Under the pieces are notes generated by a model. The model was not told the origin of the DNA. It saw nothing but the letters and a program-made list of their open reading frames with translations, and did no database searches. Below, in pieces: positions 1 through 64,000 of a DNA stretch of 64,000 nt (positions are counted from its first letter, which is position 1; every line of letters starts with the position of its first letter). Both the position numbers and the translations under genes were made by a program. This DNA comes from Actinomycetota bacterium (GTDB lineage: Bacteria; Actinomycetota; UBA4738). The DNA lies in NCBI GenBank assembly GCA_050692195.1, contig JBOGVA010000080.1:2292-66291 (forward strand), given 5' to 3'.

Positions 1-9
1 TGAGGCGGT

Positions 10-558
10 ATGGCGAAGCGGAAGCGGCGTGTTCACGAGGAGGACGTCCGGCCCGAGACGCGGCCCCGCTCCCTCCGGGAGCGTGAGCCCGCCCCGGGCG
101 GCCCCTCAGCGGAGGTCCTGCGGCTGCAGAGGCTGGCGGGCAACAGCGCGGTGAACGTCCTCATGCGTTCACCAACGGTCCAGCGGGACACCGGCACCGC
201 CCCCGCCCCCGCGGACGACCGACCGAAGGAGTCGGGAATAACGATCGTCGTCGAGGACGAGATGATCGGCTCGTTCGTGGCGGTGAGCGTCCAGCTGGTC
301 AACGCCCCGAGAGGCGGGGCCACCGCCGGGAAGCGGCTCCCGAACGAAGTCCTCGTCACCAAGAGGAGCGATGAGCTCTCCCCGCTACTGATGCAGGCAG
401 CAGCGACCGGCAAGGTCTTCCCAAGCCTGACGGTGGCCATGCCCGGCTTCCCGCTGGTGATGAAGGACGTCATGATCTCGTCCTTCCAGATGGGCGGCGG
501 GGTGGAATCGTTCGACACCATGGTCTTCTCGGCCAAGGAGCCGGAAGAGAAGGACTAG
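10..558 (+). CDS. Hypothetical protein with an N-terminal LQRLAGNSAV motif region and a C-terminal Hcp-like (T6SS tube-protein-like) segment
   Basis: 182-aa ORF from the track. An SD-like gaggcgg lies just upstream, and a TGA at 1-3 suggests coupling to a gene outside the window. The C-terminal ~100 aa (RSDELSPLLMQAAATGKVFPSLTV...LVMKDVMISSFQMGGG...ESFDTMVFSA) resemble the Hcp/PF05638 core by eye. LQRLAGNSAV resembles the N-terminal motif of actinobacterial DUF4157/toxin-type proteins. Confidence 0.5.
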   Translation: MAKRKRRVHEEDVRPETRPRSLREREPAPGGPSAEVLRLQRLAGNSAVNVLMRSPTVQRDTGTAPAPADDRPKESGITIVVEDEMIGSFVAVSVQLVNAPRGGATAGKRLPNEVLVTKRSDELSPLLMQAAATGKVFPSLTVAMPGFPLVMKDVMISSFQMGGGVESFDTMVFSAKEPEEKD

Positions 559-563
559 CTTCC

Positions 564-1709
564 CTAGGGCAGCTCTTCCTCCAGGGAGATCTGGACCCGG
601 GGACCCTCCGCCGCGTAGGCCTGCAAGAATCCCTCCGCAGGAACAGCGTTCTCGGGTGGATGCACGCCCGGCTCGACCCTGCCCTCCGCGAGCCACGGCG
701 CAGCGATGGCGATGGGCAGCGCCGTGCCGAACGCGCCCGCGGTGATCCCCTCCGGAGGCGGTTCGACCACCACCGTGCCGACGACGCGCGCCCGGCGTCC
801 TCCGCGCATGCCCGTCACCCGGACGACCGTGGATTCGATGTCTCTCGGCGGCCCCTCCGAAGCCCCGAGGCGGTCCAGAACGCCGATCAGGATCTCGCGA
901 GGCGTGACCGGCCCCTTGTCGGTCGGTATCGGTTCTTCCGAGGAGAGCCCGATGTCCGCCAGGAGCCGGAACCCTCGCTCCACATCGGGAGGAAGGGCCA
1001 GTCGCCAACGCACGTTGCGCACGCCCTGGATGGTGCTGGGAAGCGTGGCGAGCTCGGAGTGCAGCGTGTACACGGCTTCCATCTCTCCGATCGGCTCGGG
1101 GAACTCGAATCGCATCCCTCCAGAGGCCGCCGGCACCTCTTTCAGCTGACCCTCCTCGTACACCACGGCCGGCATGGTGAACTCGTCGAGGATGGTCTCC
1201 GCTGAGTAGGGGACGCCGAAGCCGCCGCCCGGTTCGATCGAGCCGTTGTACAGGTCCACCGTATCCACCTCGTCCAGGCGGTCCGCCCCGAGCCGGGCGA
1301 GGACGTTGGTGATCCCCGGCGCCATCCCGATCCCCAACACGGCGGGCACGCCGGCCTCGCGGAACCGCCGGTCGAGCTCGAGCTGGCGGATGGTCACGTG
1401 ATACAGCCCGCCCAGGTCGGCGTACGGACAGCCGGCCTCCAGGGCAGCCTCCATGACCTCGAGGTTCAACCGGTAGGGGAGGCAGGCCGCCACCGCCTCG
1501 GTGTCCTTGAGGGCTGCCGCCAGACCACCGCTCTCCACGTCTACCTGGCGAGCCTCGCCCCGGCCGATCTCGGCCACGACCCGTTCGGCCCGAGAGGGAT
1601 CGGTGTCAAGGACCACTGGCTCGACGTCGGCCCGGCGGGCCGCCAGACGCGCGGCCGCGCTCCCCATGGCACCGGCGCCCAGGAAGGCGATGCGCACGGC
1701 GGCGAGCAT
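564..1709 (-). CDS. Saccharopine dehydrogenase-family NAD(P)-binding oxidoreductase
   Basis: Track ORF 564..1748. The Rossmann motif IAFLGAGAMGSAAA follows the Met encoded at 1707-1709, so I place the start there. The rest looks like the saccharopine-DH C-terminal domain family. Confidence 0.7.
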   Translation of the reverse strand: MLAAVRIAFLGAGAMGSAAARLAARRADVEPVVLDTDPSRAERVVAEIGRGEARQVDVESGGLAAALKDTEAVAACLPYRLNLEVMEAALEAGCPYADLGGLYHVTIRQLELDRRFREAGVPAVLGIGMAPGITNVLARLGADRLDEVDTVDLYNGSIEPGGGFGVPYSAETILDEFTMPAVVYEEGQLKEVPAASGGMRFEFPEPIGEMEAVYTLHSELATLPSTIQGVRNVRWRLALPPDVERGFRLLADIGLSSEEPIPTDKGPVTPREILIGVLDRLGASEGPPRDIESTVVRVTGMRGGRRARVVGTVVVEPPPEGITAGAFGTALPIAIAAPWLAEGRVEPGVHPPENAVPAEGFLQAYAAEGPRVQISLEEELP

Positions 1710-1747
1710 ACACGGTAGCCTTCCGCCCGGACGGTGGGAGGAGGCCA

Positions 1748-3196
1748 ATGCCCAAGCTGATGTTCATCGGCGGTTCCTGGACCGAGGGCCGGGGCACCGA
1801 GACCCTCGAGGTCACCAGCCCAGCCACCGGGGAGTCCCTCGGCGCCGTCCCCGTATCAACTCCCGAGGACGTCGATCAGGCCGTCGGTCACGCGCGCGAG
1901 GGGCTCGAGGCCATGGACGCCATGACCGTGTTCGAGCGGGCCGAGCTGCTGCACGGCGCGGCGGACCTCATGGAGGAGCGGAAGGAAGAGCTCGGCCGCG
2001 AGCTCACCATCGAGCAGGGGAAGCCGCTGCACACCGAGGGGATCGCCGAGATCGAGGAGTCGGCGGAGAACTTCCGGGTGGCGGCGGAGGACGTGAAGCG
2101 CCTCACCACGGAGGTGCTGCCCTCGCAGGATCGGGGCAAGAGGATGTTCACCTTCCGCAAGCCGAACGGCGTGTACGCCGTCATCAGCCCGTGGAACTTC
2201 CCGTTCGTCATTCCCTCGGAGCTGATCGCGCCCGCCCTGGCCGGAGGCAACTCGGTGTTGTTCAAGCCGGCGGAGCAAACGCCGCTCATCGGGATGCGAA
2301 TGGTGGAGATCCTGGAGGAGGCGGGGTTCCCCCCTGGGGCGGTGTCGCTCGTCTACGGGGGTGGATCTACCGGGCAGGCCCTCGTGTCCCACGACGGCGT
2401 CGACGCCATCGCGTTCGTCGGCTCGCACGACACGGGGGAGGCCATCGTTCGATCGGCGGGGCTGAAGCGCACCCTCATGGAGCTCTCCGGTAACGGACCC
2501 CAGATCGTGCTCGACGATGCCAACCTCGAGGCCGCGGCGGCGCTGGCGACGTTCGGGGCGACCTACGTCTCGGGCCAGTGCTGCGTAGCGACCGAGCGAG
2601 TCCTCGTGGCCGAGTCGGTGCACGACGACTTCGTGAACGCCCTCCTCAAGGAGTCCGAGAAGGTGGTCCTCGGTGACCCACTGGACGAGAAGACGACGAT
2701 GGGCCCGCTGAACAATCCCGAGGTTGCGGAGAAGGTCGAGCGCCATCTGGAGGACGCGCGGCACCGGGGCTGCGAGATCCTCGTCGGCGGCGGCCGTGCA
2801 ACCGGCTTCCCGACGGATCTGTACTACGAGCTGACCCTGATCGATGGCGTCGGTACCGGTACCCTCCTCTTCCGCGACGAGTCGTTCGGGCCGGTCCTTC
2901 CCATCACGACCTTCCGCGACGACGAGGAAGCCATCAGCCTGGCGAACGACTCGCACCTCGGGCTTCAGGCCGCGGTGTTCACCTCCAGCCTGAAGCGGGC
3001 GTTCACGTTCATCGACCGCCTCCGGGTGGGGAACGTCGTGGTGAACGACACCACCGACTACTGGGAGTCGATGGAGCCGTTCGGCGGGGCCTCCGGCACC
3101 CGGACCGGATGGGGAAGGGTCGGGGGGAAGTGGGGGCTCATGGACATGACCGACCTCCGGACCGCCGTGATCGACTTCCGGAACACGCGCGACTGA
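1748..3196 (+). CDS. NAD(P)-dependent aldehyde dehydrogenase
   Basis: 482 aa with ALDH hallmarks: FKPAEQTPL, ELSGNGP (glutamate motif) and the catalytic Cys context GQCCVA. Confidence 0.9.
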   Translation: MPKLMFIGGSWTEGRGTETLEVTSPATGESLGAVPVSTPEDVDQAVGHAREGLEAMDAMTVFERAELLHGAADLMEERKEELGRELTIEQGKPLHTEGIAEIEESAENFRVAAEDVKRLTTEVLPSQDRGKRMFTFRKPNGVYAVISPWNFPFVIPSELIAPALAGGNSVLFKPAEQTPLIGMRMVEILEEAGFPPGAVSLVYGGGSTGQALVSHDGVDAIAFVGSHDTGEAIVRSAGLKRTLMELSGNGPQIVLDDANLEAAAALATFGATYVSGQCCVATERVLVAESVHDDFVNALLKESEKVVLGDPLDEKTTMGPLNNPEVAEKVERHLEDARHRGCEILVGGGRATGFPTDLYYELTLIDGVGTGTLLFRDESFGPVLPITTFRDDEEAISLANDSHLGLQAAVFTSSLKRAFTFIDRLRVGNVVVNDTTDYWESMEPFGGASGTRTGWGRVGGKWGLMDMTDLRTAVIDFRNTRD

Positions 3197-3224
3197 GCGC
3201 GAGCCGGCGGTCTGACTCTCGCCT

Positions 3225-3629
3225 CTAGCGCCCGGATATCAGGACCCGGTTGACCCTCCGCAGCTGTCGGAGCTCGGCCAGCCTGAGCACGAACCATGCC
3301 GCCGCCGCCGCGCCCGCCAGGGTCTTCAGCCGGTCGTTCCGGAGCGCCTCCTCGAGCCGAACGGCCCACCGGTCCGGGATCACGTTGACGACCGTCTCGG
3401 GCACGGCGTTTCGGACGGCCCGTCGGGCAGGCTTCCGGCGCTTCCGGAGCCGCCGGACCGCCATCATCACGGCGGTGCCGGCGACGCCGCCGCCGACGGC
3501 CACGCCGACGAGCCGCTTGGCCCACCGAGCGGGGCGGGGGAGGCGGTCCTCGAGCTCCCTGATCTCGTCCTCGAGCCGTCCCCGCAGATCCTCGATCTCC
3601 TTCACCGTTTCAGTTGAGCTTTGGCCCAT
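3225..3629 (-). CDS. DUF3618-like small membrane-anchored coiled-coil protein
   Basis: This is the C-terminal 134 codons of the 3225..4958 track ORF, starting at the ATG at 3627-3629. It reads MGQSSTETVKEIEDLRGRLEDEIRELEDRL followed by one TM segment. It overlaps the stop of the upstream Holin-X gene. The rest of the 577-aa ORF is Arg/Gly-rich alternate-frame noise. Confidence 0.55.
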   Translation of the reverse strand: MGQSSTETVKEIEDLRGRLEDEIRELEDRLPRPARWAKRLVGVAVGGGVAGTAVMMAVRRLRKRRKPARRAVRNAVPETVVNVIPDRWAVRLEEALRNDRLKTLAGAAAAAWFVLRLAELRQLRRVNRVLISGR

Positions 3630-4867
3630 CGCACGTCCTCCTTGATCGTCCGCTTGGTCTCCCCGAGCGGCGGTTTGGCCTTCGGCTTTCCGAACACGAA
3701 CGCCGCCCCGGCCAACAGCAGGAACAGGCCCCCAACGACGAGCCTCGACGCCCACGGATCCAGCACGAGGTCGAGGCCCCGGGCCAGGGCCGCGGACAGC
3801 CACCCCAGGGCGAACAGCCCGAAGACCCCCGCCACGCCCAACACCGCGATCGCCTTCACCCGGCTGGTGACGGACTCGGCGACCTCCTGTTTCGCCAGCT
3901 CGATCTCTTTCCGCACGAGCGTGGCCGAGTCGCTGGCGATGGACACGATGAGGTCCGGTGTCGACCGGGACCCCGGGGCCCGCTCGCCATCGCCGGCTGC
4001 CGCCGGCACGTCGGTGCTTCGGTCCCGCATGGGACCACCTCCCTTCCCTTCTCGCTCCTCGATCAGTACCGCGTTGATCTCCGCTCCGTAGAGGAGCACC
4101 CGCGCCGCCAGGTGCATCAGGACGAGCACTCCGACCACCGCCGCGAACGTTCCGTAGACCGCCGTGGCTCCGGTCACCACCCGCGTGGCGTACCAGGACC
4201 CCGCCACCTTCAGCACCGTCCAGCCCACCGCGGCGAACGCCGCGCCCGCCCAGAGCTTGCCGAACGGTGGTCCCCGGCGCTGTGTCAGCAGCCGGTAGGA
4301 CAGCATGAACAACCCGAAGTCGAGAACCAGCCCCACCAGGACCGCGGCGACACCCAGGAGCACGCTCAGCAGCCCGGAGGCCTCGATCGCAGTCACCGAC
4401 CCGGTGATCGCCACGGAGAGCAGACCCAGGGAGCCCAGCGCGGCCAGCGTGCCGAAGCGCCACACGTTCTGCTTGACGAAGGACTCGTATCCGTGGACGC
4501 GGAAGATCCGGTTGAGGGCGGTGCCGGCCGCGGTGACGATGCCGGCGCCCGTCCATGCCAGGCCGGCCAGGGCGATCAAGCCGACGGCGCCGCGGGCTTC
4601 CACGACGGCGCGGATGTTCTGTCCGACGATCTGCCCCAGGCCGGGGATCCCCTCGCTCAGTCGCTCCACCCACTCGGACTGCCCCCGGATGTCGCCGGCC
4701 AGAGCGAACCCGATGAAGGACAGCGCCAACAGCAGCAGGGGGAACAGCGAGAGGAAGCCGTAGTAGGCAACCGCGGCCGCCATGTTGTTCCCGCCGTCCT
4801 CGGAGAACCGCTGCATGACGGCCATCGTCCGCCGCACCAGAGGCCGCTTCGTCACCCTTCCAAGCAC
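3602..4867 (-). CDS. YihY/BrkB-family membrane protein fused to a C-terminal actinobacterial Holin-X (PF07332-like) domain
   Basis: 421 aa. The N-terminal ~290 aa carry the YihY pattern (AAAVAYYGFLSLFPLLLL, 6 TM, ending LLYGAEINAV). After a linker comes DLIVSIASDSATLVRKEIELAKQEVAE plus 2 TM and TIKEDVRWAKAQL, which is typical of Holin-X. Confidence 0.8.
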   Translation of the reverse strand: MLGRVTKRPLVRRTMAVMQRFSEDGGNNMAAAVAYYGFLSLFPLLLLALSFIGFALAGDIRGQSEWVERLSEGIPGLGQIVGQNIRAVVEARGAVGLIALAGLAWTGAGIVTAAGTALNRIFRVHGYESFVKQNVWRFGTLAALGSLGLLSVAITGSVTAIEASGLLSVLLGVAAVLVGLVLDFGLFMLSYRLLTQRRGPPFGKLWAGAAFAAVGWTVLKVAGSWYATRVVTGATAVYGTFAAVVGVLVLMHLAARVLLYGAEINAVLIEEREGKGGGPMRDRSTDVPAAAGDGERAPGSRSTPDLIVSIASDSATLVRKEIELAKQEVAESVTSRVKAIAVLGVAGVFGLFALGWLSAALARGLDLVLDPWASRLVVGGLFLLLAGAAFVFGKPKAKPPLGETKRTIKEDVRWAKAQLKR

Positions 4868-4949
4868 ACCAAGGTTCTACCCCGTTGCCGAGCCCGGCAC
4901 GCGGACCGTATTCGGGGGAGAGATCCGCACCGGTAGACTGCCGCCTGAG

Positions 4950-6146
4950 ATGTCCCACCGGCGCGGCCGGTCCCGGCGATCGCGGGGGGGTGCCTCAGGA
5001 GTCAGGTCCCGGAGCCCCGGCGGCCTCACCGCCGTCGTCGCCGCTCTCGGCGTGATCACGGTGATCGGGCTGGCGGCGCTGTGGCCCGGGGGCGACGTGC
5101 GAGGCGACCTCCAGGGCCTCGGCGTGGCCATCGCCGCTCAATCGTTCGAGGGGCGGGTGGCCGACACGCGGGAAGTCCCGTGTCAGGGCACCGAGCCCGA
5201 GCAGGACATCCTGTGCCTCCGGGTCACCTTCGACCTGCTCGAGGGTCCGGATCGCGGCCGGGCTGTCTCCCAGGAGTTCCCGGTGACGGCCAACGTTCCT
5301 CGGTTCGAGGAGGGGGAGTCCGTCATCGTCGCTCACGATCCCCAGGCGGCCGAGGAGTTTCAGTACCGATTCGCCGACCGCGACCGGGAGTCCGTGTTGG
5401 CCTGGCTGGCCCTGGGCTTCGCGGTGGCGGTGGTTGTTCTGGGGCGGCTCCGGGGGCTCGCTGCGCTCGCCGGACTCGCCGCCACCTTCGTCGTCTTGCT
5501 GCGCTTCGTGCTACCGGCCATCCTGGAGGGGAAGAGTCCCCTCTTGGTCGCGGTGATCGGCGCGGCGCTCATCGCCTTCCTGGCCCTGTATCTTGCCCAC
5601 GGCTTCACTCCCATGACCTCCGTCGCATTGATCGGCACGCTGGCGAGCCTGGCCCTCACCGCCGTCCTCGCCAGCGCGTTCGTGGAGGCCGCCCGGATCA
5701 GCGGCCTGGCCACGGAGGAGGCCCTGATCATCCGGGTGGGAGCGGCGCAGATCGACCTGGCCGGACTGGTCCTGGGGGGCGTGATCATCGGAGCCCTCGG
5801 CGCCATCGACGACATGACGGTGACCCAGGCGTCGGCGGTGTGGGAGCTGCGCGCGGCGAATCCCGCGATGTCGGCGGGAGACCTCGCTCGCGCGGGCATG
5901 CGCATCGGCCGCGACCACGTGGCCTCCACGGTGAACACGCTGTTCCTCGCGTACGCCGGGGCGTCGATGCCGCTGCTCGTGCTGTTCGTGCTGTCTCGGC
6001 AGTCGCTGGCGACGGTGGCCAACACCGAGATCGTGGCCACGGAGATCGTCCGTACGCTCGTGGGAAGCATCGGGCTGGTTGCTTCGGTCCCTCTCACCAC
6101 GTGGCTGGCCGCCTACATCGCCCCGCGGAGCGTTCCCGGGGACTGA
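4950..6146 (+). CDS. YibE/F-family integral membrane protein
   Basis: Track ORF 4782..6146. I prefer the ATG at 4950 (MSHRRGRSRR), which avoids overlap with the divergent gene. The protein has many TM segments and GALGAIDDMTVTQASAVWEL, typical of YibE/F. Confidence 0.7.
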   Translation: MSHRRGRSRRSRGGASGVRSRSPGGLTAVVAALGVITVIGLAALWPGGDVRGDLQGLGVAIAAQSFEGRVADTREVPCQGTEPEQDILCLRVTFDLLEGPDRGRAVSQEFPVTANVPRFEEGESVIVAHDPQAAEEFQYRFADRDRESVLAWLALGFAVAVVVLGRLRGLAALAGLAATFVVLLRFVLPAILEGKSPLLVAVIGAALIAFLALYLAHGFTPMTSVALIGTLASLALTAVLASAFVEAARISGLATEEALIIRVGAAQIDLAGLVLGGVIIGALGAIDDMTVTQASAVWELRAANPAMSAGDLARAGMRIGRDHVASTVNTLFLAYAGASMPLLVLFVLSRQSLATVANTEIVATEIVRTLVGSIGLVASVPLTTWLAAYIAPRSVPGD

Positions 6147-6150
6147 GGGA

Positions 6151-6624
6151 TCAGGCGCACCTTCGGCAGAGGCCGATGAGGTCGATCCGGTGGGTCTCGG
6201 GGGTGAATCCGGCGCGGGCGGCCGCCTGGGCCATGGCCTCCTCGACGCGGCGCTCCAGCGGTCCGGAGGCGGAGAAGTCCTCGACGGTTCCGCACGACGC
6301 GCAGACCAGGTGGTGGTGGTGGCGAGTGAGGTCCTCGGCCAGCTCGAACCGGGCGTGGTCGCCCCCCGTCACCAGACGACGTACCACCCGGGCGGCCTCG
6401 AGGACCGCCAGGTTCCGGTACGCCGAGGACAGGGCCAGGCCTCGCCGGCGTCCGATGATCTCCCGGATGGTCAACGGCTGGCCCGCACCGGCCAGGATCT
6501 CCACCACGGCCAGACGGTTGCGCGTGGCTCTCTGGCCGGCCGCCTCGAGCCGGGCGGCGGCTTCCTCCCGAGGGGTGGGTGGTGAGTTCCCCTGACGGGC
6601 GGACGATCGGCGATCGGCAGTCAT
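6151..6624 (-). CDS. zur: Fur-family metalloregulator, probably Zur
   Basis: This is the C-terminal 157 codons of track ORF 6151..7284, with its ATG at 6622-6624 overlapping the znuB stop (ATGA). It has a winged helix (RNRLAVVEIL...LTIREI) and HHHHLVCASCG plus a C-terminal CRRC metal site. It is the last gene of the metal ABC operon. Confidence 0.8.
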   Translation of the reverse strand: MTADRRSSARQGNSPPTPREEAAARLEAAGQRATRNRLAVVEILAGAGQPLTIREIIGRRRGLALSSAYRNLAVLEAARVVRRLVTGGDHARFELAEDLTRHHHHLVCASCGTVEDFSASGPLERRVEEAMAQAAARAGFTPETHRIDLIGLCRRCA

Positions 6625-7514
6625 CGCAGGCGGGGGAGCGCGGACTCGGAAGGCGCGGCGACGTGCCGCCGCCACGCCCCCGTGGCCAGGAAGGTCGCCG
6701 CGAACGCAGCGGCGGCGACGAGGACGATGGTGCCGCCGGGAGCCAGCCCCCAGGCGCGGGCCGCGCCCAGCCCGACCACGACCGAGCCCATCCCCACGGC
6801 CACCGCGCCGGCGACCGTGCCCCGGAAGGACCGGGCCACGAGCTGGCCGGTGGCCACGGGCAGGACCATGAGCGCGGCCACCAGGAGGAGGCCCACCACG
6901 CGCATCGCCGCCACGACGGTCAGGGCGGTGAGGGCGGCCAGGACCGTGTTCACCGCGTCGACGGGCACCCCGCCCACGCGGGCGGATTCCTCGTCCACCA
7001 CGACCGAGAAGAGGGCTCTCCCCGTCACCGCGACGGTGCCGACGATGACCGCGCCCAGCACGATCACCGTCCAAACGTCGCCCGCCGTGACGGTGAGGAT
7101 CGAGCCGAAGAGATAGGACAGGATGCCGGCGTCGAATGATGCGGCCAGTCCGGTGAGCACTACCCCCGCGGCGATCCCGCCGTAGAAGAAGAGGGCCAGC
7201 GCCAGGTCTCCGGACGTTCGCCCGCGGGCTCGCAGCCGCTCGATGGCCACGGCGCCGCCGACCGCCACGGCGAGGGCCGTCCACCCGGCCCAGATTCCGA
7301 ACCGGGTCTCGAGGAGGAGGCCCGCGGCCACCCCGGCGAACGCCAGGTGCCCGATGCCGTCGCCGAGCAGCGAGAGGCGCTTCGGCACCAGGTACGCCCC
7401 GATGAGCGGAGCGGTGGCTCCCACCACCATCCCCGCCACCAGGGCGAGCTGCATGTACTCGCGGTCGAAGGGCCAGGGGAAGGAGACGGCGGTCACCGAA
7501 GCTCCTCGAGCCAC
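6621..7514 (-). CDS. znuB: Metal (Zn/Mn-type) ABC transporter permease
   Basis: 297 aa, 8-9 TM, ABC-3 family pattern (LLGDGIGHLAFAGVA). Metal specificity is inferred only from the linked Fur-family gene. Confidence 0.8.
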   Translation of the reverse strand: MARGASVTAVSFPWPFDREYMQLALVAGMVVGATAPLIGAYLVPKRLSLLGDGIGHLAFAGVAAGLLLETRFGIWAGWTALAVAVGGAVAIERLRARGRTSGDLALALFFYGGIAAGVVLTGLAASFDAGILSYLFGSILTVTAGDVWTVIVLGAVIVGTVAVTGRALFSVVVDEESARVGGVPVDAVNTVLAALTALTVVAAMRVVGLLLVAALMVLPVATGQLVARSFRGTVAGAVAVGMGSVVVGLGAARAWGLAPGGTIVLVAAAAFAATFLATGAWRRHVAAPSESALPRLR

Positions 7515-8242
7515 AGGGGCAGGTCCTCGGCGTGCACTCCCAGACTCACGCCGGTCTTCACCAGGGCGTCAGGCGTTCCGTCGAAGAGAACCTTGCGCTT
7601 GAGGACCACCACCCGGGTGAGGTCGGAGGCCACCGCGCCGAGCTCGTGAGAGGCCAGGAGGACGGCGGCGTCGTGGTCCTCGATCATGTGGGTGAGCGAG
7701 TCCCGGAAGAGGCGCTGCGACTCCGCGTCCACGCCGGCCACGGGTTCGTCGAGGACGAGCACGTTCGGTTCGCTCACCAACGCCTTGGCGATGAACGCGC
7801 GCTGCTGCTGTCCGCCGGAGAGCTCGCTCACCCGGCGGGCCCGGAGCTCGAGGAGCGCCACCGAAGCCATGGCGTGCTCCGCCGCCTCCCGGTCGGCGCG
7901 GGAGAGGCGGCGCCACCAACCCCGCCGGGCCAGCCGGCCGGCGGAGACGATCTCCTCCACGGTGGCGGGAAGATCCCGGGCCAGCGCGGGCCGCTGGGGG
8001 ACGTAGCCGATGCGCCATCGCTCGGTGAGCCGTTCCGGAGGTTCGCCCAGCAGCCGGACCGTCCCCACGCTGGGTGTGAGGAGTCCGAGCAACACGCGGA
8101 GGAGCGTCGACTTCCCCGACCCGTTCGGGCCGACGAGAGCCACGAACTCGCGGCGGCGGAGGATGAAGTCGACGTCCTCGAGGGCGGGCTCGGCCCCGTA
8201 GGAGAAACCCACCCCCTCCGCGGCGAGAACCGCCTCCATCAC
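7493..8242 (-). CDS. znuC: Metal ABC transporter ATP-binding protein
   Basis: 249 aa with Walker A GPNGSGKST, signature LSGGQQQRA and Walker B VLVLDEP. Confidence 0.9.
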   Translation of the reverse strand: MMEAVLAAEGVGFSYGAEPALEDVDFILRRREFVALVGPNGSGKSTLLRVLLGLLTPSVGTVRLLGEPPERLTERWRIGYVPQRPALARDLPATVEEIVSAGRLARRGWWRRLSRADREAAEHAMASVALLELRARRVSELSGGQQQRAFIAKALVSEPNVLVLDEPVAGVDAESQRLFRDSLTHMIEDHDAAVLLASHELGAVASDLTRVVVLKRKVLFDGTPDALVKTGVSLGVHAEDLPLWLEELR

Positions 8243-9126
8243 GCGCCTCCTCGGCAGCCCAACGCCTCGCGAAGAGCCCGGAGGTTTCGCTCCATGAGGC
8301 GCACGTAGGTTGCCTCCGAGTCGGCCTCCCGCGACACGCCCTCCAGCGGATCGAGCGTGGCCACCCGGGCCCCGGTCTCCCGGGCCAGGGTCTCGGCGAC
8401 CCGCGGGCCCACCAACGGCTCGGTGAACACCGTCGTGACGCCTTCCCGCACGATGAGGTCCTCGAGCTCGGCGAGCGTGGCCGGGTCCGGCTCGGCCTCG
8501 GGGGAGAGCCCGGAGACCGATCGCTGCACGAGGTCGTAGCGGCGGGCCAGATGACCGAAGGCCTCGTGCGTGGTGACGAACGTCCGCCGCTCGCAGCTCT
8601 CGAGCTCTTCCTGGAACCTCCGGTGCAAGACCTCGATCTCTTCTCGGAACTCTGCCGCCCCCTCCTCATACGTTGGCGATCCCTGCGGGTCGATCTCGGA
8701 GAGCGCTCGGGCCACCACTTCCACGATCTCCGCCATCAGGAGAGGGTCGAGCCAAATGTGCGGGTCGGTGGCCTCCTCGGGTAGCACCTCGGCGACGATG
8801 TCCATGCTGATCCCGTCGCGTTGGGCGACGATCTCCTCGACGGCGGGCTGGAACCCGCCGCCCACGTAGAGGGCGAGATCGGCGTCGAGCAGCAGGTCGA
8901 CCTGGTCGGGGGAGAGCTCGATGTCGTGGGGCTCCGCTCCGGAGGGAACCAGGTTGGTGACGTCGGCCTGTTCGCCCCCCACGCGTTCGGCCGCTTCGAG
9001 CAGGGGGAACACGCTAACGGCCACGGAAATTGTCCCTTCGTCCGCCCCGGTTCGCGGGCTCGTGGGGGAGCACGCGCTCCCCAACGCGAGCAGCATCGCC
9101 GAACCAAGAATGAGAATCAACCTCAT
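8239..9126 (-). CDS. znuA: Metal ABC transporter substrate-binding lipoprotein (cluster A-I)
   Basis: 295 aa with a lipoprotein signal MRLILILGSAMLLALGSAC. The ZnuA/TroA-like pattern is present (GAEPHDIELSP, DPHIWLDP). Its start overlaps the znuC stop region. Confidence 0.8.
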   Translation of the reverse strand: MRLILILGSAMLLALGSACSPTSPRTGADEGTISVAVSVFPLLEAAERVGGEQADVTNLVPSGAEPHDIELSPDQVDLLLDADLALYVGGGFQPAVEEIVAQRDGISMDIVAEVLPEEATDPHIWLDPLLMAEIVEVVARALSEIDPQGSPTYEEGAAEFREEIEVLHRRFQEELESCERRTFVTTHEAFGHLARRYDLVQRSVSGLSPEAEPDPATLAELEDLIVREGVTTVFTEPLVGPRVAETLARETGARVATLDPLEGVSREADSEATYVRLMERNLRALREALGCRGGA

Positions 9127-9207
9127 TTTCTGCGAGCGAGCCTAGCAGGGGGGATCCAAGCAGGCAACCAGGACCGAGAGGGCTTGTCTATCGGACCGCC
9201 TCGTTGG

Positions 9208-9253
9208 GTGCGCCGGGAGGGATTCGAACCCCCGACCCGCTGCTTAGAAGGCA
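9208..9253 (-). repeat. Distal att-type direct repeat: a displaced copy of the 3' 46 nt of tRNA-Arg(TCT)
   Basis: Identical in all 46 positions to 29952-29997 when counted base by base. The adjacent sequence (9254 onward) cannot form the 5' half of a tRNA, because there is no GCGCCGG acceptor strand. Confidence 0.85.
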
Positions 9254-9565
9254 CGGAAGCCTGAACGGTGTGCTTTCCAGGGAAAACGCAGGTCAACCGT
9301 GAGCGAAATGGGCTGAGTTATCAGCTGAAATGTCACCCCTGGAAGGTGTCCCCTTTTAGACGACGATTCGCGCGATTGTCGCTCTCCGGCGAGCCCTCCA
9401 GTCGTGCGGAGCCTGTGAGACCATCGAGGGCACCGACGACACGGTTGCCAGGGGCCTCGCGAGACGTGCCGACAGCCACAAGTATCGGCCCTCGAGGCCA
9501 TACAGCCCGCTCCAGTAGCAAATTCAGGCATCGTCTTGCCAATGTTTTCAGGATTGGCCTAAACT

Positions 9566-10330
9566 TTGGACCGCATGCCCCACGCTGAGTCGCGAAAGCC
9601 GTTCAAGTTCCGTTCCGTGCAACGGCACAGAACGTCTTCGCTGGTGGCCAGCCAGGTGCTCAGTGAGATCGCTGCGGGAAGTTTGCCACCGGGCACCCGC
9701 CTTCCGCCGGAAAGGGAGCTAGCCATTCAAATGGGGGTCAGCCGCACCATTCTCAGGGAGGCCTTGTCCGGGCTCCAGCTTCTCGGGGTTATCAGACGTG
9801 TTGCTGGCGACGGTACCTACGTCCAGAGTTGGACAGAACCATTCTCCGCAAACCAGGGGCTTTCATTAGGAGAAGGGGCCCTGGGAATGGCAAGGCTCTA
9901 TCAAGCCCGAGAGGCCTTAGAGATCGGTGTCGTTGCCATCCTGTTAGAGAAAGATTCTGTCGACCTATCTGCCTGCTGGGAGTGCATCGCTGGCATGGGA
10001 GACGCTGTGAGGACAAGCGAAAGAGACCGCTATCTTGAACTGAATCTCAACTTTCACGTGAGGTTGGCGGAGGCGACCAGGAATCCGATCCTCGCCGAGC
10101 TGACTGCTTCGCTCGTTTCTCGTATGCATGACTTTGATGTGCTCCTGGAGGTGCTGCATACGAATCAATCGGCCGAGAGATCAGTCCAGAACCATGAAGG
10201 AATGCTTCTCCTGCTAGAAAGGAAGGATGCCGGCGTGATCCAGGCGGTCTCTCATCACTACCGGGATTACCCTTGGACCGCTTCTCTGAATTGGCCGACA
10301 GCTGTGGTGTCATCTGAGGAAGTCACCTGA
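9566..10330 (+). CDS. GntR-family transcriptional regulator (FadR/FCD subfamily)
   Basis: 254 aa with HTH ERELAIQMGVSRTILREALSGLQLLGVI and an all-helical C-terminal FCD-like domain. It is the first gene inside the island. The start could instead be the ATG at 9575. Confidence 0.85.
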   Translation: MDRMPHAESRKPFKFRSVQRHRTSSLVASQVLSEIAAGSLPPGTRLPPERELAIQMGVSRTILREALSGLQLLGVIRRVAGDGTYVQSWTEPFSANQGLSLGEGALGMARLYQAREALEIGVVAILLEKDSVDLSACWECIAGMGDAVRTSERDRYLELNLNFHVRLAEATRNPILAELTASLVSRMHDFDVLLEVLHTNQSAERSVQNHEGMLLLLERKDAGVIQAVSHHYRDYPWTASLNWPTAVVSSEEVT

Positions 10331-10337
10331 TACCGCA

Positions 10338-11528
10338 ATGGATCGACAGGGGCCGCTCACCAATCTGAGGGTCGTTGATGCAGGCACGACGCTGGCTGGA
10401 CCGATGGCGGGGACCCTTCTGGCAGACCTTGGGGCTGATGTAATCAAGATCGAGCACCCGAAGGGCGGCGATTCCTTGCGAAGCTGGGGGCCGTTTAAGC
10501 GAGAGGAATCACTGTGGTGGAAAGTCACGGCGCGTAATAAGAAGCTGATTACCTTGGACTTGTCTTGTGAAGAGGGACAAGAGCTTTTCCGTACTCTCAT
10601 TGGCAGGGTTGATGTGGTCATTGAGAACTTCCGGCCGGGGACTTTCGAACGTTGGTCTTTGGGGCCGGTGACCCTCTTTGCCCTCAATCCGTCTTTAGTT
10701 CTAGTGCGGATAAGCGGATTTGGTCAGGAAGGCCCGTATCGAAGCCAACCAGGCTACGGGACGATTGCTGAGGCATTGACTGGCATTCCGTACTTCACGG
10801 GCTTCGCCGACGCGGCGCCCACGTTCTCTGCCTTCCCCTTGGCGGACGCCGTCGCAGCGCTTTTTGCGGCGATCGGAGCCCTTGCAGCCGTCTCGAATCC
10901 GAGTGCTCGCGGGCAGGTTGTCGATGTTTCGCTGTTCGAGCCATTGTTTCGTCTTGTCGAGAGCCAAGTAATTGGGTATCAGCAACTCGGGATTGTAAAG
11001 GAGCGGGCAGGCAACAGGTTGGCTGAGGACGCCCCCCGCAACGCATACCAAACTCGCGATGGAGGATGGATCGCTATCTCGGCCAGCTCGGATCGGACGT
11101 TCCACCGTCTTTGTCGAGCCATTGGCCGATCAGATCTGATCGAGGACGAAAGGTTCTCCTCGAATAGGGCTCGCGTTAGAAACAATGACGAGCTCGACAA
11201 GATAATTGACGGCTGGATGCACGGCAGGTCCCGCGACGAGGCGATGGCTCGTCTGGAGGAGTTCGACGTCGTAGCGGGTCCCGTCTTGAACATTGGTGAG
11301 ATATTCGAGCATCCACTGTTTACGGCACGCGACGCAATCGTGTCAGCGTCCGACGAGTTGCTCGGTGTGCTTGCAATGCCGGGGGTCGTTCCGAGGTTCT
11401 CGAATACACCTGGCGCTGTCAGATTCCCAGGCGGCCGACTCGGTAGAGACAATCGCAACTTCTATTGCGACGAGCTTGGGATGAGTGAGGCGGAATTCCA
11501 GGAGCTTGCTGCTCGGGGAGTCATCTAG
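10338..11528 (+). CDS. Family III CoA-transferase (CaiB/BaiF type)
   Basis: 396 aa with the N-terminal signature LRVVDAGTTLAGPMAGTLLADLGADVIKIEHP. Confidence 0.85.
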   Translation: MDRQGPLTNLRVVDAGTTLAGPMAGTLLADLGADVIKIEHPKGGDSLRSWGPFKREESLWWKVTARNKKLITLDLSCEEGQELFRTLIGRVDVVIENFRPGTFERWSLGPVTLFALNPSLVLVRISGFGQEGPYRSQPGYGTIAEALTGIPYFTGFADAAPTFSAFPLADAVAALFAAIGALAAVSNPSARGQVVDVSLFEPLFRLVESQVIGYQQLGIVKERAGNRLAEDAPRNAYQTRDGGWIAISASSDRTFHRLCRAIGRSDLIEDERFSSNRARVRNNDELDKIIDGWMHGRSRDEAMARLEEFDVVAGPVLNIGEIFEHPLFTARDAIVSASDELLGVLAMPGVVPRFSNTPGAVRFPGGRLGRDNRNFYCDELGMSEAEFQELAARGVI

Positions 11529-11530
11529 TC

Positions 11531-12682
11531 GTGGGTGATCCAGTGATCGTCGCTTACGGGCGTAGCCCGTATGAGAGACGGAGCTCTAGGTCAACTGTTT
11601 GGCATCTTGGGCAGGCTGTTCTCGAGGCAACAGAGACGGCAGGTCTCTCGCCGCACGCCATTGACGGATTGGCTCTTACGTCCTTCACGCTTCGCCCCGA
11701 CAACGTAGTCACCTTCGCAGAATGTCTTGGGCTGGAGCTGCAATGGGCATGGGAGGGAAAGGCGGGGGGAGCTTCTGGGGTGTCCGGTCTCCTTGCAGCG
11801 GCGGATGCTATCAAGGGTGGCCGCGCATCCGTCGTCGTTTGTGTTGCCGGAGATGCGCTCACTGTAGGAGCGCACGACGAGATGATAGCGAGCTTCAGTT
11901 CCCCAATACGCGACTTCCTATCGCCGCTTGGGTTCGGCGGAGCCAATGGAATGTTTGCTTTGGTTCAGAGTCGGCACATGGCTCTATTCGGTACGAGACG
12001 TGATCAGCTTGGCCGTCTCGCCGTTGCCCAGCGCAGGAATGCCATGCCCAACCCGTGTGCCTTGTTCAGGGAGCCCTTAGAACTCGACGAATATTTGAAC
12101 GCCCGGCGGATAGTCGACCCCATCGGGCTCTTCGATTGCGTTCTGCCCTGTTCCGGGGCGGAGGCAGTCTTAGTCGTCGATAGAGAGCAGAACTCCTGGA
12201 TTACACGACCAATGATTGAGCTCCGATCCGGTTACGAGCTACATAATTTCCGCCCCGGCGATGTCGCTCCAGTCACGTACGGGTGGACCGCGTTTCAGAA
12301 GCGACTGTTCGCTGATGCGGGGCTCGAGCACGACGATATTGACTGCGTACAGCTCTACGATGACTATCCCATCATGGTCGGGATTCAGCTTGAAGACTTG
12401 GGATTCTGTGACAAGGGCGCTGCTGGTTCCTATCTCGAGGGCTTGGATATCTCCCCCTCAGGCAATCTCCCACTCAATACGGGTGGGGGACAGCTGTCTG
12501 TTGGTCAGAGCGGGGCAGGCGGAGGAATGATCGGTCTCGTCGAGGCAGTGCAGCAGCTACAGTGGGAAGCGGATGGCCGACAGGTGCCCAATGCGCGGAC
12601 TGCGTTGGTATCAGGGTTCGGGATGGTCAGTTATGGCCGAGGACTATCAACCGGTGCACTCATCCTGGAGAGAGGCTCATGA
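11531..12682 (+). CDS. Thiolase-fold protein (SCP-x/Ltp-like), apparently lacking the canonical catalytic Cys and His
   Basis: 383 aa with the overall thiolase pattern. The region that normally holds the nucleophilic Cys reads GGASGVSGLLAAADAIKGG. The C-terminal GHPxGATG region reads GQSGAGGG. The gene is translationally coupled (ATGA) to the DUF35 gene. Confidence 0.7.
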   Translation: MGDPVIVAYGRSPYERRSSRSTVWHLGQAVLEATETAGLSPHAIDGLALTSFTLRPDNVVTFAECLGLELQWAWEGKAGGASGVSGLLAAADAIKGGRASVVVCVAGDALTVGAHDEMIASFSSPIRDFLSPLGFGGANGMFALVQSRHMALFGTRRDQLGRLAVAQRRNAMPNPCALFREPLELDEYLNARRIVDPIGLFDCVLPCSGAEAVLVVDREQNSWITRPMIELRSGYELHNFRPGDVAPVTYGWTAFQKRLFADAGLEHDDIDCVQLYDDYPIMVGIQLEDLGFCDKGAAGSYLEGLDISPSGNLPLNTGGGQLSVGQSGAGGGMIGLVEAVQQLQWEADGRQVPNARTALVSGFGMVSYGRGLSTGALILERGS

Positions 12683-13092
12683 CGGAACTTCCTCCACAGA
12701 ACCTGACTGAGCCGGTCCTTCCATGGCGGGAGGATACGAGGGAGGGCTGGATTCAGCAGCGGTGTACCAAGTGCGGCCACGCGGTGTGGTTCCCCCGGGA
12801 TCGCTGTCCGGCGTGTTGGTCAGATGACCTCCATTGGGAGCCAGCAGAGGGGAGGGGTGAAGTCATCGCGAGTGCTCTAGTACACCGCCCTCACCACCCC
12901 TCCTTTAGGGTCCATACGCCCTTCACCATCCTCGTCGCGGCCTTGCCGAACGGCTCGCTGGTATGTGCGCTCGCAAGGGGAAGCGCTGACCCCATTGCTG
13001 TTGGCAGCACGGTACTTCTTACTCGTGGGGAAGGATTGCTTCCTGATTCGGTGGTTCCTGTAGCCGTAGCGGGGGAGCCGCGGAATGCTTAG
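12679..13092 (+). CDS. DUF35 zinc-ribbon/OB-fold protein (partner of thiolase-fold proteins)
   Basis: The ATG at 12679 overlaps the upstream stop. It has a CTKCGH...CPACWS zinc ribbon followed by an OB-fold-like segment. Confidence 0.8.
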   Translation: MTELPPQNLTEPVLPWREDTREGWIQQRCTKCGHAVWFPRDRCPACWSDDLHWEPAEGRGEVIASALVHRPHHPSFRVHTPFTILVAALPNGSLVCALARGSADPIAVGSTVLLTRGEGLLPDSVVPVAVAGEPRNA

Positions 13093-13360
13093 GAGTCGAT
13101 CGACTTTGATCGCGCCCGCAATCATGACCGGCGGCGTTTGGAAAGGAGGTAGCGGGAACGTCATCGGTAAGTCAGAAAGACGGAGACCATGCAGATCCGG
13201 CGGTGTTCCAAGCACTGACGAGTTAGTGAACTCTGGAAGACCTTGGTCGTCCCATGGACGTTCAGGCCGCTGGGCATGAGGTTAAAGTACCTTCAACACC
13301 GCGCTTGCATCCGAAGGTACCAGCAGAACGAATGAGTGGACAAGAGGAGGGAGGAGCAGG

Positions 13361-14254
13361 GTGAATCAGGGACGACATGTGAAGATTGGACTTGCGCAAC
13401 TGACGCGCAAACTGGGGGACAAGCACGAAAACGTTGCGCGCGGATCGGCCTTTGTTCGGGAAGCTGCAGAGAAGGGTGCAACGCTGGTCATTCTCCCCGA
13501 ACTCTTCAACACGGGGATGGTAGCAACGGATGTATACGACCAGGAACGCCTCGGGTGGGCAGAGACGACCGATGGAGAATCGATATCCGCCATGTGCGCT
13601 CTCGCTCAGGAGCTTTCAGTCGCGATCATCGCCCCCATATTCGAGTTTGAGCCCGAAGGAACTATGTGGTTCAACACTGCGGTCGTGATCGATGAAACCG
13701 GACAGGTTGTCGGGAAGTATCGCAAGCGTCACATCCCGATCATCCCTCGCCAGCTGGAGAAGGCATATTTCTCGCCAGGTGACATCTTCTATCGAGTCTT
13801 TGACGTTGCTGGCTGCAAACTGGGCGTCTTAATCTGCTACGACCGTCATTTTCCTGAGTCCTTCCGGCACCTGGCACTTCAGGGCGCGGAGGTGGTGGCT
13901 GTTGTTAGCAATACTCCGACGGAGTTCTCAGGGAAGAACTGGATTCCGGAAATGCACGTGAATGCAGTCGCAAATGGGTGCTTCATCGTTCAGGTGAATG
14001 CCTCCGGCAAGGAGGAGGATATCCCCTGGTTTGGTCGAAGCGCCGTGGTCTCTCCTCGGGGAGACGTGCTCTTGGAAATGGGGAGTGAACCGGGCGTAGA
14101 GGTCGTGGAGCTGCCTCTGGGCGAGATCGAGATCGTGCGCAGGCACTACGCGACTCTTCGAGACGTGCGAGCGGAAGACTTCGTCGGCTCAGTCCCGGAG
14201 CTGCCGCGTCATGCCGAGCAAGCGGCAACGCCGGGGAAGGCCTCTAGAGGCTGA
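13361..14254 (+). CDS. Carbon-nitrogen hydrolase family protein (N-carbamoyl-amino-acid amidohydrolase / beta-ureidopropionase-like)
   Basis: 297 aa, GTG start with a strong upstream SD (gaggagggaggag). The E-K-C triad contexts are ILPELF, YRKRHIP and LICYDRHFPE. Confidence 0.85.
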   Translation: MNQGRHVKIGLAQLTRKLGDKHENVARGSAFVREAAEKGATLVILPELFNTGMVATDVYDQERLGWAETTDGESISAMCALAQELSVAIIAPIFEFEPEGTMWFNTAVVIDETGQVVGKYRKRHIPIIPRQLEKAYFSPGDIFYRVFDVAGCKLGVLICYDRHFPESFRHLALQGAEVVAVVSNTPTEFSGKNWIPEMHVNAVANGCFIVQVNASGKEEDIPWFGRSAVVSPRGDVLLEMGSEPGVEVVELPLGEIEIVRRHYATLRDVRAEDFVGSVPELPRHAEQAATPGKASRG

Positions 14255-14379
14255 GCGCGGGCGGGGACTGCTCAACGTCGTGAAGTAGCTGCCCGCGTCC
14301 TCGCCCGGTCCGATGGGGCGGCCTCACGTCGCGATACGCGATCGACGTGGGTCCGTAGACGACTGGAGGAGGGAGCCCC

Positions 14380-15777
14380 CTGAAGCTTTGGATCAAGGAC
14401 GGCCTCCTTGTGAGCTCTGGCGGCCTACGTCGGGGGGACTTGCTTTGCACAAACGGAACGATCGAGGCCGTGCTGGAGTCCGGGGACAGGGCCATCGTGG
14501 ACGCTCAAATCGATGCTCGAGGATGCCTGATTTTTCCCGGCTTTATCGATCCTCATGTCCATTCTCGGGATCCTGGTCTTACCGAGAAGGAGGACATAGA
14601 ACATGCTACTGCTGGAGCTGCAGCGGGAGGGATTACGACCATCTTCGACATGCCGAACACAATTCCCCCGCCGCGCAATGCCTCCATCTTGGGAGGGCGT
14701 GTGGATGAGCATCTCGGGCGGGCGTTCACTGATTTTGGATTGTGGGGTCTGGCGATACCGGGGGAGAATACATCCGATATCGCCCAGCTGTTCAGAGCAG
14801 GAGCGATCGGGGTCAAGCTATTCTGGCCCTTCGCCATCACCAAGAGCGACAATCGAATCGTACCGCTTCCCGACAAGTGGAATGTCGAGGACTTCATTCT
14901 TCCCGCTGATAACGGTACGGTATTCGAGCTGTTTCAGACGGTGGCGGAGATCGGCGGATTGTTAGCCGCTCATTGCGAAGATCCTGCCATCCTGAATGCG
15001 TCAAGAGCTGACAGTCTGGCCCGTCCCGCTAGCTTCGACACATTTCTACGAAGCCGTCCAGCCGTTGCTGAAAGCGTGGCCGTGGCAACAGGGATCGAAT
15101 TGGCCCGAGCAACCGGATGCCGCTTCCACGCAGTGCATCTCAGTACGGGGCGCGCAAGCGAGCTAATCAAGCAAGGCCAGAACAGTGGTGCGCAAGTGTC
15201 CGGAGAGACGTGTCCACAATACCTGCTGCTTTCCGATGCTGATTACGGCAGCATCGGGGCGGCGATGAAAGTGGTGCCTCCCATCAGAGGATCGGAAGAG
15301 CGAGAGGGTTTGTGGGCGGGAGTTAGAAGCGGGACCATTACGTCACTCGGGTCGGATCATGCGCCGCATACAGTGATGGAAAAGGCTCAAGAGGAATTTG
15401 AGCAACAGCCTCCGGGCGGGATCGGGGTCGAGACGCTTGGCCCCCTGATGATCAATGAGGCTCTGCAAGGACGACTGCCTCTTGAAAGCCTGGCATGGCT
15501 CCTCTCCGAGGGTACCGCACGACTCTATCGACTCTTCCCCCGAAAGGGTTCTCTTCTCCCAGGCGGCGACGCAGATTTCACGATTGTGGACCCAAGTGAA
15601 TCCTTCGAGATAAGGAACGAGCGCCTCCATGCGAAGAATAAGCTCAGCGCATGGCACGGGCGACGCCTCCTGGGCAGGATCAGGTGGACGGTGCTAAGAG
15701 GGGAGACGATCGCAGTCGATGGTGAGCCGGTCGGTTCGCCCAGGGGCCAATTTATCTCTCCCGAGGGTCGAGCTTAG
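14380..15777 (+). CDS. Cyclic amidohydrolase (hydantoinase / dihydropyrimidinase / allantoinase / DHOase superfamily)
   Basis: The track ORF starts at GTG 14410. I extend it to the in-frame CTG at 14380, which lies 6 nt downstream of the SD ggaggaggga. The added KLWIKDGLLV matches the usual N-terminal strand of this family. Metal-site motifs are present: DPHVHSRDPG, GVKLFW, AAHCED, HAVHLST and GSDHAPH. Confidence 0.8.
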   Translation: MKLWIKDGLLVSSGGLRRGDLLCTNGTIEAVLESGDRAIVDAQIDARGCLIFPGFIDPHVHSRDPGLTEKEDIEHATAGAAAGGITTIFDMPNTIPPPRNASILGGRVDEHLGRAFTDFGLWGLAIPGENTSDIAQLFRAGAIGVKLFWPFAITKSDNRIVPLPDKWNVEDFILPADNGTVFELFQTVAEIGGLLAAHCEDPAILNASRADSLARPASFDTFLRSRPAVAESVAVATGIELARATGCRFHAVHLSTGRASELIKQGQNSGAQVSGETCPQYLLLSDADYGSIGAAMKVVPPIRGSEEREGLWAGVRSGTITSLGSDHAPHTVMEKAQEEFEQQPPGGIGVETLGPLMINEALQGRLPLESLAWLLSEGTARLYRLFPRKGSLLPGGDADFTIVDPSESFEIRNERLHAKNKLSAWHGRRLLGRIRWTVLRGETIAVDGEPVGSPRGQFISPEGRA

Positions 15778-15998
15778 CCGACAGCTGTGCCGTACTCGGC
15801 CTGGCGTGTGGCTGCCGTTCCTAGTGGCAGTGGGAGAAGTGCGGTCCGCGGATAGCAGAGACCGGAGTCTGTTCCTCGTCCTTGAGTACTGAGGCCGGGT
15901 TTGGACGATTAGTAGAAGGGCCTCAAGCCACAACGCGCAATGAGCAGGACGCGCCCCCTGAGGTCGGCCAATCTGCCCTGACGGGTTCTGAATCCTTC

Positions 15999-16943
15999 CT
16001 AGGCCTTGGGCAAATCCCCTGCCTCGTCCGCGCCTCCGGCGCGGACCGTGGCACCACCGAGCACGATGAGACCCCCACCCAGTATCTGAAAGGCAGTCAG
16101 GGATTGGTTCAACCAGACGTATCCAAATAGCGCGGCGACGAAAGCTTCGACCATTGCGATGATTCCGGCTTGCCTTGTATCGACTTGGCGGAGGCCCCAT
16201 AGCAGCAAGATGAAGGGGATCACAGTAGCGAACGTCCCCAAATATAGGATCCCGGGTATTGCATCCCAGCGGAGAATGCTGGTTGGCCAGCCACGACTCA
16301 CTTGCCATGCGGAAAGTAGGAAAGCGGCCACGAAGGAGGCGGCAAGGAAGCCACGCGCAGGATCGATGACTGCGGCTACCTGTTTCCCCGACATCCACAT
16401 GATTGCCAACCCAAGAGCGCCCCCGAGAGCGGCGAGGACCCCAACGGGATCTAGCCGTTGTGAGGCTCCTCCAAGCACACTTTGGAGTTCTGAAAGCAGG
16501 AGCACGCCAGCAAATGCAACTAGGACACCGACGGTTACAGGGAGGTTTGGCCGGATCCCCTGAACGAGCCATTTCCAAAGGACAAGCATTGCAGGAGCTG
16601 TGTACAAAATCGTGGCGGCGATTCCGATGGGCAAGCTCTGTAGAGCGCGATAATAGGCTGCATTAGACACGGCGATTGAAATTCCGAAAACGACGACCCA
16701 AACTGACGCACCTCTTCTCGTGCTGGGACCATCCGGCACCGTCCACCCCTTTATGGTGAGGATGACACCCAGGATCAGGGCCGCCATCCAATACCGGACT
16801 TGGACGAGTTCGACGGTGTCAATTCCACGATCAAGGAGAATGCGAGCGACGCCCTGCCCAACGCCCAACAAGGTACTGGCGACGAATATCGCGGCGAATC
16901 CTGTCCCCCTTCTGCGATTTGCCTTCTCAAATCGCTGAATCAT
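15999..16943 (-). CDS. DMT-superfamily (EamA-type) transporter
   Basis: 314 aa, about 10 TM segments with a duplicated EamA-like architecture. Confidence 0.8.
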   Translation of the reverse strand: MIQRFEKANRRRGTGFAAIFVASTLLGVGQGVARILLDRGIDTVELVQVRYWMAALILGVILTIKGWTVPDGPSTRRGASVWVVVFGISIAVSNAAYYRALQSLPIGIAATILYTAPAMLVLWKWLVQGIRPNLPVTVGVLVAFAGVLLLSELQSVLGGASQRLDPVGVLAALGGALGLAIMWMSGKQVAAVIDPARGFLAASFVAAFLLSAWQVSRGWPTSILRWDAIPGILYLGTFATVIPFILLLWGLRQVDTRQAGIIAMVEAFVAALFGYVWLNQSLTAFQILGGGLIVLGGATVRAGGADEAGDLPKA

Positions 16944-16980
16944 CTTGTACCGTGCTTGGCCTTGTCCCTCTGCCCATGGT

Positions 16981-17227
16981 CGGAGGGCGATCTTGCCTCA
17001 AGACGGGAGAATCCGGTCGGAGGGGAACCCTGCGCGTAGAGCCGGCCGGCTTCCTCGACCACGATGTCGGCGAACTGGGCACCGGGACGAGCGCGCGCCG
17101 TCCGCCCGCGAAGCCGCGCTTCGCGCGCCTCACAGACAAACCGCTGGAGAGGCCGGGGCGGCGCGACGGGCGCATCCTGTGTCTTCCCGTTGTGCTTATT
17201 CTGCAGGCTCCCGCACCGTGGGCAGCG
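16981..17227 (-). pseudogene. Degenerate N-terminal fragment of an IS-type transposase (zinc ribbon + HTH, InsA/IS1-like layout)
   Basis: Track ORF 16940..17317 contains RCPRCGSLQNKHNGKT...QRFVCEAR (the second CxxC is broken) followed by an HTH-like LYAQGSPP...SRL. No DDE domain follows. This patch is locally more GC-rich than the rest of the island. Confidence 0.3.
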
Positions 17228-17456
17228 GACCCGTCCTTGGTTGCCATCCCCAGACCTCCCTATCCCCCCGTTACCGGTAGCTGCCACGAGAAAGGCTCTG
17301 CGACCTGAGACTTTCACCCTTTGTCAGATCCAATCGATCGGATGCTGTCCAAGATTATCCTGGTGCCGTTGGGCAAGGGGAGGCGAACAAGGCACGTCCG
17401 GACAACCACCTTCGCGCCGCGCAGCAGCACAGAAATCGTAAGGAGACCTGATCGCG

Positions 17457-18224
17457 TTATGGGAAGGAATCGCCCACAGGCATGATCTCGTCAGGCGGAA
17501 TGCCGTACTGAGCGAGTATCCGCTCCAGTTCGCCGGTTTCTTTCATTGTTTCCAGGACGCTGTTGAAGGCGGCCGCAATATCCGCTTCGCTCCGACGAAA
17601 CCATAGAGCAGACTTCAGACGTGGTGCATCCGGGTCCTCGAATGGGTCAGCCAGTTCGAATCCCGCGTCGGGATGTTCCGCCAGATAGGCGAGACCCGCT
17701 GATCTCTCGAAGTACGCGCCGCCGATGCGCCCCTCAATAAGGTCTCGCCACATCGACGTCTGCTCCTGATAATTCACTACTCTCTGGTCACCAACCCTTT
17801 CGCGGATGATGTAGTCTTCTGTCCCCTCTCCGATGGCCCCTACGGAGAAGCTGGCGGCAATCAGATCGTTCATCGAGTGAATGGTAGCCGGATTACCTTT
17901 GGGTACGAAGAGCACGTTGCGAGCCAGAAACAGCGGCACTGACGGCGCCGCTAGGCTGGCGCGCTTCTGGGACCATGCCAGGGAACACGTCACGAGGTCA
18001 TATCGCTCAGAGGCCATTACCTCCTCGACCTCGTTGAGCCAGATTTCCTCGATGGAAGGTTGGGGCAGGCTGAGGCGTTTGCAGCACCGGGCGATGATTT
18101 CGCCATCAATGCCACCGAGGGTTGCATCTTCATTAAGCGAAGAGAACGGATACTCCTCGACGTAGGCCACCATGAAGTTCTTGGTCGACCGTATTCGGTG
18201 AAGCGTCGGTCCATCAGTAGTCAA
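17457..18224 (-). CDS. Periplasmic-binding-protein type 2 (SBP_bac_3-like) homolog without a signal peptide
   Basis: 255 aa with family-3 solute-binding-like sequence throughout. The N-terminus MTTDGPTLHRIRSTKNFMVAYVEE has no hydrophobic signal or lipobox, so the protein is presumably cytoplasmic. Confidence 0.65.
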   Translation of the reverse strand: MTTDGPTLHRIRSTKNFMVAYVEEYPFSSLNEDATLGGIDGEIIARCCKRLSLPQPSIEEIWLNEVEEVMASERYDLVTCSLAWSQKRASLAAPSVPLFLARNVLFVPKGNPATIHSMNDLIAASFSVGAIGEGTEDYIIRERVGDQRVVNYQEQTSMWRDLIEGRIGGAYFERSAGLAYLAEHPDAGFELADPFEDPDAPRLKSALWFRRSEADIAAAFNSVLETMKETGELERILAQYGIPPDEIMPVGDSFP

Positions 18225-18244
18225 CCTAGACCCCCCCTCGCCCT

Positions 18245-18257
18245 CGCTATTGGATCC
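18245..18257. promoter_or_regulatory. Candidate operator motif CGCTATTGGATCC (copy 1)
   Basis: It lies in the divergent spacer between the signal-less SBP homolog and the Rieske oxygenase. It matches 24045-24057 at 12 of 13 positions. Confidence 0.25.
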
Positions 18258-18313
18258 TCGCTCCTTGGGATTTTCATGACCTGTTTCCTGGTCTGATTAG
18301 GCAAGTTGGCAGT

Positions 18314-19402
18314 TTGACACCCTCGAGCTGGCCCAATTATCCTACCAGCGTACCACGGACCAAGGGGCCCTTCGGGGGGTGTCACCGAGTGGATGACCTG
18401 GAGCGACAAAAACTGCGGCACGCATGGTTCCCGGTTGCTACCACGCGGGATGTGCGGATCGGAGTCCTAACATCCGCAAGGCTACTCGACACGCGGCTGG
18501 TGGTTACCCGGACGGAATCAAAGGTTGTCGTGGCGCAGAGTGACTGTCCTCACCGCGGAGCCGACATAGGGCTCGGAAACGTGGTTGGCAAGACGTTTGA
18601 GTGCCCCTATCACGGCTGGAGGTACGATTTCGATGGCACCTGCGTAGACGTTCCATCGTTGCCGGATGGGGTAGGGCATCCAACCGCTCGACTGGGCATC
18701 CTTAACTCGCTAGAGAAATACGGCCACATCTGGGTGTCCTTGGACGATCCGGAACTGCCCATGCCACACATTGACGTGCTTGAGACGGGGGAGTGGCATG
18801 TGACTGCGGGGAAGCCCAGGGATGTCGCCTGCGGGCTGCGGCAAATCACGGAGAACTTCCGTGATATCAGTCACTTCGCCTTTGTACATCAGGGCACGAT
18901 GGGCCCGGATGTCCCTCGGGTTGTTCCCCCTTACCGGGTCGAGCAGCATGGATCTAGGCTGACCTGGACGATCAAGACAGAGTATGGAGCGGCGGATATC
19001 CTGCGCGAGTCGGTGATAACTGACTACAGTATCCACCTGCCCAGCATCGCCTACGTCAACTCCCGCCTGGATAAGGGAAGAAGATTCAATGGCCAATTTG
19101 TTGCGCCGCTTGGGGCAGATGCCGTACGACACTTCTACCTCGTTGGGATTGACACTGAGGCAGTGCAGTCGGGGATCTCGCTTGAAGAATACGCAGCTCT
19201 GCAGGCTCGCATATACCAAGAGGACATCCCCATAGTCGAATCCCAACTGCCCAAAGAGGCCCCGCTCGACCTTCATGGTCAGAACCACACTCGCGCAGAC
19301 AAGTTCAGCCTTGCGTACCGTCGGCTCTACGCTGAGTGGCTAACAATGCAAGACCAGATCTGGCATGGCCTACGCGACAGAGAGCTACGGAAAGCGAGGT
19401 GA
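18314..19402 (+). CDS. Rieske [2Fe-2S] non-heme-iron oxygenase, alpha-subunit only (PaO/KshA/VanA-like)
   Basis: Rieske motif CPHRGADIGLG...CPYHGWRYD. The probable true start is the GTG at 18389 (VDDLERQKLRHAWFPVA). No ferredoxin or reductase gene is nearby. Confidence 0.85.
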   Translation: MTPSSWPNYPTSVPRTKGPFGGCHRVDDLERQKLRHAWFPVATTRDVRIGVLTSARLLDTRLVVTRTESKVVVAQSDCPHRGADIGLGNVVGKTFECPYHGWRYDFDGTCVDVPSLPDGVGHPTARLGILNSLEKYGHIWVSLDDPELPMPHIDVLETGEWHVTAGKPRDVACGLRQITENFRDISHFAFVHQGTMGPDVPRVVPPYRVEQHGSRLTWTIKTEYGAADILRESVITDYSIHLPSIAYVNSRLDKGRRFNGQFVAPLGADAVRHFYLVGIDTEAVQSGISLEEYAALQARIYQEDIPIVESQLPKEAPLDLHGQNHTRADKFSLAYRRLYAEWLTMQDQIWHGLRDRELRKAR

Positions 19403-19484
19403 GGCCCCAAATACACGGATGAGGCGTTCAAGGCTGCCGTTTCGTTTTCCAGTTGTTGAGACGCGGAGGAGGTTGGGGGTGGAG

Positions 19485-20447
19485 ATGAAGGTCGCCGGGA
19501 ACTCATCCAAACGCGGGAGCGCGAAACTGAGGACCTCGACACTTGACAGGCGGACGTTTCTTGCCAGGCTAGGTTTTGGCGCTGCGACAGTTACGCTCGG
19601 CCCGGCCATGCTTGCGGCGTGCGGCACCGATCAGCCAGGTGTGGCCGATGGCGGGGACCCACTTGAGCGATACCGTCGCGACGGAGTGCGTGCAGGCTAC
19701 GCTGATATCCCCCCGCTTTCGATGACAGAGGGCGGGGCAATCGGTGGGTCTGAGCCGAAGCTCGCCGAGCTCGTACTGGAACGCCTTGATATTAGCTACG
19801 GTGAGACGACGTTGGCCGACTTCTCGACACTCATCCCCGGGCTTCAAGCCGGCCGCTACGATATCGTTCCTTCTGGCGCATTCATCCGCCCCGACCGCTG
19901 CGATGCGGCGGAGTTCAGCCACCCCACCGTCTGGATTCTGGAGCAACTCGCCTTCCCGCAGGGCAACCCGTCGGGGATTACCACCTACGAGGATCTGGCG
20001 GCCAACCCCGAGTCAACGATGGGCATCATCGCTGGGGGCGCTGAGCGAGAATACATGCTCGACGTAGGGGTAAGTCCTGAGCAGGTCTTGGAGTTTCCTG
20101 AGATGCTTGATGGGCTCGATGCAGTGAGGGCTGGTAGGATCGACGCTTTCAACTCCGACAACATCGCCATCACCTACACCCTCGCGCAAGGTGCCTATGG
20201 TGATCTGGAGGCTGGCGAACCGTTCCCCGCTGAACTTGGCGGAGAGGTGATTCCGACCTGCCTCGGCATCGCGTTTGCCGATGCAAACCTCCGGGACGCC
20301 TTCAATAACGAGTTTCGCGCCGTGCAACAGGATATCGAAACGCTCGTCTCCCTCGGAGAGCCTTATGGCTTGACTCGCCAGAACTATGAAGATGCGGCCG
20401 CGCTCGATATCGACGAGCTGTGCGAGCAGTTGCGGCAGGGAGAATAG
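19485..20447 (+). CDS. ABC transporter substrate-binding lipoprotein (polar amino acid/opine family)
   Basis: Track ORF 19365..20447. I prefer the ATG at 19485, which follows the SD ggaggaggt. It has a Tat-like/lipoprotein signal RRTFLARLGFGAATVTLGPAMLAACG. Confidence 0.85.
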   Translation: MKVAGNSSKRGSAKLRTSTLDRRTFLARLGFGAATVTLGPAMLAACGTDQPGVADGGDPLERYRRDGVRAGYADIPPLSMTEGGAIGGSEPKLAELVLERLDISYGETTLADFSTLIPGLQAGRYDIVPSGAFIRPDRCDAAEFSHPTVWILEQLAFPQGNPSGITTYEDLAANPESTMGIIAGGAEREYMLDVGVSPEQVLEFPEMLDGLDAVRAGRIDAFNSDNIAITYTLAQGAYGDLEAGEPFPAELGGEVIPTCLGIAFADANLRDAFNNEFRAVQQDIETLVSLGEPYGLTRQNYEDAAALDIDELCEQLRQGE

Positions 20448-20524
20448 TCCGCGGAATGCGTCGAGCCGCCGACGATCCGCACCGACAGCCTGGAGGACTT
20501 ATACGTGCCATGTAGAGGATCGAC

Positions 20525-21208
20525 GTGGTAAGCGGATTAGTCTCCGGACTGACAGTCACGCTCCAACTCTTTTTCCTCGGAGCGGTTGTAGTGGCTGTCG
20601 TCGCGCCGCTCGCGGGGCTCGCCCGTCTCTCTAAGTCTCGGTTCGTTCGGGTCGTCGCAGGGACGTACGTGGAGGTCTTTCGAGGAACATCAGTCCTGGT
20701 GCAACTCTACTTCGCCTTCTTTGTGCTGCCGATATTCGGCGTCGAGATCAGTCCACTGGTCGCCGGGACAATGGTTCTAGGACTCAACGTCGGAGCGTAT
20801 GGATCTGAGATCGTCCGAGGAGCGGTCATGGCGGTTCCCAGTGGTCAGGTGGACGCTGCGATCGTGATCGGCATGAGTCCCTGGCTGAGGATGCGACGGG
20901 TAATCTTCCCCCAGGCCTTTGTCACGATGCTGCCTTCAATCAGCAACCTCCTAATCGATCTTCTCAAGGTCACCTCCGTGGCGTCCCTCATTGGACTTGC
21001 TGACATCACATTCGAGGCGCGAAATCTTCGACGCTTTGTGGCTGGCGCCGGCACGCTGCAGCTCTTTACTGCGGTAATGGTCTTGTACTTCGTGCTCGCC
21101 TATCTCATCAGCGGTTCGATCCGCTTGCTCGAGGCGAGACTGTCGAGGGGACGGGATATCGGCCGCGCGGGGCGTATCGGACGGGTAGGTCAACGGGTAG
21201 GGGCATGA
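20525..21208 (+). CDS. Amino acid ABC transporter permease (His/Glu/Gln/Arg/opine family)
   Basis: 227 aa, 5-6 TM, EAA-type loop VPSGQVDAAIVIGMSPWLRMRRVIFPQA. Confidence 0.85.
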   Translation: MVSGLVSGLTVTLQLFFLGAVVVAVVAPLAGLARLSKSRFVRVVAGTYVEVFRGTSVLVQLYFAFFVLPIFGVEISPLVAGTMVLGLNVGAYGSEIVRGAVMAVPSGQVDAAIVIGMSPWLRMRRVIFPQAFVTMLPSISNLLIDLLKVTSVASLIGLADITFEARNLRRFVAGAGTLQLFTAVMVLYFVLAYLISGSIRLLEARLSRGRDIGRAGRIGRVGQRVGA

Positions 21209-21903
21209 CTGCGGCCATCACTTGGAGTTGGGAGCACGCCCGAGAAGTGGCGCCGTATCTGGTCGAAGGGCTTTGGATAACGGTGCAAGCAACCCTCTTG
21301 GCCTCTGCGATCGCTCTCGTGGCCGGATTGCCCATCGCGATAGCACGCACTTCTAGCGTAAGGACCCTGCAGGTGGCGGTGGCTGGTGTCGTGGAGTTCG
21401 TCAGAGGAACACCGATCTTGATCCAGCTCTTCTTCCTCTTCTATGTGTTACCAGATTTCGGGGTGCAGTTTTCCCCCTTCGCTACCGGCGTTCTTGGCTT
21501 GGGAATCCATTACACAGCGTACACATCAGAGGTCTACAGAGCGGGTATCCAAAGCGTGCCTAGGGGACAGTGGGACGCGAGCGCGGTACTCGGTCTGCCC
21601 CTTCGGAGGGTCTGGCTCGCCGTAATCACCCCGCAGGCGCTCGTGCCTGTTCTTCCTGTGCTGGGGAATTACGTGGTGATGATGTTCAAAGAGTCTGCTT
21701 TGTTGTCAGCAATCACGGTCCAGGAGCTAACTTTCCGTGCGAGGTTGATCGGAGGCCATTTCTACCGCTTTCTTGAACCGTTCACCCTTATGGCCGTTTT
21801 CTACCTGGTGGTCAGCTATACGGCGGTTCTTATCGTCCGCCGCCTCGAGCACCGGATTCGGCGCTCGAGGCGGGTTGTCGTCTCGACAGCGGCGCCGGAA
21901 TGA
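21205..21903 (+). CDS. Amino acid ABC transporter permease (second subunit)
   Basis: 232 aa with EAA-type loop VPRGQWDASAVLGLPLRRVWLAVITPQA. It overlaps the upstream gene by 4 nt. Confidence 0.85.
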   Translation: MTAAITWSWEHAREVAPYLVEGLWITVQATLLASAIALVAGLPIAIARTSSVRTLQVAVAGVVEFVRGTPILIQLFFLFYVLPDFGVQFSPFATGVLGLGIHYTAYTSEVYRAGIQSVPRGQWDASAVLGLPLRRVWLAVITPQALVPVLPVLGNYVVMMFKESALLSAITVQELTFRARLIGGHFYRFLEPFTLMAVFYLVVSYTAVLIVRRLEHRIRRSRRVVVSTAAPE

Positions 21904-21909
21904 GCCCCC

Positions 21910-23166
21910 ATGCAGGTGGTCGGTCCCACGTTAGTCGTGGCCGCAACGGGGCTGTCGCCGCCTATCCGCCAGGCCGAACCGGAACGCGTGCCACCCTATG
22001 ACGACGAGGTGTTGGTGACGTACACGCTCGGAAACGACCTCTATCGCCCCAACACATTCGAAGTCGATCTCGGTGCGATCGTTCACAACATCCGGCAGCT
22101 GCGGGAGACGGTCGGACCTGGGATTCGCGTGTACGCGGCGGTGAAAGCCAATGCTTATGGCTACGGGTTGACTGAGGTGGCGTCTGCTGCGGTGAAGGCT
22201 GGTGTGTCAGGTTTAGCGCTAGCAGATCTCCGGGAAGGAGTGCGTCTTCGCCGCAGTGGAGTAGAGCTCCCCATACTCTTATATGCGGGGGTCCTGTTCA
22301 CCCGAGCGACAGTTGCAGCCATCGAAGAGTTTGAGCTTACCCCAACCGTGGTGGACTGGGAATCCGCCCGAAGATTGGGCGATCTGGTTAGTGGGCGGCG
22401 AGGAATATTCGTCAAAGTAGATGTAGGTTTGGAACGAGTGGGCGTACATGCGGATGACGCAGTCGATCTCCTAAAACGGATTGTTGAGGATGAGCAAGGG
22501 AGATTGGTAGTCGAGGGTCTCTACACGCACATGCATGTAGCTGAAGCTGAGGGTCGACGTATGGAGTATCTGCGGTGGCAGTACGAGCGACTCGTGAAGG
22601 TTGTTACAACACTCAAGAGCTTGGGAATGGAGATACCAACGTTGATGGCAGCGAGTACCGGAGTGCTAAATAGTACCGGGGAAATGGTGCTCAATGCCGT
22701 GGATCCGGGTCACCTGATTTATGGGCTGACGCCAGCAGGCTCTCCGACGGGTGCAATGTCTTTGCGGCCAGCGTTTCGACGACTAGCCAGCACGCTGATT
22801 CAGGTCAAGGCATTCAGGAGAAGCGACTTCATCCGCGAGACGCCATTCCCTGCTACTGGGGTCAGCCGCGTTGGAATCATTCCGTTCGGACGTGCTGACG
22901 GGATGCACGCGCTGACCACTGGCTTCGTCCTCGTACGAGGGATGCGCGCTCGGATCCTGGGTGATCCGTCGCTTGAACATACACGGGTGGATTTGTCCCA
23001 GATTCCTCAGGCGAGGGTAGGGGATGAGGCTGTGATCATCGGGGAGCAGGATGGCAGCGTAATCAGCGTGAACGACGTGCTGTCGCATCAGCAACATGGG
23101 AGAGAGGCCGCAGTCGCCCTTGAGGTCAGGGAGCCGGTCTGCCGCCTCTTCATCGAAGAGGATTAG
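21910..23166 (+). CDS. Alanine-racemase-family PLP enzyme (amino acid racemase)
   Basis: 418 aa with the PLP-lysine motif YAAVKANAYGYG. The N-terminus is about 40 aa longer than usual, so the true start may be further downstream. Confidence 0.8.
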   Translation: MQVVGPTLVVAATGLSPPIRQAEPERVPPYDDEVLVTYTLGNDLYRPNTFEVDLGAIVHNIRQLRETVGPGIRVYAAVKANAYGYGLTEVASAAVKAGVSGLALADLREGVRLRRSGVELPILLYAGVLFTRATVAAIEEFELTPTVVDWESARRLGDLVSGRRGIFVKVDVGLERVGVHADDAVDLLKRIVEDEQGRLVVEGLYTHMHVAEAEGRRMEYLRWQYERLVKVVTTLKSLGMEIPTLMAASTGVLNSTGEMVLNAVDPGHLIYGLTPAGSPTGAMSLRPAFRRLASTLIQVKAFRRSDFIRETPFPATGVSRVGIIPFGRADGMHALTTGFVLVRGMRARILGDPSLEHTRVDLSQIPQARVGDEAVIIGEQDGSVISVNDVLSHQQHGREAAVALEVREPVCRLFIEED

Positions 23167-23257
23167 AACGTTTGTCAGGGCTGCCCGGATGACTGCCGGA
23201 GCTATCACCTAGAGGAGACCCTGCGGCAAGGAACCTTTACTCGCCGGAGGAGGGGTT

Positions 23258-24010
23258 GTGAGGACTAGCGGACTTGAAGGAAGGGTCGCCATCGTCACTG
23301 GCGCAGCGCAAGGTGTAGGCAAGTGCATCGCTGACTTCCTCGCTCGAGATGGGGTGCGTGTGATAGCCGCTGACATCCAAGGCGAGAAGGTTCGGGAGGT
23401 AGCCCGCGAACTCTCTGCGTCGGGGCAGGAAGTGGAATCGGTTGTTGTCGACATAGCAGATCCCCTCTCGGCGGAGAGGATGGTCGCTGCCACGGTGGAG
23501 CGATTCGGCCACGTCGATATACTCGTTAACAACGCTGGCATCGACGCGCCTCCCGGATTCGCGACAGAACTCACGAAGGAGGATTGGCAACAGGTAGTTG
23601 ACGTGGATCTGTCGGGAGCTTGGTGGTGTACCAAGGCCGTCCTCCCTCACATGCTAGCGTCGCGTTGGGGTCGGATCATATTCATCAGTTCGATGAGTTG
23701 GCGAATCGGATCACGCGACATCTCAGTTGCCTACAATACCGCGAAGGCGGGATTGATTGGTTTGACCATTGGACTTTCTGTGCAGCTGGAGGAGTACGGC
23801 ATTCTGGTAAATGCGATCACTCCCGGGCCCACCGGCACCGGACGCGGACTCGTAACTTCACCGCAGAATGTCGCCACTCGGCGAGCCTCCCCGCTTGGGA
23901 TTGGCGGGCCGGAGCCGATCGCCCACGCTTGTCTCTATCTGGTAGGAGAGAGTGGGGACTGGATCAGCGGCAGCGTGTTGAATGTCAGTGGCGGGTGGCT
24001 GCGTGGGTAG
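23258..24010 (+). CDS. SDR-family oxidoreductase
   Basis: 250 aa with TGAAQGVG, NNAG and the YNTAKAG catalytic motif. GTG start after the SD ggaggagggg. Confidence 0.85.
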   Translation: MRTSGLEGRVAIVTGAAQGVGKCIADFLARDGVRVIAADIQGEKVREVARELSASGQEVESVVVDIADPLSAERMVAATVERFGHVDILVNNAGIDAPPGFATELTKEDWQQVVDVDLSGAWWCTKAVLPHMLASRWGRIIFISSMSWRIGSRDISVAYNTAKAGLIGLTIGLSVQLEEYGILVNAITPGPTGTGRGLVTSPQNVATRRASPLGIGGPEPIAHACLYLVGESGDWISGSVLNVSGGWLRG

Positions 24011-24044
24011 GAGGCCAGGCAGACCGAAGAATTGCAAGGCGACA

Positions 24045-24057
24045 CGCTATTGGGTCC
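24045..24057. promoter_or_regulatory. Candidate operator motif CGCTATTGGGTCC (copy 2)
   Basis: It lies in the spacer upstream of the amidohydrolase gene. A weaker relative, CGCTATGTCC, is at 26535-26544, just upstream of the ABC ATPase gene. Confidence 0.25.
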
Positions 24058-24149
24058 GCTGTCGAGGTATGGGCGCTGCGCTGCTCAGGTCCGGCGCGAG
24101 AAAGCCCGCCCCGGACTGGACCAGATCAGAGTGAACCGAGCGGAGTGAT

Positions 24150-25658
24150 ATGTCGACGGGGAGCCTAGAAGCGAACGCCATCGTCGTTCGGAACGGCCAG
24201 TTGCTCGACGTGGATACGTGGACGACAAGCCCTCAAGATATCCTTATTCGCGGAGATCGGTTCGAGGCTATTGAGCGCTCCATCGAGCCGCCGCCGGAGG
24301 CCCTCATCTTGGAAGCTGCCGGGGGCCTTCTGATCCCAGGATTCATCAACGGACATACTCACTCGCAAAACAACCTGACAAAGGGATCAGGAGATAGATG
24401 GACGCTTGAGATGGCCCTTATCTTTGGCCGGGCCCTCAACAGTCGTAGAACAACGGACGATCATCACGTCTCGGCTCTGCTTGGAGCGGTCGAGATGATC
24501 AGGAGCGGAATCACGTCAGTGTACGACTTATTCATCGAGTCTCCGCAACCTACCCCGGATGGAATCGGAGCAGTCGTGGCCGCATACGACACAGCCGGCC
24601 TGAGAGCCATAGTGGCGCCAGCTGTGGCGGACATCGATGTTCTTTCCCTTCTTCAGCAAATTGATTCTCCTGTAGCCGCAGGGATCGCGGTCGACAGTAA
24701 GGGATCGCCTTCGGCGGAGGAGATGCTCGACATCCTTCGAAACGCGGGGGAGAGGAAGCAGGGACCAAATCAACGGGTTCGGCTTGCCGTTAGTCCCACG
24801 ATCCCGCTGTACTGTTCTGACGAGCTCATGGAGGGCTTGAGAGATCTCGCATCTACGTGGGATTCCTCAATTCACTCCCACCTTGCGGAGACAAAATTCC
24901 AGGCCGTCAGCTCAGTCCTTGCGACCGGACTTTCCAACGTGGAGAGGCTAGCTACGCTCGGGGTACTGAGTGATCGTTTTATTGGCGCTCACGGAGTTTG
25001 GCTCAGGCGAAAGGAAGTCGGCATGCTTGCTGCGCAGGGCTCAGTGATCGTCCATAACCCCACAAGTAACTTCAAACTTGGATCTGGCGTTGCCAACATC
25101 AGACAGCTTCGATCAATGGGTGTGCGAGTGGCGTTAGGAACCGATGGGTGCCTCAGTTCAGACAATCAAAACATGTTTGCGGCGCTCAAGAGTGCGACGT
25201 TCGCATCGCGCCTTCGGTCGTCGTCACCAGACGCCTGGCTGGGCTCGCGTGACGCCCTCGAATTGGCCTGGCGAGGCGGGGCTCTAGCGATGGGTCTGCC
25301 TGACTCTCTGGGGAAAATTGCTCCAGGGTACCTGGCAGATTTGGTTATCTTAGATGCTGATTCGGTTCATCTCTTGCCTGTGAACGATGTCTGCAATCAG
25401 CTCGTGTACTGTGAAACGGGAGAAGCTGTCGATACAGTGATCGTGGGCGGGCGCGTGCTCATGAAGAATAAGGTCCTTGTGTCTCTTGATGAGAGAGCAG
25501 TCAAGGCCGAGGCTCGAGAGGCAAGAGAGCGGCATCATGAGCGAATCGGTCCTGCATTGGAGGAGGCCCGGGCAAGGGCTCAGTTAGTCCAAAGGGCTTG
25601 CTCTGAAATCACGAGTTCAGAGACGGATGATGACTTCACGTCTCTCCGGGGCGCGTAG
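24150..25658 (+). CDS. Amidohydrolase-superfamily protein (TRZ/ATZ / aminohydrolase-deaminase-like)
   Basis: 502 aa with PGFINGHTHS (HxH metal site), HLAET and GTDG motifs. The C-terminal ~60 aa form a charged helical extension. Confidence 0.8.
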   Translation: MSTGSLEANAIVVRNGQLLDVDTWTTSPQDILIRGDRFEAIERSIEPPPEALILEAAGGLLIPGFINGHTHSQNNLTKGSGDRWTLEMALIFGRALNSRRTTDDHHVSALLGAVEMIRSGITSVYDLFIESPQPTPDGIGAVVAAYDTAGLRAIVAPAVADIDVLSLLQQIDSPVAAGIAVDSKGSPSAEEMLDILRNAGERKQGPNQRVRLAVSPTIPLYCSDELMEGLRDLASTWDSSIHSHLAETKFQAVSSVLATGLSNVERLATLGVLSDRFIGAHGVWLRRKEVGMLAAQGSVIVHNPTSNFKLGSGVANIRQLRSMGVRVALGTDGCLSSDNQNMFAALKSATFASRLRSSSPDAWLGSRDALELAWRGGALAMGLPDSLGKIAPGYLADLVILDADSVHLLPVNDVCNQLVYCETGEAVDTVIVGGRVLMKNKVLVSLDERAVKAEAREARERHHERIGPALEEARARAQLVQRACSEITSSETDDDFTSLRGA

Positions 25659-25716
25659 CATGACAGAGCGCGGGCTTCCTGGGGTGCGTCTAAGCCGTAG
25701 TAGAGCTGGTAGAAGG

Positions 25717-26463
25717 ATGCGATTCGAGGGCAAGGTCGTGCTGGTTACGGGGGCCTCCCAGGGCATAGGTGAAGCCACCGCGGTCGCATTTGGCACCGAG
25801 GGGGCTGCCGTTGTAGTGAATCACTTCGGCACCAAGCCTCGGGCTACGGCAGTGGGGAAAAAGATTTCAGGCCGCGGCGGAGCAGCGCTCGTCCTTGAGG
25901 CAGATGTGAGCGACCCACAGGCGGTAGGAGCCATGATCAAGGAGACAATGTCGACTTTTGGCCGCGTCGATATTCTGGTCAACAACGCTGGCATCGTCTC
26001 GCGGGCGCCAATCTCTGAGCTGGCCTATGACGAATGGGAACGTGTGATTAAGGTCAATCTTGGCGGAGTATTCAACCTGTGCAAGGAAGTCGTGCCTATC
26101 ATGCTTTCGCAGCGGTACGGCAAGATCATAAACATCTCATCTGAGCTCGCGATTGTGGGCGAAGAAAGACTCGTTCACTATTGCGCGGCGAAGGCCGGCA
26201 TTCTCGGTCTCTCTAAAGCGCTTGCGAGAGAGGTCGGGCCCAGCGGCATCCAAGTCAATGTAGTCGCACCGGGGAAGACACGGACACCCATGTTGCTGGC
26301 AACTCCCTCCAACTGGGCTCCTGAGGCGCTGGAGGCTATTCCTCTCCGAAGGCTGGCGGAACCGGAAGAGATTGCGGCGACAGTCTGCTTCCTCGCTTCA
26401 CCGGACGGGGACTACTATGCAGGTGCGGTTCTGAGTCCGAACGGTGGAATCGTGATGTGGTAA
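25717..26463 (+). CDS. SDR-family oxidoreductase
   Basis: Track ORF 25627..26463. I prefer the ATG at 25717 (MRFEGKVVLVTGASQGIG). NNAG and YCAAKAG motifs are present. Confidence 0.85.
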   Translation: MRFEGKVVLVTGASQGIGEATAVAFGTEGAAVVVNHFGTKPRATAVGKKISGRGGAALVLEADVSDPQAVGAMIKETMSTFGRVDILVNNAGIVSRAPISELAYDEWERVIKVNLGGVFNLCKEVVPIMLSQRYGKIINISSELAIVGEERLVHYCAAKAGILGLSKALAREVGPSGIQVNVVAPGKTRTPMLLATPSNWAPEALEAIPLRRLAEPEEIAATVCFLASPDGDYYAGAVLSPNGGIVMW

Positions 26464-26560
26464 AGAGTGGGGGCTGAGGATGGTTCTTCCGCTAGGCGAA
26501 GGACATCACAAGGAGGCACAGGGATCTGATTTGTCGCTATGTCCTGAGCAGGTGAGGTAA

Positions 26561-27406
26561 ATGGATGCCCTTTCATCGGATCCGCGTGCTACAGGTCCAC
26601 AGGGCGAGGGCGGAGCGATCTCGGAAAGCGCGGAGTCAGGTGTCGTAAGTTTTCGCAAGGTCTCCAAGCACTTTCAGGACATAGTTGCCCTACAAGATGT
26701 CGACCTGGACGTCGCTTCCGGTGAGAGGCTCGCAGTTATCGGACGGAGCGGCTCCGGGAAGAGCACGCTCCTGCGCGTTCTGATAGGGCTCGAACGACCC
26801 ACCAGCGGCTCAGTCGAGGTAGATGGCGAGCCACTGTGGCACATGAAGCGCAATGGACAACTTGTTCCCGCGAACGACCGGCACCTTCGTGCGGTTCGGC
26901 GGAAACTCGGGATGGTCTTTCAAGCATACAATCTCTTTCCGCACATGACGGTCTTAGGCAATCTCGTGGAGGGGCCGATCCACGTGCTCGGCATGTCCAA
27001 GGAGGAGGCGGTTGATCTCGCTCGCAGGATGCTTGAAATGGTCGGCCTTACACGGAGGGAGGACGCTTATCCGAGCCAGCTCTCCGGCGGGCAGCAACAA
27101 CGGGTGGCCATTGCCAGGGCGTTGGCCATGGATCCCGAGATCCTTCTTTTCGATGAGATCACCTCAGCCCTCGATCCAGAGCTCATAGCGGAGGTCTTGG
27201 GCGTTCTTCGGAAACTAGCTCATGAAAGCAGCAAGACCATGCTCATCGTCACGCACGAAATGCGCTTTGCTCGTGACGTGGCCGACCGCATTGTGTTCTT
27301 TGACGAGGGCCGAATTGTAGAAGTCGGTTCACCGCAACAGCTGTTCGTTGAGCCGACGAATCCTCGCACGCGCGCCTTCCTGAAGGATATTCTGGAGGCT
27401 CGCTAG
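26561..27406 (+). CDS. Amino acid ABC transporter ATP-binding protein
   Basis: 281 aa with Walker A GRSGSGKST, signature LSGGQQQRV and Walker B ILLFDE. Confidence 0.9.
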   Translation: MDALSSDPRATGPQGEGGAISESAESGVVSFRKVSKHFQDIVALQDVDLDVASGERLAVIGRSGSGKSTLLRVLIGLERPTSGSVEVDGEPLWHMKRNGQLVPANDRHLRAVRRKLGMVFQAYNLFPHMTVLGNLVEGPIHVLGMSKEEAVDLARRMLEMVGLTRREDAYPSQLSGGQQQRVAIARALAMDPEILLFDEITSALDPELIAEVLGVLRKLAHESSKTMLIVTHEMRFARDVADRIVFFDEGRIVEVGSPQQLFVEPTNPRTRAFLKDILEAR

Positions 27407-27844
27407 TGGTAACGTTCAGGTAAGGATCTGGAACACTTTCCGTGGGACCTTTGGGCCTACCTTGAATCCTTGACCCACACGGACGAGGTAAGGCGGTCCT
27501 TGGTTTGCGGACGGCATGGTTCGCTTCCGGACTCGGCAGCCGGACATCCCCAGTCCTTCGAGCACGGTCTAGGGCATCCCCGATGATGCGGTCGATCTCC
27601 GCGAACCTCGCCATGAAGCTGCTGAACGGGCGGTGTGCGTCAACGTCGTTCGCATCCAACCGAGCGTGGTCTTGGCCGGTTCGCTAGCCCCCCATCTGCC
27701 TCGGCCAATGGCGGCTTAGTCGAACGATGCGGCAAGACCCAATGGTCGAGCGGAATGCCTTGCTTGCGCCCTTTGCTCTAACCCACGCGCTCGACGGCTA
27801 GCCGCGGAACCCGTCTAGGCATCCCTCGAAGACAGCTTGCCGGA

Positions 27845-28075
27845 ATGCAGGATCCAACATTCTGGGAGGTCCCGCTGCGTATGGTCGACCCGAAGCAGGC
27901 GCCCTTTCGAATCCATAAGGACGAACACGCTATCTTCGAGTGGGAGCGACCCCTTCCGGACTTAACTCGATCCAATGTTGGCTCTGTCTTGATCGAGTAC
28001 AGCGTCGACCGGGATGGTGAGCGCCAGATTCTCAAGAGAACTCTGGAGTTTCCTAAGATGGGCGACTCGGAATAG
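27845..28075 (+). CDS. Hypothetical small protein (76 aa)
   Basis: ORF from the track with coding-like codon usage, 29 nt upstream of the GNAT gene on the same strand. I recognise no motif in it. Confidence 0.35.
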   Translation: MQDPTFWEVPLRMVDPKQAPFRIHKDEHAIFEWERPLPDLTRSNVGSVLIEYSVDRDGERQILKRTLEFPKMGDSE

Positions 28076-28104
28076 CGCCTACGTCCTCTCACGGAGTCGG
28101 AACG

Positions 28105-28572
28105 ATGCTCGTAAGAATGCGCGCCGCGACGCGGGCAGACAGAGACTTCCTTACCAAGATGGCTGCACTATTTGGTCATGGCGCGGAGACGGGCTCAGTG
28201 CGAGATTGGCCACGGGCGCATTGGGATTTTGGTCTGATAGCTGAGAATGAGGATGGGCAACCCATCGGCGCGGCATGGTGGCGCCAATTCGGCGGAGCTC
28301 CGATTGGAGGCGAGGCTTCAACTTGGCGAGAGGTCTTCCTTGCAGTCGATTCGGAATACCAGGGGCAAGGATTGGGGGGCAACCTACTGGACGAGTTGAT
28401 TGCTCGGGCTAGAGCCATGCCGAACACTCCCCGGTTGATAGGAAGAATCGTCGAGGGCGATGAAAGAGCGAGACGCATACAGCAAATGCTGGTACGACGT
28501 GATTTTGTGGAGGACCGCACATGGGCGAGGTTTCCGGGTGGAAGCGTGCTCTGGTCACTCAATGTTCAATAG
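28105..28572 (+). CDS. GNAT-family N-acetyltransferase
   Basis: 155 aa with an acetyl-CoA-binding-type segment EYQGQGLGGNLLDELIARA. Confidence 0.75.
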   Translation: MLVRMRAATRADRDFLTKMAALFGHGAETGSVRDWPRAHWDFGLIAENEDGQPIGAAWWRQFGGAPIGGEASTWREVFLAVDSEYQGQGLGGNLLDELIARARAMPNTPRLIGRIVEGDERARRIQQMLVRRDFVEDRTWARFPGGSVLWSLNVQ

Positions 28573-28584
28573 CGTGAGGAAGGC

Positions 28585-29385
28585 ATGACCGACGGCTGGC
28601 GATACATACCGGATCCCAGCCGATGGCCAGCTAGGGTAGCGGCCTACGTGACCATGGCCCGTGCGCGGCTGGCCTCTCCCGGGGCGCTTCTGCACTTCGA
28701 CGAGTTGTTCCAACAAGTGCTTGTTGAAGACGGTCTGGGCCCTGATGCGCAAAGCTTATGGAGGGAGCTTGGCGACGAGCGACTCCGAGTTGCAGAGGCG
28801 GAGTATCTTGTCATCGAGGCATTCAGTCGCTTGGTTGCGGACGGGGAAGCTTTGGCGATTGGAGGGAGGGGCCCCGTATATGTAGGAGATTTGTGGGAGG
28901 CGCTGGGATTCCAGGAGCCGCGGAGCAATTGGGAGAACACTCCTAGCGTACTGAGATCAACAGTACGCGCTCAGGAACGCGAACCTGCTGAATGGGCGGA
29001 GCTGGGGACTTGGCCAGGCGTCGACGCGCTTGTTAGGGAGGCGCGCGTTGCGTATGGACACGGGCTATACGTCGCGGCCGCTGCTACTGCCCGAGTGGCG
29101 GCGGAGCAGGCTGTCGAAACTGCGCTCGATACCCAAGGCCTTTCCACAGATGGCGTTGCCGCCGTTCGTGAGGAGCGCTTGTTTGGCTCGCTGAAAGCTT
29201 CATCCTTCGCGACTGGGCCACTCGACTACAGCGCGACCCGATCCAACTTGAGTGCGGTACGAAATCAGGGGAACGTTGCCGCTCACGACGGCGTTGTGAA
29301 TCACGCGAGTCTGCAGGAAGCACTCACTCAGCTGTTGCCGCAGGCGTTTGTGAGCCTCTATCGCGCAATGACACGCCAGACCTAG
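28585..29385 (+). CDS. Hypothetical protein with a C-terminal DUF4145-like domain
   Basis: 266 aa. The C-terminal half (LVREARVAYGHGLYVAAAATARVAAEQAVE ... SAVRNQGNVAAHDG) matches the DUF4145 pattern as I remember it (helical, with an RNxGNxAAH motif). It starts 12 nt after the GNAT stop. Confidence 0.55.
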   Translation: MTDGWRYIPDPSRWPARVAAYVTMARARLASPGALLHFDELFQQVLVEDGLGPDAQSLWRELGDERLRVAEAEYLVIEAFSRLVADGEALAIGGRGPVYVGDLWEALGFQEPRSNWENTPSVLRSTVRAQEREPAEWAELGTWPGVDALVREARVAYGHGLYVAAAATARVAAEQAVETALDTQGLSTDGVAAVREERLFGSLKASSFATGPLDYSATRSNLSAVRNQGNVAAHDGVVNHASLQEALTQLLPQAFVSLYRAMTRQT

Positions 29386-29805
29386 CATCGCCAACCGGAG
29401 GCTGGGCGCTCCAGCGCCGATATCGATTACTACCGTCCAGTCATCATCGCGGGGTCGCTCGACGTCGCCTCGGGACCTGGCTACGACCTCGATAGTCCTC
29501 CTCCACTGTTCCAGTGCGGCAGCTCTCGCCCTGATCCCCGCCGCGTCCGCGTCCTCCCACAAGGATCTCGCGGAATCGAGGGGATCTATGAGTTCGCGTC
29601 TAAGGTTGACGCCGCGCTGATCCTCCGCTTCCGCTTCCTCTTGCCCTATCGCTATCGGAACGTGGCCGTTAGCCACATGCCGGCGGAGACTCCTCTCCGC
29701 CATCCCGAATTGCGGCGCTATGGGGCGGAATGGAGCCCCCCGAATCACCGATCGCTCGATTCGGTGGCGTTCAGGATGTGAGCAGGCCACGCAGCGACGA
29801 GGCAT
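29200..29805 (-). CDS. Phage-type DNA-binding protein (zinc-ribbon/HTH, small-terminase-like or regulator-like)
   Basis: I use the ATG at 29803-29805, preceded by the SD gagggag. MPRRCVACSHPERHRIERSVIRGAPFRPIAPQFGMAERSLRRHVANGHV resembles a family common in actinophages and prophages. The 3' end runs into the convergent DUF4145 gene, so the real stop and extent are uncertain. Confidence 0.45.
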   Translation of the reverse strand: MPRRCVACSHPERHRIERSVIRGAPFRPIAPQFGMAERSLRRHVANGHVPIAIGQEEAEAEDQRGVNLRRELIDPLDSARSLWEDADAAGIRARAAALEQWRRTIEVVARSRGDVERPRDDDWTVVIDIGAGAPSLRLAMLGLACHCAIEAHKRLRQQLSECFLQTRVIHNAVVSGNVPLISYRTQVGSGRAVVEWPSREG

Positions 29806-29951
29806 ATGACCATCTCCCTCACGAAATAGACCGGCGGGCTGTCCGGCCTTGCCGATCGTCCCTACAGCGGATAAGTACACAGCTTTCCGGGGTTTCTTCG
29901 GAATATCTGTGCAGCTCGCTTCGGGCCCTTTCAGCCGATAACCGCCACTTC

Positions 29952-29997
29952 GTGCGCCGGGAGGGATTCGAACCCCCGACCCGCTGCTTAGAAGGCA
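29952..29997 (-). repeat. tRNA-proximal att-type direct repeat (inside the tRNA-Arg gene)
   Basis: Identical in all 46 positions to 9208-9253. It covers the tRNA from the 3' end to the anticodon loop. Confidence 0.85.
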
Positions 29998-30025
29998 GCC
30001 GCTCTATCCCCTGAGCTACCGGCGC
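29953..30025 (-). tRNA. tRNA-Arg (anticodon TCT)
   Basis: The reverse complement folds as a 73-nt cloverleaf. Acceptor stem GCGCCGG/CCGGCGC, D arm GCTC-AGGGGATA-GAGC. Anticodon arm GCTGC-CTTCTAA-GCAGC, T arm GGGGG-TTCGAAT-CCCTC. CCA is not encoded. Confidence 0.9.
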
Positions 30026-31433
30026 TACCGCTGATTGTAGCCGGCAGCCCCACCCAGTCGGTCGCACTCCGAAGACACACCGGGGCTGGGCGGAATACCC
30101 ACTCCGCGCCGCCCGGATGGAGCAGGCGTGGGGGGCGCAGCGTCAGGGGATCGGGGTCCGACTCCTGAGGCATCTCCCGGACCTTCCGGAGGGGAGACAG
30201 CGAGACGGGGAGGGCCGCCAGGCACGCCCCGGCGGCGGCGAGCCAGATCGTGCCCCGAAGGCCGATGGCCTCGCCCAGGACGCCGCCGATCACCGCGCCC
30301 ACGGGGGTGAACCCCATCACGAGGAACTTCATAGTGGCGTTCATCCGACCGTGGAGCCGCTCGGGCGTGACGGCTTGGCGCAGGCTCACCTGGTTGATGC
30401 CGTACACGACGCTTCCGAAGGACCCAACGAGACCGCCGGCGACGAGGAGGGGGATCGCCCGGACTCCCGCCGGCGTCGAAGCCAGCAGGAGGAGCGGCAC
30501 GCTGCTGGCCCCGGCCGCCAGGCAGATCGTCTTTCCCACGCCCAGCCGCCGGGGGATCTTGGTGGCCAGCGCCGCGCCGAGCACGAAGCCTCCGTTCCCC
30601 ACGGCCAACACCATCCCCAGGACCCCGGCGGAGAGGTGCAACTCGCGAACGAGGAACAGCAGATGGACGGCGCCGCTCATCCCGAGCAGGAGGTTCGAGG
30701 CGGCTGCGGTCATCAGGATGGGGCGGAGCAGCCGTTGGGAGAAGACGTACCGGAGCCCTTCACCGATCTCGGAACGGAGCGGGGGCTGGGCCTCGGCCCG
30801 GCGAGCCGGTGGCTCTACGGTCCGGATCCGGTAGAGGAAGATGGCCGAGCCGAAGAAGCTCACCACGTCGGCGAGGACCGCGGTCGACGCGCTCATCGCG
30901 CTCACCAGTCCGCCGGCCAGGCCAGGCCCGGTCACCTGGGCCCCCGAGCGGCCGATCTCCATCCGGGCGTTCCCTTCGAGCAGCCGTCCCCGCTCCACGA
31001 TCGTGGGGAGGTATGCCTGCCGAGCCACGTCGGCGAACACCGAGCACACTCCCTTCAGGAAGCCCACGCCGTACAGGTGGGCCAGCGTGAGCATGCCGGC
31101 CGCTTGGGCGGCGGGGATGGAGAGCACCAGCAACGCGGAGCCCACGTCGCACACGATGAGGATGGTGCGCCGGGGCAACCGGTCCACCCACACCCCCGCG
31201 GGGAGGCTCAGGAGCAGGAACGGCAGGAGCTGGACCGCGCCCACCAGAGCCACCTGGAAGGGGGAAGCCTTGACGACGATGATGGCCAGGAGGGGCAACG
31301 CCAGCGCGCTGACCTGGTTTCCGAGCTGGCTGACGGTCTGCGAAGCCAGCAGGTTCACGAAGTTCGGTTGCCGCAGGAGGCTTCCGGGACGGGGCCGGAA
31401 CTGGGGCAGCCTCCGTGACCCTGGGCGGAACAT
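29988..31433 (-). CDS. MFS transporter (EntS/macrolide-efflux-like)
   Basis: 481 aa, about 12 TM, with the N-terminal pattern FVNLLASQTVSQLGNQVSALALPLL. The long non-TM C-terminal tail reads 38 nt into the tRNA-Arg gene because no earlier stop occurs. Confidence 0.85.
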   Translation of the reverse strand: MFRPGSRRLPQFRPRPGSLLRQPNFVNLLASQTVSQLGNQVSALALPLLAIIVVKASPFQVALVGAVQLLPFLLLSLPAGVWVDRLPRRTILIVCDVGSALLVLSIPAAQAAGMLTLAHLYGVGFLKGVCSVFADVARQAYLPTIVERGRLLEGNARMEIGRSGAQVTGPGLAGGLVSAMSASTAVLADVVSFFGSAIFLYRIRTVEPPARRAEAQPPLRSEIGEGLRYVFSQRLLRPILMTAAASNLLLGMSGAVHLLFLVRELHLSAGVLGMVLAVGNGGFVLGAALATKIPRRLGVGKTICLAAGASSVPLLLLASTPAGVRAIPLLVAGGLVGSFGSVVYGINQVSLRQAVTPERLHGRMNATMKFLVMGFTPVGAVIGGVLGEAIGLRGTIWLAAAGACLAALPVSLSPLRKVREMPQESDPDPLTLRPPRLLHPGGAEWVFRPAPVCLRSATDWVGLPATISGSAGSSGDRAAAF

Positions 31434-31675
31434 CCGACCGGGGCGAGGCCGACAACCGGGACCGTCGTCTCCGGCGGCCCACCACCGTCCGGTACGAGGC
31501 CCGGGGGGGTCCCACTGGTGAAGTGGGGGAGACAGGGGGAACCTCCTCGGGCGCGCTCTCTTCTTCCTTCATTGGAAGTGTTCGGACGAGGAACCCGCGA
31601 TGCTTAGCGACGCGGCGGAATTCGGTGACAGAGTTGTCGATGAGGCCCGAGGAGATCCCTCCGGCGACGTAGCGG

Positions 31676-31749
<74 letters not shown>

Positions 31750-31813
31750 TAGCCACATCAGTTTACCGGTGGAGCCCGGCGCGGGCCTGCCTGCGCGCCT
31801 ACAATCCTTCCTG

Positions 31814-31887
31814 CGGGGCGTGGCGCAGCTTGGCAGCGCGCGTGCTTTGGGAGCACGAGGCCGCCGGTTCGAATCCGGCCGCCCCGA
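31814..31887 (+). tRNA. tRNA-Pro (anticodon TGG)
   Basis: CGGGGCG acceptor pairing with CGCCCCG. Anticodon arm CGTGC-TTTGGGA-GCACG, T arm GCCGG-TTCGAAT-CCGGC, 74 nt in total. Confidence 0.9.
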
Positions 31888-31900
31888 CCGAAAGTCCGGC

Positions 31901-32461
31901 CTATGCCGCCTCGATCGAGGGCAGCAGGTCGAGCCGGTAGCTCCGAGCCAGGGCCTCGAGGAGGGGGCGGCTGGCGCCGCTCGGGGCCACCAGGGCCACC
32001 GGCCGGGCGAACTCGGACCGGTAGCCGTAGGTGTGCCGGAACACCCGGCCCCACATGGCGACCCGCCCGGCCACCTTGATCTCCACCCCCGAGAGGTCCG
32101 GACCGTGCGAGTCCGGCTTCCTGCCCAGCAGCCGCAGATGCACGAGCAGCGAAGGCGACGTGCCGTCGCTGTGCCCGAGCCACGCCCCTCCTCCGCGGAG
32201 GCGGAGCCGCTCGGCGGTGTCCCACGCGTAGATCCCGCACTGGCAGCCGGTGAGCGGGGCGTCGTGAGAGTTCCGTAGTCCACCACCGCCCACGTGCTCC
32301 GCACGTAGCTCGGTCTGGGCCGGCCAGTAGACGGTCTGGTGGAGGACGGAGGCGAGGCGAGGTTCGCCGTCCCGAAGGGTCACCGTCCAGGTGCGGTAGC
32401 CGAACAGTGGCCCGATGAGGTCGGGGGCCTGGAGGGCCTCGCCGACCCACCCGTCGGTCAC
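31901..32461 (-). CDS. Conserved-looking hypothetical protein (186 aa) with a CQCGIYAW motif
   Basis: Track ORF 31901..32758. Upstream of the GTG at 32459-32461 the frame is Arg-rich junk, so I start the gene there, overlapping (GTGA) the stop of a small upstream ORF. The motif HDAPLTGCQCGIYAW recalls uncharacterised actinobacterial and phage proteins. Confidence 0.5.
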   Translation of the reverse strand: MTDGWVGEALQAPDLIGPLFGYRTWTVTLRDGEPRLASVLHQTVYWPAQTELRAEHVGGGGLRNSHDAPLTGCQCGIYAWDTAERLRLRGGGAWLGHSDGTSPSLLVHLRLLGRKPDSHGPDLSGVEIKVAGRVAMWGRVFRHTYGYRSEFARPVALVAPSGASRPLLEALARSYRLDLLPSIEAA

Positions 32462-32568
32462 GCGGGCACCGGTTGGCCTTCTCGACGCTGCGGCGCTTCC
32501 TCGGGAAGCTCCGTCGGCGCCTCGATAGGCTCCGCGATGATCAGCTCGTGTTCCTCGCCGATATTCAT
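32458..32568 (-). CDS. Small acidic ORF (36 aa) MNIGEEHELIIAEPIEAPTELPEEAPQRREGQPVPA
   Basis: Not in the track because it is under 60 aa. The ATG at 32566-32568 is preceded by the SD gagaggaag, third codon positions are GC-rich, and its stop overlaps the GTG start of the downstream gene. Confidence 0.35.
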   Translation of the reverse strand: MNIGEEHELIIAEPIEAPTELPEEAPQRREGQPVPA

Positions 32569-32835
32569 GGCTTCCTCTCACCCGCCGGACGGAGCGACTC
32601 GCTCCGCCGCCTCGGAGACTTACGCAGAGATATCGGCGTTTCCTAGGTATCCCTGTAGAGGATGGTACGCGCAAAATCACATCGATGTGCTTCTTGGGCA
32701 AGCACAGCCACACGAAGCCCACGAGCAACGTGAGCCACGTCCGCTCCCTGTGTCCCACGCCCTCAAGGCGCGACCGCCGAGCGCCGACAACAAGGGAGGC
32801 AGAGGGCCCCCTTTGTCCGTGAAGAGGAATCGCCG

Positions 32836-33198
32836 TTGAGCCGCATCCTGGTCATCGAGGACGACCTTGCGGTCGGCAAGGTGCTGACCGTGACGCTCCA
32901 GCTTGCCGGACACCACGTGCGGCTGGCGAGAGACCTCTACAGCGCTCGAGACGTTCTCGAACAGCACGACGACTTCGATGCCGTCGTTCTGGACGTGAAC
33001 CTCCCCGACGGCTCGGGCTTCGAGATCCTCCGGCTTCTCCGCCAGGACCTCAGCCGAAGCACGCCGGTCCTGGTCCTCTCCGCCCTGAAGCAAGAAGAGA
33101 ACGTGGTCCGGGCGCTGGAACTGGGCGCCAACGACTACGTGACCAAGCCCTTCGGGCCCCGGGAGCTCCTTGCCCGGATCCGGAAGTGGACCGGGTGA
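32836..33198 (+). CDS. Stand-alone response-regulator receiver (CheY-like) protein
   Basis: 120 aa with all REC hallmarks: VIEDD, VVLDVNLPDGSG (phospho-Asp), VLVLSA and DYVTKPF. There is no output domain. Confidence 0.85.
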   Translation: MSRILVIEDDLAVGKVLTVTLQLAGHHVRLARDLYSARDVLEQHDDFDAVVLDVNLPDGSGFEILRLLRQDLSRSTPVLVLSALKQEENVVRALELGANDYVTKPFGPRELLARIRKWTG

Positions 33199-33204
33199 GG
33201 CCCG

Positions 33205-34566
33205 GTGTGGCGACGCTACGGCGACGTCCTCTACGCGATCCTGCTGTCGGTCGTCCTCACCGTTGAGGCGGCGGCCCTCGCCGCCCTCACGTGGATGTTC
33301 CTTCCCTCGCTCAGCCATCTGCTCCCTCCGCTCGATCTTCGGACCATGCTCCTCGCGGCGGTTGCGGTGACGGCCGTGGCCCTCGTGGTCGTGGCAGGGT
33401 TCGTCCTCGCCTATCACTCCTTCAGCGCTCGACGGGAACGTCTGCACATGGAGGCGCTCGAACAATGGTCCGACCGGTGGGTGCGGGTGGTCGTCGAACA
33501 TCGCCCTCGACCGGAGTCCCCGATCGAGGGGGCCGCCGTGGAGGCCCTTCTGGACCTGCGGGAAGTCCTTCGAGGCCAGGAAGGGGAACGGGTCGACGAC
33601 CTGATCCAGCACTACGGGGTGGCGAAGGCGCTCGTGTCCCAGGCGGCGGGCGCTCGGCGGCGCGGACTCCGCGGTGTGCTGCTCCCGAGGCGGCGACAGT
33701 CCTTCCGAGGGATGGCCGAACGGCTGGGCTCCCTGGAGTCCCTGGCGAAGGCGCGGCTTCAGGACGCGTTCCCCGTCCTGCTCGAGGTTCTGTCCGATCC
33801 CCAGATCACCGTGCGGCTGATGGCTCTCCGCGGCTTGGCCCGGACCATCGCCCGGATGCCCACCCCGACCGACAAACACAGATCCGCGATGGCGCTGTGC
33901 GACCGGCTGCGGCTGGCGGATCTCCCCGGTGGCGCCATCGAGGAGTGCTTCCTTCTTCTCGAGGACACCGCTCCCATGGTCCTCCGGGACTTGCTGGAGC
34001 GGCCGGAGATCTCCTCGGTCGCCGTGGACGAGTGGGCCGCCGATGCCCAGGGGGTCCGCCGGTGGGGGAAAGCCCCCGGCCTCAAGACTCGCGGGCCCGG
34101 GTCCCTCCTTCGCGCGGCCCTCGACGCGACCGGCCGCCTGAAGCTCCTGGACCTCGGCGACCGGGTGGGGCAGTTCGTGACGTACCGGGAGCCCGAGGTG
34201 AGGGCGGCCGCGATCCGGGCCCTGGGGCGGCTCGGCTACCTCCCCGCCGCGGCCGAGCCGGGACTTCTCGCCGCGCTCCGCGATGAGGTGGAGTTCGTTC
34301 GGGTCCAGGCGGCGCACGCCGCGGTGCTCCTGGCCCCCGAAACCGCCGCCGCGGCGCTGTGGGACCTCCTCGGCGACCGGTCGTGGTGGGTCCGGCGAGC
34401 GGCCGGCGAGTCCCTGGCGCAGATGGCGGTGACGGGCGTGCAAGGACTCGAACGCGCGGCGCACTCGCATCCAGATCGCTACGCGCGGCAGATGGCCGTG
34501 CAGATCCTCCTGGACGGCGGCCACCTGGACGCCGCCGGAGCACGGCGACTGCGGGAGACGGGATGA
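33205..34566 (+). CDS. Membrane-anchored HEAT-repeat protein
   Basis: 453 aa with two N-terminal TM helices. Repeated HEAT/PBS-lyase-like units follow (VRLMALRGLARTI, EVRAAAIRALGRLGY, FVRVQAAHAAVLL, WWVRRAAGESLAQM). The stop overlaps the GT2 start (ATGA). Confidence 0.7.
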   Translation: MWRRYGDVLYAILLSVVLTVEAAALAALTWMFLPSLSHLLPPLDLRTMLLAAVAVTAVALVVVAGFVLAYHSFSARRERLHMEALEQWSDRWVRVVVEHRPRPESPIEGAAVEALLDLREVLRGQEGERVDDLIQHYGVAKALVSQAAGARRRGLRGVLLPRRRQSFRGMAERLGSLESLAKARLQDAFPVLLEVLSDPQITVRLMALRGLARTIARMPTPTDKHRSAMALCDRLRLADLPGGAIEECFLLLEDTAPMVLRDLLERPEISSVAVDEWAADAQGVRRWGKAPGLKTRGPGSLLRAALDATGRLKLLDLGDRVGQFVTYREPEVRAAAIRALGRLGYLPAAAEPGLLAALRDEVEFVRVQAAHAAVLLAPETAAAALWDLLGDRSWWVRRAAGESLAQMAVTGVQGLERAAHSHPDRYARQMAVQILLDGGHLDAAGARRLRETG

Positions 34567-36038
34567 GCTGGGAGACGGCCGTCCTGTGGTTCCAGCAGGG
34601 CATCTTGGTCTATTTCGCGCTGCTGAACCTGCTGTACGCGCTGTTCGGGTACCTGGGGATCCGTTCGGTCATCCTGTACGCGCGGGGGGTGTCGAACGTG
34701 GCCCTTCGGGACCTCCTGGAGCTCGAGTTCTACAAGCCGGTGTCGATCCTCGTGCCCGCCTACAACGAGGAGCGCAGCATCGTGGCCAGCGTCCGGTCGA
34801 TGCTCGGGCTCCATCACCCGGAGTTCGAGGTGGTGGTGGCCCAGGACGGCTCCACGGACCGGACGTTGGAAGCCCTGATGGAGGCGTTCTCTCTCGTCGA
34901 GGTGCCGCTCGTGTACCGGAAGGCGATCGAGACCAAGCCCGTGCGCCGGATCCTGCGGTCCTTGCGCTACCCCAACCTCATCGTGGTGGACAAGGAGAAC
35001 GGTGGGAAGTCCGATGCCGTGAACGCGGCCCTGAACGTGGCCCGGTACCCGCTGGTGTGCGCGGTCGATGCGGACTCGCTGCTGAACGCGGAGGCGCTGC
35101 TTCGGGCGTCCCGCGCGTTCGTGGAGGACGACCGGGTGGTGGCCGTGGGAGGCACGGTTCGACCGCTCAACGGCGCGGTGCTTCGACACGGGGCCGTGCG
35201 AGAGCTTCGGGTGCCCCGGAAGTGGCTGGAGAGGTTCCAGATCCTCGAGTATGCCCGGGGCTTCTTCACCGGGAGGGCCGCGTGGAGCAAGTTCGGGGCG
35301 CTGCTCATCATCTCCGGGGCATTCGGCGTGTTCCGGCGGGACGTCGTCCTCGAGGCCGGTGGGATGTGGACCGGGACGGTCACCGAAGACATGGAGATCG
35401 TCGTTCGTCTCCACCGCATCAGCTTCGGGAAGCGACGCCCGTATCGAGTGCTGTTCACTCCCGATCCCATCTGCTGGACCGAGGTGCCCTCGGATCTTGG
35501 AAGCCTCCGCCGGCAGCGGAACCGGTGGCACCGGGGGCTGTGGGAGACCCTGTGGCGCCACCGGGGGATGCTGCTCCGCCCGCGGTACGGGTCGGTCGGG
35601 CTGGTGGGCCTGCCTTATTTCTGGCTGTTCGAGGGCCTTGGCCCCGTGGTGGAGATGCTCGGCTACGTGACCCTGGTGGTCTCCATCGCCACCGGATCGG
35701 TGCTCATGGAGTTCGCCGTGCCCTTCCTGGTCCTCTCGGTCCTGTTCGGGATGCTCCTGTCCCAGCTGGCCGTGGGGATCGAGACCATGCTGCTCGCCCG
35801 ATACGAACGTCTCTCGGACCGCTTCCGTCTGTTCGCGGCGTGCTTCCTGGAGATGTTCGGCTACCGTCAGCTCATGACCTGGGAGCGGTTCATCGCCACG
35901 TTCCAGGTCCGCCGGAAGCGCTCCACGTGGGGCGCCATGCGCAGGATCGGGATCGAGAGCGGGCCCGAGAGGTCCTCCTCCGGCCAGCCCCAAGCCGAGC
36001 AGCAGGCCGGCGACGAGGCCGGTTCGAGAGCCTCGTAG
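34563..36038 (+). CDS. Processive family-2 glycosyltransferase (PgaC/IcaA/cellulose-synthase-like polysaccharide synthase)
   Basis: The ATG at 34563 lies inside track ORF 34359..36038. The layout is N-terminal TM, a GT2 core and C-terminal TM segments. Core motifs: ILVPAYNEE, AQDGSTD, CAVDADS (DxD), VTEDMEI (TED) and RRQRNRWHRG (QxxRW). Confidence 0.85.
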   Translation: MSWETAVLWFQQGILVYFALLNLLYALFGYLGIRSVILYARGVSNVALRDLLELEFYKPVSILVPAYNEERSIVASVRSMLGLHHPEFEVVVAQDGSTDRTLEALMEAFSLVEVPLVYRKAIETKPVRRILRSLRYPNLIVVDKENGGKSDAVNAALNVARYPLVCAVDADSLLNAEALLRASRAFVEDDRVVAVGGTVRPLNGAVLRHGAVRELRVPRKWLERFQILEYARGFFTGRAAWSKFGALLIISGAFGVFRRDVVLEAGGMWTGTVTEDMEIVVRLHRISFGKRRPYRVLFTPDPICWTEVPSDLGSLRRQRNRWHRGLWETLWRHRGMLLRPRYGSVGLVGLPYFWLFEGLGPVVEMLGYVTLVVSIATGSVLMEFAVPFLVLSVLFGMLLSQLAVGIETMLLARYERLSDRFRLFAACFLEMFGYRQLMTWERFIATFQVRRKRSTWGAMRRIGIESGPERSSSGQPQAEQQAGDEAGSRAS

Positions 36039-36050
36039 CAGGCCCGTCCC

Positions 36051-36056
36051 CTATAA
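36051..36056 (+). promoter_or_regulatory. Candidate -10 box (perfect TATAAT) of the tig-clpP promoter
   Basis: A perfect TATAAT in an otherwise ~70% GC context, 52 nt upstream of the tig ATG. It is followed immediately by a tandem 11-bp repeat. Confidence 0.35.
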
Positions 36057-36107
36057 TCTGCCGGTGATCTGCCGGTAGTTCCCGCCGGCTGAGTAACCCG
36101 CTCTGCC

Positions 36108-37424
36108 ATGCAAACCACACTCGAAGAAGTAGACAGGCACAAGGTCAAGCTGACCGTCGAGGTTCCCCCCGACGAGGCCCGGCCCGTGCTCGACCTCGCG
36201 TACCGGCACATCGCTGGACGAGTGAGCGTGCCCGGCTTCCGCAAGGGCAAGGCTCCGCGCAAGATCATCGACGCCCAGGTGGGGCGAGACACGGTGCTCC
36301 AGGAGTTCCTGGAGCATGCCCTGCACGACTTCTACCTGGGAGCGGTCCGAGAGCACGAGCTGGCACCGATCTCCGACCCTGCCTTCGAGGACCTCGACGT
36401 GGGCGACATCGAGGGAACGGGCTTCCGGTTCACCGCCACGGTGGAGGTTCGCCCCCGGCTCTCGTTCGAGGAGGCCGACTACAAGGGCATCCGCGTCGAG
36501 CGTCCCAGCGCCGAGGTCACAGAGGCCGACGTGGACGAGCAGCTCGAGCGGCTACGGGACCGCTTCGCCGAGCTCGAGCCGGTCGGCCGCCCCGCCCGCC
36601 GCGGCGACTACGTCGTGGCCGACATCCACGCCTACGTGCACGACGTCGAGATCCCCGAGGCGTCGGGGCAGGGTGTCCTCTACGAGGTGGGGAGCGGACA
36701 GCTCGTTCCCGAGCTCGACGCGGAGATCGAGGGGAAGCGCAAGGGCGAGATCCTCAAGGTCAACGCGAAGCTGCCGGAGGCCTTCGGGGAGCGGGCCGGC
36801 CAGGAGGTCACCTTCCAGGTCCTGGTGAAGGAGGTGAAGGCGAAGAAGCTGCCCGCCCTCGACGACGACTTCGCCCGCACCGCTTCCGAGTTCGACTCCC
36901 TGGAGGAGCTTCGGGCCGACGTGAAGGAGAAGCTCGGGCGGCTCAAGGAGGGCTCGGTCCAGGCGGCCCTTCGCGACCGGGCCCTGGAGGCGCTCCTCGA
37001 GAAGGTGGATGTGGAGCTGCCGGAGCGGTTGGTGGACGCCGAGACCGAGTCCCGGGTGCAGGGGGCGCGCGAGCGAGCCGAGCGCCAGGGGGTCAGCCTC
37101 GACCAGGTCCTGGAGGCGTCCGGCGTGGACCAGCTGGAGTTCCGGTCCGACGCCCGGCGGCACGCCCTCCGGGCCATCAGGGCCGACCTGGCCCTGGAGG
37201 CCGTCGCCCGCGCCGAGGGCATCCGGGTCTCGGACGAGGACATCGATGCGGCCGTGCGAGAGATCGCGGCGCAACTCGGGCGCGACCACAAGGATGTCCG
37301 GAAGTCGCTGGAGCGCACCGGACAGATCACATCCCTGGCCGGTGATATCATCCGAGACAGGGCACTCAACCTCGTCGTGGAGAGCGCCGAGGTAGTGGAA
37401 GAACAGCTCGGAGGCAACCGATGA
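36108..37424 (+). CDS. tig: Trigger factor
   Basis: 438 aa with the ribosome-binding signature [14 protein letters not shown], a central PPIase-like region and a C-terminal helical arm. It is followed by clpP-clpX. Confidence 0.9.
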
Positions 37425-38050
37425 AGAACTATTTGGTCCCAATCGTCATCGAACAGACGAACCGTGGCGAGCGGTCGTTCGACATCTACTCGCGGCTCCT
37501 CAAGGACCGCATCGTGTTCCTGGGAACGCCCATCGACGACCAGGTGGCCAATCTCGTCATGGCCCAGCTGATCCACCTCGAGTCCGAGGACCCCGACAAG
37601 GACATCAACGTCTACATCAACTCCCCCGGCGGCGATATCACGTCACTCTTCGCCGTTTACGACACGATCGCGTACATCCGCTCCGACGTCTCCACCATCG
37701 TGATGGGCCAGGCTGCCTCGGCGGCGGCCGTTCTGCTGGCGGCGGGGACGAAGGGCAAGCGGTTCGCGCTTCCGCATTCGCGGGTGCTGATCCACCAGCC
37801 GCACGGGCAGGCCGGCGGGCAGGCCGTGGACATCGAGATCCAGGCGAAGGAGATCCTCCGCTACCGGGCCCTGCTCGACGAGATCCTGGCGAAGCACACC
37901 GGTCAGCTTCTGGAGAAGGTGAAGAAGGACACCGACCGCGACTTCATCATGACCGCGGAACAGGCCAAGGACTACGGGATCGTCGACGAGATCATCAGCT
38001 CTCGGAAAGTTCGCGCAGACCTTGCGGCCGCGGCCGCAGCGTCGTCGTAA
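37421..38050 (+). CDS. clpP: ATP-dependent Clp protease proteolytic subunit
   Basis: 209 aa with YINSPGG, the [15 protein letters not shown] active-site Ser context and IHQP. The start overlaps the tig stop (ATGA). Confidence 0.95.
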
Positions 38051-38092
38051 GATATCGGGGTTCATAGCCCGGAAGCCGAGGGTGGGGGGGCC

Positions 38093-39364
38093 GTGGCAAA
38101 GTTCGGAGAGTCGGACCTTCTGAAGTGCTCTTTCTGCGGGAAGAGCCAGAAGCAGGTGAAGAAGCTCATCGCCGGCCCCGGCGTCTACATCTGCGACGAG
38201 TGCATCGACCTCTGCAACGAGATCATCGAGGAGGAGCTCTCCGAGACCTCGGAGCTGAAGCTCGAGGAGCTTCCCAAGCCGCGTGAGATCTACGAGTTCC
38301 TGAACGACTACGTGATCGGCCAGGAGCAGGGAAAGAAGGTCCTGTCGGTCGCGGTCTACAACCACTACAAGCGGATCCAGGTCGGCACCGCCGACGACGT
38401 GGAGCTCCAGAAATCGAACATCCTGGTGCTCGGCCCGACCGGGTGTGGCAAGACCCTCCTCGCGCAGACCCTGGCCCGGATGCTCAACGTGCCGTTCGCC
38501 ATCGCAGACGCCACCGCACTCACCGAGGCGGGATACGTCGGTGAGGATGTGGAGAACATCCTCCTCAAGCTGATCCAGGCCGCCGACTACGACGTGAAGC
38601 GGGCCGAGACGGGAATCATCTACATCGACGAGGTCGACAAGATCGCCCGCAAGTCCGAGAACCCCTCCATCACCAGAGACGTATCCGGAGAAGGCGTCCA
38701 GCAGGCGCTCCTCAAGATCCTCGAGGGGACCACCGCCTCGGTCCCGCCGCAGGGGGGCCGAAAGCACCCCCACCAGGAGTTCATCCAGATCGACACGACG
38801 AACATCCTGTTCATCTGCGGAGGAGCGTTCTCGGGACTCGAGAAGATCATCGAGAGCCGGATCGGCCGGAAGGGCGTTGGGTTCGGCGCCGACGTCCGCA
38901 AGATGGAGGACAAGGACCTCGGCGAGATCCTCTCCCACTCGATGCCCGAGGACCTCTTGAAGTACGGGCTGATCCCGGAGTTCGTCGGCCGACTGCCCGT
39001 CCTCACGCACGTGCACAACCTCGACAAGCAGGCGCTGATCGACATCCTCACCAAACCGAAGAACGCGCTCATCAAGCAGTTCAAGAAGTTCTTCGAGTTC
39101 GACGGCGTCGAGCTGGTGTTCAACGACGACGCTCTCGGGGCCATCGCGGACCAGGCGATCCTGCGGGGGACCGGAGCGCGCGGACTGCGAGCGATCCTCG
39201 AGGAGGTTCTGCTCGGCGTGATGTACGATCTGCCGTCGCAGAAGGACATCCGCAAGTGCATGATCGACGCGGACGTCGTGCTCAAGGGCGTCAACCCCAC
39301 GCTGGTCCCCAGGAGCGAGCGGGCTCAGACGCAGGTCCGGGCCCGCAAGGAGCGCTCGGCCTGA
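38093..39364 (+). CDS. clpX: ATP-dependent Clp protease ATP-binding subunit ClpX
   Basis: 423 aa with a zinc ribbon CSFCGKSQ...CDECI, Walker [12 protein letters not shown] and Walker [10 protein letters not shown]. Confidence 0.95.
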
Positions 39365-39428
39365 GGGAACCGGGCCCACCTCGCTTCGGCCCGTGACCAA
39401 CCTGTAACAAGCGGCTCGTTCAGGTCGA

Positions 39429-40163
39429 TTGGCGCTACGGCCGATAACCAGCATGGGAATGACGACCCGAGAACGGATTCAGCCCGCACTCTCCGACGAT
39501 CAAGTCTGGCGACGCGCCGTGGAAGCGCACGACCAGGACGACGCCCGATTGTCGGCGGAGCTCGACGACCACGCGGTCCAGCCGCTGGCGGCCGCCCTGC
39601 TCGGCATGGACGCCGCGACCATGGCCCTCGAGCGGGGACAGACGGAGGAGGCCCAAGAGATCCTCCTCCAGAGCCGCACCCTCGTCCGGAGCGTGACCCA
39701 GCGGCTCCGGAGCCTGGTATTCGAGCTGCGGCCGCCGAGCCTGGACTCCGGTGGGGTGATGGCCGCAGCCAGGAGCCTGGTGGGACAGTTCCGACGAGAG
39801 ACGGGCATCCACGGCACCGTGACGGGCGAGCTTCCTCGTCTCGACCCCGAGTCCGAGATCACCCTGTACCGGGCCCTCCAGGCGGCCCTGTCCAACGTGG
39901 CCCGTCACGCCGCCGCGCGCTCCCTGGAAGTCTCGTTCTCGGTGCGTTCCGGCAGGGCCTCGATGAAGGTGCAGGACGACGGGACCGGGTTTGGCGGGCT
40001 TCCGAACGGCGAGGCCGATGGAGGCGCCGAGCCCAGGGCGAACGGCTCCGACCCCGGGGCGCTGGCAGCGATCCGGGCTCGCCTCGAGTGGTTGGGGGGC
40101 GGCCTCCAGGTCCGCACGACCATCGGATCGGGAACCCAGCTCACCGCGCACGTTCCCGTCTAG
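39429..40163 (+). CDS. Soluble HisKA_3/HATPase_c-type histidine-kinase-like protein, apparently degenerate
   Basis: 244 aa with no TM or sensor domain. The H-box region reads AELDDHAVQPL where the family normally has ELHDxxxQxL. The N-box LQAALSNVARHA and G1 DDGTGF are present. The G2 region is interrupted and non-canonical. The start could be the ATG at 39453 or 39459. Confidence 0.6.
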   Translation: MALRPITSMGMTTRERIQPALSDDQVWRRAVEAHDQDDARLSAELDDHAVQPLAAALLGMDAATMALERGQTEEAQEILLQSRTLVRSVTQRLRSLVFELRPPSLDSGGVMAAARSLVGQFRRETGIHGTVTGELPRLDPESEITLYRALQAALSNVARHAAARSLEVSFSVRSGRASMKVQDDGTGFGGLPNGEADGGAEPRANGSDPGALAAIRARLEWLGGGLQVRTTIGSGTQLTAHVPV

Positions 40164-40222
40164 AGCGCTCGCAAGGCCCCGCGTCTCAGCCGTTCTGAGG
40201 GTTCGGCTACACTCCCTTTCCA

Positions 40223-42925
40223 ATGGCTCAGCGCACAGGTGGAACCGGCATGCCCAAGGCATACGACGCCACCGGCGTGGAGTCACGGTGGTACCGGGAG
40301 TGGGTGGACCGGGGGTACTTCCGGGCCGACCCCTCCCGCGTTTCCGAAGAGCGCCCGCCGTTCTGCATCGTGCTCCCGCCTCCCAATGTGACCGGGGCCC
40401 TCCACATGGGCCACGCCCTCGACCACACGCTCCAGGACGCCCTCGTCCGTCGGAAGCGGATGCAGGGCTTCGAGGCGCTGTGGCTTCCGGGGACCGACCA
40501 TGCCGGCATCGGCACCGAGGTGCTGGTCAAGAGGCAGCTGCGGGAGGAGGGGACCGATCCCCTGGAATTGGGTCGAGAAGCGTTCATCGAACGGGTCTGG
40601 GAGTGGAAGGAGCGCTACGGCGATCGGATCGTCGAGCAGATGCAGCGGCTGGGCAACTCGTGTGACTGGGTCCGGCTCCGGTTCACCATGGACGACGGCC
40701 TTCGCCACGCGGTCCGGATGGCCTTCGTCCGGATGTACGAGGACGGCCTGATCTACCGGGGCGAGCGGATCATCAACTGGTGCCCCAAGGATCAGACGGC
40801 CCTGTCGGACTCCGAGGTCGAGCACGAAACGGTGGATGGCGAGCTCATCACGTTCCGCTATCCGCTGTCCGACGGCTCGGGCCACGTCGATGTGGCCACG
40901 ACGAGGATCGAGACGATGCTCGGTGACACCGGTATCGCCGTGGACCCCGACGACGAGCGGTACCGGTCGCTTGTGGGGAGGACCGTCCGACACCCGTTCA
41001 GGGAGGAGGACCTTCCGATCGTGGCAGACACCGCCGTCGACCCCCAGTTCGGCACGGGGGCGGTCAAGGTGACCCCCGCCCACGACCCCACCGACTTCGA
41101 GATCGCCGAGCGCACCGGTCTGCCCCGGCTGAACATCCTCGACGCGGACGGGACCATCTCCGACGTCGCCCCGGAGCGGTTTCGCGGTCTCGATCGATTC
41201 GACGCCCGTCGGGCCGTGTACGCGGCCCTCAGGGAAAAGGGCCTCATCGTCGACGAGGAGCGGCCGTACGTCCACTCCGTGGGCCACTGCTACCGGTGCG
41301 GCAGCGAGATCGAGCCGTGGTTGTCGGGGAAGCAGTGGTTCGTTTCCGTGGGTCGCCTCACGGGTCCGGCGAAGGAGGCGGCTGAGAGCGGGCGGGTCCG
41401 GTTCTTCCCCGAACGGTGGTTGGGGCCATACACCGCGTGGCTCGAGAACCTGCGCGACTGGAACATCTCCCGCCAGCTGTGGTGGGGGCACCGCATCCCC
41501 GTGTGGTACTGCGCCGAGGGCCACGAGTTCGCCGCAACGGAGGATCCCGCGGCCTGCGCGGAATGTGGCGGTACCCGTATCGAGCAGGACCCCGACGTCC
41601 TCGACACCTGGTTCTCGTCCCAGCTTTGGCCCTTCTCGACCCTCGGGTGGCCCGAAGAGACCGACGACCTCCGGACCTTCTACCCCACGTCTGTGCTGGT
41701 GACTGGGTACGAGATCCTTTACCTGTGGGTGGCCCGGATGATCATGTCCGGGATCTACCTGGCCGGCGACATCCCTTTCGGCCAAGTCCTCATCCACGGG
41801 TTGGTCCGCGACGAACGCAACCGCAAGATGTCGAAGTCGTTAGGAAACGTGATCGATCCGCTCGACGTGATCGACGAGTACGGGGCCGACGCGCTGCGGT
41901 ACGCGTTGGCCCGGCTGGCCAGCCCCGACCAACAGAACATCCCGTTCGGCACCCAGGACGCCGAGGTGGGCCGCAATTTCGCCAACAAGATCTGGAACGC
42001 GGCCCGCCTGGTCCTGGAGGCCACTCCGGAAGGAAGCGTCTTCGAGCTGCCGGCCTCGGGGTCGGCGACCCTCCTGGAGCGGTGGCTCCTGGCCCGGCAC
42101 GAGGCATGCCGGGCCGAGGTCGACGAGGCGATGGAGGAATATCGCTTCGACGACGTGGCCACATCGCTTCACCGTTTCCTGTGGTCCGAGTACTGCGACT
42201 GGGGGCTGGAGGTGGCCAAGCCGGCGCTGTACCAGGGCACGGATGAGGAGCGTCGCCGCACCTGGACGGTCCTCGCCTGGGTCCTCGAGCGCACCCTCAG
42301 GCTGCTGCATCCGATCATGCCCTTCGTGACCGAGGAGGTATGGCAACGGTTCGACCGGGGCGAGTCGATCGTGGTTGCTCCCTGGCCCGAAGCACGCCCG
42401 GAGCATCGGGACGAGGATGCGGAGCGCCGGTTCTCGTTCGTGGAGGAGGTGGTGACCTCGCTCCGGCGGTTCAGGAGCGATCACGACGTGCCGGCTTCCC
42501 GGGCGCTGACCGCCAGGGTGAGCGTGGCCGGGGAGCGGCGAGAGGCGCTCGTGGCCCTGGACGAAGAGGTCCGCCGTCTGGCTCGGCTCGAGGCGCTCGA
42601 GGTGACGGAGGAGGCCCCCGACCCGGCGGGCTCCGCGCGGCTCCTGGTTCAGGGAGCGGAGGTTCTGGTGCCGCTGGCCGGCGTGCTCGACCCGTCCGTG
42701 GAGTGCGAGCGCATCCGGCGCCGGCTGCTGGATCTCGACGGGGACGCTGTTCGAGTGGAGCAGAAGCTCGCCAACGAGGGGTTCCTGTCCAAGGCGCCGT
42801 CCGATGTGGTCGAGGCGCAGCGGCGGAAGCTGGCGGGTCTCAAGGAAGAGCGCGCCGCTCTGGCGGCGCAGCTCGCCGAGCTCGGCTGCGCCGACGAAGC
42901 GACCGGCTCGGCGGAAGAGCCGTAG
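40223..42925 (+). CDS. valS: Valine--tRNA ligase
   Basis: 900 aa with HIGH-type PNVTGALHMGHAL, KMSKSLGN and a C-terminal coiled coil. The true start may be the ATG at 40250 (MPKAYDATGVE). Confidence 0.95.
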   Translation: MAQRTGGTGMPKAYDATGVESRWYREWVDRGYFRADPSRVSEERPPFCIVLPPPNVTGALHMGHALDHTLQDALVRRKRMQGFEALWLPGTDHAGIGTEVLVKRQLREEGTDPLELGREAFIERVWEWKERYGDRIVEQMQRLGNSCDWVRLRFTMDDGLRHAVRMAFVRMYEDGLIYRGERIINWCPKDQTALSDSEVEHETVDGELITFRYPLSDGSGHVDVATTRIETMLGDTGIAVDPDDERYRSLVGRTVRHPFREEDLPIVADTAVDPQFGTGAVKVTPAHDPTDFEIAERTGLPRLNILDADGTISDVAPERFRGLDRFDARRAVYAALREKGLIVDEERPYVHSVGHCYRCGSEIEPWLSGKQWFVSVGRLTGPAKEAAESGRVRFFPERWLGPYTAWLENLRDWNISRQLWWGHRIPVWYCAEGHEFAATEDPAACAECGGTRIEQDPDVLDTWFSSQLWPFSTLGWPEETDDLRTFYPTSVLVTGYEILYLWVARMIMSGIYLAGDIPFGQVLIHGLVRDERNRKMSKSLGNVIDPLDVIDEYGADALRYALARLASPDQQNIPFGTQDAEVGRNFANKIWNAARLVLEATPEGSVFELPASGSATLLERWLLARHEACRAEVDEAMEEYRFDDVATSLHRFLWSEYCDWGLEVAKPALYQGTDEERRRTWTVLAWVLERTLRLLHPIMPFVTEEVWQRFDRGESIVVAPWPEARPEHRDEDAERRFSFVEEVVTSLRRFRSDHDVPASRALTARVSVAGERREALVALDEEVRRLARLEALEVTEEAPDPAGSARLLVQGAEVLVPLAGVLDPSVECERIRRRLLDLDGDAVRVEQKLANEGFLSKAPSDVVEAQRRKLAGLKEERAALAAQLAELGCADEATGSAEEP

Positions 42926-42929
42926 GAGC

Positions 42930-44219
42930 ATGCGGTTCGCCGAGGCGCTGGCGGACCTGGAGGCCCGCCAGCCGGAGCGCATCGTTCCGGACCTCGACCG
43001 GATCATCGCCCTCACCGAGCTCCTGGACCACCCGGAGCAGGCCTACCCGACCATCCACGTGGCGGGGACGAACGGGAAGACCACCACCACGCGCCTGATC
43101 GGACGGATCCTCTGCGCTCACGGGCTCTCCGCCGGCGTGTACACGTCGCCGCACCTGCACTCGGTGACCGAGCGACTGGCGCTCTGTGAAGAGGCGATAC
43201 CGGAGGAGGAGTTCGCCGAAGCCTACGATCACCTCCGGCCCTATCTCGAGGAGGTCGACCGGAACGGCGAGCGCGTCACGTATTTCGAGACTCTCACCGC
43301 GCTGGCCTTCCTCTGGTTCACGGAGAAGCCCGTAGACGCCGGTGTGTTCGAGGTGGGGATGGGAGGCCGCTGGGACGCCACGAACGTGGTGCGAAGCCAG
43401 GTCGCGGTGATCTGCTCGATCGATCTCGACCATCCCGAGCTCGGATCCACCATCGAGGAAGTGGCGCGGGAGAAGGCCGCGATCATCAAGGAGGGTTCGA
43501 CCGTCGTGGTGCAGGACACGGGCCCCGCGGAGATGGCCGCGGTAAGGGAGAGAGCGGCGGAGGTGGGGGCGCCCGTCATGGTGCTGGGCCAGGACTTCCG
43601 CATCCCGGCGCGGGGGGCCGCCGTGGGCGGCCAGCAGTTCGGTGTGTCGGGGATCCACGGGAGGTACGGCGATCTGTTCCTCCCTCTGCACGGGGCGCAC
43701 CAGGCCACCAACGTCGCCACCGCGATAGCGGCGAGCGAGTCGTTCATGGGCCGCGCCCTCTCCGGGGAAGCCGTCAGGGAGGCTCTTGCCGGCGCCACCG
43801 CTCCCGGGCGGCTCGAGGTCGTGTCCAGGAAACCCCTCGTCGTGATGGACGGAGCGCACAACCCCGAGGCCGCCGGTGCGCTGGCCGCATCGCTCGGGGA
43901 GGCCTTCGTGTGGCGGCGGCTGCACCTCGTGCTTGGGATCCTGTCCACCAAGGACGTCGACGGTGTGGTGGAGCCGCTGGGGTCGCGGAGCGACCACGCC
44001 TACACGTGCGCCAACTCGAACCCGGCCTCGTTCCCGCCGGAAGCGGTGGCCGAGGCGTGCCGGCGGGCCGGGCTGGACGCAACCCCGTACCCGACGGTGG
44101 ATGAAGCTCTCGACGCCGCCGTGGCCGCCGCAACGGAGGAAGACCTCATCCTGGTGACGGGGTCTCTGTACACTGTCGCGGACGCCCGTCGCCGCTACGT
44201 CGAACGGGTTGGAGGATGA
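42930..44219 (+). CDS. folC: Bifunctional folylpolyglutamate synthase / dihydrofolate synthase
   Basis: The ATG at 42930 lies inside track ORF 42804..44219. It has the Mur-ligase P-loop HVAGTNGKTTT. Confidence 0.9.
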   Translation: MRFAEALADLEARQPERIVPDLDRIIALTELLDHPEQAYPTIHVAGTNGKTTTTRLIGRILCAHGLSAGVYTSPHLHSVTERLALCEEAIPEEEFAEAYDHLRPYLEEVDRNGERVTYFETLTALAFLWFTEKPVDAGVFEVGMGGRWDATNVVRSQVAVICSIDLDHPELGSTIEEVAREKAAIIKEGSTVVVQDTGPAEMAAVRERAAEVGAPVMVLGQDFRIPARGAAVGGQQFGVSGIHGRYGDLFLPLHGAHQATNVATAIAASESFMGRALSGEAVREALAGATAPGRLEVVSRKPLVVMDGAHNPEAAGALAASLGEAFVWRRLHLVLGILSTKDVDGVVEPLGSRSDHAYTCANSNPASFPPEAVAEACRRAGLDATPYPTVDEALDAAVAAATEEDLILVTGSLYTVADARRRYVERVGG

Positions 44220-44623
44220 TGATTGTGGACGAGACGTTGGTGATCGTGAAGCCCGACGCGGTCCGGCGCGGGCTGATCGGAGAGATCCTCTCGCGCATCG
44301 AGCGCAAGGGCCTCCGCATCGTCGAGATGCGGACTATGAGGATCGCACCCCGGCTCGCCGAGGAGCACTACGCGGAGCACCGCGAGAAGCCGTTCTTCAC
44401 CGAGCTGGTGGAGTTCATCACCTCCGGCGACGTGGTGGTGGCCCGGGTGGCGGGAGAGGGGGCGGTCCCGGTGGTCCGGGAGCTCATGGGCCCGACCGAC
44501 CCCGCCCAGGCTCCGCCGGGGACGATCCGCGGGGACTTCGGCCTGCTGATCACCGAGAACCTCATCCACGGCAGCGACTCGCCCGAGACCGCCAAGCGCG
44601 AGCTGGACCTGTTCTTCGGCTAG
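44216..44623 (+). CDS. ndk: Nucleoside-diphosphate kinase
   Basis: 135 aa with TLVIVKPDAV and the NLIHGSDS active-site His context. Confidence 0.95.
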   Translation: MMIVDETLVIVKPDAVRRGLIGEILSRIERKGLRIVEMRTMRIAPRLAEEHYAEHREKPFFTELVEFITSGDVVVARVAGEGAVPVVRELMGPTDPAQAPPGTIRGDFGLLITENLIHGSDSPETAKRELDLFFG

Positions 44624-44749
44624 CGCACTCACCGCGATCCCACGCCGTCCCCCTGTCCCCCAAATGACCCCCTTGTGCCACGTCCTACAATCGGTTGTGG
44701 GGGAAGGGCACGGAACCGCAGGGAACCGGTCGAGAGGATCGAGTAGACG

Positions 44750-45493
44750 GTGGCTGTGGGGCTTTCCTCCGAGAAGAACGTGGGGCGCCGGCTCCGCGAA
44801 GCGCGTCTGGCCCGATCCCTGGAGCTGGGCCGGGCCGCGCAGGAGACCAGGATCCACCACAAGTTCCTCGAGGCCCTGGAGCGGAACGCGCCGCCCGACG
44901 AGTTCCCGGCCCCCATGTACGCCCGGGCCTTCCTCCGCGAATACGCTCGCTACCTGGGGCTCGACCCCGAGCCGCTGGTGGCGTCCTACCGGATGGACCA
45001 CCTGGAGCTGGATCGTCCCATCCGGCCTCCCATGCCGATCGAGCGGTCCTCCGCGGCCTGGGTGGGGAGCGGTCTGGCGCTCGTCTCGGTGGTGGTGCTG
45101 CTGGCGCTCGCGGTGTTCGCCGGCCCTCGGGGGGACCGGCCGCTTCCTCGGGTGGCCTCGCCGACCACCGATCCGACCCCCCCGCCCTTGGTTGCCGGGG
45201 AGCGGACCGAGCAGAAGCCTCGACGGGTGATCCTCACCATCAGCGCGGTCGAGCGCGCGGCCTGGATCCAGGTGACCCGCGACGGGGAAGTGGTCGCCAA
45301 GGGCACGCTGGAGGCCGGCACCGAGCGGACCTTCCGGGATCGCCGTCGCATGGACATCGTGGTCGGCGACGCTGGCGCCGTCCGGGTCACGCTCAACGGG
45401 AAGCGGATCGGCCCGCTGGGTGACGACGGCCAGGTGTTCACCGGCTCCGCCGTCCTCAGGCACGGAAGGGGCCGCCTGATTCCGACTCCTTAG
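44750..45493 (+). CDS. RodZ-like protein (HTH + single TM + DUF4115-like C-terminus)
   Basis: 247 aa with an N-terminal HTH VGRRLREARLARSLELGRAAQETRIHHKFLEALE and a TM segment GSGLALVSVVVLLALAVFA. The C-terminal beta-rich segment ends VRVTLNG. Confidence 0.65.
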   Translation: MAVGLSSEKNVGRRLREARLARSLELGRAAQETRIHHKFLEALERNAPPDEFPAPMYARAFLREYARYLGLDPEPLVASYRMDHLELDRPIRPPMPIERSSAAWVGSGLALVSVVVLLALAVFAGPRGDRPLPRVASPTTDPTPPPLVAGERTEQKPRRVILTISAVERAAWIQVTRDGEVVAKGTLEAGTERTFRDRRRMDIVVGDAGAVRVTLNGKRIGPLGDDGQVFTGSAVLRHGRGRLIPTP

Positions 45494-45632
45494 TCGGGCT
45501 CGGGCGGGCCATAGGGTGGAGGGTCCGCAGCCGACGAGCCTGTGATTGAGATATCCGATACTGAGGAGAAGGTAGCGAAGCAACCAATAACGTGCCCGTA
45601 TTTCTACGCGTGACGCACTATGGGGGCTTAGG

Positions 45633-46214
45633 GTGAGAGGCTTCTGGGGCAAGGTGGGTTTCGCGGTCGCTTTTTTAGGAGTGCTTGCAGCGATAGGGTT
45701 CCTCGCGTCAGAGGACTCCGGTCAACCTTCCCGCGAAGCCCGTGATGGCAAGATTCCTGGTGTCATCACGAGCATTTGCGGAGGGGCGGAATGGTCTCTG
45801 GCTGAAGCCCGCGCTTCGACTTCGTTCGAGCTGTATCTACCAAATCACGCGCTTGCCAATGACGAAAACATGTCGGCCGTGTGGAACTGCGCAGAGGATC
45901 ACGTGGCCCTTGAGTATTCATCTGGCGTCGTGGTTTACCTCAGCGTAAACGCGCTGGAAAGTCCCGAAGAGACCTGGGCGAGAATAGCTGATCTGTACCC
46001 CGAGTTCTCTGTGGGAGTCGTCCGAGGTCAGTCCGCAAGCCTTGTAGATCCCGCGAAGGACGAGACGGGTACCGCCGAGGGGGGAGTCGACCTGGTCGAG
46101 AGCGGTATCCGGATCACTGTGAGCGGGGATGGGGAGATACCGCTCGAAGATCTCATCGCCGTAACGGAGTCGCTACAGCAGGAGAGCTCGCCCTCTCCAT
46201 CGCCCGCAAACTAG
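45633..46214 (+). CDS. Membrane-anchored extracytoplasmic protein, DUF4367-like
   Basis: 193 aa with an N-terminal TM anchor. The body ends in GIRITVSGDGEIPLEDLIAVTESL and a Ser/Pro tail. The gene and its upstream spacer are noticeably less GC-rich than their neighbours. Confidence 0.5.
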   Translation: MRGFWGKVGFAVAFLGVLAAIGFLASEDSGQPSREARDGKIPGVITSICGGAEWSLAEARASTSFELYLPNHALANDENMSAVWNCAEDHVALEYSSGVVVYLSVNALESPEETWARIADLYPEFSVGVVRGQSASLVDPAKDETGTAEGGVDLVESGIRITVSGDGEIPLEDLIAVTESLQQESSPSPSPAN

Positions 46215-47437
46215 ATCTTCCGCAGGGCGACGACGGCGTTCTGGCCGCCGAACCCGAACGAGTTCGAGAGGGCCAGACGGACGTCCGCCTTCCGTGCCTC
46301 GTTGGGCACGTAGTCGAGATCGCACTCCGGGTCGGGAGTCGAATAGTTGATGGTGGGCGGAACCATGCCGGTGTGGATGGCCAGCGCGATGGCCCCCGCC
46401 TCCACGGCCCCCGCCGCGCCCAGGAGGTGGCCGGTCACCGACTTCGTCGACGAAACCATCACCCGGCGGGCGTGGTCCCCCAGGACTTTCTTGATGGCCC
46501 GGGTCTCGGCGGCGTCGTTGAGCGGCGTGGAGGTGCCGTGAGCGTTGATGTATTCGACGGCCTCCGCCGGCTCGTCGGCATCCGACAGGGCCGCCTGCAT
46601 GGCCAGAACGGCTCCGCTCCCACTCGGTTCGGGTGCCGTGACGTGATGCGCGTCGGCCGACGCCCCGTACCCAGCGACCTCCGCGAAGATCCTGGCTCCC
46701 CGGGCCCGCGCCCGCTCGAGCTCCTCGAGCACGAGCACACACGCCCCTTCCGATAGGACGAAGCCGTCCCGGTCGGCGTCGAACGGCCGCGATGCCCGCA
46801 TGGGGTCGGGGTTCCGGGACAGGGCCTGCATCTGGGCAAATCCCGCCATGGACAGCGTGGTGATGGCGGCTTCGGTACCGCCGGCCAGGGAGACGTCGGC
46901 GAGACCATCCCGGATGTAGCGGAACGCCTCTCCAACCGCGTGTCCGCTTGCCGCACAGGCGGTGGTGATGCAGGTGTTCGGGCCGGTGAAGCCCATCTCC
47001 ATGGCCACGTGTCCCGCCGGAGCGTTCGGCATCATCATGGGAACCAGGAAGGGCGACACGCGGTCCGCGCCTCTCTCCAGGAGCACCTTGTGCTGGGCGA
47101 TCATGGTCGAGAGCCCACCGATCCCGGTGGAGATCACCACCGCGGTTCGTGACGGCTCGGTCTGGGGGCTCTCCGCGTCCTCCCACGCGAGCTTCGCCGC
47201 GGCAACGGCGAAGTGAGAAGCTCGATCGGTCCGGCGGACCTCCTTGCGGTCGAGGTAGTCGTGCGCGTCGAATCCCTGGATCTCTCCGGCGATCTTCACG
47301 GGGAAGTCGGTCGTGTCGAAGAGGGTGACTTCCTTGATCCCGGACCGTCCCGTCACCAGGGCATCCCAGAACGACTCCCAGCCGATACCCACCGGGGTCA
47401 CCGCCCCGATGCCGGTGACGACGACTCGGCGCGTCAC
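46211..47437 (-). CDS. fabF: 3-oxoacyl-ACP synthase II
   Basis: 408 aa with the active-site Cys context ITTACAASGHAV, HGTSTPLND and GHLLGAAG. Confidence 0.95.
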   Translation of the reverse strand: MTRRVVVTGIGAVTPVGIGWESFWDALVTGRSGIKEVTLFDTTDFPVKIAGEIQGFDAHDYLDRKEVRRTDRASHFAVAAAKLAWEDAESPQTEPSRTAVVISTGIGGLSTMIAQHKVLLERGADRVSPFLVPMMMPNAPAGHVAMEMGFTGPNTCITTACAASGHAVGEAFRYIRDGLADVSLAGGTEAAITTLSMAGFAQMQALSRNPDPMRASRPFDADRDGFVLSEGACVLVLEELERARARGARIFAEVAGYGASADAHHVTAPEPSGSGAVLAMQAALSDADEPAEAVEYINAHGTSTPLNDAAETRAIKKVLGDHARRVMVSSTKSVTGHLLGAAGAVEAGAIALAIHTGMVPPTINYSTPDPECDLDYVPNEARKADVRLALSNSFGFGGQNAVVALRKI

Positions 47438-47440
47438 TCC

Positions 47441-47692
47441 CTACTCGCCTCCCTCGATCTTCGCGGACACCAGGTCGACCGCCTCGCGCACGGTCTTGAC
47501 GCTTTCCATCTCCTCCTCGGGGATCTTCACCCCGAGCTCTTCCTCGAGCGCCAGGACCGCTTCGACGAGGTCCAGTGAGTCGGCATCGAGGTCTTCCTCG
47601 AGCCGGGCCTCCATGGTGACCTCCTCGACGTCCCGGCCCAGGTTCTCGGCCAGGACCTTCCGGACTTTCTCCTCGAGCTCCTGTCTCTCCAT
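47441..47692 (-). CDS. acpP: Acyl carrier protein
   Basis: 83 aa with the phosphopantetheine attachment motif DLDADSLDLVE. Confidence 0.95.
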   Translation of the reverse strand: MERQELEEKVRKVLAENLGRDVEEVTMEARLEEDLDADSLDLVEAVLALEEELGVKIPEEEMESVKTVREAVDLVSAKIEGGE

Positions 47693-47733
47693 CGCCTGCC
47701 TCCTCCTCCTTCGTTCTGGGGAAGACTATCCGC

Positions 47734-48471
47734 CTACGCGGTGAGCCCGCCGTCCACCGCGATCACCGCGCCGTTCACGTATGAGGCCTCCTCGGACGCA
47801 AGGAACTTGATCACCCCGGCGACTTCCTCGGGCGTGCCGATCCGCCCGGAGGGGATCTGCTCCACGAGCCGCTCCCGCTGCCGGTCGATGAAGTCCTCGG
47901 TCATGGCGGTCTCCACGAATCCGGGGCATACCGCATTGGCAGTGATCCCCCGGCTGCCGTACTCCTTCGCCAGCGACTGGGTCAGGCCGATCACCCCCGC
48001 CTTCGAGGCGGAGTACGCGGCCTGCCCGGGATTGCCTCGAATCCCGGCCGCCGACGAAACGTTCACGATCCGGCCCCACCGGGCCCTGAGCATTGCCGGC
48101 AGCGCCTCGCGGGCGCAGAGGAACGCCCCGGACAGGTTCGTCCTGACCACCCGCTCGAACTCGGAGAGAGGGTACTTCACGGTGAGCCCATCCCGGAGGA
48201 CGCCGGCGTTGTTCACCAGGACCAGGGGCTTCCCCACCCACTCGCGGATCTCCCGGAACATCTCCTCGACCTGTCTCTCGTCGGAGACGTCGGCCCGGAA
48301 CGCCGCGGCCACTCCGCCGACATCCTCGACGGCGCTGACGGTTTCCTTGGCTCCCGCGTCGTCCCCCCGGTAGTTGCACGCGACGGCGAGGCCGGCCTCG
48401 GCCAGGGCCAGGGCTGTGGCCCGGCCGATGCCCCGGGACGCCCCGGTGACCAGGGCGGTCCGCCTGGTCAC
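47734..48471 (-). CDS. fabG: 3-oxoacyl-ACP reductase
   Basis: The GTG at 48469-48471 overlaps the fabH stop (GTGA). Motifs TGASRGIG, NNAG and YSASKAG are present. Confidence 0.9.
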   Translation of the reverse strand: MTRRTALVTGASRGIGRATALALAEAGLAVACNYRGDDAGAKETVSAVEDVGGVAAAFRADVSDERQVEEMFREIREWVGKPLVLVNNAGVLRDGLTVKYPLSEFERVVRTNLSGAFLCAREALPAMLRARWGRIVNVSSAAGIRGNPGQAAYSASKAGVIGLTQSLAKEYGSRGITANAVCPGFVETAMTEDFIDRQRERLVEQIPSGRIGTPEEVAGVIKFLASEEASYVNGAVIAVDGGLTA

Positions 48472-49469
48472 CTGGGGGCCTCCTCGGTCCACCGGAGCAG
48501 GTTCGCCCCCCAGGCCAGGCCGGCGCCGAACGCCACGGTGAGCACCAGGTCGCCGGGGCGGAGGCGGCCCTCGCGCCACGCGTGGTCCAGCGCGACCGGC
48601 ACGGAGGCGGCCGAGGTGTTCCCCACGGTCTCGATGTCCACGTACACCCGGTCCATGGGAACCCCCAGCCGCTGGGCCACCGACTGGATGATCCGGAGGT
48701 TCGCCTGATGGGGGACCACCAGCGCCACGTCGTCGGCGCCGATGCCGGCCTTCTCGAGCAGGCGCGCGGAGGCGTCCGCCATTCCCGTGACGGCTCTCTT
48801 GAATACCTCGCGGCCGTCCTTCATCCGGATGGCATGGTCGTGAGCGGCGACGGTCTCGGGGGAAGCAGGCGCGCGCGACCCGCCGGCCGGGATCTCCAGC
48901 AACCGGGCGTGCTTCCCCTCGTTCTCGAGGATCGAGCCGATCACGCCCGGCTCCTCGGAGGGGACGAGCACGGCCGCCCCGGCCCCATCCCCGAACAGCA
49001 CGCAGGTGGTCCGGTCGCTGAAGTCCAGGAACCGCGACAGGACCTCCGTCCCGATCACGAGGGCGGTCTCGGCGCCCCCCGTGGTGATCTGCGCCGAGGC
49101 GATCTCGGTGCCGTAGATGAACCCGGCGCAGGCGGCGGCCAAGTCGAAGGCGGCCCCGGCGATACCCAGTCGGTCCTGCACGAACGAGGCCGTGGAGGGG
49201 AGGGGCTGATCTCCCGAGATCGTGGCCACCACCGTGAGGTCCACGGCTGCCGCGTCGATCCCCGCCGAATCCAGCGCCCGGGCCGCAGCGTCGGCCGCCA
49301 GCGAAGCGGCCGTCTCCCCCTCACCCGCGAACCGGCGGGCCCGGATGCCGGTTCGGGAGAAGATCCACTCGTCGGTGGTATCGACGATGCGCTCCAGCTC
49401 GGCGTTGGGCACCAGACGCTTCGGAAGCGCCGAGCCCAGCCCGGCGAAGCGCGCGTACCGCCGAGTCAC
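48468..49469 (-). CDS. fabH: 3-oxoacyl-ACP synthase III
   Basis: 333 aa with the Cys context AAACAGFIYG, HQANLRI and GNTSAAS. Confidence 0.9.
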   Translation of the reverse strand: MTRRYARFAGLGSALPKRLVPNAELERIVDTTDEWIFSRTGIRARRFAGEGETAASLAADAAARALDSAGIDAAAVDLTVVATISGDQPLPSTASFVQDRLGIAGAAFDLAAACAGFIYGTEIASAQITTGGAETALVIGTEVLSRFLDFSDRTTCVLFGDGAGAAVLVPSEEPGVIGSILENEGKHARLLEIPAGGSRAPASPETVAAHDHAIRMKDGREVFKRAVTGMADASARLLEKAGIGADDVALVVPHQANLRIIQSVAQRLGVPMDRVYVDIETVGNTSAASVPVALDHAWREGRLRPGDLVLTVAFGAGLAWGANLLRWTEEAPR

Positions 49470-49762
49470 CGTCCCTCGGCCGTGGGCTCGATGGCCAGCA
49501 CGGCGTGGCCGGCTGCCACGGGCTCGCCCTCGAGACCCAGAACAGCCAACACCCTGCCACCCACGGGGGCCCGGACGATGATCTCGTCCGTCCCGCGCAC
49601 CAGGCGGAACACGGGCTGACCCCGATCGACCATCTCGGCCCCAGCCTCGAACCGGCGTGGTGGAAGGAAGCGAAGCCGCCCGGTCCCCGGGCTCACCAGC
49701 ACCCGAAGGTTCACGGGGGGGTCGAACCTCGTCTCATCCGACATCGGACTCGCGTTGCTCAT
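49466..49762 (-). CDS. Small biotinyl/lipoyl-domain-like protein without the modifiable lysine
   Basis: This is the C-terminal 98 codons of track ORF 49466..50554, with its ATG at 49760-49762. It is coupled on both sides (ATGA with fabD, GTGA with fabH). VLVSPGTGRL...GQPVFRLVRGTDEIIVRAPVGGRVLAVLGLEGEPVAAGHAVLAIE resembles the BCCP hybrid barrel, but RGTD sits where (A/E)MKM is expected. Confidence 0.5.
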   Translation of the reverse strand: MSNASPMSDETRFDPPVNLRVLVSPGTGRLRFLPPRRFEAGAEMVDRGQPVFRLVRGTDEIIVRAPVGGRVLAVLGLEGEPVAAGHAVLAIEPTAEGR

Positions 49763-50697
49763 CACGCCCTCGCTCCGATCTCCGATGCCAGGGCGTCGGC
49801 TTCGGCGGGGGAGCCGGCGGCCACCCCGCGAGCGCCCGGCACGCATCGCTTCACCAGCTTCGACAGGACCTCGCCCGGCCCGGCCTCCACGAACAGCTCG
49901 ATCCCGGCATCGGCCATGGCGCGCATGGACCGGTCCCACCGCACCGGCGACACCAGATGGCGGGAGAGGAGGTCCCGAAGGGCGGAGGGGTGCGCCGAAG
50001 GGCGGGCGCTCGCGTTCGGAACCACGGGGAAGCGAGGTTCCCGGAAGGTCATGCTGGCGACGGCCTGCCGGACCCTCCCCAGGGCCGGCTGCATGAGGGG
50101 GGAATGGAACGCCCCCGCCACGTTGAGCCGGACCACCCGGGCCCCGCGGCTTCGGGCCATCTCCTCGGCCCGCTCGATCGCCTCGATGCTTCCCGACACC
50201 ACGGTCTGCTTCGGGCTGTTCTCGTTGGCCACGGTGAGCACGTCCCCCCGTCCAGCGGTGGCGCAGATGGTGGCGGCTTCCTCGGCGGACAGCCCCACGA
50301 GGGCGGTCATCGCTCCCCGCCGCCCCTCCGAGGCCTCCTGCATGGCCCGGCCCCGCTCCACCACGGCTGCCAGAGCCTCCTTCGGCTCCACGGCACCGGC
50401 CGCGGCCAGGGCCACGAATTCGCCGAGGGAGTGGCCGGCCGCCATGGCGAATCGGAGGCCCTCGGACTCGAGAACCCGGAACGCCGCGAGGTCGCAGGCG
50501 AACAGGGCCGGCTGGACCACCGAAGTGTCCGCCAGGCGCTCCTCGTCCCTGCACGCCTCCACCACGTCGTATCCCAGGACGTCCGAGGCCTCGGCCATCA
50601 CGTCCTTGCCGGCCGGGTGCCCTGTCCAGGGATCGGCCATTCCCGGGTACTGGGAACCCTGTCCCGGAAACAGCACCGCGATCTTCACGCCACTCAC
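49762..50697 (-). CDS. fabD: Malonyl-CoA-ACP transacylase
   Basis: 311 aa with FPGQGSQ and the active-site GHSLGEF. Confidence 0.9.
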   Translation of the reverse strand: MSGVKIAVLFPGQGSQYPGMADPWTGHPAGKDVMAEASDVLGYDVVEACRDEERLADTSVVQPALFACDLAAFRVLESEGLRFAMAAGHSLGEFVALAAAGAVEPKEALAAVVERGRAMQEASEGRRGAMTALVGLSAEEAATICATAGRGDVLTVANENSPKQTVVSGSIEAIERAEEMARSRGARVVRLNVAGAFHSPLMQPALGRVRQAVASMTFREPRFPVVPNASARPSAHPSALRDLLSRHLVSPVRWDRSMRAMADAGIELFVEAGPGEVLSKLVKRCVPGARGVAAGSPAEADALASEIGARA

Positions 50698-50888
50698 CTC
50701 ACGCTCTCTTGGGTATGCGACGACCCGCGGCGGGAAACGGATTCACACGACGCGGGTCACCTAGCCTTCTGACCTGACTCACGGTGCCACGGTTACGCGA
50801 ACGGGGCAACTTACCCAGCAGAAGGTTGTCCCTGGTTGCTACCTACCGGTAAGAAGGTTGGCCGCCCGACAGCGCGCCGGGGGGTGGT

Positions 50889-51500
50889 TTGACCCCCTCC
50901 GCACCCGGTGGTAGACCGGGCGTCGTGACCTCTGTGGCCACCGTGCGCCCCAGACGCACGCCTCCGCTCGTGTTCGGGATGGTTCTCTTCCTGGCGTCCG
51001 AGCTGATGCTCTTCGGGAGCCTGTTCGCGGCGTATTTCTTCCTTCGGGCCACTACCGCCGTGTGGCCTCCGGAGGGCGCGGAGGTCGAGATGGTCTCGCC
51101 CTCTGTTGCCACGGTGATCCTGGCGGCGTCGAGCTTCACGCTGCTGTTCGCCGTCCGCGCGCTCGAACGAGCGAACTCGAGTCGCTTCCGCGCTCTCGTG
51201 TGGTGGACGCTGGCGCTGGGAGCTGCCTTCCTGGCGATCAAAGCGTACGAGCTCTCCGCGGCGCCCTTCGGGATCGGCTCGCACGCGTACGGGTCGATCT
51301 GGTTCACGATGCTCTCCGCGCACGCGCTGCACCTCCTGGCGGGGATGGTCCTGCTGCTGGTGATGCTGTCCCGAGCCGCACCGCCTTCGTCGGAGATCCG
51401 TCCGACCGGCCATCAGACGGCCGAAGCGGTTGGGTACTACTGGCACTTCGTGGACGTCGTTTGGCTGGCCATCTTCACCACGCTGTTCATCGTGCGCTAG
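50889..51500 (+). CDS. ctaE: Cytochrome c oxidase subunit III
   Basis: 203 aa, 5 TM, with FLASELMLFGSLFAAYF and YWHFVDVVW typical of subunit III. The TTG start is uncertain. Confidence 0.85.
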   Translation: MTPSAPGGRPGVVTSVATVRPRRTPPLVFGMVLFLASELMLFGSLFAAYFFLRATTAVWPPEGAEVEMVSPSVATVILAASSFTLLFAVRALERANSSRFRALVWWTLALGAAFLAIKAYELSAAPFGIGSHAYGSIWFTMLSAHALHLLAGMVLLLVMLSRAAPPSSEIRPTGHQTAEAVGYYWHFVDVVWLAIFTTLFIVR

Positions 51501-52222
51501 TGCGGCGTCTCGGGGCCCTCCTCGTCCTCGCGGCAGTGCCCACGCTGCTGATCGTGGGGCCTCGTGCCGGTGGCCAGACCGCTGCGACCGAGGAGGGGCG
51601 CGAGCTGTTCGCGACCGGATGCGCGTCGTGTCACGGCGTTGCCGGGGGTGGAACCGCGAACGGGCCGCCGCTCGTGGGTGTCGGACCGGCATCCGTGGAC
51701 TTCATGCTGTCGACCGGACGGATGCCGCTGGGTGACCCGACCCAGCAACCAACCCGGCAGGCTCCGAGATACACGGAGGAAGAGATCACCGCGCTCGTCG
51801 CGTACGTTGCCTCGCTCGGCCCGGGCGGGGAACCCATCCCGATGGTGGACCCGGAATCCGGCGACGTGATGCTGGGACGCCAGCTGTACTCATCCCATTG
51901 TCTGGCGTGCCATGGGGCCGGGGCTCAGGGGGCTTCTGTTGGCGGAGGGCAACTGGCCCCGTCGCTCCGTCGGGCCAGTCCGGAAGAAGTGGCGGAGGCG
52001 GTGCGGATCGGGCCCGGCGCGATGCCGCCCTTCGCCGAGGGACTCATGGACCAGCACGAGCTGGATTCGCTGGTTCGGTACGTCCTCGACCTTCGGGAGG
52101 CGCCCAACCCCGGAGGGCTCGACCTCGGACGGGTGGGGCCGGTCGTGGAGGGCTTCGTGGCCTGGATCCTCGGTCTGGGGATCCTGGTGCTGGTGATCCG
52201 GTTCACGGGGACGCGTACGTGA
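51500..52222 (+). CDS. qcrC: Diheme cytochrome c subunit of the bc1 (bcc) complex
   Basis: The GTG at 51500 overlaps the ctaE stop. It has a signal/TM segment, two CxxCH sites (CASCHG, CLACHG) and a C-terminal TM anchor. Confidence 0.85.
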   Translation: MRRLGALLVLAAVPTLLIVGPRAGGQTAATEEGRELFATGCASCHGVAGGGTANGPPLVGVGPASVDFMLSTGRMPLGDPTQQPTRQAPRYTEEEITALVAYVASLGPGGEPIPMVDPESGDVMLGRQLYSSHCLACHGAGAQGASVGGGQLAPSLRRASPEEVAEAVRIGPGAMPPFAEGLMDQHELDSLVRYVLDLREAPNPGGLDLGRVGPVVEGFVAWILGLGILVLVIRFTGTRT

Positions 52223-53058
52223 CGGGGTTCCGGGGACGGCCGGAGGCTCCCGTTGCCGTGGCGCTGGTGTGCTCCACCCTCGCCGGGCTCGGGCTGCTCG
52301 TCGTGTACTGGCTCGGCGGCCAGCCGCAGATCGAGGGGACCCTGCTCGCGGTGGCCCTCGGCGGGCTGGGCGCGGCCCTCATCCTGTGGGAGCGGCGCCT
52401 CATGGCCCACGAGCAGGTCGAGGAGGAACGGGTGGCGCCGTCGTCCCGGGACGAGCGGGCCGGGGCCCGGGCAGCGCTCGAGCAGGGCGGCCAGGAGATC
52501 GGTCGCCGGCGGTTCCTGGTCAGGCTCCTGGGAGCGGCCGCCGGGGCCCTCGGGCTGGCCGCGCTGTTCCCGATCCGCTCGCTGGGCCCCGCCCCCGGGC
52601 GTTCGCTGTTCGAGACGGCGTGGAGGCTCGGCACCATCGCCGTCGACGAGACCGGAGTGCCGGTCCAGGCCGACCAGGTTCCCGTGGGCTCGGTTCTCAC
52701 GGTCTTTCCTCAGGGACAATTGGGGAGCTCCGACGGCCAGGCGCTGTTGATCCGGGTGGAGGCGGGAGCCCTCCGACTGCCGGCGGAGCGGATGGCGGGG
52801 GCCCCAGAGGGGTTCGTCGCGTACTCGAAGGTGTGCACGCACGCGGGGTGCCCGGTGGGGCTGTACCGTGCGCAGACTCGCGAGCTCCTCTGTCCCTGTC
52901 ACCAGTCGACGTTCGACGTGTTGACCGGGGCCCAGCCCACCTTCGGCCCGGCGTCGCGGGCGCTGCCGCAACTCCCCATCGAGATCGGCTCGGACGGACT
53001 GGTGCGGGCGCGCGGCGACTTCACCGAGCCCATCGGTCCGGGTTTCTGGGAGCTGTGA
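52219..53058 (+). CDS. qcrA: Rieske iron-sulfur subunit of the bc1 (bcc) complex
   Basis: The GTG at 52219 overlaps the qcrC stop (GTGA). It has N-terminal TM helices, a Tat-like RRRFLVRLLG and the Rieske motifs CTHAGC...CPCHQS. Confidence 0.85.
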   Translation: MTGFRGRPEAPVAVALVCSTLAGLGLLVVYWLGGQPQIEGTLLAVALGGLGAALILWERRLMAHEQVEEERVAPSSRDERAGARAALEQGGQEIGRRRFLVRLLGAAAGALGLAALFPIRSLGPAPGRSLFETAWRLGTIAVDETGVPVQADQVPVGSVLTVFPQGQLGSSDGQALLIRVEAGALRLPAERMAGAPEGFVAYSKVCTHAGCPVGLYRAQTRELLCPCHQSTFDVLTGAQPTFGPASRALPQLPIEIGSDGLVRARGDFTEPIGPGFWEL

Positions 53059-53080
53059 CCGACAGTGAGGCGGTGACCTG

Positions 53081-54475
53081 GTGGTGATGCGGCGGGTGGT
53101 GGTCTGGCTGGACGATCGCCTCGGCGCCGCATCCTTCGCCCGGCGGTCGCTGCGTAAGGCCTTCCCGGACCACTGGTCGTTCATGCTCGGGGAGATCGCC
53201 CTGTACTGCTTCATCATGCTCGTGGTCACCGGGACGTTCCTCGCGTTCTTCTACGTGGCTTCGCCGCGGGAGGTCGTCTATCAGGGGCCGTACGAGCCGC
53301 TCCGAGGCGCGGAGATGTCGGCCGCCTACGAGTCCGTGCTTCGACTCTCCCTCGAGGTTCGGGCGGGCCTGGTGATGCGTCAGATCCACCACTGGGCGTC
53401 GCTCGTCTTCCTGGCCGCCATCACCCTGCACCTGTTGCGGATCTTCTTCACCGGGGCGTTCCGCCGGCCCCGGGAGATCAATTGGATCGTGGGAGTCACG
53501 CTCCTCCTGCTCGGCCTGGCGGCCGGATTCACCGGGTACTCGCTGCCCGACGACCTGCTCTCGGGAACCGGTGTGCGGATCGCGTACTCGATCCTGCTCT
53601 CGGTGCCGCTCATCGGAACGTGGGCGGCGTTCCTCGCCTTCGGGGGAGAGTTCCCGTCGCCCGAGATGCTCGGGCGGCTGTACGCGATGCACATCTTCCT
53701 GATCCCCGCGGCCATCGGGGCCGCCATCGTCGTCCACCTGGCACTGGTGTGGCACCAGAAGCACACCCAGTTCCGCGCACCGGGCCGCCGCGAGGAAACC
53801 GTGGTCGGTTCTCCGCTGTGGCCCAACTACTCGATGAAGGCGGTCGGCCTGGCGTTGATCGTGTTCGGAGTCCTCTCGCTCCTGGGAGGGCTGGCCCAGA
53901 TCAACCCGGTATGGATCTACGGTCCGTTCGATCCCACCACCGTGAGCTCTCCCGCTCAGCCGGACTGGTACCTGGGATGGATCGAGGGCGCTCTGCGGCT
54001 CGCCCCCAACTGGGAGATCCGTATGTTCGGGTACCGGATCCCCGAGCCGTTCTTTCCCGGGGTCCTGTTCCCTACGCTGTTCTTCTCCGGCGTGTACCTG
54101 TGGCCGTTCATCGAGCAACGGCTGACCGGTGACCGGCGCGAGCACCATCTCCTCGACCGGCCTCGGGATAACCCGATGCGCACCGGGATCGGTGTGGCCG
54201 TCCTCACGTTCGCGGCCGTGCTGACCCTGGCGGGCAGCAACGACGTTCTTGGGGCGTTCTTTCGGATCCCTGTGGAGAACGTGACCCGTGCGTTCCGGGG
54301 GCTCGTGCTGGTGCTGCCGCCGGTTCTCGGATGGCTCGCCTACCGCGCCGCTCGGGAGCTCCACCAGCGCGAGGTCCGAGCCGACAGGTACGTGATGCTC
54401 GCGCGCACCGCGGAAGGGGGATTCGCCGAGGTCGAGGAAGAGGACGCGCCGGCCGAGGAACGGGACCAGCGGTGA
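53081..54475 (+). CDS. qcrB: Cytochrome b subunit of the bc1 (bcc) complex
   Basis: 464 aa with heme-ligand contexts RQIHHWASLVF and LYAMHIFLIP, and many TM segments. Confidence 0.9.
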   Translation: MVMRRVVVWLDDRLGAASFARRSLRKAFPDHWSFMLGEIALYCFIMLVVTGTFLAFFYVASPREVVYQGPYEPLRGAEMSAAYESVLRLSLEVRAGLVMRQIHHWASLVFLAAITLHLLRIFFTGAFRRPREINWIVGVTLLLLGLAAGFTGYSLPDDLLSGTGVRIAYSILLSVPLIGTWAAFLAFGGEFPSPEMLGRLYAMHIFLIPAAIGAAIVVHLALVWHQKHTQFRAPGRREETVVGSPLWPNYSMKAVGLALIVFGVLSLLGGLAQINPVWIYGPFDPTTVSSPAQPDWYLGWIEGALRLAPNWEIRMFGYRIPEPFFPGVLFPTLFFSGVYLWPFIEQRLTGDRREHHLLDRPRDNPMRTGIGVAVLTFAAVLTLAGSNDVLGAFFRIPVENVTRAFRGLVLVLPPVLGWLAYRAARELHQREVRADRYVMLARTAEGGFAEVEEEDAPAEERDQR

Positions 54476-55344
54476 TCCTGGCGCACGGCGTCCCGCCCCC
54501 GCCGCCGTCGGACGCGCTCGCTGCGGGCTGGAACGTGGCTACGGTGCTGCTGGGGGTCCTGGCGATCGGGATGTACACCGCTGCGGCCGGGAAGGCGCGG
54601 CGGCCCGTTCCCCGCGTGAGGATGGCCGCATTCGTCTCCGGTGTTGGGGTCGTCGTGTTCGCGCTGGGTTCGCCGCTCGAAGCCTACGCGGGGGCGCTGC
54701 TGTCCGTGCACATGGTCCAGCACCTCCTGCTGACCCTGCTTGCCGCGCCCCTGATCCTGCTGGGACAACCCGTGTCACTGGCCCGGCGGAGCGGCGCTGG
54801 ACGGCGTGCCATTCCTCGCCTCCTGCGAAGCCCCGTGGGCCACGCCCTGACCCACCCGGTCGTCACCTGGTCGCTGTACGCCCTGGTTCTGTGGGGCACG
54901 CACTTCACCCCCCTCTACGAGGCCGCATTGGAGTCGGAGCTCGTCCACGGCCTGGAGCACGTCGCGTACCTCGGGGCCGCGCTCCTGTTCTGGCTCCCGG
55001 TGATCGGGACGGAGCCGTCCCCCAGGCGTCTCGGTTATCCGGCCCGTCTCCTGTACCTGTTCCTCGCGGGCCCGGTCGGCGCGTTCCTCGGCCTGGCGAT
55101 CAACCAGGCCGGCGCGCCGCTCTACGCGCACTACGTGACGCTCCCGCGGGCCTGGGGCCCGACGGTGCTGGCCGACCAACAGGCGGCCGGGTTGATCATG
55201 TGGATCGCGGGTGGGCTGGGGATGCTCCTGGCGATCCTCCTCGTGGCGGCGGCGTGGGCCCGCAGCGACCGCGCCGCCGCCGGCCGGATGGATGCGCGAC
55301 AGGGCCCTGCGGACGCTACCGTCCCTCCCGGATCATCCCCATGA
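54472..55344 (+). CDS. Cytochrome c oxidase assembly factor CtaG-like membrane protein (Caa3_CtaG family)
   Basis: The GTG at 54472 overlaps the qcrB stop. It has 7-8 TM segments and SVHMVQHLLLTLLAAPL typical of this family. Confidence 0.6.
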   Translation: MILAHGVPPPPPSDALAAGWNVATVLLGVLAIGMYTAAAGKARRPVPRVRMAAFVSGVGVVVFALGSPLEAYAGALLSVHMVQHLLLTLLAAPLILLGQPVSLARRSGAGRRAIPRLLRSPVGHALTHPVVTWSLYALVLWGTHFTPLYEAALESELVHGLEHVAYLGAALLFWLPVIGTEPSPRRLGYPARLLYLFLAGPVGAFLGLAINQAGAPLYAHYVTLPRAWGPTVLADQQAAGLIMWIAGGLGMLLAILLVAAAWARSDRAAAGRMDARQGPADATVPPGSSP

Positions 55345-55693
55345 GGGCGGTCGCGGCGATGAGCCCGCCGAGCACCACCAGCCACACACCGTAGATCAGT
55401 CCCGCGGCGAGCAGCAGCGAGCCCGCGGCCAGGACCACCGGCCACACGCTCGCCTCTGGGAAGGGGCCCACTCGCTCGCCCGCCGCGTCTGCCGGGCGCG
55501 CGCCCGGCCGGTCTTGGGGAGGCGGCTCGCCCCGGGCCCACCGCGCCGCGAACGTCGCGGCCAACAGGAGCGAGGCCCCCATCGCGGCCAGGAAGATGGT
55601 GCCGGCGATCTCGTACGCCACCAACCAGTAGGCGACGGCGATGACTCCGCCGAAGGCAGCCGAAGCGACCAACACCTTCGTGGCCGTCCTCAC
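55316..55693 (-). CDS. ctaF: Cytochrome c oxidase subunit IV (actinobacterial CtaF-like)
   Basis: 125 aa, 4 TM. The GTG at 55691-55693 overlaps the ctaD stop (GTGA). The call rests on position and size. Confidence 0.55.
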
Positions 55694-57273
55694 CGTCGTT
55701 CCTCCTCCGAACGGCGAAGGTCGAACGCCGGCCGTTCGGAGCGGATCGCTGCAAGGCGCTCGAAGTTGTGGTGCGGCGGAGGCGACGACGTCGCCCACTC
55801 CAGGGAGTTGGCCTCCCACGGGTCGTCCCCGGCCGAGACCCTCCGCCTGAGGGACACGAGGACGTTGAGGATGACCACGGCGACGCCGAGCGCCAGCAAG
55901 AGCGAGCCGCCCGTGGCGAGGAGGTTCGGCCCGCTCCATCCGGCTGCCGCGTCGTAGTCCACGATCCGGCGGGGCATGCCGCGAAGCCCGGCGACGAACA
56001 ACGGCCAGAAGGTCACGTTGAAGCCCACCATCATCAGCCAGAACGACAGCTTCCCCAGCGTCTCGCGCAGAAGGGCGCCGGTGAACTTGGGGAACCAGAA
56101 GTGGAGGGCGGCGAACACCCCGAACACGCTTCCTCCCATGATCGTGTAGTGGAAGTGCGCCACCACGAACTGCGTGTCGTGCACGTGGAAATCGAGAGGC
56201 GGCGAGGCCACCATCACCCCGGTGATCCCCCCGACCAGGAAGTTCAGCATGAAACCCAGGGCGAACAGCATGGGGGTGGGAAAGGTCAGCTGCCCGCGCC
56301 ACATCGTGCCGATCCAGTTGATGAACTTGATCCCCGTGGGCACGGCGATGAGGAACGACATGATGGAGAAGAACGGGTTGGACACCGCGCCCGTGGTGAA
56401 CATGTGGTGAGCCCACACCCCCATGGAGAGCCCGGCGATACCGAGCGTCGCGAGCACCAGCCCCGTGTAGCCGAACAACGGCTTCCGGGAGAACACCGGC
56501 ACCACTTCGCTGATCACCCCGAAGTACGGAAGGATCATCACGTACACCTCGGGATGTCCCAGGAACCAGAACAGGTGCTGGTACAGGATGGGGCTCCCGC
56601 CGAAGGCCGGATCGAAGAAGTGCCCCCCGAGCCGCCGGTCCACGAACAGGAACGAGAACGCCACCGACAGCGGAGGGAAGGCAACCAGGATGATCAGCGC
56701 CGTGACCACGATGGTCCAGGTGAAGAGGGGAACCCGCCACATCGTCATGCCCGGCGCGCGGAGCAGGAACGCGGTGGTGAGGAAGTTGATCGCCCCCATG
56801 ATCCCCGAGGCGCTGGTGAGCAGGAGACCGAACAGCCACAGATCCACCCCCGCGCCTGGGGAGTAGCGGGGCCCCGAGAGCGGCGTGTACGCCGTCCAGC
56901 CGGCCGCCGCGGCGCCGCCGATGGTCGCGAACCCGGAGAGGATGGCCACTCCTCCGGCCAGGAGGAGCCAGTACGAAAGGGCGTTCATCCGGGGGAAGGC
57001 CATGTCCGGGGCCCCGATCTGCAGCGGCAGGAGGTAGTTCCCGAGTCCGATGGCGAACGGCGCGACGAACAGGAAGATCATGATGGTCCCGTGGATCGTG
57101 AAGAGCTGGTTGTAGATCTCCGGAGCGAGCAGCTGCCGGCCGGGCTGGGCCACCTCTGCCCGCATGACGAGGGCCATGAGCCCTCCCAGAAGGAAGAACG
57201 CGGACGCGGTGACCATGTACAGCACACCGATCCGCTTGTGGTCGGTGGTGGTGACCCACGTGACGAGGGTCAT
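55690..57273 (-). CDS. ctaD: Cytochrome c oxidase subunit I
   Basis: The ATG at 57271-57273 overlaps the ctaC stop. Motifs [28 protein letters not shown] and HFHYTIMGG are present. Confidence 0.95.
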
Positions 57274-57968
57274 CCCCGCGCCTGCTCGAGCCACGCAGCG
57301 AACTCCATTGACGACACGGCCCGAACGGTGAACGTCATCCGGGCGTGGTCGAGTCCACAGAACTCCGCGCACTGCCCTCGGTACACTCCCTCCTCCTCCA
57401 CCAGGAAGTCGAAGCGCTGGACCAACCCCGGCGTGGCATCTCGCTTGAAGAGGAACTGCGGGACGTAGAAGGAATGGATCACGTCCGTGGAGGACAGGAC
57501 GATGCGGACGGGCTGGCCCGCCGGAACGACCATCTGCGGGGGATCGTCGGGCGTCCCGACGACGACGGCTCCGCCCCCGTAGTCGAACCGCCAGGACCAG
57601 TCGAACGCGGTGACGCGGATCGTCGCCGCCGGCTGAGCGCTGGGCCGCTCGACCCTCGATTCGACCCGAAAGGTCACCGCGAACAGCGTCGTCACGATGA
57701 GCACCGGGATCGCCGTGTAGAGGATCTCGATGGAGAGGTTTTCCCGGAACTCGGCCGGGCGGCCCATGTCCCGCCGCCGATACCTGATCACCGACCATAG
57801 GATCAGTCCCGACACGATCGCCCCGACGGCAACGGCGGCGATGGCGAAGATGCGCCAGAGCTCGGCGACGGCCGCTCCCTGCTCGGTAGCACCCTCCGGG
57901 ACTCCGAACGTGGAACAGGAGGTGAGGAAGGCGAGGGCACACAGGGCGACCAGGCTCCGGACGCTCAC
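57270..57968 (-). CDS. ctaC: Cytochrome c oxidase subunit II (no fused cytochrome c domain)
   Basis: 232 aa with a lipoprotein-like signal ending LTSCS, two TM segments and the CuA site HSFYVPQF...[12 protein letters not shown]. Confidence 0.9.
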
Positions 57969-58142
57969 GGTCCCAGTCTTGCCCCCGCCCTCCCGAGCGA
58001 CAACTCGGTATCAGTTGGCGTTCACCGGACCCTCATCGGGCCCCCGTGCGCTACATTTGGGCTGGTCGCTCTTGCTTCTTCAGAGGGCGGTCCTGTAGAA
58101 AGGTTCGATGTCCCAGGTAGGAGGAGGGTCGGCGCGGCACCC

Positions 58143-59201
58143 ATGAGCACCAAGAACAATCGTCAGCGCCCCGAAGGCATCACGGGGCTCCTCGGCCGAG
58201 ATATGGCCGTTGACCTGGGAACAGCCAACACTCTCGTGTACGTCCGGGGGCGGGGGATCGTCCTCAACGAGCCCTCAGTCGTGGCCATCAACACCCTGTC
58301 CAAGCAGATCCTGGCGGTGGGCTCGGAGGCCAAGCGGATGATCGGCCGGACCCCTGCCCACATCCAGGCCATCCGACCCCTCAAGGACGGGGTCATCGCC
58401 GACTTCGACGTCACCGAGAAGATGCTTCGGTACTTCATCCAGAAGGTGCACACCCGGCGGTTCCTGGCCAAGCCGCGGGTCGTCGTGTGCGTGCCCTCGG
58501 GGATCACCGGGGTGGAGCAGCGAGCGGTGGAGGAGGCCACGATCGCCGCCGGGGCCCGGGCGGCGTACATCATCGAGGAGCCCATGGCCGCCGCCATCGG
58601 CGCCAACCTGCCCATCCACGAGCCGACGGGGAACATGGTCGTGGACATCGGCGGTGGCACCACCGAGGTGGCCATCATCTCCCTCGGGGGCATCGTGACC
58701 GCCACGTCCGTGCGCGTGGGGGGAGACGAGCTCGACGAGGCCATCATCCAGTACGTGAAGAAGGAGTACTCCCTGATGCTCGGGGAGCGAACCTCCGAGG
58801 CCATCAAGGTGACCATCGGTTCCGCGTTTCCCACTCCGGACGAGATGCTCGCCGAGATCAAGGGACGTGACCTCGTGAGCGGGCTTCCCAAGACCATCCA
58901 CATCACGGCCGAAGAGGTTCGGAAGGCGATGGAGGAGCCGGTCAACGCGATCATCGACGCGGTCAAGAACACCCTCGACCGCTGCCCGCCCGAGCTCGCT
59001 GCCGACATCATGGACCGCGGCATCGTCCTGACGGGCGGCGGGGCCCTGCTCAGGGGCCTCGACGAACGCCTCAAGCACGAGACCGGGATGCCCATCCACG
59101 TGGCGGAGAGCCCTCTTCACTGCGTGGCCACCGGCTCCGGCAAGTGCCTGGAGGAGTTCGAGGTCCTCAAGCGGGTCCTGATCTCGTCCGGCCGGCGGTA
59201 G
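58143..59201 (+). CDS. mreB: Rod-shape-determining actin homolog MreB
   Basis: 352 aa with [12 protein letters not shown] and [11 protein letters not shown]. Confidence 0.95.
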
Positions 59202-59224
59202 CCCTCCGGGCTAGACTCGAAGCC

Positions 59225-60076
59225 ATGGCCACCTACCGACGCGCTCGGAGCACTCGACTGCTCGTCACGGGGCTGGTTCTGGCCAGCCTCGTCACCATCA
59301 CCCTCGATTTCCGCGGTGGGGAGACCGGGCCTCTCGCCGGGCTGGGACGGACGGCCCTGGGCGTGGTGGGCCCCCTCCAGGAAGCCGTTTCGAACGTGTT
59401 CCGGCCGATGACCGACTTCGTTCAAGGCGTGAGCAACATCAGTTCCCTGCGGGCGGAGAACGCTCGCCTGCGCGACCAGGTGCAGGCGTTCTCGCGCCAA
59501 CAGCAGGAGTTCCTGACGCTCCAGCGGGAGGTCAAGGAGCTCAAGGGGATCCTCGGGCTCGCGGAGCGTCTCGAACTCTCAACGATCGGGGCGGAGATCA
59601 TCGGTGAGGGCCCATCGAACTTCGAGTGGTCCTACGTCATCGACCGGGGCGCCGCCGACGGGCTGGTGGCGGACATGCCCGTCATCGGGCCGGAGGGGCT
59701 GGTTGGCCGGGTCGTCCGGGTGTCGGGCTCCTCGTCGGTGGTGTCCCTGATCATCGACCCGGAGTCGGCGGTGAGCGTGCGCCTGGCCTCGAGCGGGGAG
59801 ACCGGGGTGCTGGTGGGACGGCGAGAGCTCGACCTCCGCCTCGACCTGGTGGACCCGGGAACGACCGTCCGGGCGGGCGAACCGGTGGAGACCTCGGGCC
59901 TGGGCGGCGTGTTCCCCGCGGGGATCCCCGTGGGGGTGGTCTCGGTGGCCACCGCCGACGAGTCGAGCCTGGTCAAGCAGGTGTCGGTCCGGCCGAACGT
60001 CGATTTCTCCCGGCTCCGTCTCGTGGCGGTGGTCCGCAACCCGGTGGCCGGGGAAGGCCAATCCGGCGGCTCCTAA
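59225..60076 (+). CDS. mreC: Rod-shape-determining protein MreC
   Basis: The ATG at 59225 lies inside track ORF 59144..60076. It has a TM segment, a coiled coil (LRAENARLRDQVQ) and beta-rich domains (GLVGRVVRV, GIPVGVV). Confidence 0.85.
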   Translation: MATYRRARSTRLLVTGLVLASLVTITLDFRGGETGPLAGLGRTALGVVGPLQEAVSNVFRPMTDFVQGVSNISSLRAENARLRDQVQAFSRQQQEFLTLQREVKELKGILGLAERLELSTIGAEIIGEGPSNFEWSYVIDRGAADGLVADMPVIGPEGLVGRVVRVSGSSSVVSLIIDPESAVSVRLASSGETGVLVGRRELDLRLDLVDPGTTVRAGEPVETSGLGGVFPAGIPVGVVSVATADESSLVKQVSVRPNVDFSRLRLVAVVRNPVAGEGQSGGS

Positions 60077-60099
60077 GAGGGGGTCGGTAGACTCGGGGC

Positions 60100-60606
60100 G
60101 TGCGACGGGCCATCGCGTGGACGGCCGTGATCCTGACCAGCCTGCTCCTCCAATCGACGGTCTTCGCCCAGGTGAAGCTGGCCGGGGCGAAGCCCGAGCT
60201 CATGTACCTGATCACCGTGGTGCTGGCCATGATCGAAGGCCCCTCCTCTGGGGCCATCGGGGGGTTCGCCGCTGGGATGGCCCAGGACTTCCTGCTGAAT
60301 CAACCCAAGGGGATCACCGCCCTCTCCCTGACCCTGGTCGGCTACTCGGTCGGGATGATCAGGCAGTACATCGTCACGCCCAGCCCCTTCCTGCCGGTCC
60401 TGCTGGTGGCCGGGGCGACCGCCGGCGGGATCCTGTTCTACGGGATCGTGGCGTTCTTGCTCGGGCAGCTGGCGGTGGGATTGGGGTTCCTGGTCCGCAC
60501 GGCGGTCCTTTCGGCCCTCTACAATGCGGCGCTGACGCCGATCTTCTACCCCGTGCTGAGACGGGTGGCCGAGGCCTCCAGGGCCAAGAAGGTCTTCCGG
60601 TGGTGA
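60100..60606 (+). CDS. mreD: Rod-shape-determining protein MreD
   Basis: 168 aa, 5 TM. The call rests on its position between mreC and the PBP2 gene. Confidence 0.7.
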   Translation: MRRAIAWTAVILTSLLLQSTVFAQVKLAGAKPELMYLITVVLAMIEGPSSGAIGGFAAGMAQDFLLNQPKGITALSLTLVGYSVGMIRQYIVTPSPFLPVLLVAGATAGGILFYGIVAFLLGQLAVGLGFLVRTAVLSALYNAALTPIFYPVLRRVAEASRAKKVFRW

Positions 60607-60610
60607 TGGG

Positions 60611-62515
60611 ATGACCGACGACAAGGCCGCAGGGCGGATCAAGCTCATCGCGTGGATGGTTGCGTTCATGTTCGCCGCCCTCTCCACCCGGCTGTGGTTC
60701 CTCCAGGTGCTGGCGACGGAGGATTACCGGGACCGCGCCGAAACCAACCGGGTGCGGCTCGTCCCGCAGTCCGCGCCGCGGGGGAGGATCCTGGACCGCA
60801 CCGGAGCCGTCCTCGTCGGCAACCGGGGCAGCATCCAGATCACCGTGGATCCCACCAAGGTCGAGGAGCCCGAGCGGGTCCTGTTCGAGCTCTCCGAGCT
60901 CCTGAACGTGCCCGCCGCGGACCTGGCCAGGGAGATGAACAGCCCTGAGCATCTGCCGTTCGAGCCGATCCCCGTGCTCCAGGATGCCGCCGAGGGGGTG
61001 ATCTACGAGCTCGCCGAGCACCGCAGCGAGTATCCCGGGGTGTCGTGGGAGGTCGAAGGGGTCCGCGAGTATCCGCAGGGCCGTCTCGCGGTCCACACGC
61101 TCGGCTACCTCAACGAGATCAACGAGGAGGAGCTGAAGGACCCGTCCTTCCCCGGGTACCGCCCCGGAGCCCTTGTCGGGCGAGGCGGGGTGGAGCAGCG
61201 GTACGAGCGATACCTTCGAGGGCAGGAGGGGTGGCTCAAGCTCGAGGTCAACGCCCAGGGCAAGGTCCTGGACGAGCTGGGCAGCAAGCCTCCCCGTCCC
61301 GGCCACGACGTCGTGCTGTCGATCGACCGGCGGATCCAACGCCTCGCCGAGTCGAGCTTGGCCGACGGGATCCAGGCCGCCAAGACCATCGTCGATGGTG
61401 AATCCGGCTTCTACCTGAGGGCTCCGGCCGGGTCCGTGGTGGTCATGGACCCCCGGTCCGGACGCATCCTGGCCATGGCTTCCTTCCCCGATTACGACCC
61501 CGAGATCTTCCTCGGCGGGTTGACCAGGAAGGAGTACGCGAGGATGGAGAACCCGGCTCGGAACCAGCCGTTCCTCAACCGGGTGCTTCAGACGTCGTAT
61601 CCGCCGGGCTCCACCTTCAAGCCCTTCGTTGCCGCAGCGGCACTGCGGGCCGGCCACGCTCAGCCGGGCAGCTTCTATCCGTGTCCGCCCGAGTTCACGG
61701 TCCCCGGAGACACGTCCGGAACCGTGTTCCACAACTGGACCTCGGCCAACCTCGGGTACCTCACGCTCGGGGAAGCGCTGGTGGTCTCGTGCGACACGGT
61801 CTTCTATCGGTTCGGGCTGGACTTCTACCGGAACCGCCGGCAAGACGGAGAGGTCTTCCAGAAGGTGCTTCGGCGGTGGGGGTTTGGGCAGCCGAGCGGG
61901 ATCGACATCCCGTTCGAGACCGCCGGGAGGATGCCCGATGCCGAGTGGAAGACGAAGATGCACGAGCTCAATCCCAAGGCTTTCCCGGTCGGGCTGTGGT
62001 ATCCGGGCGACAACATCAACATGTCCATCGGACAGGGTGACCTCTTGGTCTCGCCCATGCAGCTGGCCGTGGCGTATTCGGCCCTTGCGAACGGGGGGAC
62101 CCTGTACCGCCCGCAGATCGCGCTCCGGGTTCAGCGGCCCGACGGGACGATGGTACGAGAGTTCAAGCCCCAAGCGCTCGGCCGCGTGCCGATGAAGCGT
62201 CCCTCGGTCCTGGCCATCCGGGATTCACTCCGAGGCGTCGTCACCAGCGGCACCGCCGCATCCGCCTTCGCCGGCTTCCCGCATGAGGAGATCGCGGTGG
62301 CCGGCAAGACCGGGACGGCCGAGGTCGCCGGCAAGCAGCCCCACTCCTGGTTCGCCGCCGTGGCCCCGGCGGGCAACCCACGCTACGTGGTCGTAGCGAT
62401 CGTGGAGGAGGGTGGGCACGGCTCCCAGGTAGCCGCCCCGATCGTCCGCCAGATCATCGAGGGTCTGTTCGGGCGGGACTCGACGGGCATCCACGTCGGC
62501 GTGGCCCAGGACTAG
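60611..62515 (+). CDS. mrdA: Penicillin-binding protein 2 (elongasome transpeptidase)
   Basis: 634 aa with an N-terminal TM segment and transpeptidase motifs STFKP, SCD-region and KTGTA. Confidence 0.9.
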   Translation: MTDDKAAGRIKLIAWMVAFMFAALSTRLWFLQVLATEDYRDRAETNRVRLVPQSAPRGRILDRTGAVLVGNRGSIQITVDPTKVEEPERVLFELSELLNVPAADLAREMNSPEHLPFEPIPVLQDAAEGVIYELAEHRSEYPGVSWEVEGVREYPQGRLAVHTLGYLNEINEEELKDPSFPGYRPGALVGRGGVEQRYERYLRGQEGWLKLEVNAQGKVLDELGSKPPRPGHDVVLSIDRRIQRLAESSLADGIQAAKTIVDGESGFYLRAPAGSVVVMDPRSGRILAMASFPDYDPEIFLGGLTRKEYARMENPARNQPFLNRVLQTSYPPGSTFKPFVAAAALRAGHAQPGSFYPCPPEFTVPGDTSGTVFHNWTSANLGYLTLGEALVVSCDTVFYRFGLDFYRNRRQDGEVFQKVLRRWGFGQPSGIDIPFETAGRMPDAEWKTKMHELNPKAFPVGLWYPGDNINMSIGQGDLLVSPMQLAVAYSALANGGTLYRPQIALRVQRPDGTMVREFKPQALGRVPMKRPSVLAIRDSLRGVVTSGTAASAFAGFPHEEIAVAGKTGTAEVAGKQPHSWFAAVAPAGNPRYVVVAIVEEGGHGSQVAAPIVRQIIEGLFGRDSTGIHVGVAQD

Positions 62516-62522
62516 GAGAGGG

Positions 62523-63656
62523 ATGGAGCTCACCGCCGGTAGGCTGATCCGGGACGAGCGCGTGATCCGTCACCTCGACCCGGTCCTGATCGTCACGGGA
62601 GTGGCGCTCGCCGTCTACGGGATCTTCATGGTGTATTCGGCCACTCGCCTGGGCCTGGAGGCCCTCGGCGAGGACCCCGGGTTCTTCCTTAAGAGGCAGT
62701 CCGCGTTTCTCCTGCTGGGGATGGTGGCCCTGCTGGTGGCGGCGTCAGTCGACTACCGGCTGGTGAAGGTGTACGCCCCCCTGGCCTGGGCGGGCGCGAT
62801 CTTCGTGCTGCTCCTGGTCCTCACGCCGCTCGGAAGCGAGACGGCCGGCGCCCAGCGATGGATCACCCTGGGCGGCTTCCAGTTCCAACCATCGGAGTTC
62901 GCCAAGCTCGCCGTGACCGCCATGATCTCCGCGTATCTTTCCGAGCTCCGCGGAGACATGGGCATCGAGCAGGTGTGGAGGACAACCGGCCTGGCCGTGC
63001 TCCCGATGCTCCTGGTCTTCGTGCAGCCCGACGTCGGCACCACCATGGTCTTTGCGGCCATCCTCGTCGCCCTCCTGGTGATGGGCGGGGCCAAGGCGAA
63101 GTTCATCGGGGTCCTCGCCCTGGTCGCGGTGATCGCTCTGTTCGGGGCGTTCCGGCTGGGGGTGGTGAAGGACTACCAGATCCAGCGGCTCACGGGGTTC
63201 ATCGACCCCACCGAGGATCCGCTCCGGGCCGGGTACAACCGTCAGCAGGCCGAGATCGCCATCGGTTCCGGAGGGCTGTTCGGGCTGGGGTACCTGCAGG
63301 GCACCCAGACCAACCTGGACTTCGTCCCCGAGCAGCACACGGACTTCGTGTTCACCGTGGTCGGGGAGGAGCTCGGGTTCGTCGGCGGGATGTTCCTGCT
63401 TCTCCTGTTTGGAGTGCTCCTCTGGCGGGCGTTCCGGATCGCCGCCATGGCCACCGACCCGTTCGGACGGTACCTGGCGGTGGGGATCGCCGTCATGATC
63501 GCCTTCCAGCTGTTCGTCAACGTCGGGATGACCCTCGGGATCATGCCCATCACCGGGATCCCCCTGCCCCTGGTCTCCTACGGCGGGAGCGCCCTGGTCA
63601 CCAACCTCACGGCGGTCGGGCTCCTGCTGAACGTCCACATGCGGAGGTTCAAGTAG
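62523..63656 (+). CDS. rodA: SEDS glycosyltransferase RodA
   Basis: 377 aa, 10 TM, with FQPSEFAKL and PLPLVSYGGS typical of FtsW/RodA/SpoVE. Confidence 0.9.
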   Translation: MELTAGRLIRDERVIRHLDPVLIVTGVALAVYGIFMVYSATRLGLEALGEDPGFFLKRQSAFLLLGMVALLVAASVDYRLVKVYAPLAWAGAIFVLLLVLTPLGSETAGAQRWITLGGFQFQPSEFAKLAVTAMISAYLSELRGDMGIEQVWRTTGLAVLPMLLVFVQPDVGTTMVFAAILVALLVMGGAKAKFIGVLALVAVIALFGAFRLGVVKDYQIQRLTGFIDPTEDPLRAGYNRQQAEIAIGSGGLFGLGYLQGTQTNLDFVPEQHTDFVFTVVGEELGFVGGMFLLLLFGVLLWRAFRIAAMATDPFGRYLAVGIAVMIAFQLFVNVGMTLGIMPITGIPLPLVSYGGSALVTNLTAVGLLLNVHMRRFK

Positions 63657-63872
63657 CTGCGGGGGCGCTTGGGCCTGCTATCCTGTGGTTGATGTACCCA
63701 TCCCACGCTCGATCCAGGGCGAAGCCTGCGGTTGCGCTTTTCCGTCTCCCTCGCTTCGACCCCCTCGAGCTCCCCACAGACGTCTCGGACGGGCCTGGAA
63801 CATCCGTGGCCCGCGCCGCTCTGAGCGGCGCCGGAGGCCCGGAAACCCGTCCGCAGAGGAAAGGAACGTCCT

Positions 63873-64000
63873 ATGTCCGAGGAAGCACGGGACCCCGCGG
63901 CGGAGGTCGCCGCGAGCGAGTCCGAGGTCGCGCCGGCCCGCCCCAAGCGGCGCCGCCGGGGCGGCCGCGGTCGAAGCCGGCCATCCGGCCAGGCTGCGAC
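63873..64000 (+). CDS. 5' end of an ORF encoding an acidic then Arg-rich N-terminus (possibly RNase E/G-family); truncated by the window
   Basis: The ATG at 63873 follows the SD agaggaaagg. It reads MSEEARDPAAEVAASESEVAPARPKRRRRGGRGRSRPSGQAA. The guess rests on the disordered Arg-rich N-terminus and on my memory of rne lying downstream of the mre/rodA cluster in Streptomyces. Confidence 0.3.
   Translation, partial: MSEEARDPAAEVAASESEVAPARPKRRRRGGRGRSRPSGQAA

Follow-up and report, generated by a model that had tools for sequence, protein, structure and literature searches.

What is the 20.7-kb stretch that separates a tRNA-Arg(TCT) gene from znuA in this DNA of an uncultured actinobacterium, and how did it get there? 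The first-pass annotation of the window (the whole 64,000-nucleotide stretch analysed here) read it as foreign DNA, site-specifically inserted in the 3' part of the tRNA gene with no recombinase aboard. We examined its borders, composition, related loci, gene content and possible att sites.

The borders and composition of the segment

The features that define the two ends of the segment and its host flanks are as follows.

29952-30025, minus strand: tRNA-Arg(TCT), found by ARAGORN
29952-29997, minus strand: tRNA-proximal att core, an attL-type junction formed by the 3' 46 nt of tRNA-Arg
9208-9253, minus strand: distal att core, an attR-type junction formed by the displaced tRNA-Arg 3' fragment, an exact direct repeat
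8239-9126, minus strand: znuA, host flank, first gene of znuABC-fur (Pfam PF01297, 4.9e-74; syntenic in relatives)
7493-8242, minus strand: ZnuC, host flank (Pfam scan)
29988-31433, minus strand: MFS_3 transporter, host flank (Pfam)

The 46-mer GTGCGCCGGGAGGGATTCGAACCCCCGACCCGCTGCTTAGAAGGCA occurs twice, at 9208-9253 and 29952-29997, in one orientation and with 100% identity, exactly as first described, and the identity stops at both ends with no extension on either side. Searching the window with a 35-nt core and 3 mismatches allowed gave exactly 2 matches, against 0 in 100 shuffles. The repeat runs from tRNA nucleotide 29 to the 3' end and so takes in just the final 3 nt of the anticodon stem's 5' arm, then the loop and all that follows. 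The distal copy had been said to lack a 5' tRNA half and indeed lacks it; ARAGORN reports no tRNA at 9208-9253, Rfam gives no match there at E<=1, and this copy is, on these predictions, no functional tRNA. The first nucleotide past the 46-mer on the znuA side equals the native tRNA flank of the related lineage L164, giving 47-nt identity, and over 75 nt at the tRNA-Arg gene the relatives L164, L171 and L172 show 100% identity in their own tRNA-Arg.

The lower GC content and A/T-rich third positions noticed between the two copies proved real. GC is 0.56-0.61 over 9.2-29.9 kb versus 0.67-0.74 (about 0.70) in the flanks, and GC3 is 0.56-0.68 in the island genes versus 0.85-0.91 in the flank genes. 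Tetranucleotide usage, a profile of which had been recommended as a check together with GC, sets the island apart from both flanks: the correlation is 0.90-0.94 between flanks and 0.88 between the two halves of the island, versus 0.63-0.75 between island and flank. The shift in composition coincides with the repeats and is uniform inside the island. The flanks, first described as core genes, carry znuA on one side and MFS and tRNA on the other by the Pfam matches and the synteny in relatives; the MFS_3 reading frame overlaps the tRNA gene by 38 nt, and its 481-aa product has an identical record and orthologues that are also 481 aa long.

The flanks are neighbours in related lineages

For comparison we used the corresponding loci of six related metagenomic lineages (L164, L168-170, L176 and the P0126 contig). 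In all six the MFS gene and tRNA-Arg are followed, after 1.2-3.3 kb, by ZnuABC-Fur, so that the flanks are adjacent, and none of the six contains a second 46-mer or tRNA fragment. Because the flanks are neighbours and no second 46-mer is present in these relatives, the segment 9254-29951 is an insertion. The expectation of an empty site in which tRNA-Arg directly abuts znuA was borne out as to the adjacency of the flanks but not as to direct contact, since in the six relatives the gap between tRNA and znuA holds a LuxR-type response regulator and small genes. Among the related loci none was a strictly empty site from the lineage of the window itself, and neither an excised circle nor an intact relative of the island was found.

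The cargo

Most of the island is occupied by two groups of genes. The first (cargo part 1, 9566-16943) was assigned by Pfam, and NCBIfam gave family-level matches only for it, with 0 at the equivalog cut-off.

9566-10330: GntR/FCD regulator
10338-11528: family III CoA-transferase
11531-12682: thiolase-like protein
12562-13092: DUF35/ChsH2-like protein
13361-14254: carbon-nitrogen hydrolase (N-carbamoyl-amidase-like)
14410-15777: cyclic amidohydrolase (allantoinase/hydantoinase-like)
15999-16943, minus strand: EamA exporter

The second (cargo part 2, 17457-27406) was assigned by Pfam and NCBIfam.

17457-18224, minus strand: SBP_bac_3 protein
18314-19402: Rieske/VanA-type oxygenase
19365-20447: second SBP_bac_3 protein
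20525-21903: two ABC permeases
21910-23166: alanine-racemase family protein (PGAP: alanine racemase)
23258-24010: SDR
24150-25658: TRZ/ATZ-type amidohydrolase (PGAP: amidohydrolase)
25627-26463: second SDR
26561-27406: ABC ATPase (PGAP: EhuA-type ATPase)

These genes, GntR regulator included, form a coherent cluster for metabolism and transport that takes up more than 85% of the island, and by these family assignments the predicted cargo is one of nutrient uptake and breakdown (catabolic/transport). Every cargo protein that was looked up stands alone in its cluster at 90% identity in a set of 15 billion proteins.

Between the two parts, an IS-like zinc-ribbon/HTH fragment had been suspected at 17.0-17.2 kb. 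This finds no support: at 16940-17317 Pfam at E<=1 gives nothing but a chance-level zinc ribbon, PHROGs give no match, and tblastn gives 0 matches in 72,556 plasmids. An IS or composite transposon was likewise rejected as the source of the island, as no transposase family was found and the 46-nt direct repeat consists of tRNA sequence.

No recognisable recombinase is encoded

The remaining genes lie in the 2.5 kb next to the tRNA.

29200-29805, minus strand: CCHH/HTH reading frame adjoining the tRNA (201 aa from MPRRC; 226 aa from a GTG at 29880)
28585-29385, plus strand: hypothetical protein of 266 aa (weak DUF4145 match, Pfam E=0.006, below the cut-off)
28105-28572, plus strand: GNAT N-acetyltransferase (Pfam PF00583, 1.5e-9; phrog_1249)
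27407-28104: about 0.7 kb without a recognisable gene, only short family-less reading frames

The absence of a tyrosine or serine recombinase, noted on first inspection, withstood HMM searches for the families that had been proposed. Neither PF00589, PF00239, PF07508 nor any other recombinase family was matched in the 22 long reading frames scanned, in six-frame Pfam scans of 27380-29960, 16880-17480 and 9230-9600, or in a six-frame PHROGs scan of 27380-29960. No integrase was seen in the whole 64-kb window, the flanks of which were read by synteny and by eye only.

The gene adjoining the tRNA had been called a phage-type HTH gene, and its homologues agree. The protein has an N-terminal CCHH zinc motif and an HTH; it belongs to a family with 1477 representative homologues, typically ~160 aa long and aligned over residues 1-118, and it retains the invariant C5, C8, H10, R42, H43 and H48. 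In Meiothermus phage MMP7 and Thermus phage Riverbug the homologues lie directly upstream of the large terminase (TerL), and from this gene position in two phages we describe the window gene as small-terminase-like, a putative assignment; the protein itself matches no Pfam, PHROG or PADLOC family. Its C-terminal part is atypical and overlaps the convergent 266-aa reading frame, which is a singleton cluster labelled hypothetical protein by PGAP and whose AF2 model is unusable (pLDDT 37). The stretch at about 27.4-27.8 kb regarded earlier as decayed is probably just that, the whole of 27407-28104 being devoid of anything but family-less short reading frames.

The Pfam and PHROGs scans detected no phage genes beyond the small-terminase-like one, and no conjugation relics (relaxase, coupling protein) were found, so that this phage-type gene is the sole backbone trace. 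A prophage or PICI-like phage satellite was rejected, as the integrase, repressor, replication and packaging/structural set are absent.

A scar and candidate att arms shared with the closest relative

The closest relative of the window organism, L163 (92% nucleotide identity), carries the 46-nt scar at the same place and 100% identical, followed by an arm of ~69 nt at 80% identity (blastn: window 9254-9322 versus L163 5548-5480, 79.7% over 69 nt, with no homology further in). Inward of the arm the cargo of L163 is unrelated, comprising two genes of the SulP/STAS type and one for an Mrr-like nuclease, and the L163 contig stops before the tRNA side of the locus. The arm and a repeated motif give the following candidate att elements.

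9254-9322: island-side arm beside the distal core, ~69 nt, the sole island sequence common to L163
9317-9330, minus strand: motif copy 1, CAGCNGATAA(C), a candidate arm-type site, in the opposite orientation to copies 2 and 3
29865-29875, plus strand: motif copy 2, CAGCGGATAAG, 77-87 nt from the tRNA-proximal core
29929-29942, plus strand: motif copy 3, TTTCAGCCGATAAC, 10-23 nt from the tRNA-proximal core

Copy 3 and 9317-9330 form a 14-nt inverted match with 1 mismatch, a length reached in 1/200 shuffles. The pattern CAGCNGATAA, which was derived post hoc after inspecting the data, has 3 exact copies in the 64 kb versus 0.14 expected, all within 90 nt of an att core, and 1 copy in the 177 other loci; in L163 it is partly conserved as CACTCGATAA. 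The L163 scar with its arm and the clustering of CAGCNGATAA near the cores suggest that these may be conserved att arms.

Undiverged repeats had been taken as a sign of recent integration. This needs qualifying, as the scar of L163 is equally undiverged beside different cargo; the common scar shows that the history of the site is longer or more complex than one recent event.

L173 has another footprint in this anticodon loop, of 5'-half polarity, with a 0.5-kb insert that carries a single PNPOx gene. The 3'-type and 5'-type scars share 7 nt, TGCCTTC, tRNA nucleotides 29-35.

The origin of the island

The repeat, the composition and the relatives together support the original reading, and we consider it probable that 9254-29951 is a horizontally acquired island that entered by site-specific recombination at tRNA-Arg and lost its integrase gene, a non-autonomous, CIME-like remnant of a tyrosine-integrase-type element. 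As no integrase was seen in the 64-kb window, the mechanism is read from the footprint. The island would have entered by conservative site-specific recombination at an att site in the tRNA-Arg(TCT) anticodon loop, on an element that brought its own copy of the tRNA from nucleotide 29 to the 3' end. After the crossover this copy (29952-29997) would complete the functional tRNA, and the resident 3' half would have been displaced by 20.7 kb to 9208-9253, beside znuA. An identity block of 46 nt starting in the anticodon stem is the geometry of the common 'anticodon-centred' class of tyrosine integrases, and the short motifs repeated near both cores resemble the arm-type sites of a tyrosine-integrase system. 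With the att sites kept, the integration module gone and no recombinase encoded, the island would be a non-autonomous remnant, and the tRNA-proximal 2.5 kb (the CCHH/HTH gene with its aberrant C-terminus, GNAT, the orphan reading frame and 0.7 kb without genes) may be leftover backbone. We favour loss of the integrase gene by deletion; the integrase may instead have been supplied in trans by a related element. Loss would call for one or more deletions with an end just beyond the putative arm, with the repeats still perfect and the composition unameliorated.

Among the alternatives, the best placed, although we judge it unlikely, is a single integration in the common ancestor with L163, after which scar and arm were inherited, the interior was replaced in one or both lineages, and the 46-mer was kept by gene conversion or by constraint, for instance a role upstream of znuA. 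The scar and a host junction of 38 nt are confined to the two closest genomes, those of the window organism and L163, and these two alone lack the LuxR gene upstream of znuA; the more distant relatives all have the regulator and all lack the scar, and one event is more parsimonious than two. However, long residence is hard to square with a composition that is uniformly foreign up to the arm. The arm, at 80%, has also diverged further than the host intergenic DNA beside it, at 89% (over 69 nt p is roughly 0.01 by simple arithmetic), and swapping a whole interior with both att cores left perfect needs extra assumptions.

The same divergence is what separate but related elements would produce, and it fits a second and less probable alternative, namely that the island, rather than being dead, still works as an integrase-less cassette with conserved att cores and ~70-nt arms, moved by a tyrosine integrase encoded elsewhere in the genome or by a helper, with tRNA-Arg as a slot for swapping cargo. 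The identical scar and homologous 69-nt arm of L163, followed by unrelated cargo, agree with this, as do the motif copies at both ends, the perfect repeats, the unameliorated composition and the L173 footprint of opposite polarity at the same loop. Moreover, between the window and L163 the scar is 100% conserved while its non-coding neighbours are 89% (host side) and 80% (island side) identical, and at 89% identity a stretch of 46 nt would stay free of differences with a probability of ~0.005 by simple arithmetic. Yet perfect scars would also result if two integrations had occurred independently and recently, or if the tRNA gene had converted them; the motif is just partly conserved in L163, whose contig stops short of the tRNA side; no integrase was identified in the window or any related locus, and neither a circular junction nor an empty site was observed.

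Harder still to credit is the extension of this idea to the clade, in which the anticodon loop of tRNA-Arg(TCT) would be a reusable slot served by an integrase elsewhere, with integrase-less blocks of core, ~70-nt arm and cargo being exchanged. Candidate examples would be the 20.7-kb island, the SulP/Mrr block of L163 and the 0.5-kb PNPOx insert of L173, and TGCCTTC would then be the crossover region.

An assembly artefact, in which metagenome assembly joined a circular or otherwise foreign 59%-GC molecule containing the 46-mer to the chromosome contig at the tRNA, is very improbable. The source is a MAG contig, the same-run k=31 Logan assembly breaks inside the 46-mer, and the island was found in no second sample. 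Against this, L163, an independent assembly of another sample, has the host flank, the 46-mer and the island-side arm joined in the same way, in both genomes the displaced fragment lacks its 5' half, and metagenome assemblers typically use larger k values that exceed an overlap of 46 nt; since the homologous junction recurs in an independent assembly, we take the distal junction to be biological. Equally improbable is that the CCHH/HTH protein, whose gene adjoins the tRNA in the usual integrase position, or the 266-aa orphan, likewise without assigned function, carries out or directs recombination, as the former belongs to a ~160-aa family with no catalytic-domain signature that in phages sits upstream of TerL and not at att sites, the latter is a singleton without homologues at 90%, and structure models of both are uninformative.

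Comparison with known systems

An intact tDNA plus a displaced fragment is the signature of tDNA islands as collected in Islander (Hudson, Lau and Williams 2015, PMC4383910), where only tyrosine recombinases are known to target tDNAs and 2083/3919 islands have an anticodon-centred attP (PMC4383910; the sublocation classes are those of Williams 2002, cited there). The island preferred here as an integrase-less remnant resembles them in having a complete tRNA gene at one border, a same-orientation 3' fragment at the other, a block starting in the anticodon stem-loop, foreign composition, accessory cargo and contiguous flanks in relatives that lack the segment. Unlike them, it contains no tyrosine-recombinase integrase gene and would for that reason fail Islander's own filter, and it has no phage structural or conjugation set that would explain intercellular transfer.

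CIMEs were defined in Firmicutes as ICE/IME derivatives (2017 review, PMC5704250). Like them, the island lacks genes for integration/excision and transfer, sits at a tRNA 3' end, and retains attL and attR at the sequence level, with identical 46-nt cores and candidate arm motifs at both ends; by analogy it might in principle be excised or moved together with an incoming element of the same specificity. It differs in that its sole backbone trace is phage-like; relics of a relaxase or coupling protein are absent. Remnants of cryptic or defective prophages at tRNA genes share with it a phage-family DNA-binding gene beside att and a gene-free decayed stretch, but clustered metabolic and transport genes with a GntR regulator make up more than 85% of the island, and no other phage gene is detectable.

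Thus, an integrase-less 20.7-kb island at tRNA-Arg is of an already well-known and ordinary kind, the decayed mobile island. What is new here is the 46-nt scar with a ~69-nt arm common to L163, and the clustering of CAGCNGATAA near the cores.

A repeat of the tRNA-Arg 3' part bounds a segment of distinct composition

The first-pass annotation had read the segment between two copies of the tRNA-Arg 3' part as a product of site-specific integration into that gene with no recombinase aboard, and the results below support this interpretation. As had been reported, the 46 bases at 29952-29997 have a second, identically oriented copy at 9208-9253; we found 0 mismatches between the two, and identity ends on both sides. 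When up to 3 mismatches were allowed, the 35-nt core had 2 matches in the window, which are the two repeat copies, and 0 in 100 shuffles. On the tRNA strand the repeat starts at nt 29, with the last 3 bases of the anticodon-stem 5' arm and the anticodon loop, and its 3' limit is the tRNA 3' end plus one base. At the distal copy (9208-9253) the 5' tRNA half is absent, no tRNA was detected by ARAGORN or by Rfam (E<=1), and the bases that follow are A-CCC-A, with no encoded CCA.

Features of the locus (window positions; strand where assigned)
8239-9126, znuA, in one flank with znuC
Island, GntR/FCD regulator
Island, family III CoA-transferase
Island, thiolase-like protein and DUF35/ChsH2-type partner
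In the stretch 13060-13380, 270 nt of intergenic DNA
13361-15777, carbon-nitrogen hydrolase (N-carbamoyl-amidase-like) adjoining an allantoinase/hydantoinase-like cyclic amidohydrolase
Island, EamA exporter
Within 17457-27406, two family-3 solute-binding proteins, two permeases and an ABC ATPase, by PGAP name EhuA-type (ectoine/hydroxyectoine-type ABC system)
Within 17457-27406, alanine-racemase-family protein
Island, Rieske/VanA-type oxygenase
Island, TRZ/ATZ-type amidohydrolase
Island, two SDRs
27407-28104, 0.7 kb with no recognisable gene
28105-28572, GNAT
28585-29385, plus, 266-aa orphan, DUF4145 match below threshold
29200-29805/29880, minus, CCHH/HTH ORF of 201-226 aa
29952-30025, minus, tRNA-Arg(TCT), by ARAGORN
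29988-31433, MFS_3 transporter, in the other flank with tRNA-Gly and tRNA-Pro

The lower GC noted for the island was confirmed by GC and tetranucleotide profiles as well as by GC3. GC is 0.56-0.61 inside the repeats versus 0.67-0.74 outside, and GC3 is 0.56-0.68 in 19 island genes versus 0.85-0.91 in 11 flank genes. Tetranucleotide usage correlates at 0.90-0.94 among flank segments and at 0.88 between the island halves, compared with 0.63-0.75 between island and flanks. Since composition shifts at the repeats, the entire 20.7 kb looks like one foreign unit. The sequence comes from a MAG of an uncultured member of the Actinomycetota (66,432-bp contig; run SRR27067773); a Logan contig, SRR27067773_102860 (1727 bp, k=31), stops inside the 46-mer, 8 nt past the MFS stop codon, which is expected because the repeat is longer than k.

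The flanks of the island are neighbours in related bacteria

Related metagenomic contigs were found through homologues of two proteins flanking the island. In loci L164-167, L168-170, L176 and the contig of protein P0126 the flanks show 79-85% nucleotide identity to the window, and the gene order is tRNA-Pro, tRNA-Gly, MFS_3, (PNPOx), tRNA-Arg(TCT), 1.2-3.3 kb, ZnuA-ZnuC-ZnuB-Fur. The intervening 1.2-3.3 kb always include a LuxR-type response regulator, and in two further loci (L177, L178) the regulator likewise lies directly ahead of znuA. Each of the four sets of loci carries the 46-mer in one copy per locus. Because the flanks are adjacent in this clade, the 20.7 kb represents an insertion. 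What the relatives show is thus neighbouring flanks with a single 46-mer, and not a truly unoccupied site within the lineage itself, since their match to the window picks up again only at 9147-9169. The closest species representative by MFS protein (86% aa, genome contigs) is syntenic, its contig ending inside the MFS gene; scanning metagenome contigs with ZnuA returned relatives at <=53% only, with no synteny. By synteny with annotated relatives, the 9 kb and 12 kb flanking the island consist of core genes, as first proposed, and reading by eye places FolC, Ndk, FabF/H/D, cytochrome oxidase and bc genes, MreB/D, PBP2 and RodA at 42-64 kb.

The DNA just 3' of tRNA-Arg varies across the clade, with no second tRNA fragment in L164, L168, L176 or L171/L172. 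It holds a small ORF and the LuxR regulator in L164 (8718-9980) and L168 (11483-12672), additionally AhpC, a 393-aa orphan and SnoaL in L176 (1213-4456), and BNR_2, F420H2-quinone-reductase-like and GAF-SpoIIE genes in L171/L172 (L171 11923-18289), where no znuA lies within 6 kb.

The cargo resembles an uptake-and-degradation cluster

No cargo protein reached an NCBIfam equivalog cut-off, so that function is given at family level only; the cargo would safely be read as a regulated set of genes for taking up and degrading an amino-acid-like or N-heterocyclic compound. The cyclic amidohydrolase, carbon-nitrogen hydrolase, racemase-family protein and EhuA-type ABC system together recall hydantoin or N-carbamoyl-amino-acid utilisation. 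The cargo products looked up were all singletons at 90% identity, and the island DNA had no match in a plasmid collection. Exact look-ups of the window CoA-transferase and ZnuA sequences gave no record, owing to differing start codons. The two SDR genes, paralogues in one cluster, have in common a 46-nt stretch that is 85% identical (23504-23549, 25957-26002).

The island lacks a recognisable recombinase and ends in a probable phage-like relic

The absence of a recognisable recombinase was upheld. None of the 22 long ORFs belongs to a recombinase family, and six-frame translation with stops masked of the unassigned stretches 27380-29960, 16880-17480 and 9230-9600 gave, with Pfam at E<=1, only GNAT, a weak DUF4145 and a chance-level zinc ribbon. 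PHROGs matched GNAT alone on 27380-29960, and PADLOC found no defence family. The IS-like zinc-ribbon/HTH fragment suggested at about 17.0-17.2 kb found no support: the ORF at 16940-17317 fits no family in Pfam or PHROGs, and tblastn against the plasmid collection gave no match for it. Among viral contigs the exact 35-mer occurred only in a tRNA array of a jumbo phage, which we rejected as an attP. This low-GC (~0.43) contig (L174, IMGVR_UViG_3300015606_001334, 359,550 bp) has a 22-tRNA array at 3081-11521, whose tRNA-Arg(TCT) shares an exact 35-nt 3' stretch with the high-GC actinobacterial tRNA of the window.

The last 2.5 kb ahead of the tRNA differ in kind from the rest of the island. Here the CCHH/HTH ORF and the 266-aa orphan are convergent and overlap by 185 nt (29200-29385), and decay has probably lengthened one reading frame or both. 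A full HMMER search of 1.84 billion representatives yielded 1477 homologues of the CCHH/HTH ORF, typically ~160 aa long and aligning over the first ~118 residues. The window protein has all of the family's invariant C5, C8, H10, R42, H43 and H48, while the usual C-terminal part (~residues 120-160) is matched poorly. It has no family in Pfam or PHROGs, nor do most of the other members; generic HTH models match a few of them. With this ORF, a word-index homology search and a plasmid scan were empty, and viral-contig scans with it and the 266-aa ORF found no match. The family profile hit only designed helical proteins among PDB sequences and was uninformative; AF2 single-sequence models of both ORFs (pLDDT 37-38) were unusable. 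In Meiothermus phage MMP7 and Thermus phage Riverbug, a homologue lies immediately 5' of the large terminase gene and overlaps it, the usual place of the small terminase. The phage-type HTH gene noted beside the tRNA was thereby borne out, and on position alone it would be a DNA-binding, small-terminase-like gene.

A sister lineage has the same scar beside other cargo

In L163, the closest relative, an 8.6-kb contig that has no tRNA and ends before the tRNA side, identity to window 6211-9322 is 91.9%. It contains, ~92 nt upstream of znuA, a partial tRNA identical to the window scar over 46/46 nt; from there homology runs for another 69 nt on the island side before it ceases.

Identity between the window and L163 around the scar
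Host-side intergenic DNA, 66 nt, 89%
tRNA scar, 46 nt, 100%
Island-side arm, 69 nt, 80%

On the island side of its scar (1-5480), L163 has two tandem SulP/STAS/cyclic-nucleotide-binding transporter genes of host-like GC (~0.70) and, at 2-340, the C-terminal end of an Mrr-type restriction nuclease gene (GC 0.60); none of its upstream genes is related to the window cargo. By our own arithmetic, the chance of 0 changes in 46 nt at 89% identity is ~0.005, so the scar was kept intact, was restored through gene conversion by the tRNA gene, or marks separate recent hits by related elements with an arm in common. Separate hits would be mildly favoured by the arm having diverged more than the host flank, and an inherited ancestral scar beside which the cargo turned over is in our judgement unlikely. 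The perfect repeat without an integrase had also been taken as a sign either of recent integration followed by loss of int or of mobilisation in trans; the repeat stands, but it does not by itself date the event, given an equally undiverged scar beside other cargo in a sister lineage.

A second footprint and candidate arm sites

A single PNPOx_N-family gene (~0.5 kb) lies between MFS and tRNA-Arg in L173 (4207-4448), L164 (8129-8717), L171 (11365-11922) and L176 (661-1212). The MFS_3 ORF of the window (481 aa) and the tRNA-Arg gene share a strand, the ORF running into the gene for 38 nt (29988-30025), and orthologues in relatives without the PNPOx insert (P0123, P0124) are also 481 aa. Ahead of the PNPOx gene, L173 has an intact 35-nt tRNA-Arg 5' half, broken inside the anticodon loop between …GCTGCCTTC and CGGAA; L164 retains a decayed remnant only (GCGCGGTA) and L171 no trace. 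Judged from sequence, the L173 scar marks a further footprint at this loop, with its polarity opposite to that in the window. Common to the L173 5'-type scar (nt 1-35) and the window 3'-type scar (nt 29 to end) are 7 nt, TGCCTTC, plausibly the crossover segment. Among Islander islands, 159 have 5' fragments versus 3760 with 3' fragments (PMC4383910).

Comparing the 200 nt inside each island end revealed a 14-nt inverted match with 1 mismatch (9317-9330 versus 29929-29942), a length reached in 1/200 shuffles. The pattern derived from it, CAGCNGATAA, has exactly 3 copies in the 64-kb window (9318-9327, 29865-29874, 29932-29941) versus 0.14 expected, all <90 nt from an att core, and 1 copy in 177 other loci; it was picked with the data already in view, and L163 retains it only in part. 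A direct 11-mer, GCTTTCC(A/G)GGG, is also present at both ends (9272-9282, 29882-29892). The CAGCNGATAA copies are a lead: a heterobivalent tyrosine integrase could have them as its arm-type sites. That the island is a functional cassette served in trans appears rather improbable, and that the locus is a cassette-exchange slot used by a trans-acting integrase somewhat less probable still. The conserved scar-plus-arm beside differing cargo in two lineages, together with the opposite-polarity L173 scar, is the point worth following: if the scar-plus-arm turned out to function as an att site in trans, the locus would exemplify natural exchange of cassettes at an Actinomycetota tRNA gene.

Origin of the island and relation to known elements

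A regenerated target gene with a displaced fragment is the standard footprint of tDNA islands and is made by tyrosine integrases, no other family of recombinases being known to use tDNAs as targets; an anticodon-centred attP occurs in 2083/3919 catalogued islands (PMC4383910). We propose that a tyrosine integrase inserted the element into tRNA-Arg, which would have regenerated the tRNA gene and displaced a 3' fragment, and favour later loss of the integration module by deletion in view of the gene-free 0.7 kb and the aberrant C-terminus and convergent overlap of the small-terminase-like ORF. A foreign tRNA-Arg island that lost its integration module in this way is the account we hold to be probable. 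An assembly artefact is very improbable, since the independent L163 assembly has the distal junction, which is therefore real; an unrecognised recombinase among the orphan ORFs is equally hard to credit.

By this event an uncultured high-GC actinobacterium would have gained, from a lower-GC donor, a complete package of regulator, ABC transporter and amidohydrolase/oxygenase catabolic genes. Such islands are missed by integrase-dependent finders such as Islander, which gives the case modest methodological value. The island is of a known kind, a textbook tRNA-bounded island without its integrase. It matches Islander tDNA islands in footprint, whereas the integrase gene, one defining item of that catalogue, is absent. 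With att sites retained and the integration module gone it resembles a CIME (PMC5704250), from which it differs in that its only backbone relic is phage-like, not conjugative, and att-site mobilisation is here a candidate only.
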